DNA of 64,000 nt, taken from IMG/VR virus record IMGVR_UViG_3300002494_000025, positions 1 to 64,000 of that record, one strand, 5' to 3'. This stretch comes from a virus. Made by a program: the position numbers and the translations under genes. Positions 1 to 64,000 of the stretch are shown here, piece by piece. The notes beneath the pieces were generated by a model that worked only from the letters and a program-made list of their open reading frames with translations, did no database searches and was not told where the DNA came from. Every line of letters starts with the position of its first letter. Positions within the stretch are counted from its first letter, which is position 1.

Positions 1-1101
1 TATTTCCCGCATGGACACGCCTTCTGGATAGCTTGCGAGCACTTCAAGTACCGCTTGTTGGTTATCTGTTTCGGTAGCCACCAAATCTGAGTTATCCGCT
101 GGTTCGAAATACACCCTGTGTTCGTCGTCTGCAAATATGAGATTCAGACCATAATCAGGCAGTTTACCCACGTTAGATTTTCTTAGCACGAACTGTATGC
201 GTGTAAGGTTCTTATCTGGCTCGCTAATCAGCTGCCAGATAACTCTTGGCATATTCTCAAAATATATCGAACCAATTGGCGTCTTCAGTTCACCGCTCAT
301 CGCCTGCTTTGACATGTGGGTAATAGCCAACACCGTTGCACCGTGTGTAATGAATTCCCTTGCGGCTTGGAAGAATGTCAAAGCCGTACTCTGTTCTTCG
401 ATTCCTCCACCGGCTGCTAACCCCACACTGTCGAGAATAACAAGCCCTATATCGAAAGCTTCCACATACCGTATCAAGTCGGATATCTGCTCGTGCAATG
501 GTCTGGTCAATTGCAGATAGTATGGTGCTTCAAGTTTGTATTTATCAACAAAGAAACCATTCACCACCTTTGTGAACCTTGCGCTCAGGGTATGAGCATC
601 ACTTTCCCAATCGAGATAAAGAACGTTAGTTCTCCTGGCAGGCTTGAAAACTTGCAGGTTTTGAAAATGTTCCGCATTCTGTAAAGCTAAGGCTATGAGC
701 AAAGAAACGAAACTCTTACCTGAGCCACCGCGAGCGAATATGAGGTTAAATGCATTCTCCAGTATGAAATCCTTAACCAAAAATTTGTGCGTCGGGTCGT
801 CCAAAAGCTGTAGTTTGACAGGCTCAGAGACGCTATAGAACTTTGTCAGGAGCTCTTGCAAGAACTCAAACACTACACGCTCCAGAGTTACCTCTGAAGC
901 GCCAATTTGCCGGGAGGCAAGCTGTATGAAATTTGCCACATTGCGTGTATCACTGACAATTACATTGCTTGTGTATTTCTTGCCCAATTCAGGTATCGAG
1001 ATGCTAAGTACTGTACTGAGCACACCGTCTTTAGATTTAAGCCCATTTGCTTCGAGCTGATAGTTTACCCCGGATGAGTTGATTGTCTTCACGAGCGTCA
1101 T
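1..1101 (-). CDS. RecA-family AAA ATPase/helicase (AAA_25/RepA-like), runs off the window start
   Basis: Manual translation from ATG at 1101 (RBS GGAGG): Walker A ARGGSGKS, VLYLDWE, Walker B LVILDS, VLAITH. Missing from the ORF track because it is truncated. Confidence 0.8.
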   Translation of the reverse strand, partial: MTLVKTINSSGVNYQLEANGLKSKDGVLSTVLSISIPELGKKYTSNVIVSDTRNVANFIQLASRQIGASEVTLERVVFEFLQELLTKFYSVSEPVKLQLLDDPTHKFLVKDFILENAFNLIFARGGSGKSFVSLLIALALQNAEHFQNLQVFKPARRTNVLYLDWESDAHTLSARFTKVVNGFFVDKYKLEAPYYLQLTRPLHEQISDLIRYVEAFDIGLVILDSVGLAAGGGIEEQSTALTFFQAAREFITHGATVLAITHMSKQAMSGELKTPIGSIYFENMPRVIWQLISEPDKNLTRIQFVLRKSNVGKLPDYGLNLIFADDEHRVYFEPADNSDLVATETDNQQAVLEVLASYPEGVSMREI

Positions 1102-1115
1102 TGTGCTCCCCTCCA

Positions 1116-2063
1116 TCAGAATGGTACTTCGTCGTCGCTAATCAGCTGCTGTATTTTGGTTATAACCGGATCGTCTTGTTTGGCCGCAGCCAAATTCCAA
1201 TTGTAAAGCTGATTGCCTATTGCCATTAAATCATCTGGCTCGTATTTGTCCAAATCTTTCCCGAATCTTCGAACAATCTCATCCAAGAAACGTATAAGCG
1301 GATACTGAAGGTCTATTGCAGTCTTTTCAAGTTTGCCGCAGAACTCTTTGAAGCGTGGATTGAGCTTCATCTTTAGATAGTCGATTAGCATGGACTTTTC
1401 GCGCTTGGTTAGCGTATCAATTTGCGCCCCAAGCGGCAATAGCAGCGCGGTTAGCTGCTGCACTGACTTGCCGGTTCTCTGCGCTGTTTTGGTTAGCAAA
1501 TCAAACAGGTACGCTGTTTGCTTGTCCAATGTGTGTTCTGTTTGCGGCGCGCTGTACTGAAGTCTTTGCAGTGGTTGTGCCTTTTGCCGAGGCTGTTCGG
1601 TCTTTGACGAGGCATTCGCCGAAGTCGAAGAAATTTGCTTTGGCTTTGGTTGCTCTATTTGAGTCTGAGGCTGAGTTGCCGTCTCGTTGTTTGTCTGAGT
1701 CTTGATTTTGGCCAGTTCATAGATCATATCCATGTCCGTACCGTTAAGGGCAACAACGAATTTCATAGCGTTTTGCAAAGCCAAACCCTGCAGTCTTTCA
1801 AGTTCCTGTTGTGGGTCCATTGATTTGTCCAGAAATCCAATCGCTTGTCCCTCGTATAACTTTTGCCCTTCGGACAAGATGTGGACCTCCACAGCAAGCA
1901 GAATCGTATCGTGAGCGGGGGTAACGTTGAGCTTGAACTCTGGTGTCCATTCCATTTTCTCACACAATTTCAAGCATGCTTTTGGCGTTATCACACCATT
2001 TCCATCAAAGTCTATCAGAGTGAGATTTTCTAGCTCATACACAATACTTCTAAAGTTAGTCAT
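1116..2063 (-). CDS. Hypothetical recombination/ssDNA-associated protein
   Basis: 315 aa ORF between the YqaJ nuclease and the helicase; Q/T-rich linker; acidic SSB-like C-terminus DDEVPF. Confidence 0.5.
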   Translation of the reverse strand: MTNFRSIVYELENLTLIDFDGNGVITPKACLKLCEKMEWTPEFKLNVTPAHDTILLAVEVHILSEGQKLYEGQAIGFLDKSMDPQQELERLQGLALQNAMKFVVALNGTDMDMIYELAKIKTQTNNETATQPQTQIEQPKPKQISSTSANASSKTEQPRQKAQPLQRLQYSAPQTEHTLDKQTAYLFDLLTKTAQRTGKSVQQLTALLLPLGAQIDTLTKREKSMLIDYLKMKLNPRFKEFCGKLEKTAIDLQYPLIRFLDEIVRRFGKDLDKYEPDDLMAIGNQLYNWNLAAAKQDDPVITKIQQLISDDEVPF

Positions 2064-2973
2064 TTACCTCCACCTCCTCGTCAGCGCCTCTCTTTTTCAC
2101 TCTCAATTGCTTGTATTCCACTTCTTTTTCTTCCAATATCGGCTTAACTTTGCGTATGCCTTTTATGACTTTGACTATGTATTTATCGCTGATGCCGACG
2201 TTTGCTTTCTTTCGCTCTAATTCTTCCAAGATTAACGCTTTTAGTTTATTCTGCTCTTTTTTCAGCTGCGTTATTTCCTTCCCAAGAGTCATGTATTCTT
2301 CGATTATGCTATCAATATCGAGCCGCACTTCATCGTTGTAATCCTGCAGTTGCATAAGCAGGTCGATCTCCCTATCTGTCCCCAGCGCGTCGGGTTTGAT
2401 ATCGTGTTTGAGATAATAGTCGAACTCTTTCAGTTTTTCAAACATGTACTGGAGCTCTGCTTCATCTCTTTCGAGAACTTCGATGAGCAGTTGATTGCCG
2501 CCTCTGAGGATTACAAGCATTCCGCGGCTCACATTGTAGAGCCACATGTAAAGGAGCACCTGCCATTTGTAGTACTCCCATTGCTTGTTGAAAGCGTTGA
2601 GGTTCTTTATTTCGAGTATTGCTGGTTCTCCATCAAAGAGGACGATTCCATCTACATGGCCAATGATGGGGAGGGATAGCTCGAATGGTGGTTGTTTTGT
2701 TGCTGGCGGGACCTCATCGTAGACTGTGTAACCTGTCTTGTTTTGAAACACTTTGATGATCGGCTTTTCCATTTCCTTACCGATCATCATTTGTTCAGTC
2801 TGCTCTGGCACATAAAGCCCTTTCTTCTCATACCAGAGCATGAGTGGAGTTTTGTATGGGGCTTCTCCGACAATTGTTGGCATATCTGAGCCGCCGTAGA
2901 ATTTTGTCCTGTCCTGATAGTCAATACCGCCTTTGTAAACCTCGAAATCAACAACACCCTCTGGTAACCTCAT
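2056..2973 (-). CDS. YqaJ-like viral recombinase / lambda-exonuclease family nuclease
   Basis: GGSDMPTIVG..PYKTPLMLWYEKKG, G..ME, HVDG, LEIK, QV..YM motifs; ATG at 2973 with RBS AGGAGG. Confidence 0.85.
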   Translation of the reverse strand: MRLPEGVVDFEVYKGGIDYQDRTKFYGGSDMPTIVGEAPYKTPLMLWYEKKGLYVPEQTEQMMIGKEMEKPIIKVFQNKTGYTVYDEVPPATKQPPFELSLPIIGHVDGIVLFDGEPAILEIKNLNAFNKQWEYYKWQVLLYMWLYNVSRGMLVILRGGNQLLIEVLERDEAELQYMFEKLKEFDYYLKHDIKPDALGTDREIDLLMQLQDYNDEVRLDIDSIIEEYMTLGKEITQLKKEQNKLKALILEELERKKANVGISDKYIVKVIKGIRKVKPILEEKEVEYKQLRVKKRGADEEVEVND

Positions 2974-3542
2974 TTTACCTCCTCCTTCTGCATATAGAAT
3001 ACTTTTGCAAAACCGTTTGGGAACACCACTACCAGCCATACGTGCTCAGGAATGTGTATCTTCATGCGTCTGAAAGCTTCCAAGTCTTTAACTTCGTCTT
3101 CTGCGACAAACCACTTGGCTTTGATTTTATTGTCAATGTCACGCATGGCTGGTAGAATTGCCGCATTATAGGAAAACCGCTTGAAGATGGCACTTTTAGC
3201 ATGCTTTGCCAAAAATTTTCTCACAAGCGCCGGCAGCGGGAAACGCGAAATCTCCACGACAGATTTGCCGTCGTAGGCATAGAGCTTATTTGCTTCTCTG
3301 TCGATTTTGAGCACTATCCTGCTGGATGGCAAGTTTATCCATCCAGTGAAGTCATACAACGTCATGCGGTACCTGTTTTCCTCAAGTACCGCAAAATATA
3401 CCTTCGACTCCCTACTGAGCTGTGGATTAACTGCCCAGTTGGGAGTAGCCAACACCGGGAATATACTCATCCTCGGTGTTGACCTATACTCAATTCCGAA
3501 CCTTTCTAAAAACCTCAACTCCCTTGCTGACATACACAACAC
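2970..3542 (-). CDS. Hypothetical protein
   Basis: 190 aa ORF whose stop overlaps the YqaJ start (ATGA). Confidence 0.6.
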   Translation of the reverse strand: MLCMSARELRFLERFGIEYRSTPRMSIFPVLATPNWAVNPQLSRESKVYFAVLEENRYRMTLYDFTGWINLPSSRIVLKIDREANKLYAYDGKSVVEISRFPLPALVRKFLAKHAKSAIFKRFSYNAAILPAMRDIDNKIKAKWFVAEDEVKDLEAFRRMKIHIPEHVWLVVVFPNGFAKVFYMQKEEVK

Positions 3543-3599
3543 CTCCCAAGAAGTTTTGGTGATACATTCATATTATAACACATCGTAACACGCAATTTG

Positions 3600-4900
3600 C
3601 GTAAAACCGATTGCGCTGATGTAAATTTTTATTAAGCTTGCAACTCTATTGTATTACATTGGTGTAACAAAGAAAAGAGAAACGAAAGAAAGAAAAGTAA
3701 GATAAAAGAAAGAAAGAAAAGAGAAAAGAAATGCGCGTAATAAATATTCGCGTAATAAATATTTATATTTATTTTTTTTTAAATACCCCTCTTACATGCA
3801 TGTATTATTGCATGTAAGAGATTACGCGGATAATAAAAAAGCGTAAATAATTAAATAAATAATACCCGCATAAGCTTTTATACTTACATACAGGAATAAA
3901 TACGAGCATAAGCATATATACGCGCTTTTATATGCGATTATTTTTTTTAAGCATCTAAGAGTTATGCGTTTATTATTATTATGCTCATGTATATTTAATT
4001 GCCTAAATGCATATTTATATGCTTATGCGGGTGTATAAAGCAATGATAATTGCTTATGCATGCTTAATTGCTTAAAAGTATATTTATGCGCTTATGTAAG
4101 TATATTATGCTATATGCATGCGATTAATAATAATTGCCTATGTATGCTTAGTTGCTTAAATGTATATTGGTAAGCATATGCGGGTATAAATAATTAATGC
4201 AAGGGGAAAGAAAAGAGAAAGAAAATGCGAAAAGAAAGAGAAAAGAAAGCGCACTCTTAGTTGCTTAAAGCTGTATGCATGCTTATCGCCCGAGAGTGTT
4301 GAGTCAGGTTCCGCGCGCCGAAGCGCATTTGCAAAAACAGTGCATTTTTTCAAAACGCGCATGAATACACAAGTTATAAATTGTTCGTAAGGCGTACATT
4401 CGATTTAAATGGCTTATAACGCATTCAAAAAGCGTGAGATAGGTAATTATATTACTCAGGTCCTTGCGCGCGAAATTAGGGCTATTTAAACGCGAAATAG
4501 AGGGTATTTTTTAGGGGTTGTGATCCAGTTTTTTGCGGTTGGTGATGTCGGGTATGTCCCTGGAATGTATGGCAAAACACAGTGCAATTTACGCAAATAC
4601 GCACAGGGACTTGATTTATGAATAATTCGTAAAACTAACATTCGTTTAAAATGCCCTATAACGCATTCTGAAGGCAGAAGATGGGTAATTATACTACTCA
4701 CACATTTGGAACCGTTTCCCTGGGCTTTATACGGGCAAATAGAAGGTATTTTTCAAGGAATACTCATTACATTCTTAAATAAATTGGTGATTTGCTGGCA
4801 TTTAGTTGGCGATTGTGGCAATTGTATAATGCTTATGCAGAAAAAATGTTTGTGGTTCAGATCCGGATTTTCGGGGTATCGCTTGGGAATGCTTGATATG
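3600..4900. repeat. AT-rich intergenic control region between divergent modules, with (GAAA)n tracts, TGCTTA/ATGCAT repeats and an imperfect ~65 bp direct repeat
   Basis: Purine tracts at ~3669-3730 and ~4201-4248; many tgctta/atgcat units at 3900-4290; repeat copies at ~4396-4458 and ~4638-4700 (cattcg..aaatg..ctataacgcattc..gat.ggtaattata.tactca). Confidence 0.6.
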
Positions 4901-4968
4901 TTAAGTTTTACTGCACTTAAACTTGACAACTTTGTTAATCCGGTGTATAATACGCCTGAGGTGATATT

Positions 4969-5526
4969 GTGGCAGAACAAAACAAGAAAGCATTTGTTTC
5001 AACCGATGAAGAATTTGAATTGAGGCATACCTGCAAAATCTGCAAGTTGCCAGAAGTAAAAGACGCCGTGGATGGACTTCTTGACTCCGGAGCAAGTTAC
5101 CGTGAAGTCAAGAAGCTGATAATGGAAGAACACGGTGTCAAGTTAACTTTGCAGGAAATTAGCTATCACAATCACCACAGAAAAGTCGATACAATCTCCT
5201 CCTATGTGCAGAGTGTAGAAATCGATGAAAGTGAAATAGAATCTCTCACGCGCTCTGAAGCGCTCAAGCGTGAGAGAGTGCAGAACCAAGTCCTTGCTTA
5301 CAAGATAAGGGCTATACTAAACGCCTTAATCGAGACAGGAAAGTGGGCTGAAATACGACCAGACTATCTAAAATCTTTAACAGAGCTCTATAAAGTAGCT
5401 ACAAGCGAAGCAAGACTTGGGACAAATGAGGAGTTCAAACAACTTATGAACGAAGAAACTGATGTTATCAAAGAACTCATGAGAGTAGTTGAGGGGTTGA
5501 AACATGAAGACGAAAACGCTGATTAA
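4969..5526 (+). CDS. Putative terminase small subunit
   Basis: First gene of the morphogenesis operon, overlapping TerL; CxxC...H..HH and HTH-like N-terminus. Confidence 0.6.
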   Translation: MAEQNKKAFVSTDEEFELRHTCKICKLPEVKDAVDGLLDSGASYREVKKLIMEEHGVKLTLQEISYHNHHRKVDTISSYVQSVEIDESEIESLTRSEALKRERVQNQVLAYKIRAILNALIETGKWAEIRPDYLKSLTELYKVATSEARLGTNEEFKQLMNEETDVIKELMRVVEGLKHEDENAD

Positions 5527-6847
5527 CGGTGTTGCACATAGCATCGCTGATCCAGTCGCGTTTGCTAAACTGGTCTATGGATTTAGGCAGATATCACCCA
5601 AACACGCTGAATTGTTAAGAATGAATAGCGAAATAAATATAATCGTCGCGGGCAGAAGGTTTGGTAAAACTACCTATCTGGCCGCAAAAGCTTTTCATTT
5701 TGCATTGCTGCACAGAAACGCCACGGTTCTAATCACTGCTCCCTCAGTCGACCAAGCGCGCATTTATTTTGATTTGCTGACTAGCGCTTTGGAAAAGCAT
5801 CCCTTCGATGAAGATAAGCCCCACCCGCTCAAGAGCTTTATCGCCGAAGTCAAAAATGCGCCCTTTCCAGAGGTGTACCTCACAAATGGTTCAAAGCTTC
5901 TTGTTCGTTCTACCGCTCGTGGGGGAAGGTATCTCAGGGGAAGGAAAGTGCATGCAGTTTTTGTTACAGAAGCTGCATTCGTGGATGATGATGTTTTTGA
6001 AAACGTTATCATGCCCATGAGACTTGATACGAAAGCGAAAATTTACCTCGAGTCAACACCATATGCGCGTAACTTTTTCTTTAAGCTTTATCAGGAAGGA
6101 TTGCGGGAAAATAACGAATACATAAAATCATTTCACGCAACTGTCTACGACAATCCTTGGATCGATAAAGATGAAATTGAAAAACAAAGAGAAAAACTCC
6201 CGGAAAATGTTTTTAGCCAGGAATACATGGCAGAGTTTGTAGACGATGGTAAGGCAGTCTTCACGTGGAACTTGCTCAAAAGAGCTTTTGATGACGACTA
6301 TGAACCGCTTGGCTATGTTCCGGGGCATAAATACGTTATTGGCTTGGATATAGCTCAAGTGCAGGATTATACAGTCTTTATCGTTTTGGATATCACAAGA
6401 GAACCGTACAAGATTGCGGAAATATTACGATTTAATAACACCACCTACGATGAAATAATCGATTGGGCCAACGAATTGTCTGAAAAATATATGGAACACC
6501 CCGAAAGAAGCCTCGGTTATGCGCCGGTCTACGTTGATGCAACAACCGTGGGAAGACCTATCGCGGAAAAGATTAAAAACGCTGTCCCGATTACGTTGTC
6601 TATACGCTCAAAAACCGAAATAATCGAAAATCTGCAATTGCTCATCGCTCAAAATAAACTTAAATTGCCACCTTCCGAACAACTTCTGCGTGATGAGTTG
6701 CGTTACTACAAATACGACGAAGGCTCAAAAACTATCAGAATGTCTGCGCCTAAAAACTTTCATGACGATATGGTCATCGCTCTTGCACTTGCTTGTTGGG
6801 AAGTGCATGAAGGGGCGTATGAGGGAAGTTTCTCAATTAATTTCTGA
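5504..6847 (+). CDS. terL: Terminase large subunit (Terminase_6-type)
   Basis: Walker A AGRRFGKT, Walker B-like VTEAAF, ESTP coupling motif, nuclease GLDIA..QDYT and HDDMVIALALA. Confidence 0.93.
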   Translation: MKTKTLINGVAHSIADPVAFAKLVYGFRQISPKHAELLRMNSEINIIVAGRRFGKTTYLAAKAFHFALLHRNATVLITAPSVDQARIYFDLLTSALEKHPFDEDKPHPLKSFIAEVKNAPFPEVYLTNGSKLLVRSTARGGRYLRGRKVHAVFVTEAAFVDDDVFENVIMPMRLDTKAKIYLESTPYARNFFFKLYQEGLRENNEYIKSFHATVYDNPWIDKDEIEKQREKLPENVFSQEYMAEFVDDGKAVFTWNLLKRAFDDDYEPLGYVPGHKYVIGLDIAQVQDYTVFIVLDITREPYKIAEILRFNNTTYDEIIDWANELSEKYMEHPERSLGYAPVYVDATTVGRPIAEKIKNAVPITLSIRSKTEIIENLQLLIAQNKLKLPPSEQLLRDELRYYKYDEGSKTIRMSAPKNFHDDMVIALALACWEVHEGAYEGSFSINF

Positions 6848-6852
6848 AGGGA

Positions 6853-8151
6853 GTGAATTGGATGCCTAATGCAATTCCAAAGAATTACAATGCGATGTTA
6901 CAAAAATATTTCGACAGATACACAGAAAGCTATTGCAAAGAGCATAATCTATTTATCAAATACGATAAAAACAAAAATCCAATCGCGCTAACAAGAAAGA
7001 TTATCGATTACGTTGACGAAATAGTCGAAACTGATTACAACCTCATCGTGGGTACTGGCTTTGGTGTTAGAAGCACAAACAAAGAGCTTGAAAAATTGCT
7101 CAACGATTTCGTTAACACGAAAGAATTCCAAAACATGTTTAGACTTTTTATTCTGCAAGGTCTTGTGACAGGTGACACTTTTGTCAAGTTCGGTATAGAC
7201 GATGACGGAAATCCCGTACTGACTACAATACGGCTTGACAGTGTTACAATACTGTACGAGAATGATTTTGATAAGATTTTGAAATGGTATTTACATTATA
7301 CGGGCATAAAAGCTGATGGAACATCAGTAACAGTTGATGAGGAATACAGCTTTGACAGAGTCAAAATCACAATTGATGGCGAAGTGATTAAGGACATACC
7401 AAATTCCTTTGGCAGAATGTGGGTTATTCACGCAATCAATCTTCCTTCTTTGCGTTACAAATTTTTCGGTGAATCAGAGCTCGAAAAAGCTTACGAGACA
7501 GTCGATGAGATAAATTCTACATTCTCACGAATCGCTTCAATAGAAACAGTATATGCCATACCGAAGTTGATTATGTCTGGCTTGAAAAGTAAGGACAGCC
7601 TAAGTGAAAATGATAATGTGTGGGCAGTTAGTGAGAACACAGAAATTAAGATACTTGAATACCAAGGCGATGTCATACCAAGTATGCTTAACAAAATTGC
7701 AGCACTCGAAGAGTACTTCAGGTCAAGGTTCCCAGAGCTTGTGTTAAGTAGTGTCAAAGAAAGTACAGGCTATGCACTTAAGCTCAAGCTGCTTAAGCTT
7801 ATCAAAAAAATCGAAGCATACAGACGTAATTACTTCGGTGCGTTAAAAGAAGCTTTGAAACTTGTTGCCTTACATTTGGGTTACGAAGACGATTTCGAAA
7901 TCATTCCAAGCGACATCATACCGCTGGACGCGCAAGAAGAAATCCAGCGCTATCTGATGATGTATAACCTGGGCATCATCTCAAGACAAACTATAGCAGA
8001 AGAGCTTGGCTTGGAGTGGAGAAGAGAACGCGAAAGACTGGAAGAAGAAGGTGACTTTAGATTCGCAATGCCAAATTACGAATTCAAAGGTAAAGCAGGC
8101 AATCCAGGAAAAACAGAGATTAGAAAAGGGGAGGATGTGAATGGCGTATAA
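6853..8151 (+). CDS. Portal protein (SPP1-like)
   Basis: 432 aa directly after TerL; FGESELE, STGYALKLKL and GIISRQT motifs typical of SPP1-type portals. Confidence 0.8.
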   Translation: MNWMPNAIPKNYNAMLQKYFDRYTESYCKEHNLFIKYDKNKNPIALTRKIIDYVDEIVETDYNLIVGTGFGVRSTNKELEKLLNDFVNTKEFQNMFRLFILQGLVTGDTFVKFGIDDDGNPVLTTIRLDSVTILYENDFDKILKWYLHYTGIKADGTSVTVDEEYSFDRVKITIDGEVIKDIPNSFGRMWVIHAINLPSLRYKFFGESELEKAYETVDEINSTFSRIASIETVYAIPKLIMSGLKSKDSLSENDNVWAVSENTEIKILEYQGDVIPSMLNKIAALEEYFRSRFPELVLSSVKESTGYALKLKLLKLIKKIEAYRRNYFGALKEALKLVALHLGYEDDFEIIPSDIIPLDAQEEIQRYLMMYNLGIISRQTIAEELGLEWRRERERLEEEGDFRFAMPNYEFKGKAGNPGKTEIRKGEDVNGV

Positions 8152-8842
8152 GAAGTATCGTGAAGAGCTCAAAAGAGCATTCTGGAGAGCGGCAGACAGG
8201 CTTTTTAACCTAAGCACAAGGTATGTCTTGGAACGCTTTGTGTTCGAAGACGTTCCTGGAATCGCGCCAACAAGTGTTTACTTCGCTTCACAAATCCAGA
8301 ACACTGCACAGCAGCTTGAAAAGGATTTGGTTAGCATTGTCAAAAGTAATACTGATTTCCCAATCGCAGGTTCTTTAGCCGAAGCAATGCATGTTAACAT
8401 TGAAACATTATTCAAAAATTACCAAGGCGAACTTGAACAACTTGTGAATTTTTACTTGCAAAATAAGGCTCCCGAAATGGCAGAAAGCGATTTTAAAAAA
8501 ATAATTCAGCAAGCAATTCGTGAAGTCACAAGGCTTGTATATAAATCCTTTGCCGCAAGATTGCTTTCTTTGATACGCTGGTTTGTGTTTGTGCATTATA
8601 TCGACTATTACGAAACTTCTGGCGATTTCGAAGTTACCTACATTCCGTTGCTTAAAGGCAATTTCCATGCTGAAATATGCAAAAGCAGAGCAAAATTGTT
8701 CAAGAAGATACCCTTCAGCGAAGTTTATGACTTGTTTAAAGCCAACGCAAGAGAGTACAAAGGATACACAATCGTAGAAAGCGAAAGAGGCACATTCCTA
8801 AATCCACATTACGGCTGCGATTCTATGTGGTTTGCTATTTGA
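8141..8842 (+). CDS. Putative minor head/morphogenesis protein
   Basis: Position after the portal; C-terminal C...PHYGC resembles the head-morphogenesis HPxC motif. Confidence 0.5.
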   Translation: MAYKKYREELKRAFWRAADRLFNLSTRYVLERFVFEDVPGIAPTSVYFASQIQNTAQQLEKDLVSIVKSNTDFPIAGSLAEAMHVNIETLFKNYQGELEQLVNFYLQNKAPEMAESDFKKIIQQAIREVTRLVYKSFAARLLSLIRWFVFVHYIDYYETSGDFEVTYIPLLKGNFHAEICKSRAKLFKKIPFSEVYDLFKANAREYKGYTIVESERGTFLNPHYGCDSMWFAI

Positions 8843-8858
8843 AAGTGAGGTGCCGATT

Positions 8859-9125
8859 ATGGCCGATGTAATGCGCAACGATAAGACTTGGAATCCACCG
8901 GCGGTCGGTGACAAAAAGCGCGAAGAGATGCCAGCGCATGCATTCTTAGTCCCTTCTGAAAAGAAATATCCGTACAAAAAGCAAGTCAATGGAGAATGGA
9001 AAATTTCTTGTGCGGGCCTCCTCGCAGCTTACAGAAGGGCACTTATCAATGGCGATACTTCCGTAAGCGAGAAGGCAAAAAGAATAGCCCAACGTTCAGG
9101 ATGCCCTTGGGCAAACAAAGAGTGA
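8859..9125 (+). CDS. Hypothetical head-module protein
   Basis: ATG 8859 with RBS GAGGTG; 88 aa. Confidence 0.6.
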   Translation: MADVMRNDKTWNPPAVGDKKREEMPAHAFLVPSEKKYPYKKQVNGEWKISCAGLLAAYRRALINGDTSVSEKAKRIAQRSGCPWANKE

Positions 9126-9139
9126 TGGAGGTGTTCTAA

Positions 9140-9757
9140 ATGGCAGAATTGGAAAAGCAGGGTCTTGAACAACAGACTGGAAATCAAGAACAGGATGTCG
9201 TTCAGGAAACTGCAAAAGAAACTGATGCCGAGGTTATTAAAGACGATAACGATCCAGTTGAAGTGCTTAAGGCTTATGCCCAACAGCTTGGCTTATCCCT
9301 TGACGACTTGCAAATCATGTCTAAAAAGGATTTGCAAAGCTTTGTCGACAAGCAAGTTACTCAAGCACTCAAAACAAGAGAAGAAAAGCTGCGTAAAGAG
9401 GAAGAAAGAAAGCGTTTGGAAACGGAAGGAAAGTATCAAGAGCTCTTGCGCTTAGAACGCAAAGAAGCACTTGATGAGTACAAAAGCGTGCTTGTTAGAT
9501 CGAGTGGATTGCCTGAGTTTTTTGCTGATTTAATTGATACGTCTTCCTTCACGGATTTGCAGTTTGTCGAAGCAAAATCAAAACTCGAAGAACATGTACA
9601 TGCCCTCTCTGAACGATTTAATCAGTATATCGAAAGTGTAGTTCAATCCAGGCTGAAGGAAATGCAAAAAGGCACAGCAATTCCTTCAGGTAGCAGCGCA
9701 AAAGTTAGTACGCCAAAAACGTTAGAAGAGCAACTCAAACAGTTCTTTGCCAGGTAG
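9140..9757 (+). CDS. Capsid scaffolding protein
   Basis: Acidic coiled-coil protein directly upstream of the MCP; ends in a TAG that overlaps the next RBS (TAGGAGGTG). Confidence 0.75.
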   Translation: MAELEKQGLEQQTGNQEQDVVQETAKETDAEVIKDDNDPVEVLKAYAQQLGLSLDDLQIMSKKDLQSFVDKQVTQALKTREEKLRKEEERKRLETEGKYQELLRLERKEALDEYKSVLVRSSGLPEFFADLIDTSSFTDLQFVEAKSKLEEHVHALSERFNQYIESVVQSRLKEMQKGTAIPSGSSAKVSTPKTLEEQLKQFFAR

Positions 9758-9769
9758 GAGGTGTAAGGT

Positions 9770-10870
9770 ATGGCAGTTTACGGAATGGTAGATACATATC
9801 AGCTTAAAAACGTTAACAAGATAGAACTTGAACCACAGTTTAGAGCTTTGGAACTTCCCAACACGCCACTGCTCAATAAGATTGGTTTTGGCGCGAACAT
9901 CAATTCAACAAGACTTGAGTGGTATGACGATATCCCACTGCCTCTCAAATACAAACTTGCAGCAGCGCACGTAGCAGCTGATGGAAAACTTGCAATAGGT
10001 GATAACGCAGTGCTTCTTAAAGTTGGAAACATTCTCAAAGCCGGCAATGTGATTTATAGAGTTACTGGTATCAACGCCGGTGAGACGCCAAAGAGTGTTT
10101 CTGTGGCAGTTGTTTCTGGCACGGACGCAAACTTGGCAGTCGGCGCTGAAATTGAACTTATCTCCGACGCGATGCCAGAAGGTTCAGATCCGGCAAAATC
10201 AGGATTCCTTGCTGCAGTAAAAAGATACAACATCACACAAATCTTCACAGATGCAATTGAATTCACTGACACTCAACTGGCTGTCAGTCCTGCATATCAA
10301 GCGGACCTCAAAGCACAAAAGACGATGGAAAAGATGAGAAAACTCAGGCTCTTGCTTGAAAGAACAATTGTAAACGGGAAAATCTATGAACCATCTAACA
10401 ATTCTGAACCAAGAATGATGTCAGGCTTCTTACAATTCATTGCCAATAACGGCTTAACATATTCTGGCACATTTACAGAAGCCAACTTCAAAGCATGGCT
10501 TAAAGATATGTTCTATCTCAGACAGCAAGAACCAATTTCTGAAGTGTGGATGAATCCGGCAACAAAACAAGCGGTGTTCAATCCGTTACTCAGCGACAAG
10601 ATTGTTACAACTGTTAGCGAAACAGTAGCCGGCAAGAGAATAGACAGATATGTTACGGAGTGGGGCGAACTTGTGCTCAACACATCCGCAGTCATCCCTG
10701 AAAACATGATTGTAATCGCCGACATTGATAAGATGGCAGTTAGACCACTTAGACCGCTTGCACTTTATGAAATTGCCAAGACAGGTGATAAGACAACATA
10801 CTTCATAGTTGGAGAATACACAATCGAAGTTAGGGATAGCGCATTGATGGGTTATTACGTCATAGCATAA
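9770..10870 (+). CDS. Major capsid protein (SU10/DUF5309-like)
   Basis: TPLL, EWYDD, EG.D, YNITQIF, R.M.G, LAKTGD-like and GEYTIEVR motifs; 366 aa after the scaffold. Confidence 0.85.
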   Translation: MAVYGMVDTYQLKNVNKIELEPQFRALELPNTPLLNKIGFGANINSTRLEWYDDIPLPLKYKLAAAHVAADGKLAIGDNAVLLKVGNILKAGNVIYRVTGINAGETPKSVSVAVVSGTDANLAVGAEIELISDAMPEGSDPAKSGFLAAVKRYNITQIFTDAIEFTDTQLAVSPAYQADLKAQKTMEKMRKLRLLLERTIVNGKIYEPSNNSEPRMMSGFLQFIANNGLTYSGTFTEANFKAWLKDMFYLRQQEPISEVWMNPATKQAVFNPLLSDKIVTTVSETVAGKRIDRYVTEWGELVLNTSAVIPENMIVIADIDKMAVRPLRPLALYEIAKTGDKTTYFIVGEYTIEVRDSALMGYYVIA

Positions 10871-10882
10871 TGAGGTGGTCTT

Positions 10883-11053
10883 ATGAAAAAGTATATTGAG
10901 TTCCTTGAGGAGGTTAGGTACTTTATACTTGGTGAAAAGATTGTTCCTGTTTTGAAAGATGAGCAGGGGAGAACTTACATAGAAGTGCCCGATGAGGGCG
11001 AAGAAAAGGTTGCAGCAGAGGAAAAGAAGAAAAAAGGAGGCAAAAGTGAATGA
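10883..11053 (+). CDS. Small hypothetical protein (56 aa)
   Basis: RBS GAGGTGG, ATG 10883, TGA overlapping the next ATG; below the ORF-track cutoff. Confidence 0.6.
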   Translation: MKKYIEFLEEVRYFILGEKIVPVLKDEQGRTYIEVPDEGEEKVAAEEKKKKGGKSE

Positions 11054-11514
11054 CAATTATTGAGTATGCAAGGATGTTGATAGCGGACAAGGATCTTACC
11101 AATCCTCTGTTCAGTGACCTGGAAATCCAAACACTAATTGACAAAAATCAGGTGTATGGCCGTTATCCGGCAGAGCAAGTAGCTCCAAAGGCGTTTCGAA
11201 TTAGGGTTCCTTATACTGTTTTTGGCGATAGTTATCAAGTAATTCTTGGGGATGGGACTGTCGTCCCGTCCTCGAATTACACTCTTCAGCATCTGCCAAA
11301 GTTGATAACCTTTAACAACGAAGCGCCAACTCAAGAAGTGTACATTGAGGGTTTCTTCCTCGATGATGATAACTTTAAAGCTGATGCTTTTGAAATGATA
11401 GCAGCAGATTTTAGAAAGCTGCAAAACTACGCGGTCCAAAACATCAACGGCAATCTCGCAGATGCAAAAGAGCATCTTTTTAGACTCGCAAGGTATTTCA
11501 GAACACCAAGGTGA
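11050..11514 (+). CDS. Putative head-tail connector
   Basis: R.LI.D....PLFSD.EI N-terminus typical of gp6/gp15-like connectors; synteny. Confidence 0.65.
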   Translation: MTIIEYARMLIADKDLTNPLFSDLEIQTLIDKNQVYGRYPAEQVAPKAFRIRVPYTVFGDSYQVILGDGTVVPSSNYTLQHLPKLITFNNEAPTQEVYIEGFFLDDDNFKADAFEMIAADFRKLQNYAVQNINGNLADAKEHLFRLARYFRTPR

Positions 11515-11519
11515 TGTGA

Positions 11520-12035
11520 ATGGCTTTATTCCAATCACGCAACATTACCACCGATGTTCAAGGCTTGGTGGCTTGGGTGGAAGTACTAAAGAACGAATTC
11601 GATGCTTTCAAACGCTGCTATGACCAGCAAAAGACTCAGCTTGCCGATGACATTCGGAGCGAATGGAAACGCTTGCTTGCCGATCGAGCATATGCGACGA
11701 AAACAGGCCACAGCTTGCCTTTCGAAAATACAGGTGAATATGGGAAAAGTATTAGAATTGACAAGCTTGGTAATGGAATATCGATCTATCCAACTGTGTC
11801 ATATGCCGCAATAGTTGAGACATCGCACGGCGCAGAGTATGAACAAATAGAAGCATGGGCACAGGCAAAAGCAGCGAAATATGGCGTACCAATTAATCCC
11901 ACAAGAGTGTGGCAGAAAATAAAAAGGCAAGGCACAACCCCGTGGAATATCAGTGAGGAAATAGGACGGCGTGCAGAAAAGATGACTGACGAATGGGCTG
12001 AAGCGATTGCCCAATCCATAGGAGGCCAGATATGA
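11520..12035 (+). CDS. Putative neck / HK97 gp10-like protein
   Basis: NTGEYGKSI..., YAAIVE, I.RQGT.P motifs; synteny. Confidence 0.6.
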   Translation: MALFQSRNITTDVQGLVAWVEVLKNEFDAFKRCYDQQKTQLADDIRSEWKRLLADRAYATKTGHSLPFENTGEYGKSIRIDKLGNGISIYPTVSYAAIVETSHGAEYEQIEAWAQAKAAKYGVPINPTRVWQKIKRQGTTPWNISEEIGRRAEKMTDEWAEAIAQSIGGQI

Positions 12036-12397
12036 AACTGTTTGCAAAACAAAAGCAAGTCGTCGCTGCCCTAAAGGCGTTGGGCTACAAAGTGGACTAC
12101 AACATCAATCAGATCCAGCCCAAAACAGCATATCCCTTCGGCTATGAGGGTAGTTTTGAGAATCTCACCTTCGGGATGCAACGCATCAAGTGCAAAAACG
12201 CACTGATTATTGCGGATAAGTATGAAAATGCTGATACCTTGCCAGATCTACTTGATACTACAGCCGAAGCGGTAATTGGCGCACTGAAGCAAATTTACGA
12301 ACTTGTCACACTAACGAAATTTGATTACACAGTCTTTCCAGCTGGCAAGATGTATGCACTATACTTGGAGTTCGATGTGGAGTGGACGGACCGATGA
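12032..12397 (+). CDS. Putative tail terminator/completion protein
   Basis: 121 aa; synteny before the tail tube genes. Confidence 0.45.
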   Translation: MKLFAKQKQVVAALKALGYKVDYNINQIQPKTAYPFGYEGSFENLTFGMQRIKCKNALIIADKYENADTLPDLLDTTAEAVIGALKQIYELVTLTKFDYTVFPAGKMYALYLEFDVEWTDR

Positions 12398-13224
12398 AGG
12401 TGGTGCTTGCAAATCTCCTTACTTCGTATGGCAATGCAAGATTGAGATTAAAAGACTTTGATGTGAGCGAAGAAGTGCTGAGAGTTGGATATGAACGTGT
12501 GCGTGGGTTAAGAAAGCGTGTGGGAAGCGTAACAAAGCCGATAGGCGTTTACAACGTAAAAGTAACTGCCGAACTAACGCAAGACGTTGTAGACGCTATC
12601 ATGCGTACACTGTGTCCGGTTAGTTCAAGTGGAGTCTACGTAGCAAGCAACTCAAACTCCTTAAGCAGCACTATAGCATATGAAATACAAACATTTGAGG
12701 GTAATGCTTACAAACTTGAGAACGGGTATATCTCAAGCGTGCAAATAAACGTGAAAGCCGATACGATACCATCGATTACTATCGAAAGCATTCACACGAA
12801 CATGATTACGCTCGGTTCGGCAACAAACTCGGCAGTACAGAATTTTGTGTCACCTAAGGAAGTTAGTGTATATTACTACAGCGGCAGCAGCTTTGTAAAC
12901 ATCCCAACTGTGTCATTGGAGCTTAAGTTTGAGCAAACACTTGAGCGCATTGATGGAGTGGATAAGACATACAAGTTCTACAGCGAAGCATTGATGATTA
13001 GTGGGAGTCTGCTGTGTGAGTTTGTTACAGGGCTGCATAACAGTTACAAAAACGGCTCCTCGATCGATTTGAGGCTATCAAAAGCTACTTATCCAACTTT
13101 TGACATCACTTTGTATGGCATGTTTGTCGAAAAGGAAGACATTTTCAAAGAATGGAATCTTATGGAACTATCTTTCGTCAATGGATACGTTTCCACAAAA
13201 GAACCGTTAGTATATTCAACGTAG
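12394..13224 (+). CDS. Tail-tube-like protein
   Basis: Beta-rich ~276 aa protein with a layout similar to the next gene; ends in a TAG overlapping the RBS. Confidence 0.45.
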   Translation: MKVVLANLLTSYGNARLRLKDFDVSEEVLRVGYERVRGLRKRVGSVTKPIGVYNVKVTAELTQDVVDAIMRTLCPVSSSGVYVASNSNSLSSTIAYEIQTFEGNAYKLENGYISSVQINVKADTIPSITIESIHTNMITLGSATNSAVQNFVSPKEVSVYYYSGSSFVNIPTVSLELKFEQTLERIDGVDKTYKFYSEALMISGSLLCEFVTGLHNSYKNGSSIDLRLSKATYPTFDITLYGMFVEKEDIFKEWNLMELSFVNGYVSTKEPLVYST

Positions 13225-13236
13225 GAGGTGTTGATT

Positions 13237-14202
13237 ATGCCATTAGTAGGCGGAACAAGTTCAGCAACACTTTATTTTACAATCGGGACGAACAAATATT
13301 CCATGAAATTACCACTTAGAAGTGAGTCGATAAATCCCAAATATGGCTCAGTAAACAAATCCGAAGCACTTTTAGGCACCAGAGCACCATCGGGTGTGTT
13401 TATCAGCAAGCTTGCGTATGAGGGAGGTATAGAGTTCGAACTGCACGATTTCACCGGCAGCTACACAGTCGGTACGAACACAATTGAGTACAAACACTCG
13501 CTGTTGGCGGTGGCGTTGTGGGGGATTTTTGGCAACTACGATTCAACTGCAGGTTCGGTTTCAATGGGTGCCTCAGCACCAAAGTTCGATTACATCAAGA
13601 TCACACACGGAGACAAAGATTTGATTTATGAGAATGTTTATGTAACAAATCTCTCATTGAGGCTTAACAACGATGGCATCCCAACAGGTTCTATGGATGT
13701 AAGAGCTACAAGCACCGCATCAACAATAACTGGCACTTACACCGACATCACACGCACTTTTGGAAACGTTTACAATCCAACTCACATTGTTGTCAAGGTC
13801 GGCGCTACAGAAGTCACGAACAAGGTGGCGAGCATCGAAGTGACAATCCCACAAAACGTTATGGAGTATTACACCCTTGGCAGTCTTAACGCACGTGGAG
13901 TAGCTCCGTCTTCCCTTGATATGGCAGATGTGAAAATCGAATATTATCCAAGCGATGTAGCTTCTGTTGATTTGGCCAGCTCGTTAGGCACCGCATTTGC
14001 CAATGGTACTCCTTCTGCCGAGAATGTCATAGTCGAAATTAAAAGCCCGAAAGACGCTACAAAAGTAGCTTCTTTGACTCTCGGCAAGCCTTTTGTCACT
14101 GAGTTTACACACGACATTAACGGTCCAGAATACATTACTTCAAATCTCTCATTGCAGGTTTCACCGGCCGACATCACGTTGTCTGGCGTGCTTATAAACT
14201 AA
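13237..14202 (+). CDS. Major tail (tube) protein
   Basis: SESI...SEAL.G.R....GGIEFEL and V..LSL motifs of Phage_tube_2-like proteins; S/T/G-rich. Confidence 0.7.
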   Translation: MPLVGGTSSATLYFTIGTNKYSMKLPLRSESINPKYGSVNKSEALLGTRAPSGVFISKLAYEGGIEFELHDFTGSYTVGTNTIEYKHSLLAVALWGIFGNYDSTAGSVSMGASAPKFDYIKITHGDKDLIYENVYVTNLSLRLNNDGIPTGSMDVRATSTASTITGTYTDITRTFGNVYNPTHIVVKVGATEVTNKVASIEVTIPQNVMEYYTLGSLNARGVAPSSLDMADVKIEYYPSDVASVDLASSLGTAFANGTPSAENVIVEIKSPKDATKVASLTLGKPFVTEFTHDINGPEYITSNLSLQVSPADITLSGVLIN

Positions 14203-14219
14203 AACTGGAGGTGTTGTTG

Positions 14220-14573
14220 ATGGGTCTTTTGGCAAGTAACGAAACTGTGAAAATTTATATCGATCCCAAGACGGGAAAAATTGCAGACGAAGAAACAGAA
14301 CTTTGGGTAGAAGTCCTCAAAGAACTACCTGTATCAGTTGCGAAGATTTTGCAAGAGTCTTTTGGAAAGCCAAGAGTAGAAGTTGGAGACGATGGTAAAC
14401 AGCACATCATCCTTGAAGATATGGAAACACTTCCAATTGATTTCCTCGCAAGAGTTATTATGAACTGGAGTGAGAAAGAACCAGTCAATGCACAAAACGT
14501 TGCAAAGATGAGAGTAGATATTGCAAGGACGATATACAACAAACTACAGGAGATGTACGCAATATCGCAATGA
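14220..14573 (+). CDS. Tail assembly chaperone
   Basis: Lies between tail tube and tape measure; VIMNWS..EPVN..NV..M motif. Confidence 0.65.
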   Translation: MGLLASNETVKIYIDPKTGKIADEETELWVEVLKELPVSVAKILQESFGKPRVEVGDDGKQHIILEDMETLPIDFLARVIMNWSEKEPVNAQNVAKMRVDIARTIYNKLQEMYAISQ

Positions 14574-14589
14574 TTTGATTAAGCATATG

Positions 14590-14620
14590 CGGGAGCGGGG
14601 TTATCCTGCTCCCATTTATG
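14590..14620 (+). terminator. Stem-loop (GGGAGCGGG..CCTGCTCCC)
   Basis: Inverted repeat right after the chaperone gene. Confidence 0.5.
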
Positions 14621-14643
14621 CTATGCAAAAGGGGAGTTGAGAA

Positions 14644-15135
14644 GTGGTATATGAAATTGAAGGCGAAATTATATACACCGCAGATTTTCCAAGTGTAAAA
14701 GCAGTTCACTATCTTGTCAAACACGAGTATGTCAATTTCCTCGCAAACTACATCCTCGATTGGACACTTCCTATTTCGATAACACCTACAGTGATTGCTA
14801 AACTAAAGTGGAATGCAATAAAGGTTATCATAGATGATGCTTTGCGGTTACTCAAACAGTTAGAGCAAGACACATCTGCGATATATTCCGGTCTCGAAAG
14901 CGTTATTATGTCCGAAGGGAAACGACGATTATTACCGCAACATCCCCTGATGCAAAGATACGCGGAACGGTTAAGATTGTGCATGCCGGCGGTTGATAAC
15001 GAATGCAATCTAATCACCCTTCCTTCTGGGCACAATATAGAAACTATGCGCTACGACGATTTTGTTATCGTTGAAGCAATCATCACAGCAAAGAACAAAG
15101 CACTTGACAAGAAACTGAAACAAAATAGGAGGTGA
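14644..15135 (+). CDS. Second tail assembly chaperone-like protein
   Basis: ILDWTLPISITP..I..L resembles the previous gene; LPSG..I....Y C-terminus. Confidence 0.55.
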   Translation: MVYEIEGEIIYTADFPSVKAVHYLVKHEYVNFLANYILDWTLPISITPTVIAKLKWNAIKVIIDDALRLLKQLEQDTSAIYSGLESVIMSEGKRRLLPQHPLMQRYAERLRLCMPAVDNECNLITLPSGHNIETMRYDDFVIVEAIITAKNKALDKKLKQNRR

Positions 15136-18100
15136 TGTCAATGGCTTCGACGGAAATACGTGTCAATTTGTTGTTCGAAGACAATATATCCACCGTAACA
15201 CGCAGGCTTGGTAGCCTTAGAAGGTCACTCGCCAAACTAAATTTTACTCTGGGGCAGTTAAAAAACAGTGGTGACGGAATAAAGCTCGACATATCACTTG
15301 AGGGCGCCGACAAAACGCTCGAGCAGCTGCGGGAGATTAACAAAATGCTTAAAAGTTTGAAAGCATATCGTGAAATTAAAATTCGTGTTACATTTGAGCA
15401 AAGCGATTTAGCGCGCACAAAGAACGTTCCGGTTGTTCCTTCACAACGTGGGCGAACTGCAATTAACCGTGGTGGCAAAGTTGTTGGAACAAGTAACATT
15501 ACGCCAGCAATATTGGACAGAGTTAAGAGTGTGACAGACCGGTTAGGCCAAGCTGGACTTTCATATCTAACTTCCGGAATTAGGTTTATAAATTTCGAAT
15601 TGCCGCGAACAGTGATCGGATTCGCAAAGAATTACTTTACGCGGCTTGTTGAGTACCAAAGACGAGCATATGCGTGGATGTACGGTGTGACAAAGCAAGG
15701 TATAGACTTTCTGCGTAACAATGTTATTGGGTGGATAAAAAACGGTGTGCAAACTATCACAAATGTAGGCCGCACTTTAATACAAGTGCCATTCAAATAC
15801 ATTGGCGGTGCTTTTTTGCGCGGCATTACAGGTTTTTACTCAGGCTCTGTAAAGCTTTTTACAAAAATGCTCCAAGCGCCATTCAGGGTGCTTAGAACAG
15901 CTGGCAACGTTTTCAACGAAATAGACCGTTGGTTTAGACATGTTTCGCAGACGTTTTATTATGTCTCCATGACTTTTGCTTACATTTCACGAACCGCTGG
16001 CTTATTAGCCGGAGTTTTGGTTGGGGCTGTTACAAAAATTTTTGAAACGTTTAAGACCGCTGTTCAAGAACAATACAAGATAGCGGTTACAACAGGTATA
16101 GTCGCAACGCCAACAGGCGTTGCCGGGCTGCAAGGCAATTATGCGGCCGATGTGCGTAACAAAATGTCCGTTCTCACAAAGATTGCATACCAGATTAATC
16201 AGCGCTCAGGTGCAGCTCTCTCCGATGTAGTCGACCTTCTTTACTTCATCTCCTCTTCTGGATTTAAGCAAACTGAAGAACTTAAAAATGTTACACAGGC
16301 AGTTTCTGCCATTTCGTTTGCCACAGGTTCAGACCCTGTAGCTTTGTTCCGTTCGCTTATTTCAGTTATGGGTGCTGAAGGGCTCGAGCCAACAGAAAAG
16401 AATATCAATACAACGCTTGCTAAGATTGTGTACGCTGTCAGCGAAGGCGTTTTCGAAATGGGTGAATTGGCAACCCAACTGCAAAGGGTGGCAGCTTTCT
16501 CTGAAGCTGCTAATACTTCTTTTGAGGAAACACTCTCAATAATGGCAGCGCTTTCTAAAGGCGGTTTGAAGCCAGAGACAATTGGTACTGGTTTGTCACA
16601 GGTATTTGCACAGTTAAACAAGCCACAAACACAAGAAAAAATGAGACGTTACATGGGAATTGTACCTATCAAGTTCGAAGAAGGCATAATGCAACAACAG
16701 TCAATAATGGAAATAGTTGAAACGTTAGTGCCGTCTGAATTGCTTAGACGTGTTAAATCTGGCGAATTAACAGCAGCGGACAGAGAAATGCTTAAGCAAA
16801 TTGCTAAACAATCGGCTGTGATGATGGGTTTTGAAAAGAGAGCCCAGACAGCTTGGTTAACGATGTTCAATAAACTTGATGACGTCTACAAGATGTTACG
16901 TGAGTTCGAAGGGATGCAAGCTGTTCCCGGACTGCTTGAAAAGTATCTTGCATACTTCAAAGAAATACCAAATGCAACTATGCTTGCAACACTTAACAGA
17001 ATTTCAGGAGCAATTGAGTATCTGAAAACAACGGTATTGAACGCCTTGATGAATAAATTGGGTGAGAACATCACAACTATTGAAAGCTGGTTTAGACAGG
17101 TTGCGGACAAAATCGCCTCGCTGATTGAAAATACTAACATCATCGAAAGAATCGCGGAGCTTATCAAAAGCATCATTAAGCTCATAATTGACTTGATTCG
17201 CGCTACGTTGGTTTTTGGCGTGCTTGCAACAGTTGCGCGTTTAATGGCAGCATTCACTGAACTGTTTAGGCCAACCTTGCTGTTGTTACTTGGTTTCGTA
17301 AGAGGTTTTAAAAACGCGCTGGAAAAGCAGGGAAGGGGCGATTTCTCGAACGTTGTTCAAGGATACGTTGAGTTAATGATTAAGGTCGGCGAAAAGTTGG
17401 GCGAATTCTTCGCCATGCTGTTTGAGGCCGTTGAGGGATTTCTCAACACCAAAAAGCAGCTCGAAGAGGCAGGCAAAACATCCGGCGAGGCTGTTGGCCA
17501 AGCATCAGTCGATACAGCAATCAACGTGGCGGCTCAGGTTGCCGATGCAGCAGCTGCTGCTGTCAAATGGGTAAACGACTTTACTGCAGCATTTATACAG
17601 CGTTTCAATGAGAAAAAAGCTGAGATGACAGAGCATGTGAAGAATATACTGCTTAACATCTTTTCGTTCGATCTGGACTTCTTTAACATTGCTCTAAAGT
17701 TTGTTGAGGCATTTGTTGGCGGTTTAAAGCAAGCTTTGATGATATCCTGGAATGTCATGAATGCAGTTGCGGAAGTTGAGCGAAATAGAAGAGAAAGTGT
17801 GCCAAGAAGGAAATTGTTGTCAGAACTTACAACCAACGCCGAAATCGATGAGTATGTTGAGGAAGTGCGCAAACGCACCACGGAAAGGCTCATAGAAAGA
17901 GGCATCTACAAAACAGAAGATGAAATGACTGCTGCTACAAAGCAATCAATAGCGAATTTTGCAAAGTCGTATGTGCTTTTCGCGCAGCAAGTGCCAAACA
18001 CAATTAAAAACGTAATCATCGACGCGATAGAAGCTTCAGTGTTCGGCATGGATATCGGTTTAAAGCTGCTGGTTAAAATACTTGATGGACTCATTAGCGG

Positions 18101-21100
18101 ATTGAATGGCATTATCGATAAGATGCTCAAAGGTGAGTACGATGAACTTTTCAAAGACATACAGAGCGATACAGCGCAATTTCTCAAGAAGATCGGAATT
18201 GCGTTTGTGGATGCTGCAATAATCGGTTTCACCATCGCTGGTAATTTGATGGCTGGTGCCTTTGAAGGCATGAAGCAATTAGCTGAGTGGTATGAATCGC
18301 CAGAAACGAAAAAGTACAGAGATGCCTTGGGAGAAGCCGTTAAAAACTTCTTTGTCAATTCACTAAAGTTTGCGATACGTGGCACTGAGTTTGTTGCAGA
18401 AGTGTTAAACACGATATTGCCTGCGCTGAGTGAAGGGCTTGATGAAATTGTTAAATACCTCGAAAATCCGCAAATGCAAACAAAACTTGAGAAAACACTT
18501 ACCCAACTAATGACAAATGTTGTGATATTCGCAGGCAAGACTATAAAGCTCCTACTTACAGCCTTCCCAATTTTTGCAAAGGCTTTTGTAGAGGCCATGA
18601 CAGGTGATGGGCCGAAGCAATTCAAAAAAGAGGATGTTATGTCCAAGTGGGGCGGTGTTATCCAAACATTGAGGGATTACTTACCAACCGCAATAGGAGG
18701 CCTCATCGACATACTGGTGTTTGCTCTGACGTTAATCGATGATGTTATTGTGCAGTTTGAAGCCGCGCTGAAAAAGAATCAGGACAAAATGGTTGTGCTG
18801 TTTACGAAGATATTCGAAGTAATGTTTGATATTGTAAAAACAAAAACCGAAGTTCTAAAAGCTGCCGCAAAAGGTTTTGCTACCGTGCTGAAAAACGCAC
18901 TTATTCCCGGCACTGAAGAGTTTGAAAAATTCAAGGAATTTAAAGGCACGGTTGAGGACATTGGGAAAACATTCGGTGAATCGACAGCCAACTTGTTTGC
19001 GGTATTCATTGAAGTCGGCGGAGCTTGGATTAAAGGCATAGCAGAAGGGCTGAGAAAGGCAGATTTGTCAGTGCTCAGACAAGCTTTGCACGATGTCCTC
19101 AAAGACTCTATTACGTCAGCTATCAGTTTCACGTCATTCGGCTTGGATGTAGCTGTGGAACTGCTTACACGGATATACGACTGGCTCAACGTCGTTTTGG
19201 AGCTCTTCCGGGTTACAAACGACCAAAAGATGTGGGAGCAATTCAAGAAGACACGAAAGCTTGGGACAATAGAGTTTAGTGAAGGTGATATAAAAGACAT
19301 TGAAAACATCAAATCGCGTTTAGGGCAGTTGAAATTAATAATTCCAGGTTTGACGATCGAATTGGGCGCTGCATGGTGGGGGATTGTAGACCAGATTACA
19401 TCAGCACTCAGTGACCAATTTACAGCTATTTCGCTGTACAAGTTTAACCTGCCCTACACCCAACAGCTGCCAGAGTTTAAAAAGTATATCAAAGAACAGG
19501 ACTTCAAGAACTTCGAAACTATGGTCAAAAACATGACACAATCTTTGAGCAACGCAATAACTATCCTTCTACAAGCCCCGATTACGGTGTCTAAGGTGAC
19601 ACTCAAGGCGTTAGAGATCGCTTTTGACAGCGTAGATGAAAAGACAAAACTTAAAATGATTGCTTCGCTTGCTGGAGCTCTTAGTGGTGGAATAGTGGCG
19701 GTTACGACACATAGCGTTGGTCTGGGCTTCACCGTCGGAGTAGCTATTACCTTTATTGTGGAGGAAATTGCCAAGTTTGTTATTGAAAAGGGAGAAGAAA
19801 TTGCCAAAGCGATTTTAAATGTTCTCAAAAATGTTTGGGCTATGGCGCTTGGCGGTGCTTTAATTGGCTTTGCCGTCGGTGGTGGCCCAGGTGGTTTGAT
19901 TGGCGTTACGATAGGGTTGGGTATCAGTTTTGTGCTTAATTTTGCTGACAGTGTTGACAAAGCAAAGCAACAAATCGAAGAACGAGCGAAAAAGGTACAA
20001 GAAAAGTTAAATGCCACGCTTGCAATACCCAAAGGTGTGTCTGGAAAGTATTCGGAATATCGTACGTATTTCCAAGCGGTAGAAAATCAGATAAAAGCGA
20101 AAAAGGGAAAAGATAAACGATATAGCGGTCTCGGAGAGTTTACTGAGTACTTTTTCAAAGACAGTGATTCGTTGCCCGGGTATTTAAAACAAGCCGTGGA
20201 GTTCTTTGTGTTGCGCTCAGCCAGCAAGCCGGGGTACATATCTTCAGACGCTGTAAAGTCGTTTGTAAACAATGTCACCAAAAGGCCGCAGGAATTTAAA
20301 GAGGTTATGTCCAGGGTTGATTTGTGGTACACCCCTGGTTTGGACGATATTCTTAACCCTTTGGCAGCCGCCGACCCCACATCTCTTTTGAATATGCGAG
20401 GTGAAATCCCCGATTGGTTTAGAACCAAAATCAAAGCTGCGGCGGAAAATAAATTCAGTGCTGATTCCGTTAAAGATTTTCTTTCTGCCGCGCAAATTAA
20501 CTTGGAGTTCTTGCCGTATTATGTTGTCATGCGCAAGCTTAAAGAATTACAAAATATAACGGATATTAGCAAAAGGACAAGTGAATTGACGAAATATCTA
20601 AATGATCCGAATGGATTTAAAAGAGAAGTTGACACAGCTATAGCAAACTACAAAAAATTCATAGAAACGTTAGTAGAAACAGAACTACTTAACGTGAAGA
20701 GCTTGAACCCAGAAGAGCTGCGCACTATACACGAAAATCTGTTGTACAGTATAAGGAATATGCAGGCTAAATATGCCACAGGCGGTTACACCGGCGATGG
20801 CGGTAAGTTCGAACCAGCCGGTATTGTGCACAAAGGGGAGTATGTAATACCGCAATGGATGGTGAGGAAATATCCCGGCACAATAGCAGCTCTCGAAAAG
20901 ATAAGAAAGCGCGGATATAGTGAAGGCGGCGCAGTTGATTTTAAATTAGTAACCGGTTTCGCATCCGCTTCCGGTTTCTCGTTATCTCTTCAAAGAACGC
21001 TCGCGGATGCCATCGAGGATTTAGGTGACACAATCGGGAAGCTAAGTTCAATTATTAGTGAAACTGCAGAAGAGTTGGAAATCGATTCTATTTTCAAGGC

Positions 21101-22475
21101 GTTTAGTAGTGAGACGTCCGCAAAAGACATTGCCCAAGCTTATAGGAATGTTTACGATGCCTTAGGTGGGACTGCAAAGAACGCTCTTGGCTTTATTGGC
21201 GATGGCGTTGATGTGCTCAAGAAAATTAGTGCGGACTTAGATGAAATCAGCAATCAAGTATTCGGGATTAGGAAGGAGATAGAAAAAGCACCGGGCGGGC
21301 CTGTAACTGAGACTGCAACTACAGCTCAAGGAAAAAGAGTAACAGAAATCACCGCGAATGTCAAAGAAACTCTCATTGGGGCTATTGCAAGTTTATTCTT
21401 AGGTCAAGAAGCTGGTGCGACGTTTGCTAATATGATTTTACCGTTTTTCAAGAACCTGCGGGGGAGTGAGCTCAAACACACTGTAGAGACACAGGATGAG
21501 ATTAAGAAGTACAAATTGTCTGATTTAGGCATACCCGGGCTTGGTGAGATAGCTGATATTGTTTTAAGTTTTGGTAACTGGGCAGATAAGCTTGTTTCTG
21601 ATGAGATGTTGCAACAGTATCGCAGTATGTACATCTATCCGGCCCAGCCTGGTGGAATAGCTGGTGGCGAAGGCAGGACCGAAACGATAGGTGACAAATT
21701 GATAAGCTTTTTGAACCAGTTACAGAATTTCCGCCCGTTTGGCATGTTCGAAAACTTGCCTGCGGTTGGCTCTCTTTTCGCTGCGGTTGACAATGTTTTC
21801 GGAATGCTTGGAGGGGCATTGCCAGGTATTGTGAAGAATCTTATCACGTTCGTTTACAGCCTTGAAAGCGTGCAAGCTGCGTTTTCACCAGTTAATACAA
21901 TCATCCAAGCGGCAACAGAGGTCCTCAAGCCATTTATCGATGATGCAATGCAGCCGCTTATACAAGTTTGGCGTGACATAGGCCGATATATTGGCGCAGC
22001 GTTAGTGCCAATAGTGCAGATATTTGGCGCAGTGTTGAAAATGCTGATGATTGTGCTCCAGCCAGTTTTAGATGCGGTCAGAATCGCGGGCAAGGTAGTT
22101 TTTATTGTCGGCAAGATTGTCTTGATGGTGGTTACAAAAATTGCGAACGCCATAATTGATGTGTTCAATTTCGTGATTGGCGTGATAAACAGCGCGCTTG
22201 GTTGGCTTGGCATAAAACTGTCTACTTTGCAAAAGTTGCAAGAAGAATCGTTGGAAGATATACTCAAACAAGCTGAGGAAATCTTTGGCAGCACAACGCT
22301 TGGAGCATCAAGCGGTGGAAGCGGTAGTGTCGGTGTAACAAGCAAGGCGGAAAACGTTACATACAACAATTACATCACGGTAAGTTTCGAGGACATGGTT
22401 ATAGCCGACAAAGAAGAGTTAAAGCGGCTTATAATAGACTCACTTAAGGAACTTGGCTTGTCAGTAGGCAAGTGA
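15132..22475 (+). CDS. Tape measure protein (TP901-like core)
   Basis: ~2447 aa, Ala/Leu-rich amphipathic; G...ETIGTGL..., [24 protein letters not shown] motif; no in-frame TAG. Confidence 0.92.
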   Translation: [2447 protein letters not shown]

Positions 22476-22484
22476 GGTGATTGG

Positions 22485-25400
22485 ATGTTTGCAATTACTG
22501 ATGTAAGCAATGACAACCTCAAGTCCGTCTATCTTGCAGACAAGGCCTTCAAAGTAGAGATGAAATACAAAGATGGCGCTTGGAAAGACATAACCAGCTA
22601 TGTAGAGGCAATAGAAATTTTCGAACAGCTCACGTACGACGGGAACAGCCCGATGAACAAAGTCGGCATCAGCCTGAGCAACATCAATGGGGAGTTCTCA
22701 CCCGCAAAGGTGGGGGCTCCTTTCAATGAGCCTGTTGTTACAGGCTCTTCACGCACATTCTTGACAACCAAATTCCCAATTCGAATCAGCGTAACAGCCA
22801 ATAGCACGACATATACGATTTTTAGAGGCTATGCGCACACAGTTAAGGACGAAGGTTTGAAAGCGGCAATAGAAGCTTACGACATTCTCTATTACCTTGC
22901 ACGCAAAAGGTACAAGAAAGCCCTGAGCTTTGCCAATAAGACGGCGAAAGAAATTGTGCAAACAATTTGGAATGATGTTAAAGGCAAGATAGAAAGTGAT
23001 TTCGGCACCGTCATCGCACTGACTTTCATTCCGGACACACCAACCAGCAAGGCACTAATAAACACCGATGCAAAAACTTATCTTGATGCCCTAAACAAGA
23101 TAGTTTCCGGCACTGGCGGTTATTTCAACTACAGAGCTCTCACCAATGAGCTGATTTTTGTATTCATGGGGGATGCAAGCTACGCAGAACCTTCCACCAC
23201 AAATGCTGTATCTTTTGCAACTACAAATACAATAAACAAGTTTAATTTAGAGCAGCCGGTGGATGTTACAAACTCTGTGACTGTCAGCGTAGATACCTAT
23301 GTTGACAAATACAATCCACCGCAAGCAGTTGACGATTGGTGGTACAAGTCCTTTGTCGACAAAGATGGCAAATTTGCACCAAACAACGGGATAATGCTAC
23401 CTGCAGGCTCTGTATCAAGTACCGATATTGATTTTGGGAGGGTTGGTTACGACCCAGAACAGCAGCTTGTACTGACGGTGTTTACATACTCTGTGGAAAC
23501 AAAAAACGATGGTGGCAAGATATATATAGCTGGTGGAAAGAAAATTGTCGCCATCGATTTTGGCAGTAACTTTTCAACTCCTGTTCCGTTTAATGTCAGT
23601 TTGGGCGATTGGGGGATGATAAAGGTACTGGATTACCAAATCAAAGCGCAAGGCGTCTGGTTAAAGATACAAAACAACACAGGGCTTAATCTTTCCATTG
23701 CTGAAGTAAGAATGCGTGTGAAGCCGTTGCTTGAAAGTGGCAAGAATACTGCGGAGTACAAGGTTAACGATCCAGACAATGAAATTTTCGTGGAACAAAG
23801 CATCGATGCAATATTTATAGAGCAAGGCGCAATGCAAAAGACAGCACAAGCTGTTCTGAGGCTTAGAGGCGCGCGAATCACCGGCGAGGTAGAGCTTTCC
23901 CAATTTGCCCCATTCCTAACAGTTGGCGGTGTGGTTAAGGTAACGCTACATGACACAAACTTTAACTCAACCGATGTGCTATTGACCGAAGTGCAGCACG
24001 CAATAAAGAAAGGGCTGTGCACTACAACCTTCCGGTTCGCTCATGTATTCTCACTTGCCACTACTGTCGCAAACGATTTGACCAGACCTGTGATGCCTGA
24101 AGCTTCCGGTGGAGCAAATATTGTAGGCAGCTTGTTGCCGCCAAGTACATTCGATGTCGACAACGAAAATCGGTACCTAAAAATCAGCATACCAAGAGTG
24201 AAAGAAGGCAACGGCAAAGAAAGCATTGCCAGATACTTTTTCGGCATCGACTGGGTTGAGACAGCTTCCTCTACTTTGTCCAAGCTCTATACATTTCTTC
24301 CACAGCCAGGCTATACATTCACAAGAAACAGTGTGGCATACTTACCAGCAGGTCCCTTGGTGGATGCAGGCAAGCCAAGACTTATAAAAAGCAAAACAAT
24401 ATCTATCGATGGCCCTACGACAAACTTAATAGAGCAGTTTGAGCCTGGGGCGAGTCAAGATTGGAGTATGTGGAACCATTGGAATAATGGAGCATACTGG
24501 TATTCCACCACTCAATACGACGATCCAGTTTGGGGCAAGGTTTTTTATGGTAGAGCTAAACGTGATGCGTGGGGCAATACATATATTTACAACTATTCAT
24601 CAAACATACCTGTTAATGCAGGTGTAACATATATTCTTAGTTTTTACATCAAAACGAACACGGACCGCACACAGTCATTTCTGGCCTACCTTACCCCAGA
24701 TTATAGTAACACTGTCGTTGCAACTGCCACACGAACATACAATCTCAGAGCAAATGAATGGATAAAAGTTGAACTACCACTTACACCCAACGTATCTTCC
24801 AACATACAATATGGTGTTCGATTTACAAATGTCCCAGACGGTCAAGAGTTCTGGATTGCATATCCACAAATTGTAGAAGACAAATACCCAGGTCAAGATT
24901 GGAGTAAATGGTCACATTGGGGTAATACATTGTATTGGAACACCAACATACAGTACGACGATCCAGTTTTTGGAAAAGTATTTAAGGGTGTTGCAGGTAA
25001 TGAATACAATAAATATTTGTATGATTATTATCCGTATACGTTTGTACCTGGCGCCATATATACAATGAGTCAGTAGGGTGTAACAAACTTGATAGACCAA
25101 TGGGAACCTGGGGCAAGTCAGGATTGGAGTAAATGGGACCATTGGAATCAGACAACATACTGGTACTCCACAACACAATACGACGATCCGGTTTGGGGGA
25201 AAGTTTTTTATGGTAGAGCCAGACGTGATGTGAATGGTCACACATATATTTATAACTATTTACCAACAGTAACTATTAATGCAGGAACCACATATATAGT
25301 TAGTTTTTATGTTAAAACGAACACAGATCTTGTACAACCGTTTAGGGTTTACTTTACCAGTGTTCATACTTATAATTCCGTTAACGTTCAAGTAACACGA

Positions 25401-26717
25401 ACATACAATCTCAGAGCAAACGAATGGACGAGAGTTGAACTGTTATTTACACCTTCTCAAACATATTCCAATCAAAAATATGGTATTGAATTTGTAAACG
25501 TCCCGGACGGTCAAGAATTCTGGATTGCATATCCACAAATTGTAGAAAATCAATATCCAACTCAAAACTAGAGTGTACTGGCACAATATACAATGGGTAT
25601 TTGGTTACGTGGTGATACACAATGGACTGGAAATGTACGATTTTACGTTAATAATGCATCTACTAACCAAGCTTTACCAAATGGTGATCAAATTAAAACA
25701 ATTACCATCGATACCAATTGGAAATATTTTACGTGGACAGTAACACCTACTATAACACAAGTAACAACCGGTGGTTTGGGTATAGAATTTCAAAATCTAC
25801 CAGGGGGTTACACACTTTATGCATAGTTACCAAAATTTGAATAGAATACAACATAGACGGAATTTTTACCACTTCCAGTCTATGTACAAAAATCCGATTA
25901 TCCATTTCCAATTTTTAACCTAAATAATCAGTTTGACTTAAGATAGAATCAAGATTGGACAATCACCTTTGAATATATACCCTTTAACTCCGATACACAA
26001 ACATTGTTATCGAACCCAAAAACATTCACACTGTTTAGTTTGGGAACCCTTAATCCAGCAAATATAAAAAATATAAAAGAATATAATTCTGATGCAATGG
26101 ATTTCGTAAAAAGTTTATAGTTTTATGTGTCTCAATTGTTGGTAACATCTAATAATCTATTCGTACCATATAATATTAATATAGATAATCTATTAGTTAC
26201 AAATACACAAATTACTCTCACTTTAATGAGTCAATTTCAACACTATTCTGGTGAAAACGTTATTGTCACATCTACCTCACCAGTGACTATATAGTTAAAT
26301 GACTTCCTATTCAAAAAACACTTGGTTATCGTTACATATTCTAACACCACAAAAACCTTAACAACTATTGTAATACTATCAAACAATCAGATCTTACAAA
26401 CAAACATTCAAATTAAATCAACTGTAGATGATGTTATGTGGACATTTAGATATTTATCTAATATGAACTATACCGACGGAGATTTAATACTTGGTGGTGT
26501 TATTGATTCTAAACAACTAATTAGTAGTTATAAATTATAGAGTTTTGTATTTAGACCAATTACTATATAGAATGCATTATACAAGAATCTTACATTAGTG
26601 AAAAATTATTATACGAATCCAACAAATCTCAATACAAATGTATTTACAAGTATTACACTGGGAAAAGATTTACAAAGACGAAATTCAAACGGCTTTTATA
26701 ACGTATTAATTTTATAA
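22485..26717 (+). CDS. Tail/receptor-binding protein spanning the segment junction; 1410 aa if TAG is read as sense (10 in-frame TAGs, all from 25074 on)
   Basis: Track ORFs 22485, 25089, 25593 and 26322 share one frame, are separated only by TAG, and the first TAA is at 26715. Repeated QDWSxWxHW...QYDDPVWGKVF modules; YA*LPKFE*NTT*TEF resembles the E.G..AT.F ending of carbohydrate-binding-like modules. Confidence 0.7.
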
Positions 26718-26734
26718 TAAGGGGGTTTATATAA

Positions 26735-27946
26735 ATGATTACCAAATCAACATCAAATATTGAAAACTTCCTTTCCCAAAAAGAAATAAAAGATCTATTA
26801 ACAAAAATTGTTAACATTGAACAACAACTAAATCAAATAACTAACTCTTAGTTTACTATAAATGGAACCTTAACATAGTCTGGATTAGTTGTTACGGGTA
26901 CTGCCCAATTTCCTGTCAATTCAATAAATGGTAGTTAGATTCTCGATAATACAATATCAACATAGAAACTTACTGATGGTTAGATTACAACATAGAAACT
27001 TGCAGCTGGTTAGGTTACTGCTTCTAGAATTGGTAACTATCAAGTCACATCGGATAAGATTTAGGATCAATCAATCCATTCATGGCATATTGATAGTAAT
27101 TAGATCCAAACATGGCATATCAATAATAATTAGATTACATCAGATAAGATATAGCAACTAACTGGTGATTTAGTTTTCTCAGAAACTGTTTCTGGAAAAG
27201 GTATTCATTGGAACAATAAAAATAATCCGGGTACTGATTATTAGTTCATTAAATATTATTAGGATGTAAGTGAATATTCATCATCATATGATATATCAAG
27301 TGGTTCTAATAATAACGGGACACTAATAATAGGTGTTGAAAAAGATCTTAATAGTACATCCGGAGAACAAGTTATCATACGGACTGGTTCACGACTAATA
27401 ATTGATTAGAATGCCGGTAATTAGACAACACAAGAACCAATCAACATTGTAGAATTTTGGAAAGAGGGTACACAAATGGCTAAGATTGATATAAACGGTG
27501 CTATATATGGTTCTAAAGTGTACAATGCAGTTTGGAATGACCTTGCAGAACTTCGTGATTAGGAAACAACAATAGAACCTGGTTATGTATAGTTTATGAA
27601 TGAACAAACTGGTAAGTTAACAAAAAAGTATCACAAATATGCAGTTGGTATTGTGTCAGATACATATGGTATTATATTAGGATTAGATTCCAAATCAAAG
27701 AAAATCAAAAAAGGACAAGTACCAATATAGATATCAGGACGTGTCTTATAGCACTTCTCTGGTAAACTAAAAGTTGGGGATTAGGTTTGTTAGTAGAAGG
27801 ATGGAACTGTTCGAAAAATGAAATGGTGGGAAAAAATACTCTTCCCAGAAAGATTAATAGGTATCGTTGATGAAATACCCATGTATGAAACTTGGGGTGA
27901 AAATAACGTAAAAGTTAATGGTCGTATATGGATTAAAGTTAAATAA
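26735..27946 (+). CDS. Tail fibre protein, recoded (403 aa, ~22 TAG)
   Basis: Continuous frame with only TAG stops; ST*KLTDG*ITT*KLAAG*VT matches DGAITTAKLA fibre repeats; C-terminal VYNAVWNDLAE...VPI*ISGRVL*...GD*VC**KDG...NGRIWIKVK fibre domain. Confidence 0.85.
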
Positions 27947-28042
27947 CACTATAAACTTGTATCTGTATATGATGTGATTTACTGAAACTTACAATAGCAG
28001 AGTATATAAAACAATTACATTTTATAGGGGAGGAGATTGATT

Positions 28043-28705
28043 ATGACGAATGTTTGTCAACAAGAATCCATGGATAAAAGAACACAGGATATTAATGATA
28101 TTATGTATGTTACAAATGAATAGTTACAATTCTTCCAAGATATGAGTTTTAATCCGAATTTCTTGAATCACATGAGTGGTATACCATTAAGAACCATTAC
28201 TGATTTTATACAGATAGAAAAAAATCGTATAATCGATATCATCAATGGTAAGGTTTCAAGTGATTTCAAATTCACAAACCAGAGTTTAAATGTATCATGG
28301 TTTAATAATACATTATTGGGATTTCTTGAACGACTGAAAAATTTTGTATATTATAACAAAACGAATGATAAACAAAAATCACAAATTAGATTGTTATTAC
28401 ATTTTCTATATAATTGGACACAATTACTTGATGATAAGACATTGAGTGGGGAGAAACAAAAACTACAAAATATGATTAACCAAATAACTGAAATAATTGA
28501 TAATTTTTACAGTTTTGTGGAAATAATTTACCTTATGAGGGAATAGGGAGAGAATTTAAAGAAGTGGAATTCCTTCCGTCCGGCAGGATTGGATATTGCA
28601 CCACATATGTTAGATATACTTTATCAAAAACTTGAGAATGGTGAACAACCAGACCTGTTATTACAACAAAAATCAGAAGAAATGTTAAAACAAACAGAAC
28701 AATGA
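28043..28705 (+). CDS. Hypothetical helical protein, recoded (2 TAG)
   Basis: RBS GGGGAGGAG, ATG 28043, TAGs at 28121 and 28544, TGA at 28703. Confidence 0.7.
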
Positions 28706-28751
28706 TACAATCATATACTCCAAATTGTCAACATAGAAGGATGTGATAATA

Positions 28752-30236
28752 ATGTCAAATGTAATAAAACAGTCTGTAACGAAGTCAAGAAATATTGATA
28801 GTTTGAAATTTGTATAGATTGAACACGAAAGTAGTTAGGTTTGTAACCTATAGTGTAAGTATTGTTATATTCCCAAACTTTCATCATAGACAAAAACAAA
28901 TCAATTGATCATTGAGTCAATCAAAAATGGAACATTCGTTGATTATCTAAAAACAATATATGATAAAGATAAACTTGAGTCGTACTCATTATGGGGTACA
29001 GAACCAACAATATTAATACCAGTGTTTATTAAATATAACTTTTTTGAAACACTACTCAACGAGTTTCCCAAACTACACACATTTTCATTATCTACAAATT
29101 TAATTAGAAATATTCATACACTAATCACATTTCTAGAACATGTTGATGAATTGTAGGTTAAGTTAAATAGACACATTAATATTGGTATACAATTGAGTTT
29201 AGATGGTATTAAGGAAATTAATGATAAAAATCGTATTTTGATTACCGGTGATGAAAACCATGAGATTGGTTCTTTTGATTTAATACTTGAAACTCTGCAA
29301 AAATTATCGGAATATTATAAAACACATGAATTCAAAAATATCCGAATATCACACAACTATAAACCAACAATTGATGGTGAAGACATTAAATGGTTATTAT
29401 CAACTCCAGAAAAATTACTTGAAACACATAAATTGTTTGAGTATATTACATCGTTGTTTTTAGATGTTAATAAGAATGTTTCAATTCAGACAGGAACATC
29501 ACTCACATTAGCAGTTCCTGGAAGTTATACACCTGAAGATGGTGTGAATTTTTAGAAACTAATACAGATGTTACACGATGAAGTTGTTCCATATACACAA
29601 TCTCATAATAGTACATTTGTATTTGTAGTACCATATGTACATGATCTTGTACAATTACTTAGTAACACACTTGTTAATATTGATACCCCACGAACAAGAA
29701 ACAATTCAGCACTCTCTTGTTCTTAGGGTGACACAATGATTGGACTCTCTCCAGATGGTCAAATAAGTATCTGTCATTCCACATTTTTCTTCTCAAATCC
29801 AGAGTATCTCAAAATCTTCCTTGACACACCATAGTATCAATTAAAACAACGAGACTTTATAAAACAATATTAGATACTGACACCCAACATTAATAGTCCT
29901 AATTATGAGTTTGAAGAATAGAGATTATTGTATGTAATACGTAGTTATCACGATTACTTACGTATGAGAAAAGATACAATATAGACACAACTATTATTTA
30001 CTGCCAAGTATGGTAATTCAAATGTTGACAAACTCCTTCTTGAAGATAAAACATATTTACAAATTTAGTAGTTGTTTTTAACATCAAGATTTGCATGTCC
30101 ATTTAATTCAATAGCACTAACAGGTACACTACATACTCAACCACAATCAATAATTAATATATGGTAGTATGGATAGTTTAGAAAAATCTTCAAATATGCA
30201 TTGGATGAAATGAAAACAATTGTAAGAAGGGGTTGA
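28752..30236 (+). CDS. Radical SAM enzyme with twitch/SPASM-like region, recoded (494 aa)
   Basis: CNL*CKYCY (CxxxCxxC), LWGTEP, QLSLDG, CS*GDTMIGLSPDGQISICH; only TAG interrupts the frame, ends TGA. Confidence 0.88.
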
Positions 30237-30241
30237 TATAT

Positions 30242-31837
30242 GTGATTGTGGAAGTCCAAATTACAGATACAAGTGATGAATATAAACAGTCAAGTAAACA
30301 AATAATCAGTAACTATTTAAACGATACATATTTTAAGTAGTGGAGATTAATATACAAACTCAGAAAAGAACACCCTGAATTTTCAAGAATGGAATTAGAA
30401 AAATTACTACCAAATCAAGTAGTTGTTCAAAGTGCACTTGAACTAAATTTTGGTACAAACTGTTCTACAACATGTACGTACTGTTACTTGGATAGATTTA
30501 GTCGAAAAAGTGGTAAATATGATGAAACCAAATTGTATCCATTTAGTTATACACAATATGAAGAAAATTTACGAAAGTTTTTAAAGTTCTTAGAAATTAA
30601 CAAAATGACACCAATATCAATTGACCTGTTTGGTGGAGACACGATATTTAATAAATATGGTTTACTCACACTTGATATATTGTATGAACACTATTCTAAA
30701 CTCCCAATAGAGTACAAACCATTTGAAATTGTAATTCCAACAAATGGTACATGGATTAGTTCAGATAGTTTAACCGAAAAATAGATATCATATATTGAAA
30801 AATTCCGTAACATTGGAATTGGTTTGTTTTATTCATTGTCATTTGATGGATTGTTAGAATTACATAACAGACCAAGTTTAATTGAACATGTACTACAACG
30901 TGATAAAAAATCAGAAGAATATGTTGACAAAATGTTTCGATTATAGAAACAATATCATATGGGATTCCATCCAATGGTTTACTCTAACAAGATTGAATAT
31001 TGGATGGATAACTTTATCTGGTTCCAAAAAATGTTTTACAAGTATGGTATTAACCCATTTAGTTTGTATCTATTGGAAGTACGTAATGTTGAATGGTTAC
31101 CACGTCAATAGGTTGAGTTGGGAACATTTGTCAGATTTCTAACAATATTTGCACATAAAGTGTTTGGGTATGTGGGAAATACAATTGTTGTGGATGAAAA
31201 TGATATGAAACAAAGAGAACGATTTCAACAATAGTGGAATATTTTGAATAGTCCATTTACAAAAATATATCGTGGTGTTGGATGTTCATTACAAACAACA
31301 TTACAACTATCCGTATAGGAATTAACAGTATCACCATGTCATAGAAACAACTATAAAAATCAAGTCGGTTTCAAATTCATAATCAGTGATAACAATTACT
31401 CACTTGATATTGAACCATATAATTTTGAATATTATATGTTACTTAAAACATACAATGTAACGAACCAACCATATTGTCAAACATGTATACTCCGAAATAC
31501 TTGTAGTGGACTTTGTCCTGCATCACAGTATGAGAACTTTGCAGAACCAACCGTACCAATACCAACCACCTGTATGTAGGAATATTTTAAAAATATTGGT
31601 ATCATATACACATTATCGGAACTTGGATTTATACCACAACTTAACAATAATTATTCAATGGATTTAATCATGAAATTTATTCAAGAAAATCCTAAATTTG
31701 TAAAGTTGTTAAAATCAAAGGAAGATGTTATTCACCAAAAAATACAACAATTTAAAGAATTAACAAGTATTCAAAATGTTGATAGTATACCAATATTTAC
31801 GGATTATGAACGTAAAATTTTTTTCAAGGAGGTATGA
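30242..31837 (+). CDS. Radical SAM/SPASM enzyme, recoded (531 aa)
   Basis: CSTTCTYCY, LFGGD, PTNG, SLSFDG, GC...PCHR, CQTCILRNTCSGLCP..C SPASM cysteines; GTG start, ends TGA. Confidence 0.88.
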
Positions 31838-31844
31838 TATTTTT

Positions 31845-32972
31845 ATGATGTTACAGATAGATATTAACTTACTTCAACAACACAATTTTGATGTTAAAAA
31901 GATCTTATCTAATATAGATAAAAACTCACCAACGTTTATATTCATTGGTCTTAGTTATGGTGGTGGTATTGAAATTTCAACCAAAAGATATATAAAAATT
32001 ATGAGTTCTGTATTGGATCGATTTTATCATAGTTACAACCTTATACACATTTTTGAACAAGGTTTGTCTGAACAAACTGTTTATGATCTTTATAAACAAC
32101 TGTTAACATATAACATTAAATTAATATTCATCAATGAAGTTGGTTTAGACAATAGATTTTTGAAAATACTCAGGTTAATACCAGATTACAAACTTGTACC
32201 AATATATTATCACTATCACTCAACAAGTAGTAATTTGTTTAAATCGGTGAATTTTCAAGACTTAATAAGACCATTTGTGGAAAATTTTAATGTTAAGTTT
32301 ACAACACCGGTAATGGCAACATATCAACTATGTTTGGAGAATCAATTTTATGATTGTACGTATGTACCATTTCCAATAGATCCAGATAATGTTAACAAAC
32401 AACTTGTACCAACACATGAAAGATTAATCGATTTTTATATTCAGAAATCAGTTCAACCACATACACTTAAGTTATTATTACAATATATCTGTGACAATGA
32501 GAAAACATAGATAATACGATATTTAAAAGATATAAGGTCTGATAACACAAAACATATACTTGAAGAAGTTACTCAAATTGTTGAATAGTACAAAAATAGT
32601 AACATTATTTACAAACCACATGATTCTTTGATTGATAACATTGACTATTATTATAGTATATCTAAATTTTATTACACACACCCACAATCAGAATTATCAT
32701 CAATTGCAACGTTGGATTAGATGGTAAATGGTTGTGTCCCAATCATACACAATCTTAATACACATAACTATACCGATTATTCTGATTATAAAAAATATTC
32801 ATTATATTAGATATATCAATCACCAGTTGAAACTGATGAACATTTTATTACAACTACTGTTCCTGAAAAACTTAATTAGTGTGATGATGATTTTAGAAAA
32901 CAAATGAGGGATTTTGTAATCGATAACTATTATTATACAGTTTTGAAATTCTTTGAAACTATTTGTGTGTAA
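31845..32972 (+). CDS. GT-B fold glycosyltransferase (GT4-like), recoded
   Basis: N-terminal GGGIE, YYHYH, PFPID; C-terminal HPQSELSSIATLD*MVNGCVPII matches the PS..E.F....EAM..G.PVI motif. Confidence 0.75.
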
Positions 32973-33038
32973 TTGTTTGATTTAATCTTAATTTAAAAAT
33001 AACCACTTTAGTTGTAAGAATATGGTGGTGATACAACA

Positions 33039-33512
33039 ATGGGTTTCTCATGGCAACAATCTATAAGTAGAAATACTGTTATCACATAGTAGCAGATAAA
33101 TGAAATAGAAACAAATGTACAAACTTTATTAAATAGAGTTTGTTATATACATTATGTTAGTCAAAATACAAATGATTATTTAACAAACCAAGCAGTTCCA
33201 CACTATACAGGACATCAACAAACTCATTATGTAAATCATTACAACCCCAATCATACTGGGTTCCATTCAGGTTATGACAACTCAAATCAGACCTCACACT
33301 TGACATCATATGTTACGGGTGATAAAAGTACATACATGAGTACACATGTTATTACAAATAATACAACTCAAAATAGTACACATAATAGTGGAACATATAG
33401 TGGATATAATTCAACATATTATATAGGTGATGATAGTTCATATGATACAAGTAAACAATTAACACATAATTATACAGTTTATAATCAACATTTTATGAGT
33501 GTTATAAACTGA
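33039..33512 (+). CDS. His/Tyr/Asn/Ser/Thr-rich repeat protein 1, recoded
   Basis: MGFSWQQSISRNTVIT**QINEIETNVQTLLNRVC followed by ~4-residue periodic H/Y/N-x-S/T-G/S repeats; ends TGA. Confidence 0.8.
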
Positions 33513-33556
33513 CTGGTAACATTTATTAACCATCTACTAAAGTGGGTGAGAATTGT

Positions 33557-34393
33557 ATGTCTGTCAATCAAAACAATATCATTACATTCCAATGGTTAAA
33601 CTCAAACATACTTCAACCACTTGAACAATAGTGGAAAAAACGAGACTTTGGAAATCCAACCTATAATTGTACATCATATACTATACAATATGATTTTCGG
33701 AATATCATTACTACTGGTAAAATAATATCTGTTGACGATATTAATCAAATAAAAACTAACATGGACTATTTATACGATAACTACTGTAAAACTCATTACT
33801 ATGGTCACAAACAGACTCAGTATTCATCATAGTATACAAACAATCTCAGTAGTCATCATGTTACTTATTATTATAGTCAAAATGTTACTCAAAATTCATA
33901 GCATTTATACAATTACGATAATGCAATCCAGACAGGTTATAATTCTGGTTATAAATCTGGTGTAGATAGTTCTCATCATCTATCATATTATTAGAGTGCA
34001 TATAATCCACATAATAGTACAAATAAAACAAATGTAAACAGTTCTAAACATATTACATATCAGAATAGTGTTGATACTGGACATAAAAGTAGTAACCATG
34101 GTACGTACTATAGTTAGAATAAAATTACATATTGTGGTACTCATTATGTATCTCATTATTCAGGTCATAATTCGTCCTATAATTCGTCTGATTATATACC
34201 TCATTATTCAGGTTATAATTCGTCCTATAATTCGTCTGATTATATACCTCATTATTCAGGTCATCAATCTAGTAACCTAAGTTCTAACCTTAGTTGGTAT
34301 GATTCTACAGTAGACCAAGTAGTAATTACTCCAAGAGACCCAGGTGGTGGATAGTCACTTGAGTGTGGTAATCATCATGTAGCATTTACATAA
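33557..34393 (+). CDS. His/Tyr/Asn/Ser-rich repeat protein 2, recoded (278 aa)
   Basis: GKIISVDDINQIKTNMDYLYDNYC lead similar to protein 1, then tetrapeptide repeats; a 48 bp tandem duplication at ~34152-34263 encodes HYSG(H/Y)NSSYNSSDYIP. Confidence 0.8.
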
Positions 34394-34423
34394 TACAATA
34401 TAAACTATAAAAATAATAAAAAC

Positions 34424-34451
34424 AGAGAGTGGTTAGTTCCACCCTCTTTTC
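34424..34451. terminator. Bidirectional hairpin terminator
   Basis: AGAGAGTGG..CCACCCTCT between convergent genes. Confidence 0.6.
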
Positions 34452-34468
34452 ATATTTACATAACAAAT

Positions 34469-36196
34469 TTAATTTACAACAGACACTTCTATTGTAGAGA
34501 GATTGGTATCATAGTCTTTCTTAATTTGAACATTTACGTATTCAAATGGAATTTCCTGAATATTGTTGTTACTGATTATTACCTGATAGTCATATTGTTT
34601 TGCAAAGTCATAAAGTAATTGTAAAATTTTCAAAACATTTGAACCATCAACACCATTAAAGAAATCATCAAAAATTAATACTTTGAGTTCAGGTGCTGTT
34701 TTGAATATATTTAAGATTGTAAGAATTGTAAGAATAAAGATAATTGATACTTTCTTACGTTCACCATTTGATAATAGTTGATACGGTATGAACACACCAT
34801 CCCTGATAATACCGAACGAGATACTTTCATCATCGTATACAATTTCAAACTCTTCATTTTTATTCAACACATATGAACTATATGATTTAGCAATACTATT
34901 CATTTTACTGATATATTGTGATAAGAAATTTTTTCGTACTGGTGACTTGACATTTAGTAGTTCAATTATCAGATTTATATGTTTTAATTTTGTATCTAAT
35001 TCTTCAACAAGTTTGTTTTTCTCAGTGATTTGTTGTTCAATTTGTTTTATGTTTTCTTCGATTTGTTTAACTTGGTTATCATTTTGTTCGATTTGTTCAT
35101 TTATCATTTTCCATACATCTCTGGCACGGTTATGTAATTGTTTAAATTCTTGTATCTTGCTCAATTTCGTTTTCAACTCATTATACTGTTGTTCTATTTG
35201 TTTCCGTTGATTTGATGTTTTCAATAAGACTTCAATTTCGTCGTTTATTAATTGCGTATAAACATCAACATCACCTTTTGTGATTGGTCTATAACAAGTG
35301 GGACATTTTTGTAGTTCCTTTAAATGATTTAGTTCTTTTATCTTTTTTTCGTGAGTTTGTTCCGAAGTTTTCAATTCTAATAACTTTTTTTCCGTTTCAT
35401 TTATTTCATGTTTTATAGATGTTTCCATTGTTGTAACAAATTGTGTAATTTCATTACTTTTACCATTGAAATCTATCTCCAATTCAGGATTAAAGTACTT
35501 TTTTAATTCATTTAAATCGTTCATATACTTATTAAGTTCATTAACCTTTCTTTGGATTGTTTCAACTGAAAACTGTTGTTGAATATTTTTTAATAAACTC
35601 TCAAACTTATTTTTAGAAGATTTCAACGTTTCAATTTCAGACATTAATTTCGATTGTTGTGTCTGTAATGTTGATTGTTGATTTTTAATTTCCTTAATAT
35701 ACTCTTCCAAATCTTTATTATAAATGATTTTCTCAATAATTCTAAAAATTTGAACTGATGATAAGTCATATATTTGTTCTTTGTTCGGAATAAATACATG
35801 TGTAAGTGAATATATCTTATTAATATCTTTTATAATACTCTCTACAAAATAGTCAATTTTATCTTTTATTCTAATATTAAAAATATCTGGTTGAATTGTT
35901 ACATCAGATTTTCGACTATCAAATATTCTTGTTATAGTATACGTATGTGTATCATCTTTTTTAAATGTGACAGAAATCTTGGAATCACCTTCCGAACCAA
36001 TACGTTTCAAACTTTTAAACGATTTTATTATATTTAACGTTGACAATATACTATAGACAATTGAAGTTTTACCAGAACCGTTTGTAATGTTAGTATCATT
36101 ACTGTTTAATAACACGATGTTGTAATTATCAGGGATTTCAACACTAACATTATCATATACAGTAATATTCTCAAGTTCGATACGAGAAATTTTCAT
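34469..36196 (-). CDS. SbcC/Rad50/T4 gp46-like ATPase
   Basis: NGSGKTS, coiled coils, CPTC zinc hook, LSNGE signature, LIFDD Walker B; no TAG. Confidence 0.92.
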   Translation of the reverse strand: MKISRIELENITVYDNVSVEIPDNYNIVLLNSNDTNITNGSGKTSIVYSILSTLNIIKSFKSLKRIGSEGDSKISVTFKKDDTHTYTITRIFDSRKSDVTIQPDIFNIRIKDKIDYFVESIIKDINKIYSLTHVFIPNKEQIYDLSSVQIFRIIEKIIYNKDLEEYIKEIKNQQSTLQTQQSKLMSEIETLKSSKNKFESLLKNIQQQFSVETIQRKVNELNKYMNDLNELKKYFNPELEIDFNGKSNEITQFVTTMETSIKHEINETEKKLLELKTSEQTHEKKIKELNHLKELQKCPTCYRPITKGDVDVYTQLINDEIEVLLKTSNQRKQIEQQYNELKTKLSKIQEFKQLHNRARDVWKMINEQIEQNDNQVKQIEENIKQIEQQITEKNKLVEELDTKLKHINLIIELLNVKSPVRKNFLSQYISKMNSIAKSYSSYVLNKNEEFEIVYDDESISFGIIRDGVFIPYQLLSNGERKKVSIIFILTILTILNIFKTAPELKVLIFDDFFNGVDGSNVLKILQLLYDFAKQYDYQVIISNNNIQEIPFEYVNVQIKKDYDTNLSTIEVSVVN

Positions 36197-36292
36197 ATTT
36201 CAACCCCCTTTATACTTTATTTAACAAATACTATCCAATAATAATATGTTGAAATTTACAGTTTATTTTAAAATTTAAATGAGGTGACATAA

Positions 36293-36928
36293 ATGGAATA
36301 TAAAGATGGGTTTGTATTTATAGATGATAGTAATAAAGTTGTAAGAGACACACTATAGTTCGTAAAATAGTCGATGTTTAACTTATATTCATTACAAAAA
36401 GTACATCAATTTTATTTGAAATTTGAATCAAACGGTAAAATAACACAGGATTTTATAAATCTACTCAATGAACGATACCAATCAATTCAAAATTAGATAC
36501 CACAATGGAAGTTAGAAACAAATACTGTTACATATTCAGGAACTGAGTACCACATACCAACTGTCTTAACCATAGAAAATCCAACAGTCACAGTAACTTT
36601 TTTAGAAACAAAAAATTTTGACATTTATAAAACATAGAAAAAATATTTGATTGTTGATAGAAACATATCCAATACGGACAATTTACTCAACAATAAATAC
36701 ATCATACACAAACCGACAAATTACTTTACTAAATTGGATGTTACATTATTTAGTTAGAAATATAAACCAAATAATAATGATATATCCCCCTATCTTACAG
36801 TCACCTTCTACAATTTGTACATAAAAAATATTTCTATTGATACTCAACTCAATGTTAACAACACTGAATTAGTATATACAACAATAGAATTTGCATATAC
36901 TCAAGTATTCTTAACACCAAGAGATTAA
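36293..36928 (+). CDS. Tail-tube/baseplate (T4 gp19/gp54-like) paralog 1, recoded
   Basis: VTVTFLE..NFDIY, VTFYNLY..NI, TIEFAY; TAG-only interruptions; RBS GAGGTGA. Confidence 0.6.
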
Positions 36929-36945
36929 CTATAGAGGTGACATGA

Positions 36946-37623
36946 ATGTAGTCAGAAAAGGATAATTTACTAAAATATGATGATATGATTCATAAACTAT
37001 AGGACGATGTATAGTTTTTTAATTCATTCAAAATTATGGTTAGGAAGGTTAATTTTGAGGAAAACCTAAATAATAACCTCAATACACTATTACAAAAAAT
37101 CATGAGTAATTAGGTTTTATCCGCAAATAAACCAAATTATGAACGTGAGACATACTATGTTAGTGATAACGATATTATCACACGTTTAAATTTCATATTC
37201 TTTTTCGTAAACAGTATCGAAGGTCTTCCATCACCTCATATAGAAACAGAAGAGTATAGTTTTATTGGTAGAAAGTATCAAATACCAAAACATCAAACAG
37301 TAGAACATGAGTTAAGATTTACATTTATTGAATTGGAAGGTTTATACATTTACCGTCTGTTTACAACATATTTGTTACAAATATTTGACTATTATAATGG
37401 TTATTTGAAACTTAATGATAGAACCCAATACACTTTTGATTTGTCAGTATATGGACAATATAAAGATACATTCTATGGTCAAGATGTGGACTAGTACTTT
37501 ACAATTAATTTCTACAACGTATTTCCAGTTAATGTAAACTTTGGAAACGAATTACAATTTAATAATACAAGTTATGTAACAACAACTGTAACATTCAGAT
37601 ATGATTATTATGAACAAATATAA
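36946..37623 (+). CDS. Tail-tube-like paralog 2, recoded; begins ATG-TAG
   Basis: RBS GAGGTGA at the same spacing as its neighbour, M*SEKDN...; LPS..IE...F.G, FTFIE, NFYNVFPVNV, VTFRYDYY. Confidence 0.7.
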
Positions 37624-37655
37624 TAAATTGTCAATCTCAATGGGGGTGAATTTAA

Positions 37656-38369
37656 ATGGCACTATCAGACTTAACAAGATGGAAATTAACCACTGATAAA
37701 ACGTTATACGATTACACAGCATATCCAATTTTCCAAGTAATTGAGTTAGAAACAACCAACAATTTTATGAATTATGCAAAAAATGATACAATGTGGAAAA
37801 AGTTTCAAAATAATCAAAATAATCAAGATAATTCTTAGATCACTGATGACAGTAAATTGTTAGCCACACTACAAAATGTATTTGTACGTGCTACCGCTAT
37901 AACATTCCCAGGATTTACCTGTGAAGTAACGGAAATACCACAACAGTTTTCGAATATAAAAATATAGAACAAAGTTTCATTCACAAACGAAATAACATTC
38001 AATTTTGTGGAAGACGCAGAAAATAACATATTCAAATTCTTTAAATCGTGGTTAGATCAAATACTTCTAGTGGATTATCAAACACCTGTGTACGGTGCAC
38101 AATACAATATTGCAAATAACTACAAAGTAAATATCACATTCGGTATATATAAAATTAATAACACAATAATGAATACTGTAACAAAATCAACAGGTTATAA
38201 TGGAAAAGATGGTTTTGATAGTACCAACATAATATTCAAATTTAAACTTCACGGTTTCTTCCCCAAATCGATCAACAATCCAACATATGATTACACAACA
38301 TTTGAAATCGTAACACGTGATGTTGGGTTTACATTCGATTATATAGAACTATTAACACCATCACTATAA
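37656..38369 (+). CDS. Tail-tube-like paralog 3, recoded (2 TAG)
   Basis: AITFPG, ITFNFVED, FKSWL, LHGFFPKSI, VGFTFDYI. Confidence 0.7.
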
Positions 38370-38391
38370 TAAGAAACAAGAGGTGATATAA

Positions 38392-39078
38392 ATGTTAATT
38401 AACAATTTATTACAAAGTACAAAAAGTACACCAAGTGTTTCAACAACTACATATTTTCTCGTAGACCTTACAAATTTTGTTAATATAATTGATAAGACTG
38501 GTAATTTAAAAAACACAATAAACAAATACGTTAAATCTGTTACACTCCCAGAAAGAAAAGTCGATACCACATCTATTGAGGGTTAGATGTTATCAGTACA
38601 ACATGCCCAACTTAAACAGACTTTTGATACGTTTCAAATCACATTCTTTGATGATAAAAACTTTACAATCAGAACAAATCTTCTAAAGTACATGTTAAAA
38701 TCAGTTTTCGATTATACCAATCTTGTCTACAAAAGTGCAAGTACCTACAAATGTGATATTACAGTTTACGTTATTAACAACTTCTTGGGCAGTGATGTAA
38801 CACATACAGTAACAATAAATAATAATAATGTAAATACCACTGATATATCAACAATTGAAAATATTATTAACAACACACCAACAAACACGTAGATAACCAC
38901 AGTACCAGTATATATCTATAGATTCTATGGTTAGTTCCCAACAGAAATACCAGAAATAACATTTTCCACAACTGATGAATTAGAACCAACAATTACCGTA
39001 ACATTTACATACGATTGGTACAAAATCGATACTACAAATACTGAAAAAATAAATTTGGCACAACTTAGTTTAATCTAA
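38392..39078 (+). CDS. Tail-tube-like paralog 4, recoded (3 TAG)
   Basis: VKSVTLPE, FQITFFDD, RFYG*FPTEI, VTFTYDWY. Confidence 0.75.
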
Positions 39079-39095
39079 TTGAGGTGGTGATTTGA

Positions 39096-39857
39096 ATGGC
39101 AATCAGTATAATAAATAGTGTTAACACATACAATGTTAGTACATACGACGCATTTAACAAATAGAAACTGTTTAGTAGACTACCTGTTGCATATTCAAAT
39201 GATATATCGTTCATCTTACGTGGTGAAGTAGTAAATGAATCAAATAATAATACATTCACTTCAAAACTTAACAACTCGTTTACAAGTTCAATAATGATAC
39301 GACTCAAATCGATATCATTACCAACTATGTCATTGGAAACAACAGAAATCCCCCATCTGTCATTCAACGCTAAAATGTAGTCTAAACCCACACTTGGTGA
39401 TGAAATAACAGTTTCAATAGTTGAAGATGCAAATTCAAATGTGTTCCTCAACTTTAAAGATTTTATTGAAACTTATTATAATTGGGTAATTTAGGTTCCA
39501 AACAATCCCAACTATAGTATCAAATTCCATATTGAATAGTTCTTAACACCATTGATACCAACTACTGTAAACAATATAAATTATTCATATTTATCGACAG
39601 CAAACACAAGTAGAAATAATGTAGCTGCAATAACAACTGTAAGTAATAATACAAACAACTTTACTGGAACACTTGGTACACGTATATTCAAAATAACACT
39701 GTATAATCCAATTATAAAGAACTTGAATCATCAAACCATGGATTATTCAAGCACCGAACTGATCAATAGAGATATTACAATTGGGTTTGAGTACTTTGAG
39801 TTTATTACATATATGTATGATAATAACAATCAACTAGTAAATGCACCATTGTTCTAA
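39096..39857 (+). CDS. Tail-tube-like paralog 5, recoded
   Basis: KSISLPT, ITVSIVED, ITLYNPII, IGFEYF. Confidence 0.65.
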
Positions 39858-39892
39858 ATTTAGAATCATTAACTAACAGGGTGGTGATATAA

Positions 39893-40609
39893 ATGTTGAT
39901 CAATAGTGTATATAGTGATCAAAATAACATTTCTTATACTGTTACAGATGTGTTTAGACCAAATGCGTTTATAGTTAGTTTTACAGAATTCAAAAGTGAT
40001 AGTAAATTGTTTGAACAACTAAATAGTTTTATTAACAAATACTTAAAAGTATGTAATATTATAGATGATGATAAAAATAATAAACCATTCACCGAAATAT
40101 CAAACAATTTTTTTGGTACTAACAATAACAGTAATACTACTACTACTATTACATTCCATCAAAACATGTTACCATTACTTGCAAAAAGTGTAACATTACC
40201 AGATATAAACATTGAAGTAAGTGCAATTGACTTGGGATTATGGAAAACACAAAGAATAGTAAATAGAAAAACATTTGATACTTTCACGATAACATTCCAA
40301 GAGTTACGTGGTTTACCAGTTAGGTTATATTTCTTAAAATGGATGTTTGCGTACATAATAAACCCGTGGAGAGGTTATCATGTATAGCCAGATCTATATA
40401 AATCAATCATCAACGTACAAGTATTAAAGAATATAGATAAATATGATCCACTTTATGTAGTCAAATTCTATGGTTAGTTCCCAACAAATTTGAATGAACT
40501 AATACTATCATATGAAAACAGTGACATTTTAAACACTGAAGTGACATTTGTATACGATTACTTTGATATTGAACAAACACAACCAAAACAAGAAGAACAA
40601 AAAAAATAA
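39893..40609 (+). CDS. Tail-tube-like paralog 6, recoded (2 TAG)
   Basis: RPNAF, AKSVTLPD, FTITFQE...R.YF.KW, KFYG*FPTNL, VTFVYDYF: a T4 gp19/gp54-like pattern. Confidence 0.78.
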
Positions 40610-40629
40610 CAATCAACAACAAAAACAAA

Positions 40630-40658
40630 AAAGGTGGGGTAATCAAATCCCCACCTTA
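40630..40658. terminator. Bidirectional hairpin terminator
   Basis: AAGGTGGGG..CCCCACCTT between convergent genes. Confidence 0.7.
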
Positions 40659-40681
40659 AATTTTATTCATTTACCTAACAA

Positions 40682-40945
40682 TTAGTTAGTGGGTATCACA
40701 ATACTTGGTTTTTGTTGTTGAATTTCTGTAATCCGACTTTTTACATATTCTTCCAACTCTTTATTGAGATCATCAACACTTACATTTAATAATTCTCCTA
40801 CTTTCTTTATCAAAAATTCAATCACAAGACTATCAATGTTTGACTTGTTCAGTAACATTAATACTAACTTTCTCAACTCTTCAATCATAAGTTTTGTTTC
40901 ATCAATATTACCAACATCAGAACCTCCACCAATTATCACACCCAT
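40682..40945 (-). CDS. Hypothetical protein
   Basis: RBS GGAGGTG; preceded by the shared upstream motif; no TAG. Confidence 0.6.
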   Translation of the reverse strand: MGVIIGGGSDVGNIDETKLMIEELRKLVLMLLNKSNIDSLVIEFLIKKVGELLNVSVDDLNKELEEYVKSRITEIQQQKPSIVIPTN

Positions 40946-41084
40946 ATAAAACACCTCCTAACTCTTATATATTGTAAGTTCTATATATTTTTAAACACTT
41001 ACATCAATAATATGTATAGTTTTACAATCTGTTTTTAGTAAACTTAAAAATGTATTGTTACAAACAAAATGTGGGGTGACATAA

Positions 41085-42911
41085 ATGTCTACAATAGTTT
41101 TAAACGATTGGAATTTAGTAAGTAAAAATATACTATACGTGGTTAAATAGGTACAAAAATTTTTAAGTAAAAACTTTATGCTTCCTGAAAAGAAAGTTAT
41201 TCTTTCTGGTTACTAGGAGTTTTTTAGTAAATATTTTTTCACTCTTGACAAATATCGACAATTCCTGGAAAAAGTCAATCCACCATTCCTCATATATAAT
41301 ATGTCAGAATTTACAATTAATCGTGGTACATTGAACCATCAGTGGAATACTACTGGTTTTGAATAGGTCGACTTACAAAAATATACACTGTACATCCAAA
41401 AAACATTTGTCAGAATACCAATCAACATTACGTTATACACTGACAGTCGACCACAATTGTTATATTATGTGTCTTTGTTCTTGGCAACTTTTGATGTTCC
41501 ACAGTCAAAAATAGTCGTTCGGTACCCCATCGAAATACCTGATGATGAACCAATCAAAGAAGTAATTAATGAAGAAGTATTCACAGTTCTATCACCCGAT
41601 AACATTACAGACCAGAGTGAATATATATTCGATGACAATATGAGAACGTTCAAACTTACCACGTCATTCACTTTGGAAGGTTATATCTTAACACGTATTA
41701 GATACTATAACAAAATTACACAAGTTAATTTACAATTCTCAAACACATCACAAACCATCCCTGTATAGGAACAAACATTGTATAACGATATTTCACAAAA
41801 TGGTATTGTCATCTCTATTAATACGAACAATACCACAATCCCCCTATTAACTTCTGAAATCATACAACAAACTGACTTGACAAATCCAACAGTTGAAACC
41901 AATAGTATAGAAGTTACTATCACAGACCCAACAAATAATACATCAACTACAGTACCTATTATAAGTAGTAATGAAACTAATACAACAACCGTCGTCAATC
42001 AATCGATAACTGTTAATAAGGATACTATACCATTTACAACTGTAAATAATTCCATCATTACACCAATATTAGAAAACAGTACAAACACAATAAAGTCAAC
42101 AATATATACACATATCAAACAAACAATTTATGACTAGACAATAAATAATAAGATTAACTTACCACAGAATATTATTAATTTAATTAACAATAATGTAATC
42201 ACAATTGAAAATGTATAGACACAAATATAGGAACAAATTGGTAATCAGTTAACACAAACATTTTCAACCAATTTACAAACATCATTAACGGGAACCATAA
42301 CAACTCAATATAATAATGTAATCAGTACTGTATTAAATCAAATCTTGGGACCAAATAATACAATTCCCGTTCAACTTCAAATCACATATAACGAAGATAC
42401 TCAACAACTATCAGTATCAATATAGAATATTAATGATATTCAACAAACAATTAACAATATAGTTACGGGTACTACTGAAAATATATTCAATAACATTACA
42501 AACACAACAATAATTAATGACACTATATCCAATTCATTAACACAAACAATGACACAGTCACAATCAACTTTTACCGTCACCGTAATGAACCCGAATAATA
42601 ATACAATATTAGCTGATAATTCACAGATCACCATATCAAATGAAGTTACTCAAACGTTAAATAATGTACTTGTTAATCAAGTATCAGGTGTTTATTCTAA
42701 TACTATCATGAACAACTACAACAAATTCATTCAAGGAACACAACAATCATCAACACCAATTATTCCACTCTCAAAATTAGAAAACGTAAACCTCAACTAT
42801 AACATTAACGTTAACTATCGTATATCAGAAACAACAAGTATATACACAGTACCACAAACACCAGAAGATTACAATAATAACGAATGGGTTGTTATATCAT
42901 TAAAATTTTAA
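41085..42911 (+). CDS. Putative tail completion/sheath-stabiliser (gp15-like) N-terminus plus N/T/I/Q-rich extension, recoded (608 aa)
   Basis: Track ORFs 41457, 41778 and 42549 are in one frame joined by TAGs; RIPINITLYT and TSFTLEGYI resemble gp15-like proteins (weak). Confidence 0.55.
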
Positions 42912-42926
42912 GTGGGTGGATAAATT

Positions 42927-43406
42927 ATGAGTGGTAGGTACTCACGACAAAAGGGTTATAGAATAGAATATGAACTCACCAAACTTTTACAATCTTATCA
43001 CATTAACAATAAACGTGTACCATTGAGCGGTGGAAGTTGGTTAAAAGGTGATATTATCATTGAACACAATAACAGAACATATATATGTGAAGTAAAAGGT
43101 GGTAGTAACAAATTTAAAATAATATATGACAAATTTCTAACATATAGAGATACAACAAACAAGTCATGTGTCTATCTTGGTGATTATGTTCTGTGTGATA
43201 TCCCAACATTTGTAAAACTTCTAAATAACGAAACAAATATCATTAATAGTATTAGTGACATTTTGAACATAACCAAACTAAATATGATCAATGATTATAT
43301 CGATAAAAAAGATGTATTGTTCATCAAACGTGACAGAAAAGAATATCTGGTAATATTTAGAAAACAACTATTTAACTCATCAAGTGGGGGTGTTACAAAT
43401 GGATAA
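42927..43406 (+). CDS. Holliday junction resolvase (Hjc-like PD-(D/E)xK nuclease)
   Basis: SRQKGYRIEYEL, RVPLSGG..KGDI, CEVK; contains no Ala and no TAG. Confidence 0.8.
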   Translation: MSGRYSRQKGYRIEYELTKLLQSYHINNKRVPLSGGSWLKGDIIIEHNNRTYICEVKGGSNKFKIIYDKFLTYRDTTNKSCVYLGDYVLCDIPTFVKLLNNETNIINSISDILNITKLNMINDYIDKKDVLFIKRDRKEYLVIFRKQLFNSSSGGVTNG

Positions 43407-43992
43407 TAGTTTCAAAATGGGGTAGTTAAAATATGGTACAATATTGTTATTTCCAGTCAAACCATATGTGTATGATCTAATTTAGAAACATTTTGGTAAA
43501 CCAATTTAGGAATTGTTACTTTAGACATCCGGTGAAAAAGTAATACATTAGGAAATTCTTGTGACTGGTACTATCACACTTGCATAGATCGATAAAGGTG
43601 TACATCTAATTAAAAGATCATTATCAGATTTTAAACATCTTGTACTCGTTAGACACAAAGATATGGATACAGTCTCACTACAAGATTATTTAAATACAGT
43701 ACATAAACATTGGAATGTTCCGTATGATTATGCATCTTTGTTCTTAAACACATTAACACACATTGTTAATAATGTTCCAATTCTTGACCAGATTATTGAA
43801 AAATATATTCATACAAATGTACCATATGAGAATAAACAAATGTATATTTGTTCTGAAACTGTTTAGAGAGTACTTGAAGATTTGAATCTACCATTATTCA
43901 CTGACAGATCACCTGAATACATATCACCAATGGATATATTGAGAAGTCCTAATGTTGATTTGTTATATAAACCAATCGATTTTGAATTGTGA
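43399..43992 (+). CDS. Permuted papain-like NlpC/P60 enzyme (YiiX/YebB-like), recoded
   Basis: G.ILLF, H*EI, PYDY, YICSETV*RVL, ISPMDI; 7 TAGs; ends TGA. Confidence 0.78.
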
Positions 43993-44029
43993 CTGTAATA
44001 TACTAATATCTCACACCTGGTGATACATA

Positions 44030-44515
44030 ATGTTTGATGTACCACTATCAGAAATATCCGAAATTCATTTTAAACCACATAACACAATCTCATTTATTAA
44101 AGTTGTAACAAAATCAAATAAAATTCGTATACACAATTTACATCACTATCCAATTAACAATATATTGTTATCTTTGGAAACATATTTGTATTCATACGAA
44201 CAATTAATGTTTAACATAAAAGAAGATTTGTAGTACACTATATTTGTCGAAATAAAACACTATGTTGAAAATAAATTATGGAAACAAAACTCACATTTAC
44301 ACATACCTTATAAGTTTGAATTAAAAAATATCAAAACAAATAAAATCAGAACATTAGATACTAACATTATTTTTAAAACGTATCAGGTTGAAAACAAGGA
44401 CTATTTGATTTATAAATCTTTACGTGTTAATTGGAATACATGTTACGATATGAATGATATAAAACATGATATAAAACAGAATGAAGAAATTGATGGTGTC
44501 AACAGTAGTCAATAA
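44030..44515 (+). CDS. Hypothetical protein, recoded (1 TAG)
   Basis: Frame continues ~94 codons past the TAG at 44231 to TAA at 44513. Confidence 0.6.
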
Positions 44516-44605
44516 AAGTGTACGATTTTATCAAATTTAGTCGGTAAAAACGTACGATTTTATCGAATTTGGTCGATAAAATTCGACACTATGTACTTAT
44601 ATAAC

Positions 44606-44636
44606 AAAAGGGGGTCGATTCACTCAACCCCCTTTC
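44606..44636. terminator. Hairpin terminator
   Basis: AAAGGGGGT..ACCCCCTTT between convergent genes. Confidence 0.65.
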
Positions 44637-44667
44637 ATATTAGTTATTCACTTGTCATTCAAACTAC

Positions 44668-44928
44668 TTATCGTAACTTCAAATTTTCAACATTATTAAT
44701 TCTTTTTTTGAACCATTCATATATTTGGTAACCGTTATAACCATACAAACGTAGTTCAGAAACGATTGTTGATATCAATTCTTCAAAAAGTTGATTGACT
44801 TCAGAGTTAGTGTTTATCTGAGACTGTAACTCATTCAAAAATGTACCAATTTTATATATTTTTTTATTTTCATTGAACCTAATAATTTCATTCATTATAT
44901 CAATTTCATACTTTCTTACTGTACTCAC
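44668..44928 (-). CDS. Hypothetical protein
   Basis: 86 aa ORF with RBS, last gene of the leftward operon. Confidence 0.55.
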   Translation of the reverse strand: MSTVRKYEIDIMNEIIRFNENKKIYKIGTFLNELQSQINTNSEVNQLFEELISTIVSELRLYGYNGYQIYEWFKKRINNVENLKLR

Positions 44929-44944
44929 ACAGTTACCCCCTCAT

Positions 44945-45361
44945 TTACACTTCAACTTGGTCTTTTACAAAATATGCAACTTCGATTCTACCAGATGTCA
45001 TTAGTTGTGTTGCAATAATCCAATATAAATCATTTCTATAATCAATCGTCAGAAATGATGTATAGGGATTGTATGAGAATGTAAACTTATATTTATTGGT
45101 GCCCAGTGTGTCAACATTTACGTTTTCTACTGTGAAATCAAATGGTGGACGTATTAAAATGAGTTCCAACGTTGCACCTTTTCGTATTTGTGGATATCTC
45201 ATGTACAATCTATAACCATAATGTTTGGGTTTTGGTAGTTCCATCATAGAACCAGGATTCAATACATATTTATAAGGTTCAACATTATGGTTCTTCCACC
45301 AACCCATTCGATAATACGAACTTAAATAATCATACATCGTTCTTTCAATATCTCTACTCAC
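44945..45361 (-). CDS. Hypothetical protein
   Basis: 138 aa, tightly packed in the operon. Confidence 0.55.
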   Translation of the reverse strand: MSRDIERTMYDYLSSYYRMGWWKNHNVEPYKYVLNPGSMMELPKPKHYGYRLYMRYPQIRKGATLELILIRPPFDFTVENVNVDTLGTNKYKFTFSYNPYTSFLTIDYRNDLYWIIATQLMTSGRIEVAYFVKDQVEV

Positions 45362-45362
45362 T

Positions 45363-46046
45363 TTATTCCACCACCTTTACCTTTTCTTTAAAAATTAATT
45401 CCACCGACTTAATAATATCTATAGGGATGTAATCACTACACATGTTTAAGTTGTCAAGTATCTTTTTCGAATTAGAACGTTTATAAATATTTTTGTTACG
45501 ATTGCTATACGTATGAAACAACGTGTAATTATCGGTTAAAATTTCACCTAGTAGGGTACGAATGTTGTTAACAACTACACTAACTGGTATATCGATGTAA
45601 TGATTCACAAACAAATTACCAGTGTTGACACTAAAAAATGTTGTAATCGTTAAATATCCGGTTTCTTTACTCCCAAAGATACTTCGAATTTGTTGTTTGA
45701 TACTTGTACTTGATACTATGTTATCTATTCCAAGTTTCTGTAGTTTATACTGTATTATATCTACGTTGTTATCGTCATAAACCGAGTAAACGTAGTAAAT
45801 AAAAAGTTCATTAACATTAAATTTATTTGTTGCAATTAAAAAGTTTTTGTTAAACATGTCATTCTTGTCAAACACAAGGTACAGTGTAATAAATGTATCT
45901 TTTTCTCTATTGAAGAACACATACATATATTGTTTATTTTTTGTGAAAGATGTAATGTTAATTGGTTGGAATAACGAAACACTTGTAGTAACAAGTAACC
46001 CTGTAGTTATATCAATATTTGGTGTAACGATTGAGATTGATTCCAT
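45363..46046 (-). CDS. Hypothetical protein
   Basis: 227 aa, follows the SbcD-like gene. Confidence 0.55.
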   Translation of the reverse strand: MESISIVTPNIDITTGLLVTTSVSLFQPINITSFTKNKQYMYVFFNREKDTFITLYLVFDKNDMFNKNFLIATNKFNVNELFIYYVYSVYDDNNVDIIQYKLQKLGIDNIVSSTSIKQQIRSIFGSKETGYLTITTFFSVNTGNLFVNHYIDIPVSVVVNNIRTLLGEILTDNYTLFHTYSNRNKNIYKRSNSKKILDNLNMCSDYIPIDIIKSVELIFKEKVKVVE

Positions 46047-46050
46047 TTTA

Positions 46051-47229
46051 TCACCCCTGTTGATTGGATAATGAATTTAAATTTACAACATATGTATTGA
46101 ACAAATTGATCAACAACTCTTCATCATATGTAATTCCTTTGTTCCTTAAACTTTGGATATATTCCATAAGATATTCAACAAAATACTCTTCAAAAGTAAG
46201 ATACTTTTCTTCTACAATTTCAGTTTCTTGTTGTAATTTATTATCTTTTAATAAATTACTTAATGTTATTAACTTTTTTACATGAGAATTATTACTTAGT
46301 TTATTGATTACAACATCATCAATATTTGAATTATCTGTTAGATGTAGTTTAACAACGTATAGATGATGGTTATCATTTAAAAATGGTTCATACTTATCAT
46401 ACTCATTACTCATAAACTCTAAATACTTAACTTGGTGTGGCCACTCATTAAATGTTAATTGATATGTGTTAAGATCAAATTCATAATATCCGTATATATT
46501 ATTATGTACCGTTGTTTTTTCACTAAAACTCTTTGGGAAACATGTAATAACATAATAATTATCATCTGGAATTCGAATATCCTTAGTGTGATAATGTCCT
46601 TGAAAGAACTTGTAATTGAGGTTACTCGTTTGTAGGAACATTCTCAACTCGTTGTAATTGAGATAATGTGGATTGTTAGTTACATCAACATTTTCAAATT
46701 GTGTAATAATTTCTGAAATTTCAGCATGTGATATAAACAAATGTAATGACCGATTGTGATATGTATTTGTGGTTATAACATTTTTTATTTTCTCAATTAC
46801 GATATCAGTCAGTGTATTATCAACAATATCTTTGAAGAACTCTTTGGGGTAATATGGAATAAAATGGATATACAGGTCTGGAGAAAATTGAATTGTGGAA
46901 ACTTCCTTCACAGTAATCGTACGTTTATACGTACTTAACAGATTAGTTACATTGACAATTTGATTCATTATATCGTGATTTCCGTTGATTAAGTATACTT
47001 TCTTAAACAAACTAACTATTTTACCGTACAATAGCATATCAAAGTACGTAATTTTACTAATATTATCGAACAAATCACCCCCAATTAATAAAACATCTTC
47101 ATTAGGGGTTAGTTGTAAATTTAAAAAACTTTTCAATAATTGAATACTTCTTTCTGACATACTTTTTTTATTACTAAACAATGTGTTACTCTGTGTGATA
47201 TGTAAATCCGATACTATGTACAATTTCAA
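46051..47229 (-). CDS. SbcD/Mre11/T4 gp47-like metallophosphoesterase nuclease
   Basis: SDLH, GGDLFD, GNHD, SH, GHYH motifs. Confidence 0.9.
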   Translation of the reverse strand: MKLYIVSDLHITQSNTLFSNKKSMSERSIQLLKSFLNLQLTPNEDVLLIGGDLFDNISKITYFDMLLYGKIVSLFKKVYLINGNHDIMNQIVNVTNLLSTYKRTITVKEVSTIQFSPDLYIHFIPYYPKEFFKDIVDNTLTDIVIEKIKNVITTNTYHNRSLHLFISHAEISEIITQFENVDVTNNPHYLNYNELRMFLQTSNLNYKFFQGHYHTKDIRIPDDNYYVITCFPKSFSEKTTVHNNIYGYYEFDLNTYQLTFNEWPHQVKYLEFMSNEYDKYEPFLNDNHHLYVVKLHLTDNSNIDDVVINKLSNNSHVKKLITLSNLLKDNKLQQETEIVEEKYLTFEEYFVEYLMEYIQSLRNKGITYDEELLINLFNTYVVNLNSLSNQQG

Positions 47230-47299
47230 ATTTCAACCCCCCTTTATTTTTTTATTCCATATTGTGTTACATTAATAATATGTTATATTTTTACAAAAT

Positions 47300-49948
47300 T
47301 TAAATTATTCCCCCGAATAATGTGTACAGTTGTTGAACATTGTTATTGGTTGTTACAGTACTCAGTATATCGTTAATAATTTTTTCAGACATAAAACTTT
47401 CAAATCGTCTAACAAACTGTTCATAGATTGAAAGATAATCGACTTTTATTGTTTTGTCATTAGTTAGAATTTCTTTTACAATCTTGGTATCATTTTCCTT
47501 AAATGAAAGGTAACCACTTATTTCAGTAACCTTTTTTCGTTTCTCATTAAAAATTTCTCTTGCCACATTAAAATATTTTGATGTATTAAGTATTTTTACA
47601 GGAATTACATAAATTTTTTGACCAATAAGTTCGTTATCGTCATAATCAATATCCATAACATCTTCCGCGATATACTTGAATAACTTCCAACCACGTAGAT
47701 GATATGGATCAACTTTATACTCCAGCGTTGTAAGTGTTTTCGACTCTGCAATTTCTTCAAGATGTGTAGTTTCAAGTTCGTTATAAATTTGTACAAATAA
47801 ATCCTTCATGTCTTTTTCAGATATATTATCATTGGTTACAAGTAACATAAACAATTGACGTAGTTTATTTTTCAAAAATTGTGGAAAATCAGACCTTGCC
47901 AAGTCAACACCTTTATATATTTCCTTCCCATGGTAATCAAACCCGTAGTAACGTTTTTTCACACCAAAGAATTTTACACGTTTAAACACTTTATCAATTT
48001 CCATTCTCAGTGTATTGATTTGTCTTAGTTCTTCATCACTTATATTCTGTATAATTTCCTTCAAAAAATCTGGTATTTTGTTATTTACATGTTCCCTTAT
48101 ACGTTCAGCACATACTAATGTAACTTCTTCGTTATCCATTATTACCGGATTTATAAATATAAACTCGATAAATACACTGTCTGTATCACCGTATACTACT
48201 TTAGTTAAAAATGTATACTTAAACCCATTTATATCTTCTCTCCAAGTTTTATCATCAACATAGTCAATAACACTTCTTATCAAATACCTTCCTACAGATG
48301 TAATTGATAGTGCAACATCTGTATTGTAAAATGTAAAATATTTTGTTCCGAACACCCCATAAATACTATTTGCCAAAATTTTATAGTTTAGTTGTCTATT
48401 ATAGTATTCCATATTATCGGGGTGTTCTTTACTTAGTTTCTTATAGTAGAATCTCATTTCTAATATATTTCTTATCATCTTTCGTATAAGTGTATCTTTT
48501 TGTAAGAAGTATACGTCACGAACACCTGTTAATTCTTTGTTGATATGTGTATATTTCACAGGTTCTGTGGGTTTCTTTACTGGTTGGATATCTATACTGC
48601 ATGTCAGTATTATATTTGGGTATAGTGATGCAAAGTCTAAGACTACGACGTTTTTATGTACTCCATCATCCGGGGTATGTACATATGCACCGGTGTAACT
48701 TTCATCGTTGTTTTCCTCGGGATCTATATTCTTTACACCAGACGTAAAAGGCAACAACACATTTTCCTTCCATGCAAATAGATTCAAATAACCTTCGACT
48801 GTGTATAAGGTACTCATGAGTTTATCAAGATTTATTGGAACAATTTCGTTAAATGAATTCAACAGTGTAATTAATTTTAATTTTTCTTCGAGTTTGACCA
48901 GTATCTCAACATCACGTATTATGTAACTTAAAAAACGTTTGTAATCATCAATATGTAGATATCCCATCTTTTCTGTTTTTCCAAATTCTAATCCATTGAT
49001 TTTTGCAATATTATCCAGACCCCAACTTGTTGGTGTCTCTGGTATAAATTTTTCGTATAATTCTTTATAATCAATGAAATAAATCATTGGTACATTTATG
49101 TAATATACAACACCACGTCCACCTTGTGCAAATTCCTTAAAGTATGGTTTACTTATCTTATACTCATTGGAATCAAAGGATAAAAAATCATTGAATAATC
49201 CATGTTGAATCAGTCGTTTGACCAAGTATGGAATATCATACATGTTAGAAAACCATCCTGTAATTATGGATGGTTTTTGTATTTTCACATAAATTAAAAA
49301 TTTATCCAACAAGTCCACTTCATCTTTTGCAATGGTGATTTTAGTCTTTATGTTGTACTGTTGGTGGTATTCTCTTTCATATTCAATTACATCCTTAGGA
49401 TTATTAACTTTAATAAATTCAGTGTTAATGATAGTATAATACGTATTGTCGGTATTGTTATACCAGGTGATAGAAGTAATTGGCATCATCGCTTGTTGAG
49501 GTTTGTTCCATCCGTGTTTAAGTGCTTCCGGTGTAGAATACACTTCTATGTCCAACATCCAATATGTTCTATCGAATTGAATATCCTCAACAGTAAACAA
49601 TCCTACATCTTTAATAAAATTTCCCACAATAAGTTTTCGCTTTTTCAACCCTGCTAAATATCTCACAAATTCATTCTTAAATTCTCTAAATGCATAATAA
49701 TCATGTTTGTCATCTTTTAGAAAGACTTCATAAATTGATTCACCATTCAACCCAGTAAAGTTTGTCTTTTTTACACCGATATTAATGTTTTTCTCCTTCA
49801 AAAATGATTTCAAATACTGTAAACCTTCCTCTACCAAATAGAAGGAAGGTTTCATTTTAAGAATATTTAGTTTATCTTCCGTCGTGTGTATCAAAAATTG
49901 ATATTTATCTTTATCATAATACAAATTCTTAATTTTCATATAAACCAT
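47300..49948 (-). CDS. Family B DNA polymerase with 3'-5' exonuclease
   Basis: LDIEV ExoI, YDIPY, DFASLYP, K...NSIYG, YGDTDS, KKRY. Confidence 0.96.
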   Translation of the reverse strand: MVYMKIKNLYYDKDKYQFLIHTTEDKLNILKMKPSFYLVEEGLQYLKSFLKEKNINIGVKKTNFTGLNGESIYEVFLKDDKHDYYAFREFKNEFVRYLAGLKKRKLIVGNFIKDVGLFTVEDIQFDRTYWMLDIEVYSTPEALKHGWNKPQQAMMPITSITWYNNTDNTYYTIINTEFIKVNNPKDVIEYEREYHQQYNIKTKITIAKDEVDLLDKFLIYVKIQKPSIITGWFSNMYDIPYLVKRLIQHGLFNDFLSFDSNEYKISKPYFKEFAQGGRGVVYYINVPMIYFIDYKELYEKFIPETPTSWGLDNIAKINGLEFGKTEKMGYLHIDDYKRFLSYIIRDVEILVKLEEKLKLITLLNSFNEIVPINLDKLMSTLYTVEGYLNLFAWKENVLLPFTSGVKNIDPEENNDESYTGAYVHTPDDGVHKNVVVLDFASLYPNIILTCSIDIQPVKKPTEPVKYTHINKELTGVRDVYFLQKDTLIRKMIRNILEMRFYYKKLSKEHPDNMEYYNRQLNYKILANSIYGVFGTKYFTFYNTDVALSITSVGRYLIRSVIDYVDDKTWREDINGFKYTFLTKVVYGDTDSVFIEFIFINPVIMDNEEVTLVCAERIREHVNNKIPDFLKEIIQNISDEELRQINTLRMEIDKVFKRVKFFGVKKRYYGFDYHGKEIYKGVDLARSDFPQFLKNKLRQLFMLLVTNDNISEKDMKDLFVQIYNELETTHLEEIAESKTLTTLEYKVDPYHLRGWKLFKYIAEDVMDIDYDDNELIGQKIYVIPVKILNTSKYFNVAREIFNEKRKKVTEISGYLSFKENDTKIVKEILTNDKTIKVDYLSIYEQFVRRFESFMSEKIINDILSTVTTNNNVQQLYTLFGGII

Positions 49949-49981
49949 CCCTCCTCAACATATAAACAATTCTGTCTCTAA

Positions 49982-50003
49982 TAATAATATGTTGACATTT
50001 ACA
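49982..50003 (-). promoter_or_regulatory. Shared upstream motif TGTAAA-N6/7-(C/T/A)ATATTATTA (representative copy, before polB)
   Basis: Also at 36239-36260, 41005-41026, 47273-47295, 57766-57788, 60319-60340, 62086-62107 (all minus) and 62903-62924 (plus), each shortly upstream of a gene start. Confidence 0.7.
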
Positions 50004-50062
50004 ATTTTACTTAAAAAAAGACAGGGTTTAAACCCTGTTTTTATAACAACAACTTCAACTTT

Positions 50063-50965
50063 TTATAACAACTTCCTTAGTTCTTTGAAGGAATCGTCAT
50101 TATGAATTTTTATATATAATGTGACATACAGATTTGGTAGTACATGTTCATACATCAACCTATATTCAACACTTGTCATATATATTAACATGTCCGTCAA
50201 TATTTCATTAACTATTATGAACCAGTCCGTGTAATAGTCAAGATCATGTTTATTGTTCATGAGTCGGTGTATATAATTTAATATATATATGTCGTATTCT
50301 GTTCTATTTTCAAGAATCCTTTTACGTAACATATATATAATACCACCCATTACACCATCTTCTATGATCTCCCAAAAGTCCATAAATAATGGGTCTTTTT
50401 CATCATCAATATTCAAATCAATTAATTTATCTAGTATGACATATTTAGTACCTTTCCAAATCTTATATGCCTGTGATTTATTTTTTAGTGTCTTATAACT
50501 AAAATATTTTCCCATGTTTGTATATATGTATTCTATATCTTTAACAAATGCATTGTAGAATTCTTTTCTATATTTATTTGTTAAAACCCAGATTGGGACG
50601 TGTGTTAGTTCATGTAACACAATATACAATGTATACCATACTACCCCCTTCTGTTTTTCTGTATCATTAATTGTTGTAGTATCATTTTCAATTGAATTTT
50701 TGATTTTGTAAACATCCGATAAATTAAAATAAATTACCGGGTGAAATCCTTCCCGGTTAAATTCTACTGTAAAATGTGAAGTTTCGGATTCATTATTGAT
50801 GATTACAATTTTACCACCACGTTTTTTAAAATACTTCAGTAGTAGTTTACCATTACTATAATATGGTCGTATATCACCTTCCAAATACTGTTTTATTTCA
50901 TTTTTATTACAACTCAATAACTGTGACATTAATTTTTCTATTTCCATCACCACACCACCTCCCAT
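50063..50965 (-). CDS. Hypothetical protein with HExxH motif
   Basis: VLHELTH zincin-like motif. Confidence 0.55.
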   Translation of the reverse strand: MGGGVVMEIEKLMSQLLSCNKNEIKQYLEGDIRPYYSNGKLLLKYFKKRGGKIVIINNESETSHFTVEFNREGFHPVIYFNLSDVYKIKNSIENDTTTINDTEKQKGVVWYTLYIVLHELTHVPIWVLTNKYRKEFYNAFVKDIEYIYTNMGKYFSYKTLKNKSQAYKIWKGTKYVILDKLIDLNIDDEKDPLFMDFWEIIEDGVMGGIIYMLRKRILENRTEYDIYILNYIHRLMNNKHDLDYYTDWFIIVNEILTDMLIYMTSVEYRLMYEHVLPNLYVTLYIKIHNDDSFKELRKLL

Positions 50966-51111
50966 GTATTCATCATTGTTAAAACTTAAATAAAATAAGA
51001 AATAAGAACTGTGTTTTTAATCGTTAATTTTGTCAAGAGTATACATACGCATAGTAATACACTATCATTCTTTAGTTAGTTGTACATAATTCAATCAGGG
51101 GGTGGACATCA

Positions 51112-51930
51112 ATGAAACTAACACATAATAAAATTAACCATACCAATTATAAACAGGGGATTGGTCATAAAAAAACATTGTTCTATATAGGTATTATCAC
51201 AAGTTTGTTAATATTGAGTATATCGTCCTTTATAATTGTAACATCCTATTTAAAAATTTTATTTAAATCTCAAATTGAAGTATCTCAACCAATATCAATC
51301 GAAGATCAGGTAGATCAAATAACTGAAGTACATACAACTATAGAAACGTCTACAACTTCATTGGAAATAAAAAATGAAGAAAAAATTAAACAAAAAACTA
51401 ATATAGAAACACAACAGATGATTATGTATTCAACATTAAGACATTTTGGAATCTCCGAACAAAATACAAGACAAATAACCAAAGCAACATTCGAAGAACT
51501 CCCAAACATCTCAAAGTACGGATTCACATATGAAGATGTTATTGCGTTAATTTATCTCGAAAGTGCATTTAAAAATCACAGTCCTTACTGGGACAATCAT
51601 GGTGTAGCTGTTGGATATTTTTCCATCCATAATGTTGCACTTAATAGAGTTAAAAAACATTATCCACATGAATTTGGTCATATCAAAAATAACAAAGACT
51701 TATTAAAATCACCTTACTATCAAACTAAAGTTGCATTGAGATATATATACATAATAATTCAATCAGAAATAAAAGATTCTGAAAAATATTGTAATCTTAA
51801 ATACTATGTGTTGAGTCGTTACAATGGTAGAACAACTAATTTATACGATAACGTATACATAAGGATTTTCAAAAACCGTTTGTCACAAGTGAAATCAATA
51901 ATACAAAAACAGACAACAACGGATTTGTAA
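51112..51930 (+). CDS. Membrane-anchored lytic transglycosylase (SLT-like)
   Basis: N-terminal TM helix; ALIYLESAF (catalytic E-S), AVGYFSI, SRYNG; no TAG. Confidence 0.75.
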   Translation: MKLTHNKINHTNYKQGIGHKKTLFYIGIITSLLILSISSFIIVTSYLKILFKSQIEVSQPISIEDQVDQITEVHTTIETSTTSLEIKNEEKIKQKTNIETQQMIMYSTLRHFGISEQNTRQITKATFEELPNISKYGFTYEDVIALIYLESAFKNHSPYWDNHGVAVGYFSIHNVALNRVKKHYPHEFGHIKNNKDLLKSPYYQTKVALRYIYIIIQSEIKDSEKYCNLKYYVLSRYNGRTTNLYDNVYIRIFKNRLSQVKSIIQKQTTTDL

Positions 51931-51973
51931 TTTTAAAACAAAAAACCCTGGAACATTCCAGGGTTATTATTTA

Positions 51974-52354
51974 TTAATCTTTTTCCCACCAGTCTCTGAG
52001 TTCATCCATAACTTCTCTGAGTTTCTTTGAAAATTCTGGATTGTTTGTCTTGTTCATGACTGCCTACCAATTCAATTTACCAATCATTTCCTTGTATGTT
52101 ACATCACCAGAGTTTATCTAACTCTTGGCACGACGAACCATTTCATCCTTTGATACATCTGCTAAATTTGTTTTTTTATCATATCTCAGTACATCGTGTA
52201 AACTCCCCTTGTCAATACTCTTTGGTAGTTGTTCAGTTATTTCTGTTTTTTTAGTCTATTTTTTCTTTTTTGAACACTATTCTATTAACTGTTTTGTTTC
52301 AACTAACTCTTGTTTAATTGACTGTAGTGTTTCAAATAATCCTGTCCTTAACAT
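51974..52354 (-). CDS. Hypothetical protein, recoded (126 aa, 4 TAG), minus strand
   Basis: RBS GAGGTGG; MLRTGLFETLQ...IE*CSKKKK*TKK...AKS*INSG...NW*AVMNK...DWWEKD then TAA. Confidence 0.7.
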
Positions 52355-52553
52355 TCATACCACCTCACTTTTGTGGAAATTGAGTTTTCAATAACGTTGA
52401 TTTGATCAAGACTATACTTTTCAAGACTTCGATATCAAGTCTATTCGAAACATCATAAAACATCCGATTGTATATATACACCCCTTTTCTAAAAACACAC
52501 CATCCCATTATAAGTTTATAATAGTATTAATTCATTTACTAATTTTTAAACGA

Positions 52554-53672
52554 TTTGACAATCACATAAATGATAATATTATACTCAATACAATAATTGA
52601 ACTACAATCAAATGATACCAACAATGATTATATTTTGTATACAAATGATGTGTAGTTAATCTTAAAATAGAAAATGTTCAATGTTGAAACATATACAAAT
52701 ATTAAATTTATTGACATTGAAAATTTTCATACCCACCAGTTCAGAATTGTTAAGATAACAAACGACGATTTTGAACGTTTAATACCTGTCATAGAACGCA
52801 ATCGCTTCGAATCAAATGACATAATTATCAATCGTACTGAGTATAACGTTGATCATAATTCAATTGATTCATATTTCTACATTACAAATGAAGAACAAGA
52901 TGTAAAATACTTATTCAGAAAATTAGATGGTAATACATAGAGGTTTGTATCTATAGAGAAACTATTACATGCATATCTAAGTGAATATCAATACGAAAAC
53001 TATGGATTAAAGATAATTAAACCACGTGACGATGAACAGTTATAGCTACTTGATAGTTTCTTTACAGATACACTAATAATATCATTATAGAAGTCTGGTA
53101 CTGGAAAGACATTGTTATAGTTGTTTTATTAGATAACAGAAGTACTTAAAAATAGACTAAATAAAACGTTAATACCAAAAACATATTCAAAAATTATCTT
53201 TATCGCCAATAATTCAGTTATCCAACCCCGTAAAGAGTTGGGTTTCCTACCAGGTAGTAAACATGAGAAAATATTACCATTTATGAGTGGTATCATCGAT
53301 AATTTAGATTTTCTCTTTAATGGAAATATTAATAATGACTTTGATATAACAAAAACAGATGTGAATAGTCTATTTGAAATCCGACCAATTTAGTACATCA
53401 GAGGTTCATCAATAAATAATTAGATCGTAATTGTTGATGAAGTTCAAAATCTAACATGGCACGAATTAAAAACAATAGTGACACGTGTGAATACATCAAC
53501 ATCAAAATTAATTCTCATTGGTGATATACATCAAGTCGATGAAACAATGTAGATAGATTATCTTGGTATTATGAAATTGATCAATGTATTGTTTGATTCA
53601 AACCTACAAAATTGGAATTATATACCACTTACCACAAGTTATAGAAATATGTTCACAAACACACAAACATAA
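52554..53672 (+). CDS. phoH: PIN-PhoH (PhoH2-like) ATPase, recoded; start codon uncertain
   Basis: PIN tail NDNIIL...ILYTNDV*LILK*K; PRDDEQL*LLD; [12 protein letters not shown]; [15 protein letters not shown]; [22 protein letters not shown]; GDIHQVD. Confidence 0.88.
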
Positions 53673-53694
53673 CATAGATTATGGAATAAAAAAA

Positions 53695-53720
53695 AGGGTC
53701 TGAGGAAATCCTCAGACCTA
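53695..53720. terminator. Hairpin terminator, near-copy at 54791-54814
   Basis: GGTCTGAGGAAATCCTCAGACC versus GGTCCGGGGAAATCCCCAGACC. Confidence 0.65.
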
Positions 53721-53743
53721 TATATATTCTATTATTCAATTAT

Positions 53744-54313
53744 TTATTCACATTCTACTGGTGGATAATACAGTGTTGTATTGTTGTACTTTTTTAAAAA
53801 TTCTAATAATCCATTAACAGTGGTGTCATCATATATTACATTGGATAATGTATACATATCCACCCCCGTATGATAACCGGGGATGTGGTCCAAAAAGTTT
53901 CTAACTATTTCTATTAAACCTGGAAATTCCTTTAATTCTGATATTTCAAGGAGTTTGGATCTTGCTTCTTCTGTTTTTAATGTAACTTTTTCTAATGTTG
54001 TCAAGTCCCCGGCCCGAAGTTTATTTGGAGAATCAACATCAGGATCGGGGTTATCAGGACTAGTCACTGAAACTTTAGAAATTTTAAGAGTACTGCTACT
54101 ATGCCAATACCAATAATCGAATAGTATATATATTCCGGGGAATATTTTGTATAAATAGTACCCCTCGACCCGATTACTACCTGGGGTTCTGTTGACCGGT
54201 CGTATAAACTTCTTATTTTTAATTGAAAAAAACACCCCCATTAAACCTCGTTGTTTTGTTGTGCCATAATAATGACATCCTACAATATCAATTGTATTTA
54301 CACTTATACCCAT
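53744..54313 (-). CDS. Hypothetical protein (paralog of the next gene)
   Basis: RBS AGGAGG; shares FS..NKKF.RP...G.Y.Y...PG.YI.F.Y.W with 54356-54646. Confidence 0.65.
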   Translation of the reverse strand: MGISVNTIDIVGCHYYGTTKQRGLMGVFFSIKNKKFIRPVNRTPGSNRVEGYYLYKIFPGIYILFDYWYWHSSSTLKISKVSVTSPDNPDPDVDSPNKLRAGDLTTLEKVTLKTEEARSKLLEISELKEFPGLIEIVRNFLDHIPGYHTGVDMYTLSNVIYDDTTVNGLLEFLKKYNNTTLYYPPVECE

Positions 54314-54355
54314 AATACCTACCTCCTTTTTAAAATGATATTTGTTTTCGTACAG

Positions 54356-54646
54356 TTATATCATATCACATATATTATTTTTTGTCAATACTTTATTTTT
54401 ATTTTTTTTTAGATCATCATTTACATACCATTCATAACTAAAAAAGATATATTTTCCTGGTAAAACACCACTATACATATAAAAACCCTCATTAACACTA
54501 CCTTCCTTGGATATTGGTTTTACAAACTTCTTGTCTATAGGAGAAAACAATACTATCTTCAACCTTACACTATCAGGAGAATTAAAATACTTTCCACCCT
54601 TAAAAGTAAACAAACTTGTTGTATTCTCACCATTAACCTCAACCAT
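54356..54646 (-). CDS. Hypothetical protein (shorter paralog)
   Basis: Shares the motif of 53744-54313. Confidence 0.55.
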   Translation of the reverse strand: MVEVNGENTTSLFTFKGGKYFNSPDSVRLKIVLFSPIDKKFVKPISKEGSVNEGFYMYSGVLPGKYIFFSYEWYVNDDLKKNKNKVLTKNNICDMI

Positions 54647-54831
54647 AATATCATCCCTTAAAATACTTTAGAAAACCGACAATTTCTGTTCTACCACTAA
54701 TTGTTAATGTCACAAAATATCACCACCACTATAATTTAAGTTTTGAACTTCCTAACTTTTTTTTTATTTTTTTTAGTATGAAATAAAAAAGAGGTCCGGG
54801 GAAATCCCCAGACCGAAAATTTATTTGTTAA

Positions 54832-55335
54832 TCATAACTCATTTCTAATTATATAATGGATCATTATATCGTAGAAAACTGCTAATTTGGTGATTTCTTT
54901 CTCATAAAATCTTTTTACCCAATGTGGTAATCTATTTACAAATATTGGTTCTGTTAGTTTTGTTACTATAGATCTAATCAAATCCATCATATCTTTGTCC
55001 AATGTTGTTATAATGTCAACATACTTATAGTAATCTTTAAATATATAAAACAATATTGGTGTCACACGATACGTATCATTTTCTACTTCAACAATGGGAA
55101 GAGGAAATTTTTTATTAAAATACCTTAAATATTTATTATTATTATCAACAAAGTCTGGTGTTATATATAACACTGTCACGAAATCACTGGTTATGTCAAT
55201 AATCACCCCGTTAACAACAATTACCTTACAGTCATTAACATAACACATTCTGATTACGTCATTAATTTTAAAATTAACATTGTCATCATTATTCATTCTT
55301 ATGAATGTCATTTTACTTACCCTCCCTTTAATCAT
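54832..55335 (-). CDS. Hypothetical protein
   Basis: ORF with RBS GGGAGG before MTFIRM. Confidence 0.55.
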   Translation of the reverse strand: MIKGRVSKMTFIRMNNDDNVNFKINDVIRMCYVNDCKVIVVNGVIIDITSDFVTVLYITPDFVDNNNKYLRYFNKKFPLPIVEVENDTYRVTPILFYIFKDYYKYVDIITTLDKDMMDLIRSIVTKLTEPIFVNRLPHWVKRFYEKEITKLAVFYDIMIHYIIRNEL

Positions 55336-55545
55336 CTCTCATATATAAGAACTGTATACATTCAAAAATTTGACAGGGGAATATTGTTAAATGTGAATGA
55401 ATGTTATATGTTATTTTTGTTCAACACCTGTTTATAACCTGTTTATACTTGTCGAAGTTATCCGGTGTTTGTCAAGTCTGTCGACGATGTCGAGTAAAAA
55501 TAAAAAGTGGGTTACATAAAGTAACCTCTCAGATCAATCATCGGT

Positions 55546-56220
55546 TTAGATAGATTTTTGTTTTTGACTATATAGTTTTAGCAATTGTGAAATACCGTCT
55601 TTTAGTCTGTATGTGTCTATCACAAAAATTATAAATTTCTCACCAACTGTAATTACAATTTCACAATATTTATGTAACAGTAAATTATTGATAAATCGTT
55701 CATCCATAATTATATATGCACTATTGTACAATTCTGGATAAAAAACTGCATACATATCAGTATACGGTTTTACATTACTTTTAATATTTTTATTATTTTC
55801 TTGTTCTTGTTGTAACGTATCAAAAAATCTTACACTTGTCAACCTAACTGCGTATACTTCTTCGTTAAATTGTTTTATGACCTGAACGTTTGGGGAATCA
55901 ACTGTTAGTCCGATTGGTTCGACAAATTGAAATGCAAAAAACATCTTTTTGTGAGGTAAACTGATATTAATCATTAATTTGACAAATTGCTGATCATCAA
56001 TTTTACCATTGATTATGAAATCTGTTGTACTATAAAGAAAAGTATCAAAGAGTGGATATGTATCATAACGATTTTCTGTATACATAACCCAATAACCAAA
56101 ACTTTCAATTCTTGTTACACTATATACCGACTGTGAAAACAGAATTACAAACAATACAAACACAAACATGTTTAGATATATGTATGACCTTTTAATTTGA
56201 ATACTCATTATTAAACCCAC
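55546..56220 (-). CDS. Putative secreted/membrane protein
   Basis: N-terminal hydrophobic signal-like segment. Confidence 0.55.
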   Translation of the reverse strand: MGLIMSIQIKRSYIYLNMFVFVLFVILFSQSVYSVTRIESFGYWVMYTENRYDTYPLFDTFLYSTTDFIINGKIDDQQFVKLMINISLPHKKMFFAFQFVEPIGLTVDSPNVQVIKQFNEEVYAVRLTSVRFFDTLQQEQENNKNIKSNVKPYTDMYAVFYPELYNSAYIIMDERFINNLLLHKYCEIVITVGEKFIIFVIDTYRLKDGISQLLKLYSQKQKSI

Positions 56221-56238
56221 CTCCCAAAAATTAAATAG

Positions 56239-56553
56239 TTAATTATTCTGTACCTCAAGTTTAATTGTTACCCAACCGAACATTTTTTTGATGTTATTAT
56301 ACTCAGGATGTGGTTCAAATCGTAATACAGGTTTAACTGGTTTTATTGTGTAGATTTCATTTAATGGAATTATTTTCCACTCATTACTATCTTGTACACG
56401 AACCAACAACACTGTATTTTTATTTTTTATTAAATTTGTTCCAACTAGATATGGTTCACAGACAATATCGTTTATTTGTATACATTCTTTATTTACTATG
56501 TTATTTTCCAATTGTTTGATTAACTCCCTTTGTGTATATACACTCATACTCAC
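56239..56553 (-). CDS. Hypothetical, degenerate WYL-like protein
   Basis: CEPYLVG....N.VLL...WK.I.L.EI....P...F.P.PEYN parallels the WYL protein at 59937-60293. Confidence 0.5.
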   Translation of the reverse strand: MSMSVYTQRELIKQLENNIVNKECIQINDIVCEPYLVGTNLIKNKNTVLLVRVQDSNEWKIIPLNEIYTIKPVKPVLRFEPHPEYNNIKKMFGWVTIKLEVQNN

Positions 56554-56571
56554 ACCATCTCCTCATATAGT

Positions 56572-57741
56572 TTAATTCAATACTTTTAGTAATTCACGTG
56601 CAAGAAAACGGATAACTGGGACTGAAACTGAATTACCTGCTTGTTTGTACAGTTTACTTGTGGGATATGGTTGATTTCTATAAGTGGTGGGTAGTTTATA
56701 ACCATTATCAACAGGGAAACCTTGGATCTTAAACGCTTCTTTTGGTGTTATCATCCGGATTCCGTCTGGAACTCGTACAATAGTCATGTTAGTTGGATGT
56801 GTAGATGATGCGACTAATGCAGGACACAGTCCAGATTTATTTTTTCGTACATAGGAATTCCTTCTAATTTGGTAGAACCAATACATTTCATCAACTTCCT
56901 CTTCAAGATTGATTCTATTCTTTGGTCTTTTATCTGGTGGTAATTTCTCATACTCTTCCTTTGATACAAACAGATATGGATACTTTTCTTTTGTATAATA
57001 ATATTCAGGGTTATCTTTGATATTGATGTTAAGATCTAGTACATTCATACGTTCTTCCATTAATTGTTGAGGTGTTTTCCTGATTTTATATTTTTTAAGA
57101 TTGTTACCATCAAACAATGTAAATTTATCAACATCTTCTTTATTCAGAAATGCAAGAATATAGATTCTTGATCTGTTTTGTGGTAGTTCTGTATAATCTT
57201 TTGTGTTTATAACAGCATCTTTGACGGTATATCCCAAATCTTCAAGTGTAGTTCTAATAACTTTGTATGTATTTCCCCCATCATGTCGTTTTAAATGACT
57301 AACATTTTCCAGGAATAAAACACGTGGTTTTTTACCGAACACCTTTTCATGTTCAATTACAACATCCACGATTCTCCAGAACATTTCCCCCCTTGGGTCT
57401 TCAAATCCAAGTTTCTTACCTGCCACTGAGAAAGGTTGACATGGAAATCCAGCAGTTAGGATGTCAACATGATGAGAAAACATATCGTTCTTCAACTTCT
57501 TGTAATAACGAATTAGTTTAATGTTTTTTGCTAATTCCGGTTTAAGTATTTTTACAATATCACCATGTAGAATTCTGTGGTTGAAATTAGTTTGTAACGT
57601 TACAACTGCATAATTATCTATTTCATTTGACCAAATGATCTCGTATTTTTTATTTTCAACATCCTGGGTGGCAAGTATGAACCCCATTTCTATTCCACCC
57701 ACACCTGCAAACAGACTACCAACATAAAATAACTTCTCCAT
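56572..57741 (-). CDS. DNA (cytosine-5) methyltransferase
   Basis: FAGVGG, GFPCQPFS, ENV, PQNRSR, R.ITPKE...QGFP, YKQAGNSV motifs. Confidence 0.95.
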   Translation of the reverse strand: MEKLFYVGSLFAGVGGIEMGFILATQDVENKKYEIIWSNEIDNYAVVTLQTNFNHRILHGDIVKILKPELAKNIKLIRYYKKLKNDMFSHHVDILTAGFPCQPFSVAGKKLGFEDPRGEMFWRIVDVVIEHEKVFGKKPRVLFLENVSHLKRHDGGNTYKVIRTTLEDLGYTVKDAVINTKDYTELPQNRSRIYILAFLNKEDVDKFTLFDGNNLKKYKIRKTPQQLMEERMNVLDLNINIKDNPEYYYTKEKYPYLFVSKEEYEKLPPDKRPKNRINLEEEVDEMYWFYQIRRNSYVRKNKSGLCPALVASSTHPTNMTIVRVPDGIRMITPKEAFKIQGFPVDNGYKLPTTYRNQPYPTSKLYKQAGNSVSVPVIRFLARELLKVLN

Positions 57742-57839
57742 TATCCACTACCCCCATAACCAATCTAATAATATGTTAGATTTTGTAATTAAAAAAACGG
57801 GTGTAATGTAAAAAACAACACCCGACATAAACATTAAAA

Positions 57840-59108
57840 TTATATCCGCATCGGTATTAACACATAAAAGTATGTAAGCTCACTATCAACTGGTGATATT
57901 TTGACTGGACTGACATTATCGACAAACTTAAACATACATTTACTTGTGTCTATATGTTTTATGATTTCGCTTAACAGTTTGGGGTTAAAACTAATAATCA
58001 AGTCACTTCCCTGTTTATCCACAATATCGAGTTCATCAATAACTTCACCAAAATCGGAACTTCTTACTATAAATCTTGTAATGTTATTAGTAATTTCCAG
58101 TACAAGTTTTTCCCCACTTTTGTTTGACAAGACTGATATATGTTTCAATGTCTCTTTCAATTTCTCTGTGTCGAACACTATCATAGTACTTGTGTTAATG
58201 TTAACAACTCGTGAATAGTCTGGAAATTTATCTTCAACAGTCCTGGTGATAATTTTTATATCGCCGGTATCAAACATCACAACTGAGGTATTGTATGATG
58301 TAGACACATTTATTTCTGGTTCTGTGGTTGTAGTTACTAATTTGTATATCTCTTTCATCGTTTTAAGATCTACAAGGAATTGAATAGACTGATTAATTGA
58401 TGTTTGAATTCTATCCGATGTTAGTCCTAGTCTATAACCATCAGTACCCACCAAAGTTAACTCATTATCTTTATTGACTAACCACAATACTGAATTCAAA
58501 TTCCTTAAATTGTAATCTGTGGATGTACAAAACAGTACCTTATCAATTAGTTCTTTTAATATGGATGTTTCTACTGTAAAAACATTATCAGTTTCACTTA
58601 CAAGAGTCTCAATATCTGGGAACTTATTCTCTTCAGAGTATGTTGTAAGTGTATATTTGGATTTTCCACTCTTGATAATTAGTTTACCATCATCTGTATG
58701 ATACATAAATGTAAGAACGTCATCTTTATCAAAACTTTTAACAATATCAAACAATAGATCTGATCTTACAAGAAACTTAGTTTCGTTACCACTACCACCA
58801 CTACCACTGAACTCGTATTCACTAACATTGATACTTGTTACAATTGTAGTTTGAAGATTTGTTGATACTAACTTAACCACTGGTTCCTTATCCATAAAAC
58901 CATTTTCAACTTTGAACAATATACATTGAAGTGTTGGATCAACTGTTCTAGAATTGGTAATATCATCAAGTATTTCAATTTTGTTGATAATATGATATTG
59001 TTTTACATTAAATGACACCACATTCTTTTTCAACATACTTTCTTCATTTAACCTCCTCTCAAAATTTTGTATGTTATTAACAATATACACAAGTTGTACA
59101 TTTACCAT
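57840..59108 (-). CDS. dnaN: DNA polymerase III beta sliding clamp
   Basis: P.L..IL, STNL, KFPD, GTDGYRL, KFPDY.RV, ISFNPK.L, YVLIPMRI; start uncertain. Confidence 0.9.
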   Translation of the reverse strand: MVNVQLVYIVNNIQNFERRLNEESMLKKNVVSFNVKQYHIINKIEILDDITNSRTVDPTLQCILFKVENGFMDKEPVVKLVSTNLQTTIVTSINVSEYEFSGSGGSGNETKFLVRSDLLFDIVKSFDKDDVLTFMYHTDDGKLIIKSGKSKYTLTTYSEENKFPDIETLVSETDNVFTVETSILKELIDKVLFCTSTDYNLRNLNSVLWLVNKDNELTLVGTDGYRLGLTSDRIQTSINQSIQFLVDLKTMKEIYKLVTTTTEPEINVSTSYNTSVVMFDTGDIKIITRTVEDKFPDYSRVVNINTSTMIVFDTEKLKETLKHISVLSNKSGEKLVLEITNNITRFIVRSSDFGEVIDELDIVDKQGSDLIISFNPKLLSEIIKHIDTSKCMFKFVDNVSPVKISPVDSELTYFYVLIPMRI

Positions 59109-59119
59109 CTTTAATACTT

Positions 59120-59899
59120 TTAATACCCTCTTTTTTGTCTATCAAAATTTTCGTGATTTTTCGTCATATAATGAATTATCAAATCTTCCAAACTTCTTTT
59201 TCCATCAAAATTAATAAACAACTCTGATAATATCTCATGTAATTCATTTGTAACTTTCAAAAACTCGGAATAATCAATATTATAATCCTGTTCTTTATAT
59301 GTTTTCCAATATTTCCATGGGAATAAATTTAAAAGTTTGGACAATTTAACAAATCCTTCAAACACTAGATCATTATATGTTGTAACGTTTTTGTATGGTG
59401 TGTCGAATGTAAAATTAAATGTTGACATCATATCGTTAACAACCTTTTCCACAATAACCTTTTGGTATGTTTTATCACTTACATAATTATCAATCTGATT
59501 ATTTAATTTATCGTTAATTATATTAACTATCAGTAACAATTGTAACAAGAAGTGATAAATATCAATTACTTCATAACGACATTCAACTTTGTACTCACTT
59601 AGTCTAACAATATGTTCGGCATTTGGAAGTTCATCAATCCAATTTTTAATTTCAACAAACTCATCAAACATTGCAAGTATTGTCTTTTCAGCCAGATCTT
59701 TGAATGTTAATCTAGATTGTTCCCAAGTTGGAAGTATTTTTCTTTTTATGATATCAATCATTAGAGAGTTCTGTAAATCAACCATATAGTACAAAATTGG
59801 TTTGTTAGATTGTTTTTTAAATTCCTCAATTTGTTGTTTCATTTGTGGATAGTATTGTATATGTATCTCAAACTGTGACTGTCGGTGTTGTCCCATCAT
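59120..59899 (-). CDS. Dimeric all-alpha dUTPase
   Basis: DEFVE, EVIDIYHF, PWKYWK, KNHENFDRQKRGY. Confidence 0.85.
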   Translation of the reverse strand: MMGQHRQSQFEIHIQYYPQMKQQIEEFKKQSNKPILYYMVDLQNSLMIDIIKRKILPTWEQSRLTFKDLAEKTILAMFDEFVEIKNWIDELPNAEHIVRLSEYKVECRYEVIDIYHFLLQLLLIVNIINDKLNNQIDNYVSDKTYQKVIVEKVVNDMMSTFNFTFDTPYKNVTTYNDLVFEGFVKLSKLLNLFPWKYWKTYKEQDYNIDYSEFLKVTNELHEILSELFINFDGKRSLEDLIIHYMTKNHENFDRQKRGY

Positions 59900-59936
59900 T
59901 TATTACCCCCTTTTATCTTAATGACATTCTATTCTG

Positions 59937-60293
59937 TTATTGTCTCTTGACATTTACGATGATTCTGGTCATTGCTTTATCATCTGGATTGTACTCTGGT
60001 CGTTGTGTTGGATCAAATTTTACCAAGATACCCTCAGACTGTAATGGTTCAACGTACTCAATCAACTCAACGTTAAACAACTTCCACCCTTCGGAATTTC
60101 CTGAAGTACTATAACCACTTTGTTGAAATGCACGTAATAATGTGTTACCAAGTCGGTTTACACCCAATACATATGGTTCCACAATACGTTCCCGTGGTTC
60201 ACCACGATATTTCAGTTTTACTACAGTTCTTTTTCTAATACTTTTCACCAGTACATTAATAATCTCATTTACACTCATCACCATACTTATCAA
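59937..60293 (-). CDS. WYL-domain protein
   Basis: VKLKY...RERIVEPYVLG...LRAFQ...GWKLF.V..I. Confidence 0.8.
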   Translation of the reverse strand: MISMVMSVNEIINVLVKSIRKRTVVKLKYRGEPRERIVEPYVLGVNRLGNTLLRAFQQSGYSTSGNSEGWKLFNVELIEYVEPLQSEGILVKFDPTQRPEYNPDDKAMTRIIVNVKRQ

Positions 60294-60343
60294 CCTCCTT
60301 CTTTTAACTTGTGTCTAATAATAATATATTGGATTTTGCAATT

Positions 60344-62053
60344 TTAACTGTCTAAACTCTCAAATAGTTGTTTGTTAAAATTTTCAATTTCATAAATCAT
60401 TAATTCATCAATATTTCTAAGTTCATGTTCATCGAATCTATCAATACCGAACAACATATCAAACACCTCGATTTTGGGATTGAGTATTTTGTTTAATACG
60501 TACTTATCAAATAACGATAATAAATTTATCACAATCCCGTCATTAACTTTCTTGTGACGTAGTCTATATATTCTTCCAACTCGTTGATTCATTTTAGCAG
60601 GATTGTATAGTTGGTCGTAATTAATCAGTACATCCAAATCAAGATTTACACCGGTTGATAACACATCTGTTGCAAGGATTATATACTGTTTTAAATTTTT
60701 TAATTGAGAACGATTGATTTGTTTTTTACTTGAAAACACAAATATGTTTTTATTTTTGAATATTTCATTCTTGGTAAGTAGTTCATACAGATGGTTAATG
60801 ACAGTTTCATAAAATGAGAAAATTATAACTTTTTTGTTACTGTATGATTGAAGAATGTCAAATATTTGTTTATCTTTGGGAGACATATAATTATCCCAGT
60901 CTACAGTTTTAACATACTTAGACAGTTCTGGTAGATATTTAGACTTATGTACAGTTTGTTTAATGATGACTGGATTATTTAATATCTCACGTAAATAGAT
61001 GAACCGTACAATGTTTTTAACAAGTGGGTGTGATATATTATTTGTTTCTTGTTTGAGGATTTGTATCATCTGTTTCTGAAGATTTTCCATACCAACATCA
61101 ACAGAAAAAGTATGAATATTTTGAAGGTATAATTTATCGATAACAACAACATCTGTTTTCCTCCTTCTTATATAAACTTTTGTTTGTTGTAATATAGATT
61201 TTAATTCATCCAAATTTTGATATTCGTACTTAGTGAACTTACCATTTTGAATTGGTGTTACATACCGTTCTATAAGTTTATTGGTCCAAATATCCATACC
61301 GTAAAACATAACTTGTAACAAATTAAAGAGTTCAATAACATGATTTTCAATTGGAGTGGCAGTGGATACAATAGTGAATGTCTCCGGTAAGAACTGGTTA
61401 ATAAACTTTATTACTTGTGTAACTTGGGTGTTGGAATTTTTTATTTTTTGTGCTTCATCTAATATTAACAATGTATATGAACTGTTATTTTTAATTTTGT
61501 TGAGGAAATCTACAATTAAACTAACCTGTAATTTGTCAGTTGTTCTAAACAAATCATAGTGTGTTACAATTAGATTAAATTTATTCAATTCATTTGTTGT
61601 ATAAAGTGATTTTTTATCAGTTAACAAAACAATGTTGAGGTACTTATGTAAATTATATTTTTTAATTTCTTCAAGAACATCAAATTTAACATTTTTAAGT
61701 GTAATATAGATTGTAGTAAATGGTTTGTTTATCGACTTGAAATAATCAGTTAACAATAATGTTGAAGACAGTGTTGACAGTGTCTTACCTAACCCAGTAT
61801 CGTCTGCCAATATAACGCCATGTTTTTTGAACAATATACCATTGAATATCTCATTTAAAAACTGTAAGAATTCAACTTGATGTTGTTGTAGTGTAATTTT
61901 GTACTTTGACTGTATCTTAATCTTATCAATATCAAGTCTTATGTTGGTGAACGTACTAATATATCTATTGTCACTTGGTGATATGTTATTTAAAAACAAG
62001 TATAAGTTGGTACTATATTCTTTTATGTGTTCAAACATAAATTCACCATCCAC
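60344..62053 (-). CDS. SNF2-family helicase
   Basis: ILADDTGLGKT, LDEAQKIKN, TATPIEN, GVNL, YNPA...QRVGRIYR. Confidence 0.92.
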   Translation of the reverse strand: MDGEFMFEHIKEYSTNLYLFLNNISPSDNRYISTFTNIRLDIDKIKIQSKYKITLQQHQVEFLQFLNEIFNGILFKKHGVILADDTGLGKTLSTLSSTLLLTDYFKSINKPFTTIYITLKNVKFDVLEEIKKYNLHKYLNIVLLTDKKSLYTTNELNKFNLIVTHYDLFRTTDKLQVSLIVDFLNKIKNNSSYTLLILDEAQKIKNSNTQVTQVIKFINQFLPETFTIVSTATPIENHVIELFNLLQVMFYGMDIWTNKLIERYVTPIQNGKFTKYEYQNLDELKSILQQTKVYIRRRKTDVVVIDKLYLQNIHTFSVDVGMENLQKQMIQILKQETNNISHPLVKNIVRFIYLREILNNPVIIKQTVHKSKYLPELSKYVKTVDWDNYMSPKDKQIFDILQSYSNKKVIIFSFYETVINHLYELLTKNEIFKNKNIFVFSSKKQINRSQLKNLKQYIILATDVLSTGVNLDLDVLINYDQLYNPAKMNQRVGRIYRLRHKKVNDGIVINLLSLFDKYVLNKILNPKIEVFDMLFGIDRFDEHELRNIDELMIYEIENFNKQLFESLDS

Positions 62054-62352
62054 AGTTTTATAAATTTTATAACATGTACTCTATTAAATAATATTTCATG
62101 ATTTACAATCTGACTGTAACTGATATCTGTAATGTGTAACATAATAATTATCAGTTACTAGTATCAGTTATATATATATCTGTAACATGACGATTGTCAG
62201 TTATCAGTTGTATTAATATCAACATACATATATTCATAATATGACTATTGTCAGTTATCAGTTGTACTAACACTAATATACATGTATCTGTAATATAACA
62301 ATTATCAATTATCAGATCAGCTATATTAATATCAGTATACATACATCTGTAA

Positions 62353-62520
62353 CATAACAACTGTAATATGATATCTATAATATAACTATTGTAACATGAT
62401 ATCTGTAATATAACTACTGTAGTATGACACTTATAATATAACTACTGTAATATAATATCTGTAACATAACTACTGTAGTATGACATCTGTAATATAATTA
62501 CTGTAATGTAACTACTGTTA
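62353..62520. repeat. 28 bp imperfect tandem repeat (~5-6 copies) in a large AT-rich intergenic region
   Basis: Units start at 62353, 62381, 62409, 62437, 62465, 62493; consensus ~TATAACTACTGTAGTATGACATCTGTAA. Confidence 0.8.
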
Positions 62521-62954
62521 GTTATTAGATCAGTTATATATACAATATCTGATACTGACATATATATATGTAACATAACTATAGTCAGTTACTAAGTCAG
62601 TTATGTATATAATATATTATATTATTATCTAGGAGACAGTTAATTTTTCTTTGAATAGTAACATACTATTAACAATAGTAACATGGTGGTAAGTTAATTT
62701 ATGTATAAACACTCTCTACCAAGTATTGAATATAAAAGTTTTCTTATAATTTTCATCCTGCCAACTCTAAGTAAAAATTATATTAATTTTTATTTATAAA
62801 TATGTTCGCGCGCACACGTCGACTTGGCCGGACCGGTCGGCATCGTACAATCTATCAATGTTTACGTGTACTTAATTGTCAATCTTGTTATTGTATATAA
62901 AGTGTAAACTCGAATATATTATTAATAGGTACAAATGTATGGGGGTGATTATAA

Positions 62955-63353
62955 ATGGTTATGTATACAAAAGAAATAACATTACCTATTCCAAGTCCAA
63001 CACGTGATGACCAAGTTGAATATGTAGATGTAGATAATATAAAGTTAGAAACTATTTATAATTTCGAAACACACGAATATGTTGCAATAGTTTGTAAAAT
63101 AAGAAAAAACAATACACATGAGAAACATCGAATATTTTATTTCAAAGTACCATATGAACGTGAATACGGATTTGCAAATTTAAGAAAAATTTTTGAAAAC
63201 ACTCAACTGGATTATGATTACAGTACGTATATTTCCAATCAACACAACAACATTGATTTAATGAACACAATCATAAATTTGTTCGAAACAATACAGAATG
63301 AAATCCAACAATCACAATCATCATTTCAAAATAATAAAACCGATGTAATGTAA
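62955..63353 (+). CDS. Hypothetical protein
   Basis: RBS GGGGGTGA; preceded by the shared upstream motif; ends TAA. Confidence 0.65.
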   Translation: MVMYTKEITLPIPSPTRDDQVEYVDVDNIKLETIYNFETHEYVAIVCKIRKNNTHEKHRIFYFKVPYEREYGFANLRKIFENTQLDYDYSTYISNQHNNIDLMNTIINLFETIQNEIQQSQSSFQNNKTDVM

Positions 63354-63382
63354 ATGTAAAACTTGGGAGGTGGGTGTAAATT

Positions 63383-63910
63383 ATGAGAAATGAAAGTAAT
63401 TTTAATGTTGACAACATGGAGTTCCCAAAAGTTTTAGAACACATCGAATGGCGTTTGGGTTCGATGGTTAGAATCAGACCATCAAAAGAAAAGGTTTTGT
63501 TCAGTTTTATGTTGAGAGACAAGAACAACAAAGATTACGATACGAATAGTAGAGTATTGTTTTCTACAAACATGTCTGAAACATATCAGATTATCAAGTA
63601 TCTCGATACACTCCTAAATACAGATACAGTTACACCATACACCCTAATCCATGTTCCAGATGGTCCAGATGGTACTAAAAATAATTAGGGAATAAAAAAG
63701 ATATTTACAATCATACCTAAACGTGATGAGAAGATGAAGTTACAAACGGTGTATATTTCTTTAATTGTAAACAACAATGGACATGAGATAAAATATATTA
63801 TCAGTTTTACTGATACAGGTGTGTTACGATATTTTGGATTTAAATTAAAATTAATGTACTATTGGTTAACAACAAACACACTAGTTGGATTCACCGAAAA
63901 CTGGATATGA
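63383..63910 (+). CDS. Hypothetical protein, one in-frame TAG (63686)
   Basis: Frame continues 73 codons past the TAG to TGA at 63908, just before the terminator hairpin AAACCCACC..GGTGGGTTT. Confidence 0.65.
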
Positions 63911-64000
63911 TATGAAAGAATGAAACCCACCAAATTTGGTGGGTTTGTTTTTATTTATTAGTTCGTATTTTTATTCATTTTCTGATTTTGTTCTTTGTTC

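Follow-up and report, generated by a model that had tools for sequence, protein, structure and literature searches.

In-frame UAG is probably read as alanine in a GpC-depleted, distant T4-like phage from a hot-spring metagenome

The stretch of DNA analysed here (the window; 64,000 nucleotides, positions 1 to 64,000 of IMG/VR record IMGVR_UViG_3300002494_000025) joins two different elements. The element left of ~24.8 kb uses the standard code, with TAG serving as a stop at 9755 and 13222, whereas the low-GC part (28% GC), which runs from ~24.8 kb to ~130.9 kb of the contig, most probably represents a distant T4-like myovirus from a hot-spring metagenome. Read depth changes from 48 (up to position 24599) to ~330 (from 25518 on), and the interval holds only small divergent contigs; a 300-nt profile places the onset of GpC depletion at ~24.8 kb, within repeated CBM_4_9-like modules (Pfam CBM_4_9) that are 76-85% alike. 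The junction zone and the phage genes of the window are listed in Table 1.

Table 1. Junction zone and phage genes of the window, with their in-frame TAG codons
Feature	Coordinates	Strand	In-frame TAGs	Evidence or remark
Junction zone	24800..25571	+	at 25074 and 25569	GpC profile, repeats, depth change
Read-through ORF, 3' part, low-GC composition	25572..26717	+	10 in whole ORF	whole ORF 22485-26717
Tail-fibre-like protein, 403 aa	26735..27946	+	22	119 homologues
ORF, 222 aa	28037..28705	+	2	no family match (Pfam)
Radical SAM/SPASM-like enzyme, 503 aa	28725..30236	+	16	PF04055 E 1.4e-5; PDB 5wgg E 3.7e-5
Second radical SAM-like ORF, 534 aa	30233..31837	+	7	PF04055 E 9.5e-4
ORF, 398 aa	31776..32972	+	5	
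Two His/Tyr/Asn/Ser-rich repeat proteins, 157 and 283 aa	33039..34393	+	2 and 6	
ORF, 575 aa	34469..36196	-	0	0.7% Ala
Six paralogous ORFs, 211-253 aa	36293..40609	+	5, 5, 2, 3, 4, 2	paralogue alignment
ORF, 608 aa	41085..42911	+	8	
ORFs of 202 and 161 aa	43384..44515	+	7 and 1	
TAG-free block	44945..50965	-	0	Pfam
Metallophosphatase (Mre11-like)	46051-47229	-		Pfam
Family-B DNA polymerase	47300-49948	-		Pfam; promoter-like motif at 49985-50004
ORF, 126 aa	51974..52354	-	4	
PhoH-like ATPase, 345 aa	52635..53672	+	10	Pfam PF02562 E 8e-29
TAG-free block	53744..62053	-	0	Pfam, composition
C5 DNA methyltransferase	56572-57741	-		Pfam
DnaN clamp, 422 aa	57840-59108	-		Pfam, composition; 0 Ala
SNF2 helicase	60344-62053	-		Pfam; promoter-like motif at 60322-60341
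ORF, 175 aa	63383..63910	+	1	

For the gene functions proposed by an earlier, sequence-only reading, the PhoH identity was confirmed by Pfam, and both radical SAM candidates do match PF04055, but below its curated cut-off (25.7 and 19.8 bits vs 29.5). Pfam returned nothing at E<=0.01 for the proposed GT-B glycosyltransferase (31776-32972) or NlpC/P60 protein (43384-43992), and no PIN domain. The last of the six paralogues matches the T4-type gp19 tail tube (tblastn E 1e-5, cyanophage gp19).

The same reading held that some 20 long frames are broken by TAG alone, and translation with TAG as X bears this out: 20 ORFs with 122 in-frame TAGs (1 to 22 per ORF) lie between 22485 and 63910, every one of them ends at TAA or TGA, and code 11 yields fragments of the same ORFs. 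All eight coordinates that were spot-checked (25074, 53118, 53391, 53421, 28851, 38932, 40475 and 36949) are TAG, the last being the second codon of a gene that had been described as starting ATG-TAG (ATG at 36946); the codon at 25074 is likewise a TAG but falls in the junction of the two elements. Across the low-GC part, 86 genes contain 374 TAGs and terminate at 60 TAA, 26 TGA and 0 TAG codons, and conserved genes are intact only when in-frame TAG is translated, with TAA and TGA as the real stops. With ORFs of >=100 aa, treating TAG as sense raises the coding density of 25572-44600 from 37% (code 11) to 88% and the mean ORF length from 167 to 311 aa. When TGA is treated in this way the density is 42%, and for TAA it is 68%, but the ORFs do not lengthen (161 aa). 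For the whole low-GC part the increase is from 50% to 88%. Ribosome-binding sites, which had been ascribed to the recoded genes as a group, are apparent for part of them, as a Shine-Dalgarno-like tetramer precedes 17/40 starts of recoded ORFs and 16/34 starts of TAG-free ones (5% at random positions). In three genes a TAG stands 0-11 codons ahead of TAA/TGA, and these may be leaky stops. The span 25518-36999, which is covered by DNA-run contigs at a depth of ~330, includes 75 in-frame TAGs; GCN in place of TAG was not seen there, since none of the 29 listed differences hits an in-frame TAG, and the sequence of contigs assembled from an RNA library is the same. Where covered, the TAGs are thus not an artefact of assembly or editing.

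The residue for which TAG stands was tallied over 34 well-covered TAG columns pooled from three families (terminase, PhoH and fibre). As had been predicted, alanine scored far above glutamine, with log-odds of +14.4 for Ala, -1.5 for Ser, -11.2 for Gly and -19.7 for Gln. The mean frequency of Ala at these columns was 0.326 against a background of 0.055, while Gln, at 0.024, remained under its background of 0.043 and was the top residue at 0/34 columns. Ala ranked first in each family scored separately, and TAG occupied 10 of the 38 columns with >=50% Ala among homologues, where 1.6 were expected (Fisher p 8e-7). For the terminase (111 homologues at 29-33% identity), Ala is the top residue at 9 of 22 TAG columns and Gln at none; for the fibre (119 homologues), Ala is found at TAG columns 332 (108/119) and 339 (99/119) and is the most frequent residue at columns 350 and 353; and for PhoH (147 homologues), A/S/G/T occupy the TAG columns. 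At 21 of the 34 pooled columns the top homologue residue is other than Ala (G 6, V 4, S 3, T 2, others), and one TAG lies on the G of an (H/T)xGH motif, which we take to be that of nucleotidyltransferases, with G present there in two relatives. Single motifs proved less dependable: in CNLXCKYC (28851), cited earlier in favour of Ala, the X aligns to Arg in PDB 5wgg, so that this motif is uninformative on Ala, and several others quoted with it were uninformative or not assignable to the family named.

A tRNA with a CUA anticodon and a G3:U70 pair had been predicted elsewhere on the contig, and one is present at 118731-118806 (ARAGORN cloverleaf; Rfam tRNA, 67 bits), flanked by a tRNA-Ala(UGC) and a tmRNA (204 bits). 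It features G1-C72, G2-C71, G3.U70, A73, G20 and an Ala-type D arm, and A73, G2:C71 and G20 are minor recognition elements of alanyl-tRNA synthetase (AlaRS). Since AlaRS recognises its substrates through G3:U70 without contacting the anticodon (PMC6055181, PMC8583063), the host enzyme should charge tRNA(CUA) with alanine; the host enzyme is assumed because no AlaRS gene was found in the contig. ARAGORN labels this gene tRNA-Pyl, a label that follows the anticodon only and finds no support in the tallies, as Lys at TAG columns (0.039) is below its background (0.068). The suggestion that the phage also encodes an RF2 or an RF1 antagonist gained no support, as PF00472 had no match and PF03462 only one at E 0.011 inside a coiled-coil ORF; these searches found no countermeasure against host RF1. 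From the alignments and the tRNA features, it appears that this phage reads in-frame UAG as alanine, and for this conclusion together with the T4-like assignment we estimate a probability of about 0.88.

It is improbable, though the least so of the alternatives, that TAG is read as serine or glycine, as an ambiguous mixture, or partly as a stop. Ser is second in the log-odds, Gly leads at six columns, S, N and G also occur at the TAG columns of relatives, and both the avoidance of TAG by the capsid gene and the lack of a detected RF1 countermeasure would fit a mixture or partial termination. However, Ala exceeds Ser in each of the three families, and by the general rules that serine-type tRNAs do not have a short variable region and that glycine tRNAs bear identity features of their own, the short variable region of tRNA(CUA) speaks against Ser, and its lack of Gly features against Gly; it carries the full Ala set.

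Glutamine, the meaning of TAG under code 15 in crAss-like, Lak and other recoded gut phages, is very unlikely here, despite several points in its favour. Borges et al. saw in phages only TAG to Gln and TGA to Trp, as far as the available text of that preprint goes (bioRxiv 10.1101/2021.08.26.457843); of 29 phage tRNA(CUA) assayed in E. coli extract, 28 inserted Gln (Seki et al., bioRxiv 10.1101/2025.10.30.685624); at PhoH column 263, 35 of 147 homologues have Q; and databases put Gln at these TAGs, in the record of this genome as well as in relatives. Yet these Qs reflect an annotation convention, being found at 22/22 TAGs in the same-sample protein P0271 and at 23/23 in the own-genome record P0391, from which it follows that 'Q' in the terminases of the clade stands for TAG. 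In nine relative terminases (37-87% identity), 'Q' fills 46 of 90 cells at columns where this phage has a GCN-encoded Ala, and these proteins contain 0-1.8% Ala and 7.4-10.5% 'Q', as compared with 4.5-6.5% Ala in distant homologues. The strongly negative Gln log-odds count against this reading as well, and so does the tRNA, whose G1-C72, A73 and G3:U70 are not known as acceptor features of GlnRS recognition.

That the TAGs are real stops in decayed genes, sequencing or assembly errors, or sites of RNA editing or rare programmed read-through has on its side the composite contig and the TAG-terminated genes of the flank, but is hardly credible given ~370 TAGs, all in a single frame of long ORFs whose matches to known families cover the full length and which no TAA/TGA interrupts, the agreement of high-depth DNA contigs with RNA-library contigs, and the presence of a cognate tRNA.

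With TAG read as alanine, about half of the alanine codons of the phage are supplied by TAG (376 GCN vs 374 TAG codons in the 86 genes), GCN making up only 1.2% of codons. The observed/expected ratio of GpC is 0.26 in the phage part vs 1.28 in the flank; each of the 16 NGCN contexts shows a deficit (0.11-0.64). GpC is avoided in all three codon phases, and the G|C step across codon borders has a ratio of 0.16. NGC accounts for 3-4% of NGY codons, as against a C-ending share of 19-42% in other pairs. GpC avoidance would thereby have nearly emptied the GCN alanine box, leaving TAG as a GpC-free alanine codon, and the heavy use of TAG can be attributed to this avoidance, which does not explain the origin of the code. 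Escape from restriction, or loss of 5mC through decay at high temperature, is the likely cause of the GpC purge.

A related suppressor tRNA, 85.5% identical over 76 nt, with G3:U70 and likewise beside tRNA-Ala(UGC), occurs in T5-like Aeromonas phages (Shenzhenvirus: Akh-2, AhSzq-1, AhSzw-1, TS3, AhP_Mru1), which belong to an unrelated virus family and infect mesophilic hosts. Reading TAG as sense raises the coding density of Akh-2 from 57% to 78%, but GCN forms 6.6% of its codons, TAG ~16% of TAG+GCN, and its GpC ratio is 1.09; the code thus does not require an avoidance of GpC. The records of these phages label the suppressor tRNA-TERM, tRNA-Pyl or tRNA-OTHER, and the Akh-2 paper does not mention a suppressor. 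As a tentative scenario, to which we give slightly less than even odds as a whole, a clade of thermophile phages shifted alanine off GCN, a genome-wide GpC purge that rendered GCN unusable being followed by the rise of TAG to main Ala codon through an alanine-type suppressor of a tRNA family also present in the unrelated Aeromonas phages; a cassette comprising three substrates of AlaRS (tRNA-Ala, tRNA-Ala(CUA) and tmRNA) would carry the switch. In some relatives, large proteins have 0 Ala in 936-960 residues and 6-7% 'Q', and TAG appears to be their sole alanine codon.

The distribution of TAG among genes is uneven. Replication genes have none, structural genes many, and PhoH and the radical SAM enzymes many as well; terminase, sheath, tube paralogues, fibres, prohead protease and lysis enzymes are also TAG-bearing. 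The major capsid gene has 0 TAG and 5.4% GCN-encoded Ala, which raises the possibility that UAG decoding may be costly or incomplete. A promoter-like motif has 11 copies in the contig, seven of them 4-75 nt before TAG-free ORFs and two before tRNAs, the tRNA(CUA) and tRNA-Ala(UGC) genes each being 21-27 nt behind it; the window has four copies vs 0 expected. To judge from this motif, an early/late order is plausible, in which genes readable by a naive host (replication genes, methyltransferase, tRNAs) would be expressed first, and TAG-bearing genes would become translatable only with the suppressor tRNA present.

Code-15 phages (crAss-like, Lak, Garnet/Topaz) are described in similar terms, with TAG clustering in lysis and structural genes, a standard code that suffices for replication genes and code-switch parts, their own tRNA(CUA), and a presumably standard-code host (Borges et al., 10.1101/2021.08.26.457843; Peters et al., PMC9523058). 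In contrast to what these sources report, the residue here is probably Ala rather than Gln, charging would depend on a synthetase that is blind to the anticodon, a phage RF2 was not found, and TAG takes the place of a disappearing codon box. The earlier statement that UAG=Ala is absent from phages needs to be softened, as one phage amber suppressor, tRNA(CUA)-151, inserted Ala at UAG in an E. coli cell-free system; the available text of that preprint calls this an unusual UAG to Ala reassignment of unclear biological relevance and presents no recoded genome (Seki et al. 2025, bioRxiv 10.1101/2025.10.30.685624). It was the only phage case found in print, in the literature as far as available. 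Green-algal mitochondria (Hydrodictyaceae/Neochloris) also reassigned UAG to Ala with an 'alanine type' tRNA(CUA); however, theirs is an organellar change attributed to codon disappearance and a changed release factor (PMC6821328), whereas the present one concerns a virus in a presumably standard-code cell.

If TAG is indeed alanine, it would be the third stop reassignment in phages beside TAG to Gln and TGA to Trp, and as the synthetase ignores the anticodon, a single anticodon change would suffice, a mechanism that differs in kind from known recodings. Code-15 gene callers would then write Gln where Ala is most likely, in the record of this genome and at least nine related terminase clusters, so that each late protein would contain ~2% wrong residues, many of which fall on conserved sites. 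The extreme GpC purge together with the near-loss of GCN ties dinucleotide pressure to codon reassignment as a testable link, and the proposed exit from GCN, if true, would mean that the avoidance of a dinucleotide had reshaped a genetic code. As a related tRNA is found in cultivable Aeromonas phages, its charging and decoding are testable at the bench.

The record is a single virus contig of 135,374 bp, with the window covering its first 64 kb, and it is classed in IMG/VR as a provirus that is 76% complete; no tyrosine integrase gene was found in the contig. Three parts can be distinguished along it by GC content and by the observed/expected ratio of the dinucleotide GpC (GpC o/e), as listed in the table below. 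The left part (window 1-24800) is an SPP1-like siphovirus module with T4-type terminase N and C domains, an SPP1 portal and an SU10-type capsid; it reads well in the standard bacterial code (code 11) with TAG employed as a stop, and runs in frame into the recoded phage. The middle part is a distant T4-like myovirus encoding a gp23-type capsid protein, T4-type terminase, sheath, prohead protease, PolB, DnaN, primase and a C5 methyltransferase, and its best GenBank phage match reaches 31.5% identity at most. Beside its fibre gene (window 28725-34393) lie two radical SAM-like ORFs, a 398-aa ORF and two His/Tyr/Asn/Ser-rich repeat proteins, a group that may be a peptide-modification cluster. Near the right end GpC o/e climbs from 0.44 to 0.98 across the NrdG/NrdD/MutS stretch, which places the right phage border near 130.9-131.2 kb. 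A circular contig was rejected despite in-frame ORFs at both ends, as the MutS at the right end is complete, N-terminus included, and an AAA_25 protein occupies the left end.

Coordinates of the features discussed (window and contig positions refer to the virus record; L003 and L004 are pieces of the same contig, and L233, L248 and L252 are other loci)
Feature	Location	Strand	Remarks
Left part	1 to about 24.8 kb		GC 42%, GpC o/e 1.28
Tape-measure-sized ORF, 2447 aa	window 15132-22475		left siphovirus module
CBM_4_9-like modules	window 24420-25571		at junction
Middle part	about 24.8 to 130.9 kb		GC 28%, GpC o/e 0.26
Promoter-like motif copies in window	49985-50004, 60322-60341, 41008-41027, 41297-41316	-	
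C5 cytosine DNA methyltransferase	window 56572-57741	-	Pfam E 1e-67
DnaN sliding clamp	window 57840-59108	-	0 Ala in 422 residues
gp23-type major capsid gene	contig 110866-112305 (L003:13866-15305)		0 TAG, 5.4% GCN-Ala, GpC o/e 0.68
tRNA-Ala(UGC)	contig 118483-118558		ARAGORN, Rfam 73 bits
tRNA(CUA)	contig 118731-118806		ARAGORN, Rfam 67 bits
tmRNA, full-length	contig 118813-119172 (L004:2813-3172)		ARAGORN, Rfam 204 bits
CBM_4_9-like modules, inverted copy	contig 129518-129980	-	inside recoded gene, 105 kb from junction copies
NrdG, NrdD and complete five-domain bacterial-type MutS	contig 130396-135374 (L004:14396-19374)		right end
Right part	last 4.5 kb		GC and GpC o/e both climb again
G3:U70 amber suppressor of cultured T5-like Aeromonas phages	L248:1501-1575 (Akh-2), L252:6910-6984		
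CUA tRNA with G3:U70 and A73	L233:2338-2413		unrelated 2.8-kb metagenome contig, 38.5% GC, normal GpC

Within the low-GC part, TAG is almost certainly a sense codon. The long frames broken only by TAG that had been described by the sequence-only reading were recovered as 20 ORFs in the window with 122 in-frame TAGs, all ending at TAA or TGA, and each of the eight TAG coordinates checked does hold TAG. Over the entire low-GC part, 374 TAGs are present in 86 genes, which stop at TAA (60) or TGA (26). A comparison of coding density under code 11 and with TAG as sense was proposed by the same reading: the switch lifts density at 25.6-44.6 kb from 37% to 88%, and over the whole low-GC part from 50% to 88%, and mean ORF length almost doubles, with no gain in the high-GC flank. 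The 29 differences in the placed contigs include none on the 75 in-frame TAGs of the covered stretch, and contigs from the RNA library have identical letters at the TAGs. The letters at 25074 were confirmed as TAG, but this TAG lies in the junction zone and should not be counted as evidence.

The residue that TAG specifies was assessed by entering each TAG as X and tallying the residues of standard-code homologues at those columns. In the terminase (22 TAGs against 111 homologues of 29-33% identity), nine TAG columns have Ala as their leading residue, in 58 to 107 of the 111 sequences, and none has Gln. Ala occupies two TAG columns of the fibre C-terminal domain in 108/119 and 99/119 homologues and leads at two further ones, and the TAG columns of PhoH (147 homologues) are filled by A/S, G/A, G and T/A/S. 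When the 34 of 54 TAG columns covered by at least half of the homologues were pooled over these three families and scored by substitution frequencies derived from these alignments themselves, the log-odds (nats) were +14.4 for Ala, -1.5 for Ser, -8.6 for Val, -11.2 for Gly and -19.7 for Gln, in agreement with the earlier expectation of Ala far above Gln; Ala also ranks first in each family separately. The homologues have Ala at a frequency of 32.6% at TAG columns versus 5.5% overall, and of 49% at the phage's own GCN-Ala columns. Where Ala makes up 50% or more of the homologue residues (38 columns), TAG is used by the phage at 10 and GCN at 7 (odds ratio for TAG enrichment 11.3, p 8e-7). Contrary to alanine, another residue, mostly G, V or S, leads at 21 of the 34 pooled columns, and one TAG falls on the Gly of what we take to be a nucleotidyltransferase motif. 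Of 53 recoded proteins compared by tblastn with three T4-like loci, six gave matches, too few for further families, and the NadR-like protein was unusable as a fourth family because five of the seven proteins found with it are in-clade relatives. TAG probably means alanine, to which we assign a probability of roughly 0.88.

A CUA tRNA with a G3:U70 pair had been predicted to be encoded elsewhere on the genome, and it is present on the full contig, where ARAGORN identified three clustered RNA genes, each with Rfam support. The tRNA(CUA) has G1-C72, G2-C71, G3.U70, G4-C69, A73 and a short variable region, and has its D arm in common with the tRNA-Ala. Directly after it lies the tmRNA, whose tag peptide according to ARAGORN ends in LAA. 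tmRNA is a substrate of AlaRS, and the tRNA-Ala, tRNA(CUA) and tmRNA in a row are expected to be three AlaRS substrates; a gene for AlaRS itself was looked for in the contig and not found. The companion suggestion of a phage RF2 or an RF1 antagonist was not upheld, with no release factor gene found in the contig. A 20-nt promoter-like motif (consensus TTGYAAA-N5-AYATATTA) is located 21-27 nt upstream of both tRNA genes, within a duplicated upstream segment. It has 11 copies in the contig, with 4 in the window versus 0 expected, and seven of the 11 stand before TAG-free ORFs, PolB included, at 4-75 nt.

The low-GC part (window 25600-64000 and contig to 130900) shows a GpC o/e of 0.26, with depletion in every codon phase. 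The depletion extends across all 16 NGCN contexts (0.11-0.64, with TGCA mildest at 0.64) and over codon borders (o/e 0.16 for G followed by C), and NGC makes up 3-4% of NGY pairs versus a C-ending share of 19-42% in other pairs; CpG is normal save where it overlaps GpC, and GT and AC are in excess. The GpC and codon-phase data thus indicate that the pressure acts on DNA and that alanine scarcity is a by-product. GCN codons number 376 (1.2% of codons) versus 374 TAGs, and GCN-coded Ala accounts for 1.1% of residues in recoded genes versus 1.5% in TAG-free genes. The capsid gene is an exception, lacking TAG unlike every other large structural gene. Two candidate causes of the GpC purge can be named, the phage's C5 methyltransferase combined with heat-driven decay of 5mC, and restriction avoidance. 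The methyltransferase, which may be linked to the purge, aligns only in its catalytic half with M.HhaI, its closest solved relative.

The best GenBank phage matches of the suppressor tRNA are in T5-like Aeromonas phages (85.5% over all 76 nt), and its likeness to the phage's own tRNA-Ala is lower (53/78 aligned positions). As in the hot-spring phage, the Akh-2 suppressor has G3:U70 and a nearby tRNA-Ala(UGC), and coding density in the first 50 kb of Akh-2 increases from 57% to 78% with TAG as sense; unlike the hot-spring phage, Akh-2 has over this stretch a GpC o/e of 1.09 and GCN at 6.6% of codons. As GpC is normal in Akh-2, GpC avoidance accounts for the heavy use of TAG here but not for how the code arose. 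The Aeromonas suppressor is annotated as tRNA-TERM, tRNA-Pyl or tRNA-OTHER, and the Akh-2 paper does not mention it. The likeness between the hot-spring and Aeromonas tRNAs reflects either shared ancestry or convergence. A first tRNA pattern, with a fixed D-loop length that missed the Aeromonas type and makes its counts lower bounds, returned no IMG/VR matches and, among 125 CUA tRNAs in 110 loci, matched only the one on L233, with G3:U70; a core pattern added one further IMG/VR contig, of the Aeromonas-phage type.

Glutamine, the meaning of TAG in code 15, is what database translations display. Q stands at 22/22 TAGs in P0271, a protein predicted from a contig of the same sample, and at 23/23 in P0391, the own-genome record of the NadR-like protein. 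Nine related terminase clusters (37-87% identity) contain 0-1.8% Ala and 7.4-10.5% 'Q', with 'Q' in 46 of 90 cells at the phage's GCN-Ala columns, and Ala is absent altogether, over 936 and 960 residues, from two relatives of the NadR-like protein. We read these records as a whole clade that would use the same TAG code, rendered as code 15 by pipelines. Searches of IMG/VR by terminase protein, by alignment A1 and by a DNA pattern containing a pair of in-frame TAGs retrieved no relatives.

For the junction, contigs of one DNA run from the hot-spring metagenome were placed on the window. A single contig of depth 48 covers 17000-24599, contigs from 25518 onward have depths of 328-342, and 24599-25518 is represented by small divergent contigs only. 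The join sits within the repeated CBM_4_9-like modules, which are 76-85% alike; copies in phage-type DNA are GpC-poor yet retain a higher GC. The depth step and the position of the join inside repeats imply that the two parts are different replicons or that the arrangement is a minority one. Either misassembly or a real integration or recombination produced the 24.8-kb join; no placed contig spans 24599-24687, which is neither proof nor disproof of it.

Same-sample contigs end in a 30-nt CRISPR repeat flanking a 37-nt phage match (window 24689-24725), and the same repeat ends a contig again near window 33169; some host in the sample therefore carries spacers against the phage. The full repeat has no exact match in the genome-contig database. 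The nearest full repeats differ at two positions, and the 18-nt core is present in many thermophile lineages; this repeat family is widespread in thermophiles and so did not point to one host. For the MutS at the right end, no taxon was returned by the Atlas.

As far as the available portions of these sources extend, the only phage recodings in Borges et al. (bioRxiv 10.1101/2021.08.26.457843) are TAG read as Gln and TGA read as Trp, TAG is taken as Gln in a 2026 jumbo-phage survey, and UAG=Ala is not mentioned in the Codetta screen; by the same measure, Seki et al. 2025 (bioRxiv 10.1101/2025.10.30.685624) report Ala insertion in E. coli extract by 1 of 29 phage tRNA(CUA), with a biological relevance that they term unclear, and some green-algal mitochondria are established users of UAG=Ala, read by a tRNA(CUA) of alanine type (PMC6821328). 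No published phage genome with TAG=Ala was found in a search that left most subscription journals and supplements outside. For this phage, with its unusually extreme dinucleotide purge and its almost complete loss of standard alanine codons, TAG would provide a GpC-free alanine codon. Judged from sequence, TAG=Ala in this thermophilic lineage, a second one unrelated to the Aeromonas phages, would be a new amino-acid assignment within known phage stop-codon recoding.

Follow-up and report, generated by a model that had tools for sequence, protein, structure and literature searches.

The DNA analyzed here (referred to as the window) comprises the first 64,000 nucleotides of a 135-kb contig (IMG/VR record IMGVR_UViG_3300002494_000025) from a hot-spring metagenome. 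A T4-like myovirus of ~105 kb starts at ~25.1 kb in the window and ends at ~130.3 kb in the contig, and its gene set includes gp23-type capsid, tail sheath, T4-type baseplate, family B DNA polymerase (PolB), sliding clamp, and RecA. This genome (~28% GC; 25074..64000 in the window, running on to ~130,300 of the contig) is purged of GpC dinucleotides and reads TAG as alanine. An internal contrast is provided by positions 1..24600, a siphovirus-like module with the standard code, 42% GC, and 7.6% alanine, whose Pfam families are TerL, SPP1 portal, SU10 capsid, and a 2447-aa tape measure. This module is a different replicon or population from the purged phage: the depth of Logan contigs was 48 in 1..24600 versus 328 in 25518-32000, and the contigs of the two compartments break at a repeated module. 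Since the two are 7-fold apart in depth, the left-right contrast is one between replicons, and their join may be an assembly error. To judge from sequence similarity, the phage host is most likely a member of Thermotogota, because the clamp is 43-44% identical to DnaN in genomes carrying the name Fervidobacterium, and a Fervidobacterium-like MutS is encoded on the contig flank.

Several genes in the purged part were assigned by domain and profile matches. A SbcC/Rad50-like ATPase (34469..36196, minus strand) matched PHROG 77 (SbcC-like; 3.9e-24) and Rad50 in PDB (3qf7; 1.3e-4), and a Holliday-junction resolvase-like PD-(D/E)XK nuclease (42927..43406, plus strand) matched Pfam PDDEXK_15 (2.9e-5, below the curated cut-off) and also the resolvase PHROG 244/6591. 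On the minus strand were a SbcD/Mre11-like phosphoesterase (46051..47229; Pfam Metallophos, 3.5e-10), PolB (47300..49948; DNA_pol_B, 5.5e-44), a C5 cytosine DNA methyltransferase (56572..57741; DNA_methylase, 1.1e-67), the DnaN sliding clamp (57840..59108; DNA_pol3_beta domains 1-3), and a SNF2-family helicase (60344..62053; SNF2-rel_dom and Helicase_C). A PhoH-like ATPase with ten in-frame TAG (52635..53672, plus strand; Pfam PhoH, 1.7e-32) probably starts upstream of 52635, because its homologues have a PIN domain.

Depletion of the GpC step

The symmetrised GpC odds ratio was 0.24 in the whole myovirus region (approximately three quarters of G-then-C steps were gone), 0.23 in 34469-62053, 0.24 in 25500-64000, and 1.32 in 1-25500 of the window; in 5-kb steps as far as 130 kb of the contig, it was 0.11-0.42. 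In 34469-62053, 132 GpC and 429 CpG were found, with 556.8 expected for each. In the phage, CpG was low only in GCGN/NCGC contexts, i.e., when overlapping GpC (remaining contexts: 0.87-1.57). All ten NGCN contexts were depleted (0.11-0.63), and the four most depleted trinucleotide classes were the four containing GC. Since GCNGC was seen 8 times versus 3.1 expected from GpC frequency, no longer word underlies the signal. Depletion did not differ between strands or between genes with and without TAG, and it was even across early and late genes. The values for the three codon phases were 0.32, 0.15, and 0.19; codon positions 1-2 (0.32) therefore had the weakest depletion instead of being the only ones affected, and 8.5 kb of non-coding DNA gave 0.19. 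Overall, depletion was ~4-fold, and 5- to 7-fold at sites with a synonymous escape. Because it was present in all codon phases and in non-coding DNA, the DNA-level pressure targets the GpC step itself, not alanine codons.

The preference of Cys, Ser, Gly, and Arg for NGT over NGC, noted in the initial annotation, was reproduced: TGC/TGT 6/129, AGC/AGT 23/688, GGC/GGT 20/633, and CGC/CGT 6/179. GT/AC stood at 1.26, reaching 1.66 in the 3-1 phase, an elevation not shared by GA/TC. The frequent location of surviving GpC in TGCA held genome-wide (173 of 568 sites), but not in dnaN (0 of 4; contexts GGCG, AGCG, AGCT, and TGCG). Classical restriction avoidance, once offered as a cause, was contradicted by non-palindromic contexts being as depleted as palindromes and by the 568 sites that remain.

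Base composition (28% GC) and codon bias might by themselves account for the low levels of alanine and GpC; compatible with this were the low alanine of some proteins in AT-rich relatives (2.1-2.9% in Marinitoga PolBs) and the 2.2% GCN overall in a control locus, L019. However, the odds ratios are already composition-corrected and stayed far from 1. GpC odds were 0.58 to 1.21 in 68 PolB-linked and 0.81 to 1.40 in 56 TerL-linked control loci, and none of these 124 loci, nor phage CP220, fell below 0.58. AT-matched standard-code loci retained 2.2-7.1% alanine. This explanation was refuted by the control loci, and we regard it as having practically no chance of being correct.

The purge was also found in relatives. 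One with 40% PolB identity was GpC-purged; in L017 (identical to L007), an independent metagenome contig, the GpC odds were 0.30-0.32, phase 2-3 GpC numbered 1 versus 27.7 expected, and NGC:NGT was 1:265. The 17 closest PhoH clusters contained 0-1.5% alanine, and the purge recurred in protein clusters from ENA, Logan, and JGI.

Alanine loss and TAG as an alanine codon

All standard alanine codons begin with GC, and alanine is therefore the one amino acid that pays for the purge. GCN codons made up ~1.2% of all phage codons versus ~4% predicted from control loci (regression on the 68 PolB-linked standard-code loci: 4.0% expected, 1.25% seen; z -3.6). Hand counts of alanine in the initial annotation were correct: 0 in the 422 codons of DnaN (which also has no TAG), 0/159 in the resolvase-like gene, 1/392 in SbcD, 4/575 in SbcC, and 5/569 in SNF2. 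Near-total alanine loss is thus an apt description of these genes, but not of the genome, in which alanine was ~3-fold lower but still present; the 41 TAG-free genes, to which the genes annotated for replication and repair belong, had 1.38%. A recount of dnaN agreed with the earlier figures (4 GpC and 15 CpG versus 28.9 expected for each), and the clamp replacements (ATD to STN, ASDG to GTDG, RLA to RLG, and IAFN to ISFN) were seen in the alignment with 1vpk, the top PDB match (2e-64). DnaN homologues in Thermotogota (31/31) had 3.5-7.5% alanine, and the eight lowest-GC loci among them (29-32% GC) had 4.3-5.8%, versus 0% in the phage. At the 18 columns with at least 50% alanine, the phage clamp had Thr (5), Ser (3), Asn (3), Ile (3), Leu (2), and Gly (2), and Val at none.

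Where alanine could be replaced, Thr, Ser, Gly, or Asn now takes its place, and irreplaceable alanines persist as GCN, e.g., in PolB and methylase motifs and throughout the major capsid protein. PolB is TAG-free with 17 GCN, and A389, A418, A437, and A681 were invariant among seven sequences of its clade, the PolBs of which contained 0.6-2.7% alanine. The major capsid gene kept 26 GCN with only 5 other GpC; since it is late yet TAG-free, the use of TAG by late genes is not a rule. In the methylase gene, all 13 GpC were alanine codons, with 0 in other phases and 32.8 expected in total. The proposal that pressure on GpC, acting at the level of DNA, has depleted the phage proteins of GCN-encoded alanine was therefore upheld.

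The phage reads TAG as alanine via its own tRNA(CUA), which adjoins tRNA-Ala(UGC) and has G3:U70 and A73; alanyl-tRNA synthetase (AlaRS) recognizes the G3:U70 identity pair and is blind to the anticodon. Coverage by ORFs of at least 150 aa increased from 0.33-0.45 to 0.84-0.90 once TAG was taken as sense, with the first in-frame TAG at 25074. In 20 usable TAG columns of TerL, the summed frequency of alanine was 8.12 versus a background of 1.27 (Gln: 0.26 versus 0.76), and alanine was the commonest residue in 12/22 TAG columns. The TAG columns of PhoH, read off 103 distant homologues, were A 97/103; A 69; G 67 with A 33; C 67 with A 23; G 103; and T 77 with S 20; three were non-small (D 102, F/Y, and N 91). 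Alanine codons totaled 770 (386 TAG and 384 GCN), approximately half being TAG, which occurred in 59 of 100 genes; there, alanine consisted of 1.79% TAG and 1.16% GCN. These data agreed with the earlier assignment of TAG to alanine. The suggested preference for TAG where RGC would form was found only in part: an excess of A before TAG was specific (56% versus 40%, p 8e-9), but TAG was not preferred after G (TAG 15%, GCN 16%), and GCN was preceded by much the same bases as the other codons starting with G (p 0.03), indicating a mostly generic codon-junction bias.

Base-calling errors at modified nucleotides, or chimerism in the assembly, might also be suspected, as the contig joins compartments of 7-fold depth difference that break at the repeated module. 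However, the purge was uniform across 105 kb and recurred in L017 and in protein clusters from three sources; a C-to-T miscall would give Val at conserved alanines, which was not seen, and cannot produce TAG at alanine columns. An artefact is, therefore, extremely improbable.

Mutation or selection against GpC

The C5 methyltransferase is a candidate cause of the purge. At the temperature of a hot spring, phage- or host-methylated GpC may deaminate to T faster than it is repaired, with alanine being lost passively. The enzyme is complete, its catalytic region aligning with M.HhaI; the rise in GT/AC and not GA/TC, the equality of the purge across contexts, strands, and gene classes, and the hot-spring source also fit this mechanism. 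A receptor-binding (CBM_4_9-like) module offered an internal comparison: copy A (24423..24887, plus strand; 15 GpC) lies in the GpC-normal 42% GC compartment and is 76% identical in nucleotides to copy B (25086..25550, plus strand; 5 GpC), in the purged compartment, and 84% to copy C (129136-130089 of the contig, minus strand; 8 GpC). Among the 15 GpC of copy A, 5 were kept in copy B and the others were GT (5), AC (2), CC, GG, and TT (1 each), and no GpC was gained in copy B relative to copy A. All five lost alanines became Val (4) or Thr (1), and, with copies B and C counted together, 12/18 GpC lost relative to copy A were GT or AC.

On the other hand, C-to-T changes at GpC were not above those at ApC in the three copies (6/30 versus 14/69; 8/30 versus 19/68). 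Among 120 homologues of the methylase listed, one was 89% identical and the rest at most 54%; the named ones were Bacillota enzymes aligned at full length, and identity to many methyltransferases was ~50%. This suggests an ordinary site-specific enzyme, which does not look like a core gene of the clade, and GCNGC was not specially avoided. The NGC:NGT ratio of L017 would require ~60-fold hypermutability in comparison with CP220 (161:677), conserved clamp alanines never became Val, the host-like flank was not depleted, and four Fervidobacterium loci measured had GpC odds of 0.81-1.04. We therefore consider methylation-driven decay unlikely.

Selection imposed by an agent that is more harmful the more GC steps are present appears more likely than plain hypermutation, because the purge was near-complete at free sites (1 NGC versus 265 NGT in the relative) and overrode purifying selection at conserved clamp positions. 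The capsid and methylase genes, which keep GCN yet few or no other GpC, and the C-to-T counts of the module copies were also taken as signs of selection. The agent may be a nuclease or cytosine deaminase, from the host or a competitor, and its harm is assumed to be proportional to site number. A simple GC-cutting nuclease would still cut at the 568 GpC left, which counts against this reading. Also to be set against it, the rise in GT/AC, the change of 7/10 GpC lost in copy B to GT/AC, the C5 methylase, and the hot habitat fit methyl-deamination as well.

Order of the purge and the code change

The initial annotation proposed that the purge drove the capture of TAG. If so, alanine starvation would have selected a mutated tRNA-Ala that captured TAG, and L018, a relative with 33% PolB identity, would have lost the purge later. 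The reassigned amino acid is exactly that with GC in every codon, TAG supplies 50% of alanine codons here and 60% in L017 (97 TAG versus 65 GCN), and reaching TAG from GCN requires passing through a non-alanine residue such as Ser, which the purge yields. Among 12 TerL columns with at least 60% alanine, TAG was at 12 and 11 in the purged relatives P0123 and P0124, respectively (in whose sequences TAG is printed as Q), and at 7 in L018.

L018 also reads TAG as alanine (its TerL TAG columns favor alanine: summed frequency 6.43, 18 columns), but has GpC odds of 1.13, with an over-representation at synonymous phases (0.66, 1.86, and 1.53 by phase). Therefore, TAG = Ala exists without the purge. 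In the PolB tree, L018 branches outside the purged clade, with Marinitoga PolBs separating the two; the order of events is read from this one 12.8-kb contig and single-gene tree. Furthermore, TAG density was not higher in purged phages (22 TAG/540 codons) than in L018 TerL (22/584), TAG-free genes just lost alanine and got no alternative, and the blindness of AlaRS to the anticodon alone accounts for the choice of alanine. The purge need not have created the code, although L018 could have lost it secondarily; capture of TAG as a product of the purge was not established, and we regard it as possible, but rather doubtful.

We favor, at a probability of roughly 0.55, a selection-type purge of GpC combined with a TAG = Ala code that is older than, or independent of, it. 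The code would have arisen easily because AlaRS ignores the anticodon, and may then have become a partial compensation for the purge rather than its product: TAG offers a GpC-free way to write alanine in the genes carrying it, and TAG-free genes would need reading before the suppressor tRNA is made. That the purge and TAG = Ala hit one amino acid is a coincidence in this scheme, yet is predicted if the purge came first. Overall, the observation on GpC and alanine in the initial annotation was confirmed, and its interpretation as a whole was partly supported.

With respect to known systems, decay of methylated GpC would be analogous to the loss of CpG in vertebrates. Bacterial dsDNA deaminases preferring a GC context exist, as described in two reports (PMC10587121 and PMC9935910). 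Phage CP220 differs from the purged phage in its GpC odds: 1.18 versus 0.24.

Two compartments and a depleted dinucleotide

The virus record comprised 135,374 bp, the window covering its initial 64 kb, and was classified in IMG/VR as a provirus with a CheckV completeness of 76%. Positions 1 to ~24.8 kb and ~130.4-135.4 kb had a GC content of 36-43% and normal or raised GpC: the former (the left part) carried a siphovirus-like module in the standard code, with TerL, an SPP1-type portal, an SU10 capsid, and a 2447-aa tape measure (Pfam), and the right end of the contig carried NrdG, NrdD, and a full-length MutS that was 84-85% identical to Fervidobacterium MutS. The low-GC part at ~25.1-130.3 kb (~105 kb, 28% GC; referred to as the phage) is an independent myovirus with its own TerL, tail sheath, T4-type baseplate protein, gp23-type capsid, PolB, DnaN, RecA, primase, PhoH, and thymidylate kinase. 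Its annotated genes included none for nucleotide hypermodification, another nine small genes in the replication region had no Pfam match, and a search for cultured relatives using the capsid protein gave only matches of ≤29% identity.

The sole public run containing this stretch was a hot-spring metagenome, in which the Logan contig depth was 48 for the left compartment and 328 for the phage, and the contigs fragmented into short pieces at 24.6-25.5 kb. Copies of a CBM_4_9-like receptor-binding module were located at 24423-24887 in the left part (copy A) and at 25086-25550 in the phage (copy B), and an inverted third copy (copy C; contig 129136-130089, minus strand) was found at the other phage end, adjoining NrdG. 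The depths and the breaks at the junction indicated that the two compartments are different replicons or populations, and the left part therefore served as an external control, not as the same genome. The record may represent either an actively replicating provirus or an assembly-error join (chimera) at the shared module, a question that leaves the GpC finding unaffected. The window's own PolB was also found on a 236,408-bp contig (P0273), which goes beyond the 135-kb record, as would be expected if the original contig had carried more of the host flank. Among the contigs of the hot-spring run, a match to 24689-24725 had loose ends on both sides that resembled a 30-nt CRISPR repeat, suggesting that a spacer in the hot-spring community targets the shared tail-fibre module; this CRISPR-like 30-mer had no match (≤3 mismatches) in the five genomes searched, three of them named Fervidobacterium.

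GpC odds (symmetrised and composition-corrected) were 0.24 in the phage part of the window and 1.32 in the left part, and were 0.11-0.42 in every 5-kb step to 130 kb, a uniform depletion over 25-130 kb. Using position-specific expectations in 100 called genes, GpC was observed 384 times at codon positions 1-2 (1214 expected; ratio of 0.32), 55 times at positions 2-3 (368 expected; 0.15), and 94 times at the 3-1 junction (503 expected; 0.19), and 61 intergenic pieces (8.5 kb) contained 30 GpC (observed/expected of 0.19). All of the hand counts in the initial annotation, which had described a scarcity of GpC and of alanine in TAG-free genes, were reproduced, and the depletion that it had proposed stood after the correction for composition, in each codon phase, and in non-coding DNA. 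The purge was equal on both strands, and also between TAG-free and TAG-containing genes. Ten of ten NGCN contexts were depleted, from AGCC (0.11, the lowest), AGCG (0.12), AGCT (0.15), CGCA/TGCG (0.17), CGCG (0.18), and GGCC (0.27) to TGCA (0.63, the highest). The four most depleted trinucleotide classes were the four with GC, GAC/GTC being normal (0.93), and the CpG deficit (0.71) was limited to contexts holding GpC (GCGC, 0.07; GCGA, 0.14; ACGC, 0.17; CCGC, 0.24), with 0.87-1.57 in the six remaining CpG contexts. Since the depletion extended to all contexts, phases, and strands, and to no longer word, the target was the dinucleotide itself, at the DNA level. NGC codons numbered 55 against 1629 NGT, the corresponding values in the Campylobacter phage CP220 (27.9% GC) being 161 and 677. 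The odds of GT/AC were raised (1.26), those of GA/TC were 0.99, and 568 copies of GpC were left. The tmRNA gene was GpC-poor (7 vs 21.2 expected), and two neighbouring tRNA genes showed no such depletion.

Several other targets were considered and rejected. GCNGC or another longer word was not the real target: GCNGC was not below the expectation from GpC frequency (8 observed vs 3.1 predicted). A CviJI-like RGCY pattern failed because the YGCR contexts CGCG and CGCA/TGCG were depleted as much as RGCY, and an RNA-level target failed because sense-strand GCN and NGC were equally depleted in non-alanine phases. The tolerance of TGCA was also rejected as a DNA-level signal. GCA was at 0.58 in the alanine-codon phase vs 0.15 and 0.24 in the two other phases, and TGC as a Cys codon was at 0.07; T before GCN was a generic bias of the T-G junction, NCA generally exceeded NCT (CA 1.61 vs CT 0.57 at positions 2-3), and L017, a purged relative, had no GCA preference (GCA 16, GCT 23, GCG 23). 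Separately, in contig 26700-130300, GATC (0.45) and CTAG (0.48) were modestly avoided relative to a Markov-2 expectation, and AG/CT was at 0.77 overall.

All loci of at least 4 kb from the PolB scan were measured, and a regression that left out loci of <6 kb, L007 and L017 (the purged relative), and L018 (a TAG=Ala relative with normal GpC) retained 68 standard-code loci. These controls had GpC odds of 0.58-1.21 (median of 0.84), and their alanine content followed Ala% = 16.0 × GC - 0.65 with a residual SD of 0.76. The predicted value for the phage was 4.0%, and the observed values were 1.25% from standard alanine codons (GCN; z = -3.6) and 2.49% with TAG counted (z = -2.0). Among 56 TerL-linked viral loci of at least 6 kb, GpC odds were 0.81-1.40, and the 29 with GC of <33% had 4.6-7.1% alanine. 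CP220 had GpC odds of 1.18 and 4.68% alanine, and the Fervidobacterium loci measured (n = 4) had GpC odds of 0.81-1.04. All 31 Thermotogota DnaN homologues contained 3.5-7.5% alanine, including 4.3-5.8% in the eight loci of lowest GC (29-32%). Since control loci and clamps keep GpC and alanine, low GC explains neither the purge nor the loss of alanine.

TAG as an alanine codon and the loss of alanine

ORFs of ≥150 aa covered 0.33-0.45 of the low-GC part in the standard code; reading TAG as sense raised this to 0.84-0.90, and reading TGA as sense gave 0.41-0.55. ARAGORN detected a tRNA(CUA) (tRNA(cta)) outside the window at contig 118731-118806, in a cluster (contig 118483-119172) with a tRNA-Ala(UGC) (contig 118483-118558) and a phage tmRNA, which lies directly after tRNA(CUA) and has the tag ANEYIPLAA. 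The acceptor stem of tRNA(CUA) contained G1-C72, G2-C71, and G3-U70, with A73 as the discriminator; G3:U70 is the established identity element of AlaRS, which does not read the anticodon. For TerL, 34 sequences of >700 aa were removed from 150 listed representatives and three with <2.5% alanine were set apart, leaving 113 distant homologues. In the 20 usable of 22 TAG columns, the alanine sum was 8.12 vs a background of 1.27, with 1.54 for serine and 0.26 for glutamine (background of 0.76), and 12 of the 22 columns had alanine as their most frequent residue. PhoH (ten TAG columns) gave a weaker signal than TerL: alanine was commonest in two (97/103 and 69/103), small residues (G, C, and T, with alanine second or third) led four, D, F/Y, and N led three, and one was a gap; glutamine was commonest in none. 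Judging from this sequence evidence, TAG is decoded as alanine and not as glutamine (NCBI code 15).

The phage used 386 TAG and 384 GCN as alanine codons. The 59 TAG-containing genes had 1.16% GCN and 1.79% TAG, and the 41 TAG-free genes had 1.38% alanine. PolB, DnaN, SNF2, SbcCD, RecA, primase, methylase, and the major capsid gene were TAG-free, and TerL, tail sheath, and baseplate-like genes were TAG-rich. Two adjacent radical-SAM-like genes (28725-31837) contained 16 and 7 TAG, their Pfam scores (27.6 and 20.7 bits) lying below the cut-off. The closest database relatives (P0003-P0019, P0123, and P0124) had Q at TAG columns, 0-1.5% alanine, and up to 8.9% glutamine, and the closest TerL homologues in public sets had 0-0.2% alanine and 8.8% glutamine, because the gene callers took TAG as glutamine. 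The sequences, profiles, and predicted folds of these phages in public protein sets are therefore systematically wrong.

The phage DnaN (57840-59108) contained no alanine. In 18 clamp columns with alanine in at least half of the Thermotogota sequences, it had Thr (5), Ser (3), Asn (3), Ile (3), Leu (2), and Gly (2), with Val at none of them; the replacements of conserved clamp alanines pointed out in the initial annotation were visible in the alignment to PDB 1vpk. This protein was 43-44% identical to the chromosomal DnaN of Fervidobacterium-named genomes, with 1vpk as its best PDB match, and has the appearance of a bacterial β clamp that came from the host and is paired with a family B polymerase. 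Alanine amounted to 0.3% in the Mre11-like protein, 1.9% in PolB (with four alanines invariant in the clade), 3.3% in the methylase, which is normal for its family (median of 4.3%), and 5.4% in the capsid protein. Of the GpC in the capsid gene, 26/31 fell in alanine codons, as did 13/13 in the methylase gene, and synonymous GpC was gone; thus, synonymous sites had been fully purged, replaceable alanines swapped, and essential alanines retained. The gp23-type major capsid gene (contig 110866-112305; positions 866-2305 of the contig piece L004) is a late gene with 0 TAG, 26 GCN, and five non-alanine GpC; the most abundant virion protein avoids the reassigned codon. This phage offers a natural experiment on the extent to which a proteome can dispense with one amino acid, the clamp, resolvase-like nuclease, and Mre11-like nuclease having 0-1 alanines.

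Cause of the purge and order of events

Selection against GC steps as such, by an agent that does more harm the more GC steps there are, would be consistent with the near-total removal of GpC where it is free and the overriding of conserved alanines in the essential clamp. It would also fit the module copies, in which C-to-T changes at GpC were not above those at ApC, the sample being small (A to C, 6/30 for GpC vs 14/69 for ApC; A to B, 8/30 vs 19/68). Copies A, C, and B contained 15, 8, and 5 GpC, respectively, which had been lost and almost never regained (one gain). Bacterial dsDNA deaminases with a GC-context preference have been described (PMC10587121 and PMC9935910), and such a deaminase would fit as one candidate example of the agent.

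The initial annotation had considered restriction avoidance and the deamination of methylated GpC. Classical restriction avoidance was rejected: the non-palindromic contexts AGCC and AGCG were depleted like the palindromes AGCT, GGCC, and TGCA. Tests of methyl-deamination decay gave mixed results. The phage encodes a C5 methylase (56572-57741), the habitat is hot, and the depletion was phase-independent and also present in non-coding DNA; furthermore, 12/18 of the GpC lost in copies B and C are now GT or AC, and alanine in copy B changed to Val four times and to Thr once. The excess of GT/AC points in the same direction, but is also expected from the synonymous replacement of NGC by NGT, and the C-to-T rate at GpC in the small sample of module copies, which was not raised over ApC, argues against decay. 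Two points speak against the methylase as the cause: many ordinary MTases, those with a name being from Bacillota, matched it along the full length at ~50% identity, and only one of the 120 listed homologues was close. The 22.7 kb of L017 contained no homologue of it.

Selection is, on balance, the likelier of the two, and a bolder form of it, to which we assign a probability of roughly one in four, is as follows. A defence or weapon of hot-spring Thermotogota would read the DNA step GC alone (e.g. a dsDNA deaminase with a GC context or an enzyme that nicks frequently); the whole phage clade would have answered by deleting GC, would have sacrificed the alanine of its early proteins (to the point of a functional clamp with none), and would write alanine as TAG in later genes via an AlaRS-charged suppressor. 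If this is true, DNA-level immune pressure reshaped not only a proteome but also how a variant genetic code is used.

Relatives bear on the order of these events. The IMG/VR scans with PolB and TerL yielded one clade member and otherwise distant phages, and the one metagenome scan yielded L017, L018, and L019. L007 and L017 were the same phage, with 40% PolB identity, 23-24% GC, and GpC odds of 0.30-0.32. This phage had phase ratios of 0.29, 0.04, and 0.19, one NGC against 265 NGT, 0.8-1.0% GCN, and 97 TAG vs 65 GCN, and GCN was absent from several of its genes of 300-390 codons. In the PolB tree, the window's own sequence, P0274, P0275, and P0276-P0278 formed a purged clade (support of 100/99; P0278 identical to the PolB of L017), which the long-branched P0279 joined at 97/95, and PolB in this clade contained 0.6-2.7% alanine.

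L018 (33% PolB identity, 25.6% GC) was recoded in the same manner: its ORF coverage rose from 0.69 to 0.91 with TAG as sense, its TerL contained 22 TAG with an alanine sum of 6.43 over 18 usable columns (commonest in 8), and TAG was present at 7/12 columns with at least 60% alanine in distant homologues. However, its GpC odds were 1.13, with phases of 0.66, 1.86, and 1.53 (an excess at the synonymous phases), 37 NGC vs 118 NGT, and 2.4% GCN; therefore, TAG=Ala exists without the purge. PolB, the SNF2 helicase, and other genes of L018 were TAG-free, and its TerL and a lysozyme-like gene were TAG-rich. L018 and L019, a further contig identical or nearly so to P0280, grouped together in the PolB tree as the sister of Marinitoga PolBs and fell outside the purged clade, and the TAG density in TerL of the purged phage was not above that of L018. 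The proposal in the initial annotation, that the purge drove the capture of TAG, is thus partly supported: the observation itself (the purge, the loss of alanine, and TAG=Ala) is confirmed, and the causal arrow is weakened, but not killed, by L018. This counter-example is one 12.8-kb contig and the tree is of one gene, and L018 may have lost the purge secondarily, in which case the purge-first order would be restored.

Comparison with known systems

Dinucleotide suppression and stop-codon recoding are each already known. Full-text literature searches and passages of PMC8629427 gave no report of TAG=Ala phages or GpC-depleted phages; the articles searched described neither a genome-wide GpC purge (odds of 0.24) in a phage clade, nor essential proteins free of alanine, nor a TAG=Ala code.

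Stop-codon recoding in phages has been described as the reading of TAG as Gln ('code 15') and of TGA as Trp (Borges et al., 10.1101/2021.08.26.457843, PMC9523058), and the word 'alanine' did not occur in the searched text of that preprint (10.1101/2021.08.26.457843). The present phage resembles those phages in its in-frame TAG in many genes, its own tRNA(CUA), a host flank in the standard code, and TAG-free annotated replication/repair genes beside TAG-rich terminase, sheath, and baseplate-like genes. On the other hand, TAG is alanine here, the major capsid gene lacks TAG, and the recoding lies on top of a dinucleotide purge.

CpG is suppressed in vertebrate genomes and small viruses by methylation and deamination. 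The GpC purge is similar in that a self-complementary dinucleotide is reduced to about 0.2, independently of frame, with transition products in excess; it differs in the word that is depleted, in an internal test without GpC hypermutation, and in that a whole amino acid pays, since no synonymous codon family lets GCN escape the GC step. Phages also avoid restriction sites, which are palindromic 4-6-mers. Here too, short words would have been selected out, mainly via synonymous changes, and GATC and CTAG were modestly avoided as well, but the word has two bases, non-palindromic contexts were equally depleted, and hundreds of copies remain.

APOBEC3-type deaminases leave a footprint of TC depletion in viruses. 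The purge shares with such footprints a depleted two-base target and harm that would scale with the number of targets, a likeness put forward purely as a hypothesis for a candidate agent in the host or phage. We know of no anti-phage activity against GC; a GC-reading agent, if there is one, would exert anti-phage or inter-phage pressure of a new kind, aimed at a very short target. Set beside these systems, the phage provides a testable case, for or against, of constraints on DNA words promoting codon reassignment.

Follow-up and report, generated by a model that had tools for sequence, protein, structure and literature searches.

What does a cytosine-5 DNA methyltransferase of a GC-site family do in a phage genome from which silent GpC dinucleotides have almost disappeared? 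Taken alone, the gene at this locus would be another solitary phage methylase. Its value comes from its setting, in which a strongly selected enzyme of a GC-site family is carried by a genome with near-zero silent GpC and 1.4% alanine that uses TAG as an alanine codon. The target of the enzyme could explain the GpC avoidance, depending on whether the phage is hiding, marking or eroding its GC sites, and a GpC purge and code change that are so far unexplained would become a testable mechanism. The window, which is the whole stretch of DNA analysed here, comprises positions 1 to 64,000 (64,000 nucleotides) of the 135-kb IMG/VR record IMGVR_UViG_3300002494_000025, a record judged 76% complete. 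The methyltransferase gene and its surroundings contain the following features.

56572..57741, minus strand: C5 DNA methyltransferase coding sequence, 389 aa, ATG start, an intact open reading frame
57427..57447, minus strand: motif IV with the catalytic Cys, F99-P-C-Q-P-F-S105, in invariant alignment columns
57751..57756, minus strand: Shine-Dalgarno-like GGGGGT, ending 9 nt 5' of the ATG at 57741, from reading the sequence
57791..57824, minus strand: terminator-like hairpin CGGGTGT...ACACCCG followed by seven T, seen by eye between the clamp stop and the methyltransferase start
57840..59108, minus strand: beta-clamp-like processivity factor, 422 aa with zero alanine, the upstream neighbour (PHROGs, Pfam)
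59120-59899: dUTPase/MazG-like gene of the replication cluster (PHROGs/Pfam)
60344-62053: helicase of the replication cluster (PHROGs/Pfam)
47300-49948: B-family polymerase of the replication cluster (PHROGs/Pfam)

The reading frame had been described as a phage C5-methyltransferase in an earlier note on this DNA, and that identification is secure. Residues 7-385 match PF00145 (E 1.1e-67, 229.3 bits against a cut-off of 22; Pfam), the only such match in the 135-kb record, and the protein also matches TIGR00675 (E 6.3e-75, 252.8 bits against a cut-off of 100.65). Sequence searches of the PDB recover M.HhaI chains (E 5.7e-33), and M.HhaI is also the top fold match (E 6e-20) of an AF2 model with a pLDDT of 87.2. 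Motifs I (FxGxG), IV (PC, with the nucleophile Cys), VI (ENV), VIII (QxRxR) and X (GNxVxxP) are all present, and in two homologue alignments the columns occupied by the segments FAGVGG, GFPCQPFS, ENV, QNRSRIY and GNSVSVP are invariant or nearly so; position 103, within motif IV, is P here and A in the family. Motif VIII (QNRSRIYI) occupies residues 188-195, and motif IX/X is represented by RMITPKEAFKIQGFP at 329-343 and GNSVSVPV at 369-376. To judge from its sequence, the enzyme is probably catalytically active.

Only one relative from the phage lineage, a 5.7-kb DNA (L084), was found to carry an ortholog of this gene. The two copies share 77-80% nucleotide identity, with a pS of 0.55 and a dN/dS of 0.067; the gene is under strong purifying selection, and at this dN/dS the possibility of a pseudogene was rejected. 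A 420-aa reading frame obtained by reading through TAG was likewise rejected as the gene, because the N-terminus of the 389-aa product lines up with those of its homologues; the Shine-Dalgarno-like sequence also precedes the ATG of the shorter frame. Membership of the Dnmt2-type tRNA methyltransferases was considered and set aside, since Dnmt2 chains match at E values of 1e-8 to 8e-5, far weaker than M.HhaI, and DNA methyltransferases score far better.

The gene lies between the clamp gene and a group of small genes in the replication cluster. The five reading frames adjoining it have no significant match in Pfam, PHROGs or NCBIfam, RE_Bsp6I has no match at E<=1 anywhere in the 135-kb record, and family searches of the phage reading frames found neither a GC-directed nuclease nor any recognisable restriction fold or family. 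Within the record, then, the methyltransferase is solitary and without a partner endonuclease. We note that the hairpin upstream of the gene is not listed in a consensus scan, and that a promoter scan returned 23 sites, against 24.1 in shuffled sequences, and so carries no signal.

The interest of the enzyme centres on its recognition region, where two overlapping segments are relevant.

56788..56874, minus strand: peptide YQIRRNSYVRKNKSGLCPALVASSTHPTN, residues 290-318, from the translation and two alignments
56770..56826, minus strand: rewritten TL/Loop 2 segment CPALVASSTHPTNMTIVRV, residues 306-324, from homologue alignments

The first of these peptides had been quoted earlier as part of the variable region, and it is indeed placed between motif VIII and motif IX/X, in the variable target-recognition region (TRD). 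Within it, a Loop 1-like segment, YQIRRNSYVRKNKSG, stays near the family consensus; the rewritten segment comes next, and its counterpart in the family is CPTLTANMGTGGHNVPLIK(V/T). The family 14-mer, CPTLTANMGTGGHN, recurs unchanged in 116 of the best 120 homologues, and three others (P0045, P0100 and P0107) each differ from it by one change, all at one position. In the phage enzyme it is replaced by CPALVASSTHPTN, through seven substitutions and a one-residue deletion in which three glycines are lost, and among the 120 best homologues this replacement recurs only in P0001, a metagenomic relative 89% identical to the phage protein. A word search with the TRD alone against 5.8 billion proteins returned P0001 as its sole match. 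The earlier claim that the recognition region is altered is thus borne out.

The resemblance to GCNGC enzymes proposed at the same time also stands. A Bacillus altitudinis plasmid (L082:3004-3951) encodes a 315-aa methyltransferase with 36.9% identity over 99% of the query (tblastn), directly downstream of a gene annotated as a 'Bsp6I family type II restriction endonuclease', whose product scores 27.8 bits on Pfam RE_Bsp6I against a cut-off of 25. At the position aligned with the rewritten segment this methyltransferase reads YQWRRKYVRENKSNVCPTLTANMGTGGHN, and the M.Bsp6I string given in the earlier note is found in it letter for letter. The plasmid and phage enzymes share all of the C5 motifs and a YQxRR..YVRxNKS segment before the TL position; they differ in that the plasmid enzyme is without a ~70-residue insert that the phage enzyme has, carries CPTLTANMGTGGHN where the phage has CPALVASSTHPTN, and is adjoined by an endonuclease, whereas none lies beside the phage gene. 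The closest relatives outside the phage lineage are instead a long Bacillaceae/Clostridia clade (P0002-P0120, 377-459 aa), with 46-54% identity over the full length, the same domain layout including the insert, and the same TRD length. All 119 of its members have the family 14-mer, exact or with one change, whereas the phage enzyme has the rewritten loop and has also replaced four of 11 conserved alanines.

Some long-clade members have neighbours that resemble restriction-modification or T:G-repair genes: at one locus (L001) a controller-like HTH gene and a 374-aa reading frame without an assigned family lie beside the methyltransferase homologue, and at another (L002) a DUF6339 cluster together with an HhH-GPD glycosylase. 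Genes of known endonuclease families were not found beside long-clade methyltransferases at these loci, at least two close ones among the matches listed, and the assignment of the long clade to GCNGC is for this reason drawn solely from the shared 14-mer. Taken together, the comparisons support descent of the phage enzyme from the GCNGC clade with a recognition Loop 2 that appears to have been rebuilt. The 14-mer is common to Bsp6I-linked and long-clade enzymes that are only ~40% identical overall, and on sequence grounds the divergence of the phage loop far exceeds chance drift. The rewritten segment is 100% identical in the L084 ortholog, and a loop frozen between lineages points to a newly acquired constraint, not to drift. 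Nor can the rewriting be a by-product of GpC avoidance, because the coding sequence of the family motif requires GC only for its Ala, and the change of the TL threonine to alanine (T308A) adds a GC-containing codon.

What the new loop might do is best approached through M.HhaI (GCGC), the best structural match to the AF2 model, although the two enzymes are only ~27% identical and their TRDs do not align by sequence. The profile alignment to M.HhaI covers only the catalytic and C-terminal parts, and comparison of the phage TRD with solved structures gave no relevant match; Loop 1 and Loop 2 are therefore named by spacing and by M.HhaI numbering, rather than by computed superposition. We take the TL position to precede the RK(L/M) of motif IX by 21-22 residues, and M.HhaI numbers outside 270-321 are provisional. 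According to the study of M.HhaI loops (PMC2790894), which names the specificity of M.Bsp6I as GCNGC, the 5' part of the M.HhaI site is determined by Loop 1 and the 3' part by Loop 2. Main-chain atoms form the Loop 2 contacts, and specificity shifts when the loops are changed; alterations of Loop 2 are tolerated and yield a degenerate specificity resembling the part defined by Loop 1. The same source provides a precedent in the engineered Loop 2 variants (M.HhaI-L2Bsp, GCG hemimethylase), in which a shortened or rewritten Loop 2 relaxes recognition on the 3' side (PMC2790894). Those variants are laboratory constructs whereas the phage enzyme is natural, and the latter would be a natural counterpart of the engineered proteins.

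The phage carries a T4-like gene set (Gp23, baseplate, sheath, UvsX-like, B-family polymerase and NrdDG), together with many reading frames without an assigned family. Its thermophile setting, as suggested earlier, is apparent both from the label of the only sequencing run containing the stretch, a hot springs metagenome, and from the Fervidobacterium-like character of the bacterial DNA joined to it, Fervidobacterium being the presumed host. The GpC erosion that the earlier note described is also real and extreme. The GpC odds ratio of the phage part is 0.24, and silent GpC stands at 0.22-0.23 per 100 codons compared to 4.0-5.7 in the Fervidobacterium-like part, an 18-25 fold reduction. Nearly all of the remaining phage GpC, 578 in the 25.1-132.9 kb part of the record, lies in alanine codons, 71% of which are GCA. 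The single-genome picture implied by that note, with one part normal in GpC, needs revision: the GpC-normal 28 kb is Fervidobacterium-like, has a sequencing depth seven-fold below that of the phage part, and is probably foreign to the phage, a reading that uses two long contigs and their depths and does not count the missing contig across 24600-25517 among those listed. A second junction falls at NrdD/MutS. In the available part of the literature, excluding subscription journals, we found no GpC-free phage, TAG-to-alanine phage code or Fervidobacterium phage.

The methyltransferase gene conforms to this pattern, with 13 GC dinucleotides, all in Ala codons (GCA in nine of the 13), and it has no in-frame TAG. 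The residual GpC of the phage might have been expected to reveal the target, and among its contexts TGCA stands out with an odds ratio of 0.64 compared to 0.11-0.42 for the others. General dinucleotide bias and the phage tRNA-Ala(UGC) largely explain these contexts, which consequently give no pointer to the target, and derivation of a target from residual contexts or motif counts was rejected as reflecting background dinucleotide bias and codon effects. The phage part has 8 GCNGC sites against 3.0 expected; they are neither avoided nor specially kept.

Solitary C5-methyltransferases that help viruses to escape restriction are familiar from the Bacillus phages SPR, phi3T and SPbeta and from a chlorella virus (M.CviPI, GpC), and several enzymes of these types cover GC-containing sites. 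No Bacillus SPbeta-like phage is among the top 30 phage-record matches to our enzyme, the best of which is Oenococcus phage phiS11 at 37.9% identity, and searches of IMG/VR with the methyltransferase, the capsid protein of siphovirus type and the TerL alignment of the phage gave no relative closer than ~32%. The multispecific SPR/phi3T-type enzymes also differ from the phage protein, which has one TRD, equal in length to that of the monospecific bacterial clade.

The explanation that we tentatively favor, at somewhat short of an even chance, is that this solitary C5-methyltransferase of a T4-like hot-spring phage, with its rebuilt Loop 2, shields the residual GC sites of the phage. The enzyme would have come from the clade that includes Bsp6I-type GCNGC methylases and kept the catalytic motifs and the Loop 1-like N-terminal recognition segment, while the TL/Loop 2 segment, presumed to read the 3' part of the site, would have been rebuilt and then frozen in the phage lineage. 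By analogy with the M.HhaI variants we infer that the target still begins with GC and is changed or shortened in its 3' half. Because the gene is TAG-free, while the phage decodes TAG as alanine, the unmodified translation system of the host could produce the enzyme from the onset of infection. Its substrate is presumably the phage DNA itself and its role protective; most likely it would methylate replicating phage DNA at the few GC sites that the phage failed to purge, so that GC-directed nucleases, either its own or those of its host, would leave the phage unharmed. Several observations weigh against this explanation, among them the uninformative residual GpC contexts and GCNGC counts described above. 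Thorough GpC avoidance may make a methylase needless, such that the two strategies look redundant, and the phage reading frames have yielded no GC-directed nuclease. Replacement of the TL threonine by alanine also counts against it, as work on T250 of M.HhaI reportedly indicates that this change could lower activity.

Protection of residual GC sites nonetheless agrees with all that was observed and appears likelier than loss of GpC caused by the methylase, the first of the two alternatives offered in the earlier note. We consider it unlikely that broad GpC methylation followed by deamination of 5mC to T in hot springs has caused GC to decay to GT and AC. Such decay would fit the raised AC/GT (1.26) and CA/TG (1.29) odds ratios, the depletion in 16 of 16 NGCN contexts, the hot-spring setting with its thermophile DNA, and the GpC-poor state of both lineages known to carry the enzyme (the window, and L084 at an odds ratio of 0.33), but the comparison of the two lineages does not support it. 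Residual GpC is conserved at 58.5%, much like GG/CC (60.5%) and AC/GT (61.6%), and CpG is the lowest dinucleotide at 39.7%, in a sample of only ~65 GpC in 5.2 kb, nearly all in selected Ala codons. Silent GpC is zero in both methyltransferase orthologs after ~1 substitution per synonymous site, and the 18-25 fold reduction of silent GpC relative to the Fervidobacterium-like part exceeds the decay of vertebrate CpG, which is roughly 4-5 fold. Decay of this kind would also require a context-free GpC specificity, the dN/dS of 0.07 is unexpected for an enzyme that mutates its own gene, and the four conserved alanines lost from the methyltransferase became S, P, V and S, a set with a single change of the C-to-T type. 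The overall interpretation offered earlier therefore survives in part: the family, the loop change, the thermophile and the erosion stand, a relaxed or GpC-directed specificity is conjecture, deamination as the cause is unsupported, and the single genome is improbable.

It is equally doubtful that the GCNGC specificity is unchanged, with loop differences that are neutral or thermoadaptive and an enzyme that protects against a Fnu4HI/Bsp6I-like host endonuclease. Clade membership, the conserved Loop 1-like segment, and the presence of eight GCNGC sites, sufficient for lethal restriction, agree with this possibility, and a PDB entry titled as the ternary complex of M.HhaI T250G, among the fold matches, suggests that the TL threonine is dispensable. 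The extent of the rewriting in so conserved a 14-mer, its constancy across Bsp6I-linked and long-clade enzymes, the altered specificities of M.HhaI loop variants (PMC2790894), and the freezing of the new loop between lineages all speak against it.

Self-marking against a nuclease of the phage's own, one that degrades GC-rich host DNA and that GpC avoidance would also help the phage to survive, seems quite improbable. T4-like phages and chlorella viruses modify their own DNA and degrade that of the host, and the T4-like gene set, the many unassigned reading frames and the difference in GpC density (58 per kb in Fervidobacterium-like DNA vs ~5.5 in the phage) are in keeping with such a strategy; however, this is an argument by analogy, and family searches of the phage reading frames found no nuclease of recognisable restriction fold or family. 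Very improbable is a function other than self-protection, such as methylation of host DNA, an epigenetic regulatory role or an RNA substrate, for although solitary regulatory methyltransferases exist and Dnmt2-type tRNA methylases have the same fold and occur among the PDB matches, these score far below DNA methyltransferases (1e-33), and the close relatives are all bacterial DNA methyltransferases, some with restriction-modification neighbours (the L001 controller HTH, the L082 Bsp6I endonuclease).

A bolder version of the protective explanation, which we regard as unlikely in its full form, is that rebuilding of Loop 2 reduced GCNGC to a 2-3 bp site with a GC core and placed the enzyme at the root of the genetic-code change. 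Practically all GpC still present in the genome would then be methylated. If the host lives at about 65-70 C, GC-directed restriction combined with heat-accelerated deamination of the phage's own 5mC could have made GpC the costliest dinucleotide; its purging would have removed most GCN alanine codons, and TAG might then have been captured for alanine through a CUA suppressor derived from tRNA-Ala. M.CviPI serves as a footprinting tool, and the phage enzyme, if thermostable and directed to a short GC-based target, could possibly serve as another.

The peptide quoted in the earlier note corresponds to residues 290-318 of a methyltransferase (MTase) encoded by the following gene.

56572..57741 of the window, minus strand: MTase, 389 amino acids, ATG start, one open reading frame

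In profile searches PF00145 covers residues 7-385 (E = 1.1e-67) and TIGR00675 also matches (E = 6.3e-75). The best solved relative by sequence is M.HhaI (E = 5.7e-33), which is also the best fold match (Foldseek E = 6e-20) of an AF2 model with a pLDDT of 87.2, and in the family alignments invariant columns hold the motifs FAGVGG, GFPCQPFS, ENV, QNRSRIY, and GNSVSVP. The intact C5-MTase reading frame described from the sequence is thus confirmed, and its product is predicted to be a complete C5 cytosine DNA methyltransferase, the sole PF00145 match in the 135-kb record. The N-terminus from the ATG at 57741 lines up with the N-termini of homologues, this ATG is preceded at 9 nt by GGGGGT, and a hairpin with a T-run follows the clamp gene upstream of the MTase; on these grounds we take this ATG as the true start. 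A 420-aa reading frame seen when TAG is read through is not the MTase gene. No RE_Bsp6I match was found across the record, and the reading frames flanking the MTase are without significant family match; the enzyme appears to be solitary, without a partner endonuclease. Window 55982-61216 has a collinear counterpart, with nucleotide identity of 77-80%, on a metagenome contig of 5.7 kb (L084), and comparison of the two MTase genes gives pS 0.55, pN 0.063, and dN/dS 0.067, with the rewritten recognition loop identical in both. The gene and its new loop are therefore both maintained by selection.

Among phage sequences the closest to the MTase is 37.9% identical (1132 records, all below 60%). From a collection of 5.8 billion proteins a single one, P0001, encoded on L084, is 89% identical, and the next 119 of the best 120 homologues listed are 46-54% identical, those with names being chromosomal enzymes of Bacillaceae and Clostridia. 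In a plasmid search, one of the second-tier matches (35-38%) is an MTase of 315 aa from Bacillus altitudinis; on its plasmid it lies directly downstream of a gene with the annotation 'Bsp6I family type II restriction endonuclease', whose product scores 27.8 bits against Pfam RE_Bsp6I (cut-off 25). At the aligned place this plasmid MTase has YQWRRKYVRENKSNVCPTLTANMGTGGHN, an exact match to the string that the earlier note gave for M.Bsp6I, an enzyme whose target is given as GCNGC in PMC2790894. The segment CPTLTANMGTGGHNVPLIK is unchanged between the Bsp6I-linked enzymes and the longer Bacillaceae and Clostridia ones, despite only ~40% overall identity. The recognition region of the window MTase is indeed altered, as had been noticed: the exact family 14-mer is present in 116 of the 120 best homologues, three others carry one substitution, all at the same position, and the window's CPALVASSTHPTN is shared with P0001 alone, which is also the sole match in a word search with residues 283-332. 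The preceding segment, YQIRRNSYVRKNKSG, is near the family consensus. We rule out the loop rewrite as a by-product of GpC avoidance, because the family motif needs GC for its alanine only and because alanine in place of threonine at the TL position brings in one more codon with GC. The alignments point to a natural C5-MTase of a Bsp6I-like clade with a lineage-specific, conserved replacement of Loop 2.

The loops were placed on the window MTase by spacing to motif IX and by the residue numbering of M.HhaI; a Loop 1-like segment is retained, and the TL/Loop 2 segment lacks three glycines and one residue. According to PMC2790894, in M.HhaI and M.HaeIII Loop 1 sets the 5' part of the site and Loop 2 the 3' part; Loop 1 changes inactivate, and changes in Loop 2, which makes its contacts via main-chain atoms, are often tolerated but with lower activity, giving a degenerate specificity that resembles the part defined by Loop 1. 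The simplest expectation is therefore a target whose start is still the methylated GC and whose 3' half is changed or shortened; this prediction, the 'relaxed GC-targeting' idea of the earlier note, is reasonable but tentative.

The interest of the MTase comes from its place in a GpC-purged phage that appears to read TAG as alanine, a system to which it is the most experimentally accessible handle. The record is 135,374 bp long, the window being its first 64 kb, and has two compositional compartments.

Window 25100-64000, on to genome 132900 (later stretches L085-L088): GpC-purged stretch, odds ratio 0.24
Window 1-24400 and L088:12909-15374: GpC-normal part; junction at window 24420-25574

The purged compartment (25.1-132.9 kb) is 28% G+C with 578 GpC in 105 kb, and every NGCN context is depleted, from 0.11 (AGCC) to 0.64 (TGCA). 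Counted over its reading frames of 100 aa or longer, phase 1-2 (alanine codons) accounts for 1.37 GpC per 100 codons, as against 0.22 and 0.23 for phases 2-3 and 3-1; alanine makes up 1.4% of residues in the phage reading frames, with GCA as 71% of alanine codons, and within their respective families AGC, GGC, and CGC supply 1%, 2%, and 0% of the codons. The clamp protein adjoining the MTase (422 aa, window 57840-59108) has no alanine, and each of the 13 GpC of the MTase gene lies in an alanine codon, with four of 11 family-conserved alanines of the MTase replaced (A38S, A103P, A204V, A371S). The genes for a Gp23 capsid protein, T4 baseplate protein, sheath, prohead protease, and its own TerL, along with a UvsX/RecA-like protein, B-family polymerase, clamp, PhoH, and NrdD/G, mark this compartment as a T4-like myovirus. 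The NrdD gene (L088:10946-12871), beside NrdG (L088:10396-10962), has an intermediate composition (5.1% alanine, 22 silent GpC scattered along the gene, GC3 rising from 0.22 to 0.45 toward the MutS side) and could have been acquired recently from the host, be a hybrid, or mark the second assembly junction.

With translation table 11 the phage late genes are broken; with TAG as a sense codon, reading frames of 150 aa or more cover 0.96 of the sequence, up from 0.42, and TAA or TGA as sense give less.

L087:17483-17558: tRNA-Ala(UGC), beside tRNA-CUA
L087:17731-17806: tRNA-CUA, acceptor stem with G3:U70, and A73
L087:17813-18172: tmRNA (Rfam, 204 bits), tag peptide ANEYIPLAA, immediately following the tRNA pair
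L086:615-2237, minus strand: phage TerL, 22 in-frame TAG

G3:U70 with A73 is the identity set of alanyl-tRNA synthetase. The TAG codons of TerL were translated as glutamine, so as not to favour alanine, and their columns compared in 94 distant homologues, with multi-stretch or over-long matches among the 150 listed excluded from the alignment and the query and its two close relatives from the count. Alanine fills 38.4% of the cells in TAG columns (6.05 times background), equal to the 38.0% at TerL's own GCN-alanine columns, and glutamine 2.8% (0.72 times background); the Walker B 'DE-TAG-TAG' faces alanine in 72 and 90 of the 94. Six TAG positions of PhoH (window 52635-53672) align with A, A, A, A, G, and H of PDB 3b85. 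Together, tRNA-CUA, the TerL columns, and PhoH argue strongly that the phage reads TAG as alanine, which would place alanine in proteins without a GC dinucleotide. Titles and abstracts in the literature yielded neither a GpC-purged phage nor a natural TAG-to-alanine code. Replication genes, including the MTase, contain no TAG, and the tmRNA could matter while the suppressor is still scarce and ribosomes stall at TAG. The gene for the most abundant protein, the Gp23-type major capsid (genome 110866-112305, L087:9866-11305), avoids the suppressed codon, with no TAG and 5.4% GCN alanine; TAG in other structural genes is 1.3-5.5%. Two adjacent TAG-containing reading frames in the myovirus late region, window 28725-30236 (503 aa) and 30233-31837 (534 aa), carry CxxxCxxC-type radical-SAM signatures, the first alone reaching a Pfam match, a weak one below cut-off (1.4e-5). 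P0122 and P0123, database relatives of the phage TerL (57% and 45% identity), have glutamine at most of its TAG positions, presumably because their gene callers assumed that meaning; in that case the public translations for this group of phages show glutamine for alanine.

The GpC-normal DNA (1-24.4 kb and 132.9-135.4 kb) is 39-45% G+C, uses the standard code, and shows GpC at an odds ratio of 1.2-1.6; it carries a second, siphovirus-type TerL/portal/capsid/tape-measure set and a full-length MutS 85-89% identical to that of Fervidobacterium. In IMG/VR the record is listed as a provirus with 76% completeness. The left junction falls within a repeated carbohydrate-binding (CBM) tail-fibre domain present in three copies, window 24420-24880 having 85% nucleotide identity to genome 129978-129518 (reverse strand) and 76% to 25083-25574. 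The stretch is present in one run only, labelled hot springs metagenome, which is possibly the source sample and therefore not independent. There, a 19.8-kb Logan contig of mean word depth 48 ends at 24599 and one of 8.7 kb at depth 328 begins at 25518, with pieces of 33-376 nt at depth 120-694 between them. We consider it probable that the record is chimeric or joins phage DNA to that of a host or prophage, and that the GpC-normal DNA lies outside the MTase's genome. The fibre domain shared by both parts suggests Fervidobacterium as a candidate host. GCNGC sites number 105 in the GpC-normal part and 8 in the phage proper, and since the former DNA is probably foreign its sites are unusable as an argument on what the MTase must protect. 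In the Fervidobacterium-like part (window 1-24500 and genome 132000-135374), CTAG is nearly missing (2 observed, 69 expected) and GATC stands at 0.32.

Weighing this evidence, we tentatively rank first a protective role, in which the MTase would methylate the phage's own DNA at an altered GC-core target. Its gene is early-type, TAG-free, and solitary, the family is a GC-site one, and ~5.5 unavoidable GpC per kb are still in the phage; against this, no GC-directed nuclease was identified and the residual GpC contexts in the phage part reveal no motif. An unchanged GCNGC specificity is unlikely, and to the same degree so is one of the two alternatives in the earlier note, that the MTase itself causes the GpC loss through 5mC deamination. 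AC/GT and CA/TG are raised in the phage part, the setting is hot, and both MTase-bearing lineages (window and L084) are GpC-poor. However, residual GpC is 58.5% conserved between these lineages, no less than GG/CC (60.5%), and CpG is the least conserved dinucleotide (39.7%), in a small sample of sites mostly under selection. Moreover, silent GpC is depleted 18-25 fold and has remained absent from both MTase orthologs over a divergence of roughly one change per synonymous site, deamination-type changes do not predominate among the replacements for lost MTase alanines, the MTase is under strong purifying selection, and the capture of TAG for alanine looks like adaptation to a GC ban. The earlier interpretation is partly supported: the Bsp6I-like (GCNGC) family and the loop change stand, and the MTase as cause of the GpC loss gains no support from these comparisons. 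Self-marking for a phage-encoded nuclease is less probable again, and action on other substrates is very improbable.

The decay signal between the window and L084 is of CpG rather than GpC type. Where CpG is not conserved across window 55900-61300, TG/CA alternates with it, and CpG is moderately depleted in both (0.71 in the window's phage part, 0.58 in L084). Bacterial MTase homologues have neighbours that the phage copy lacks: a controller-type HTH and a 374-aa reading frame without assignment at one locus (L001:1689-3119), and at another an HhH-GPD/endonuclease III-like glycosylase directly downstream (L002:7499-8188), possibly for T:G repair of deaminated 5mC.
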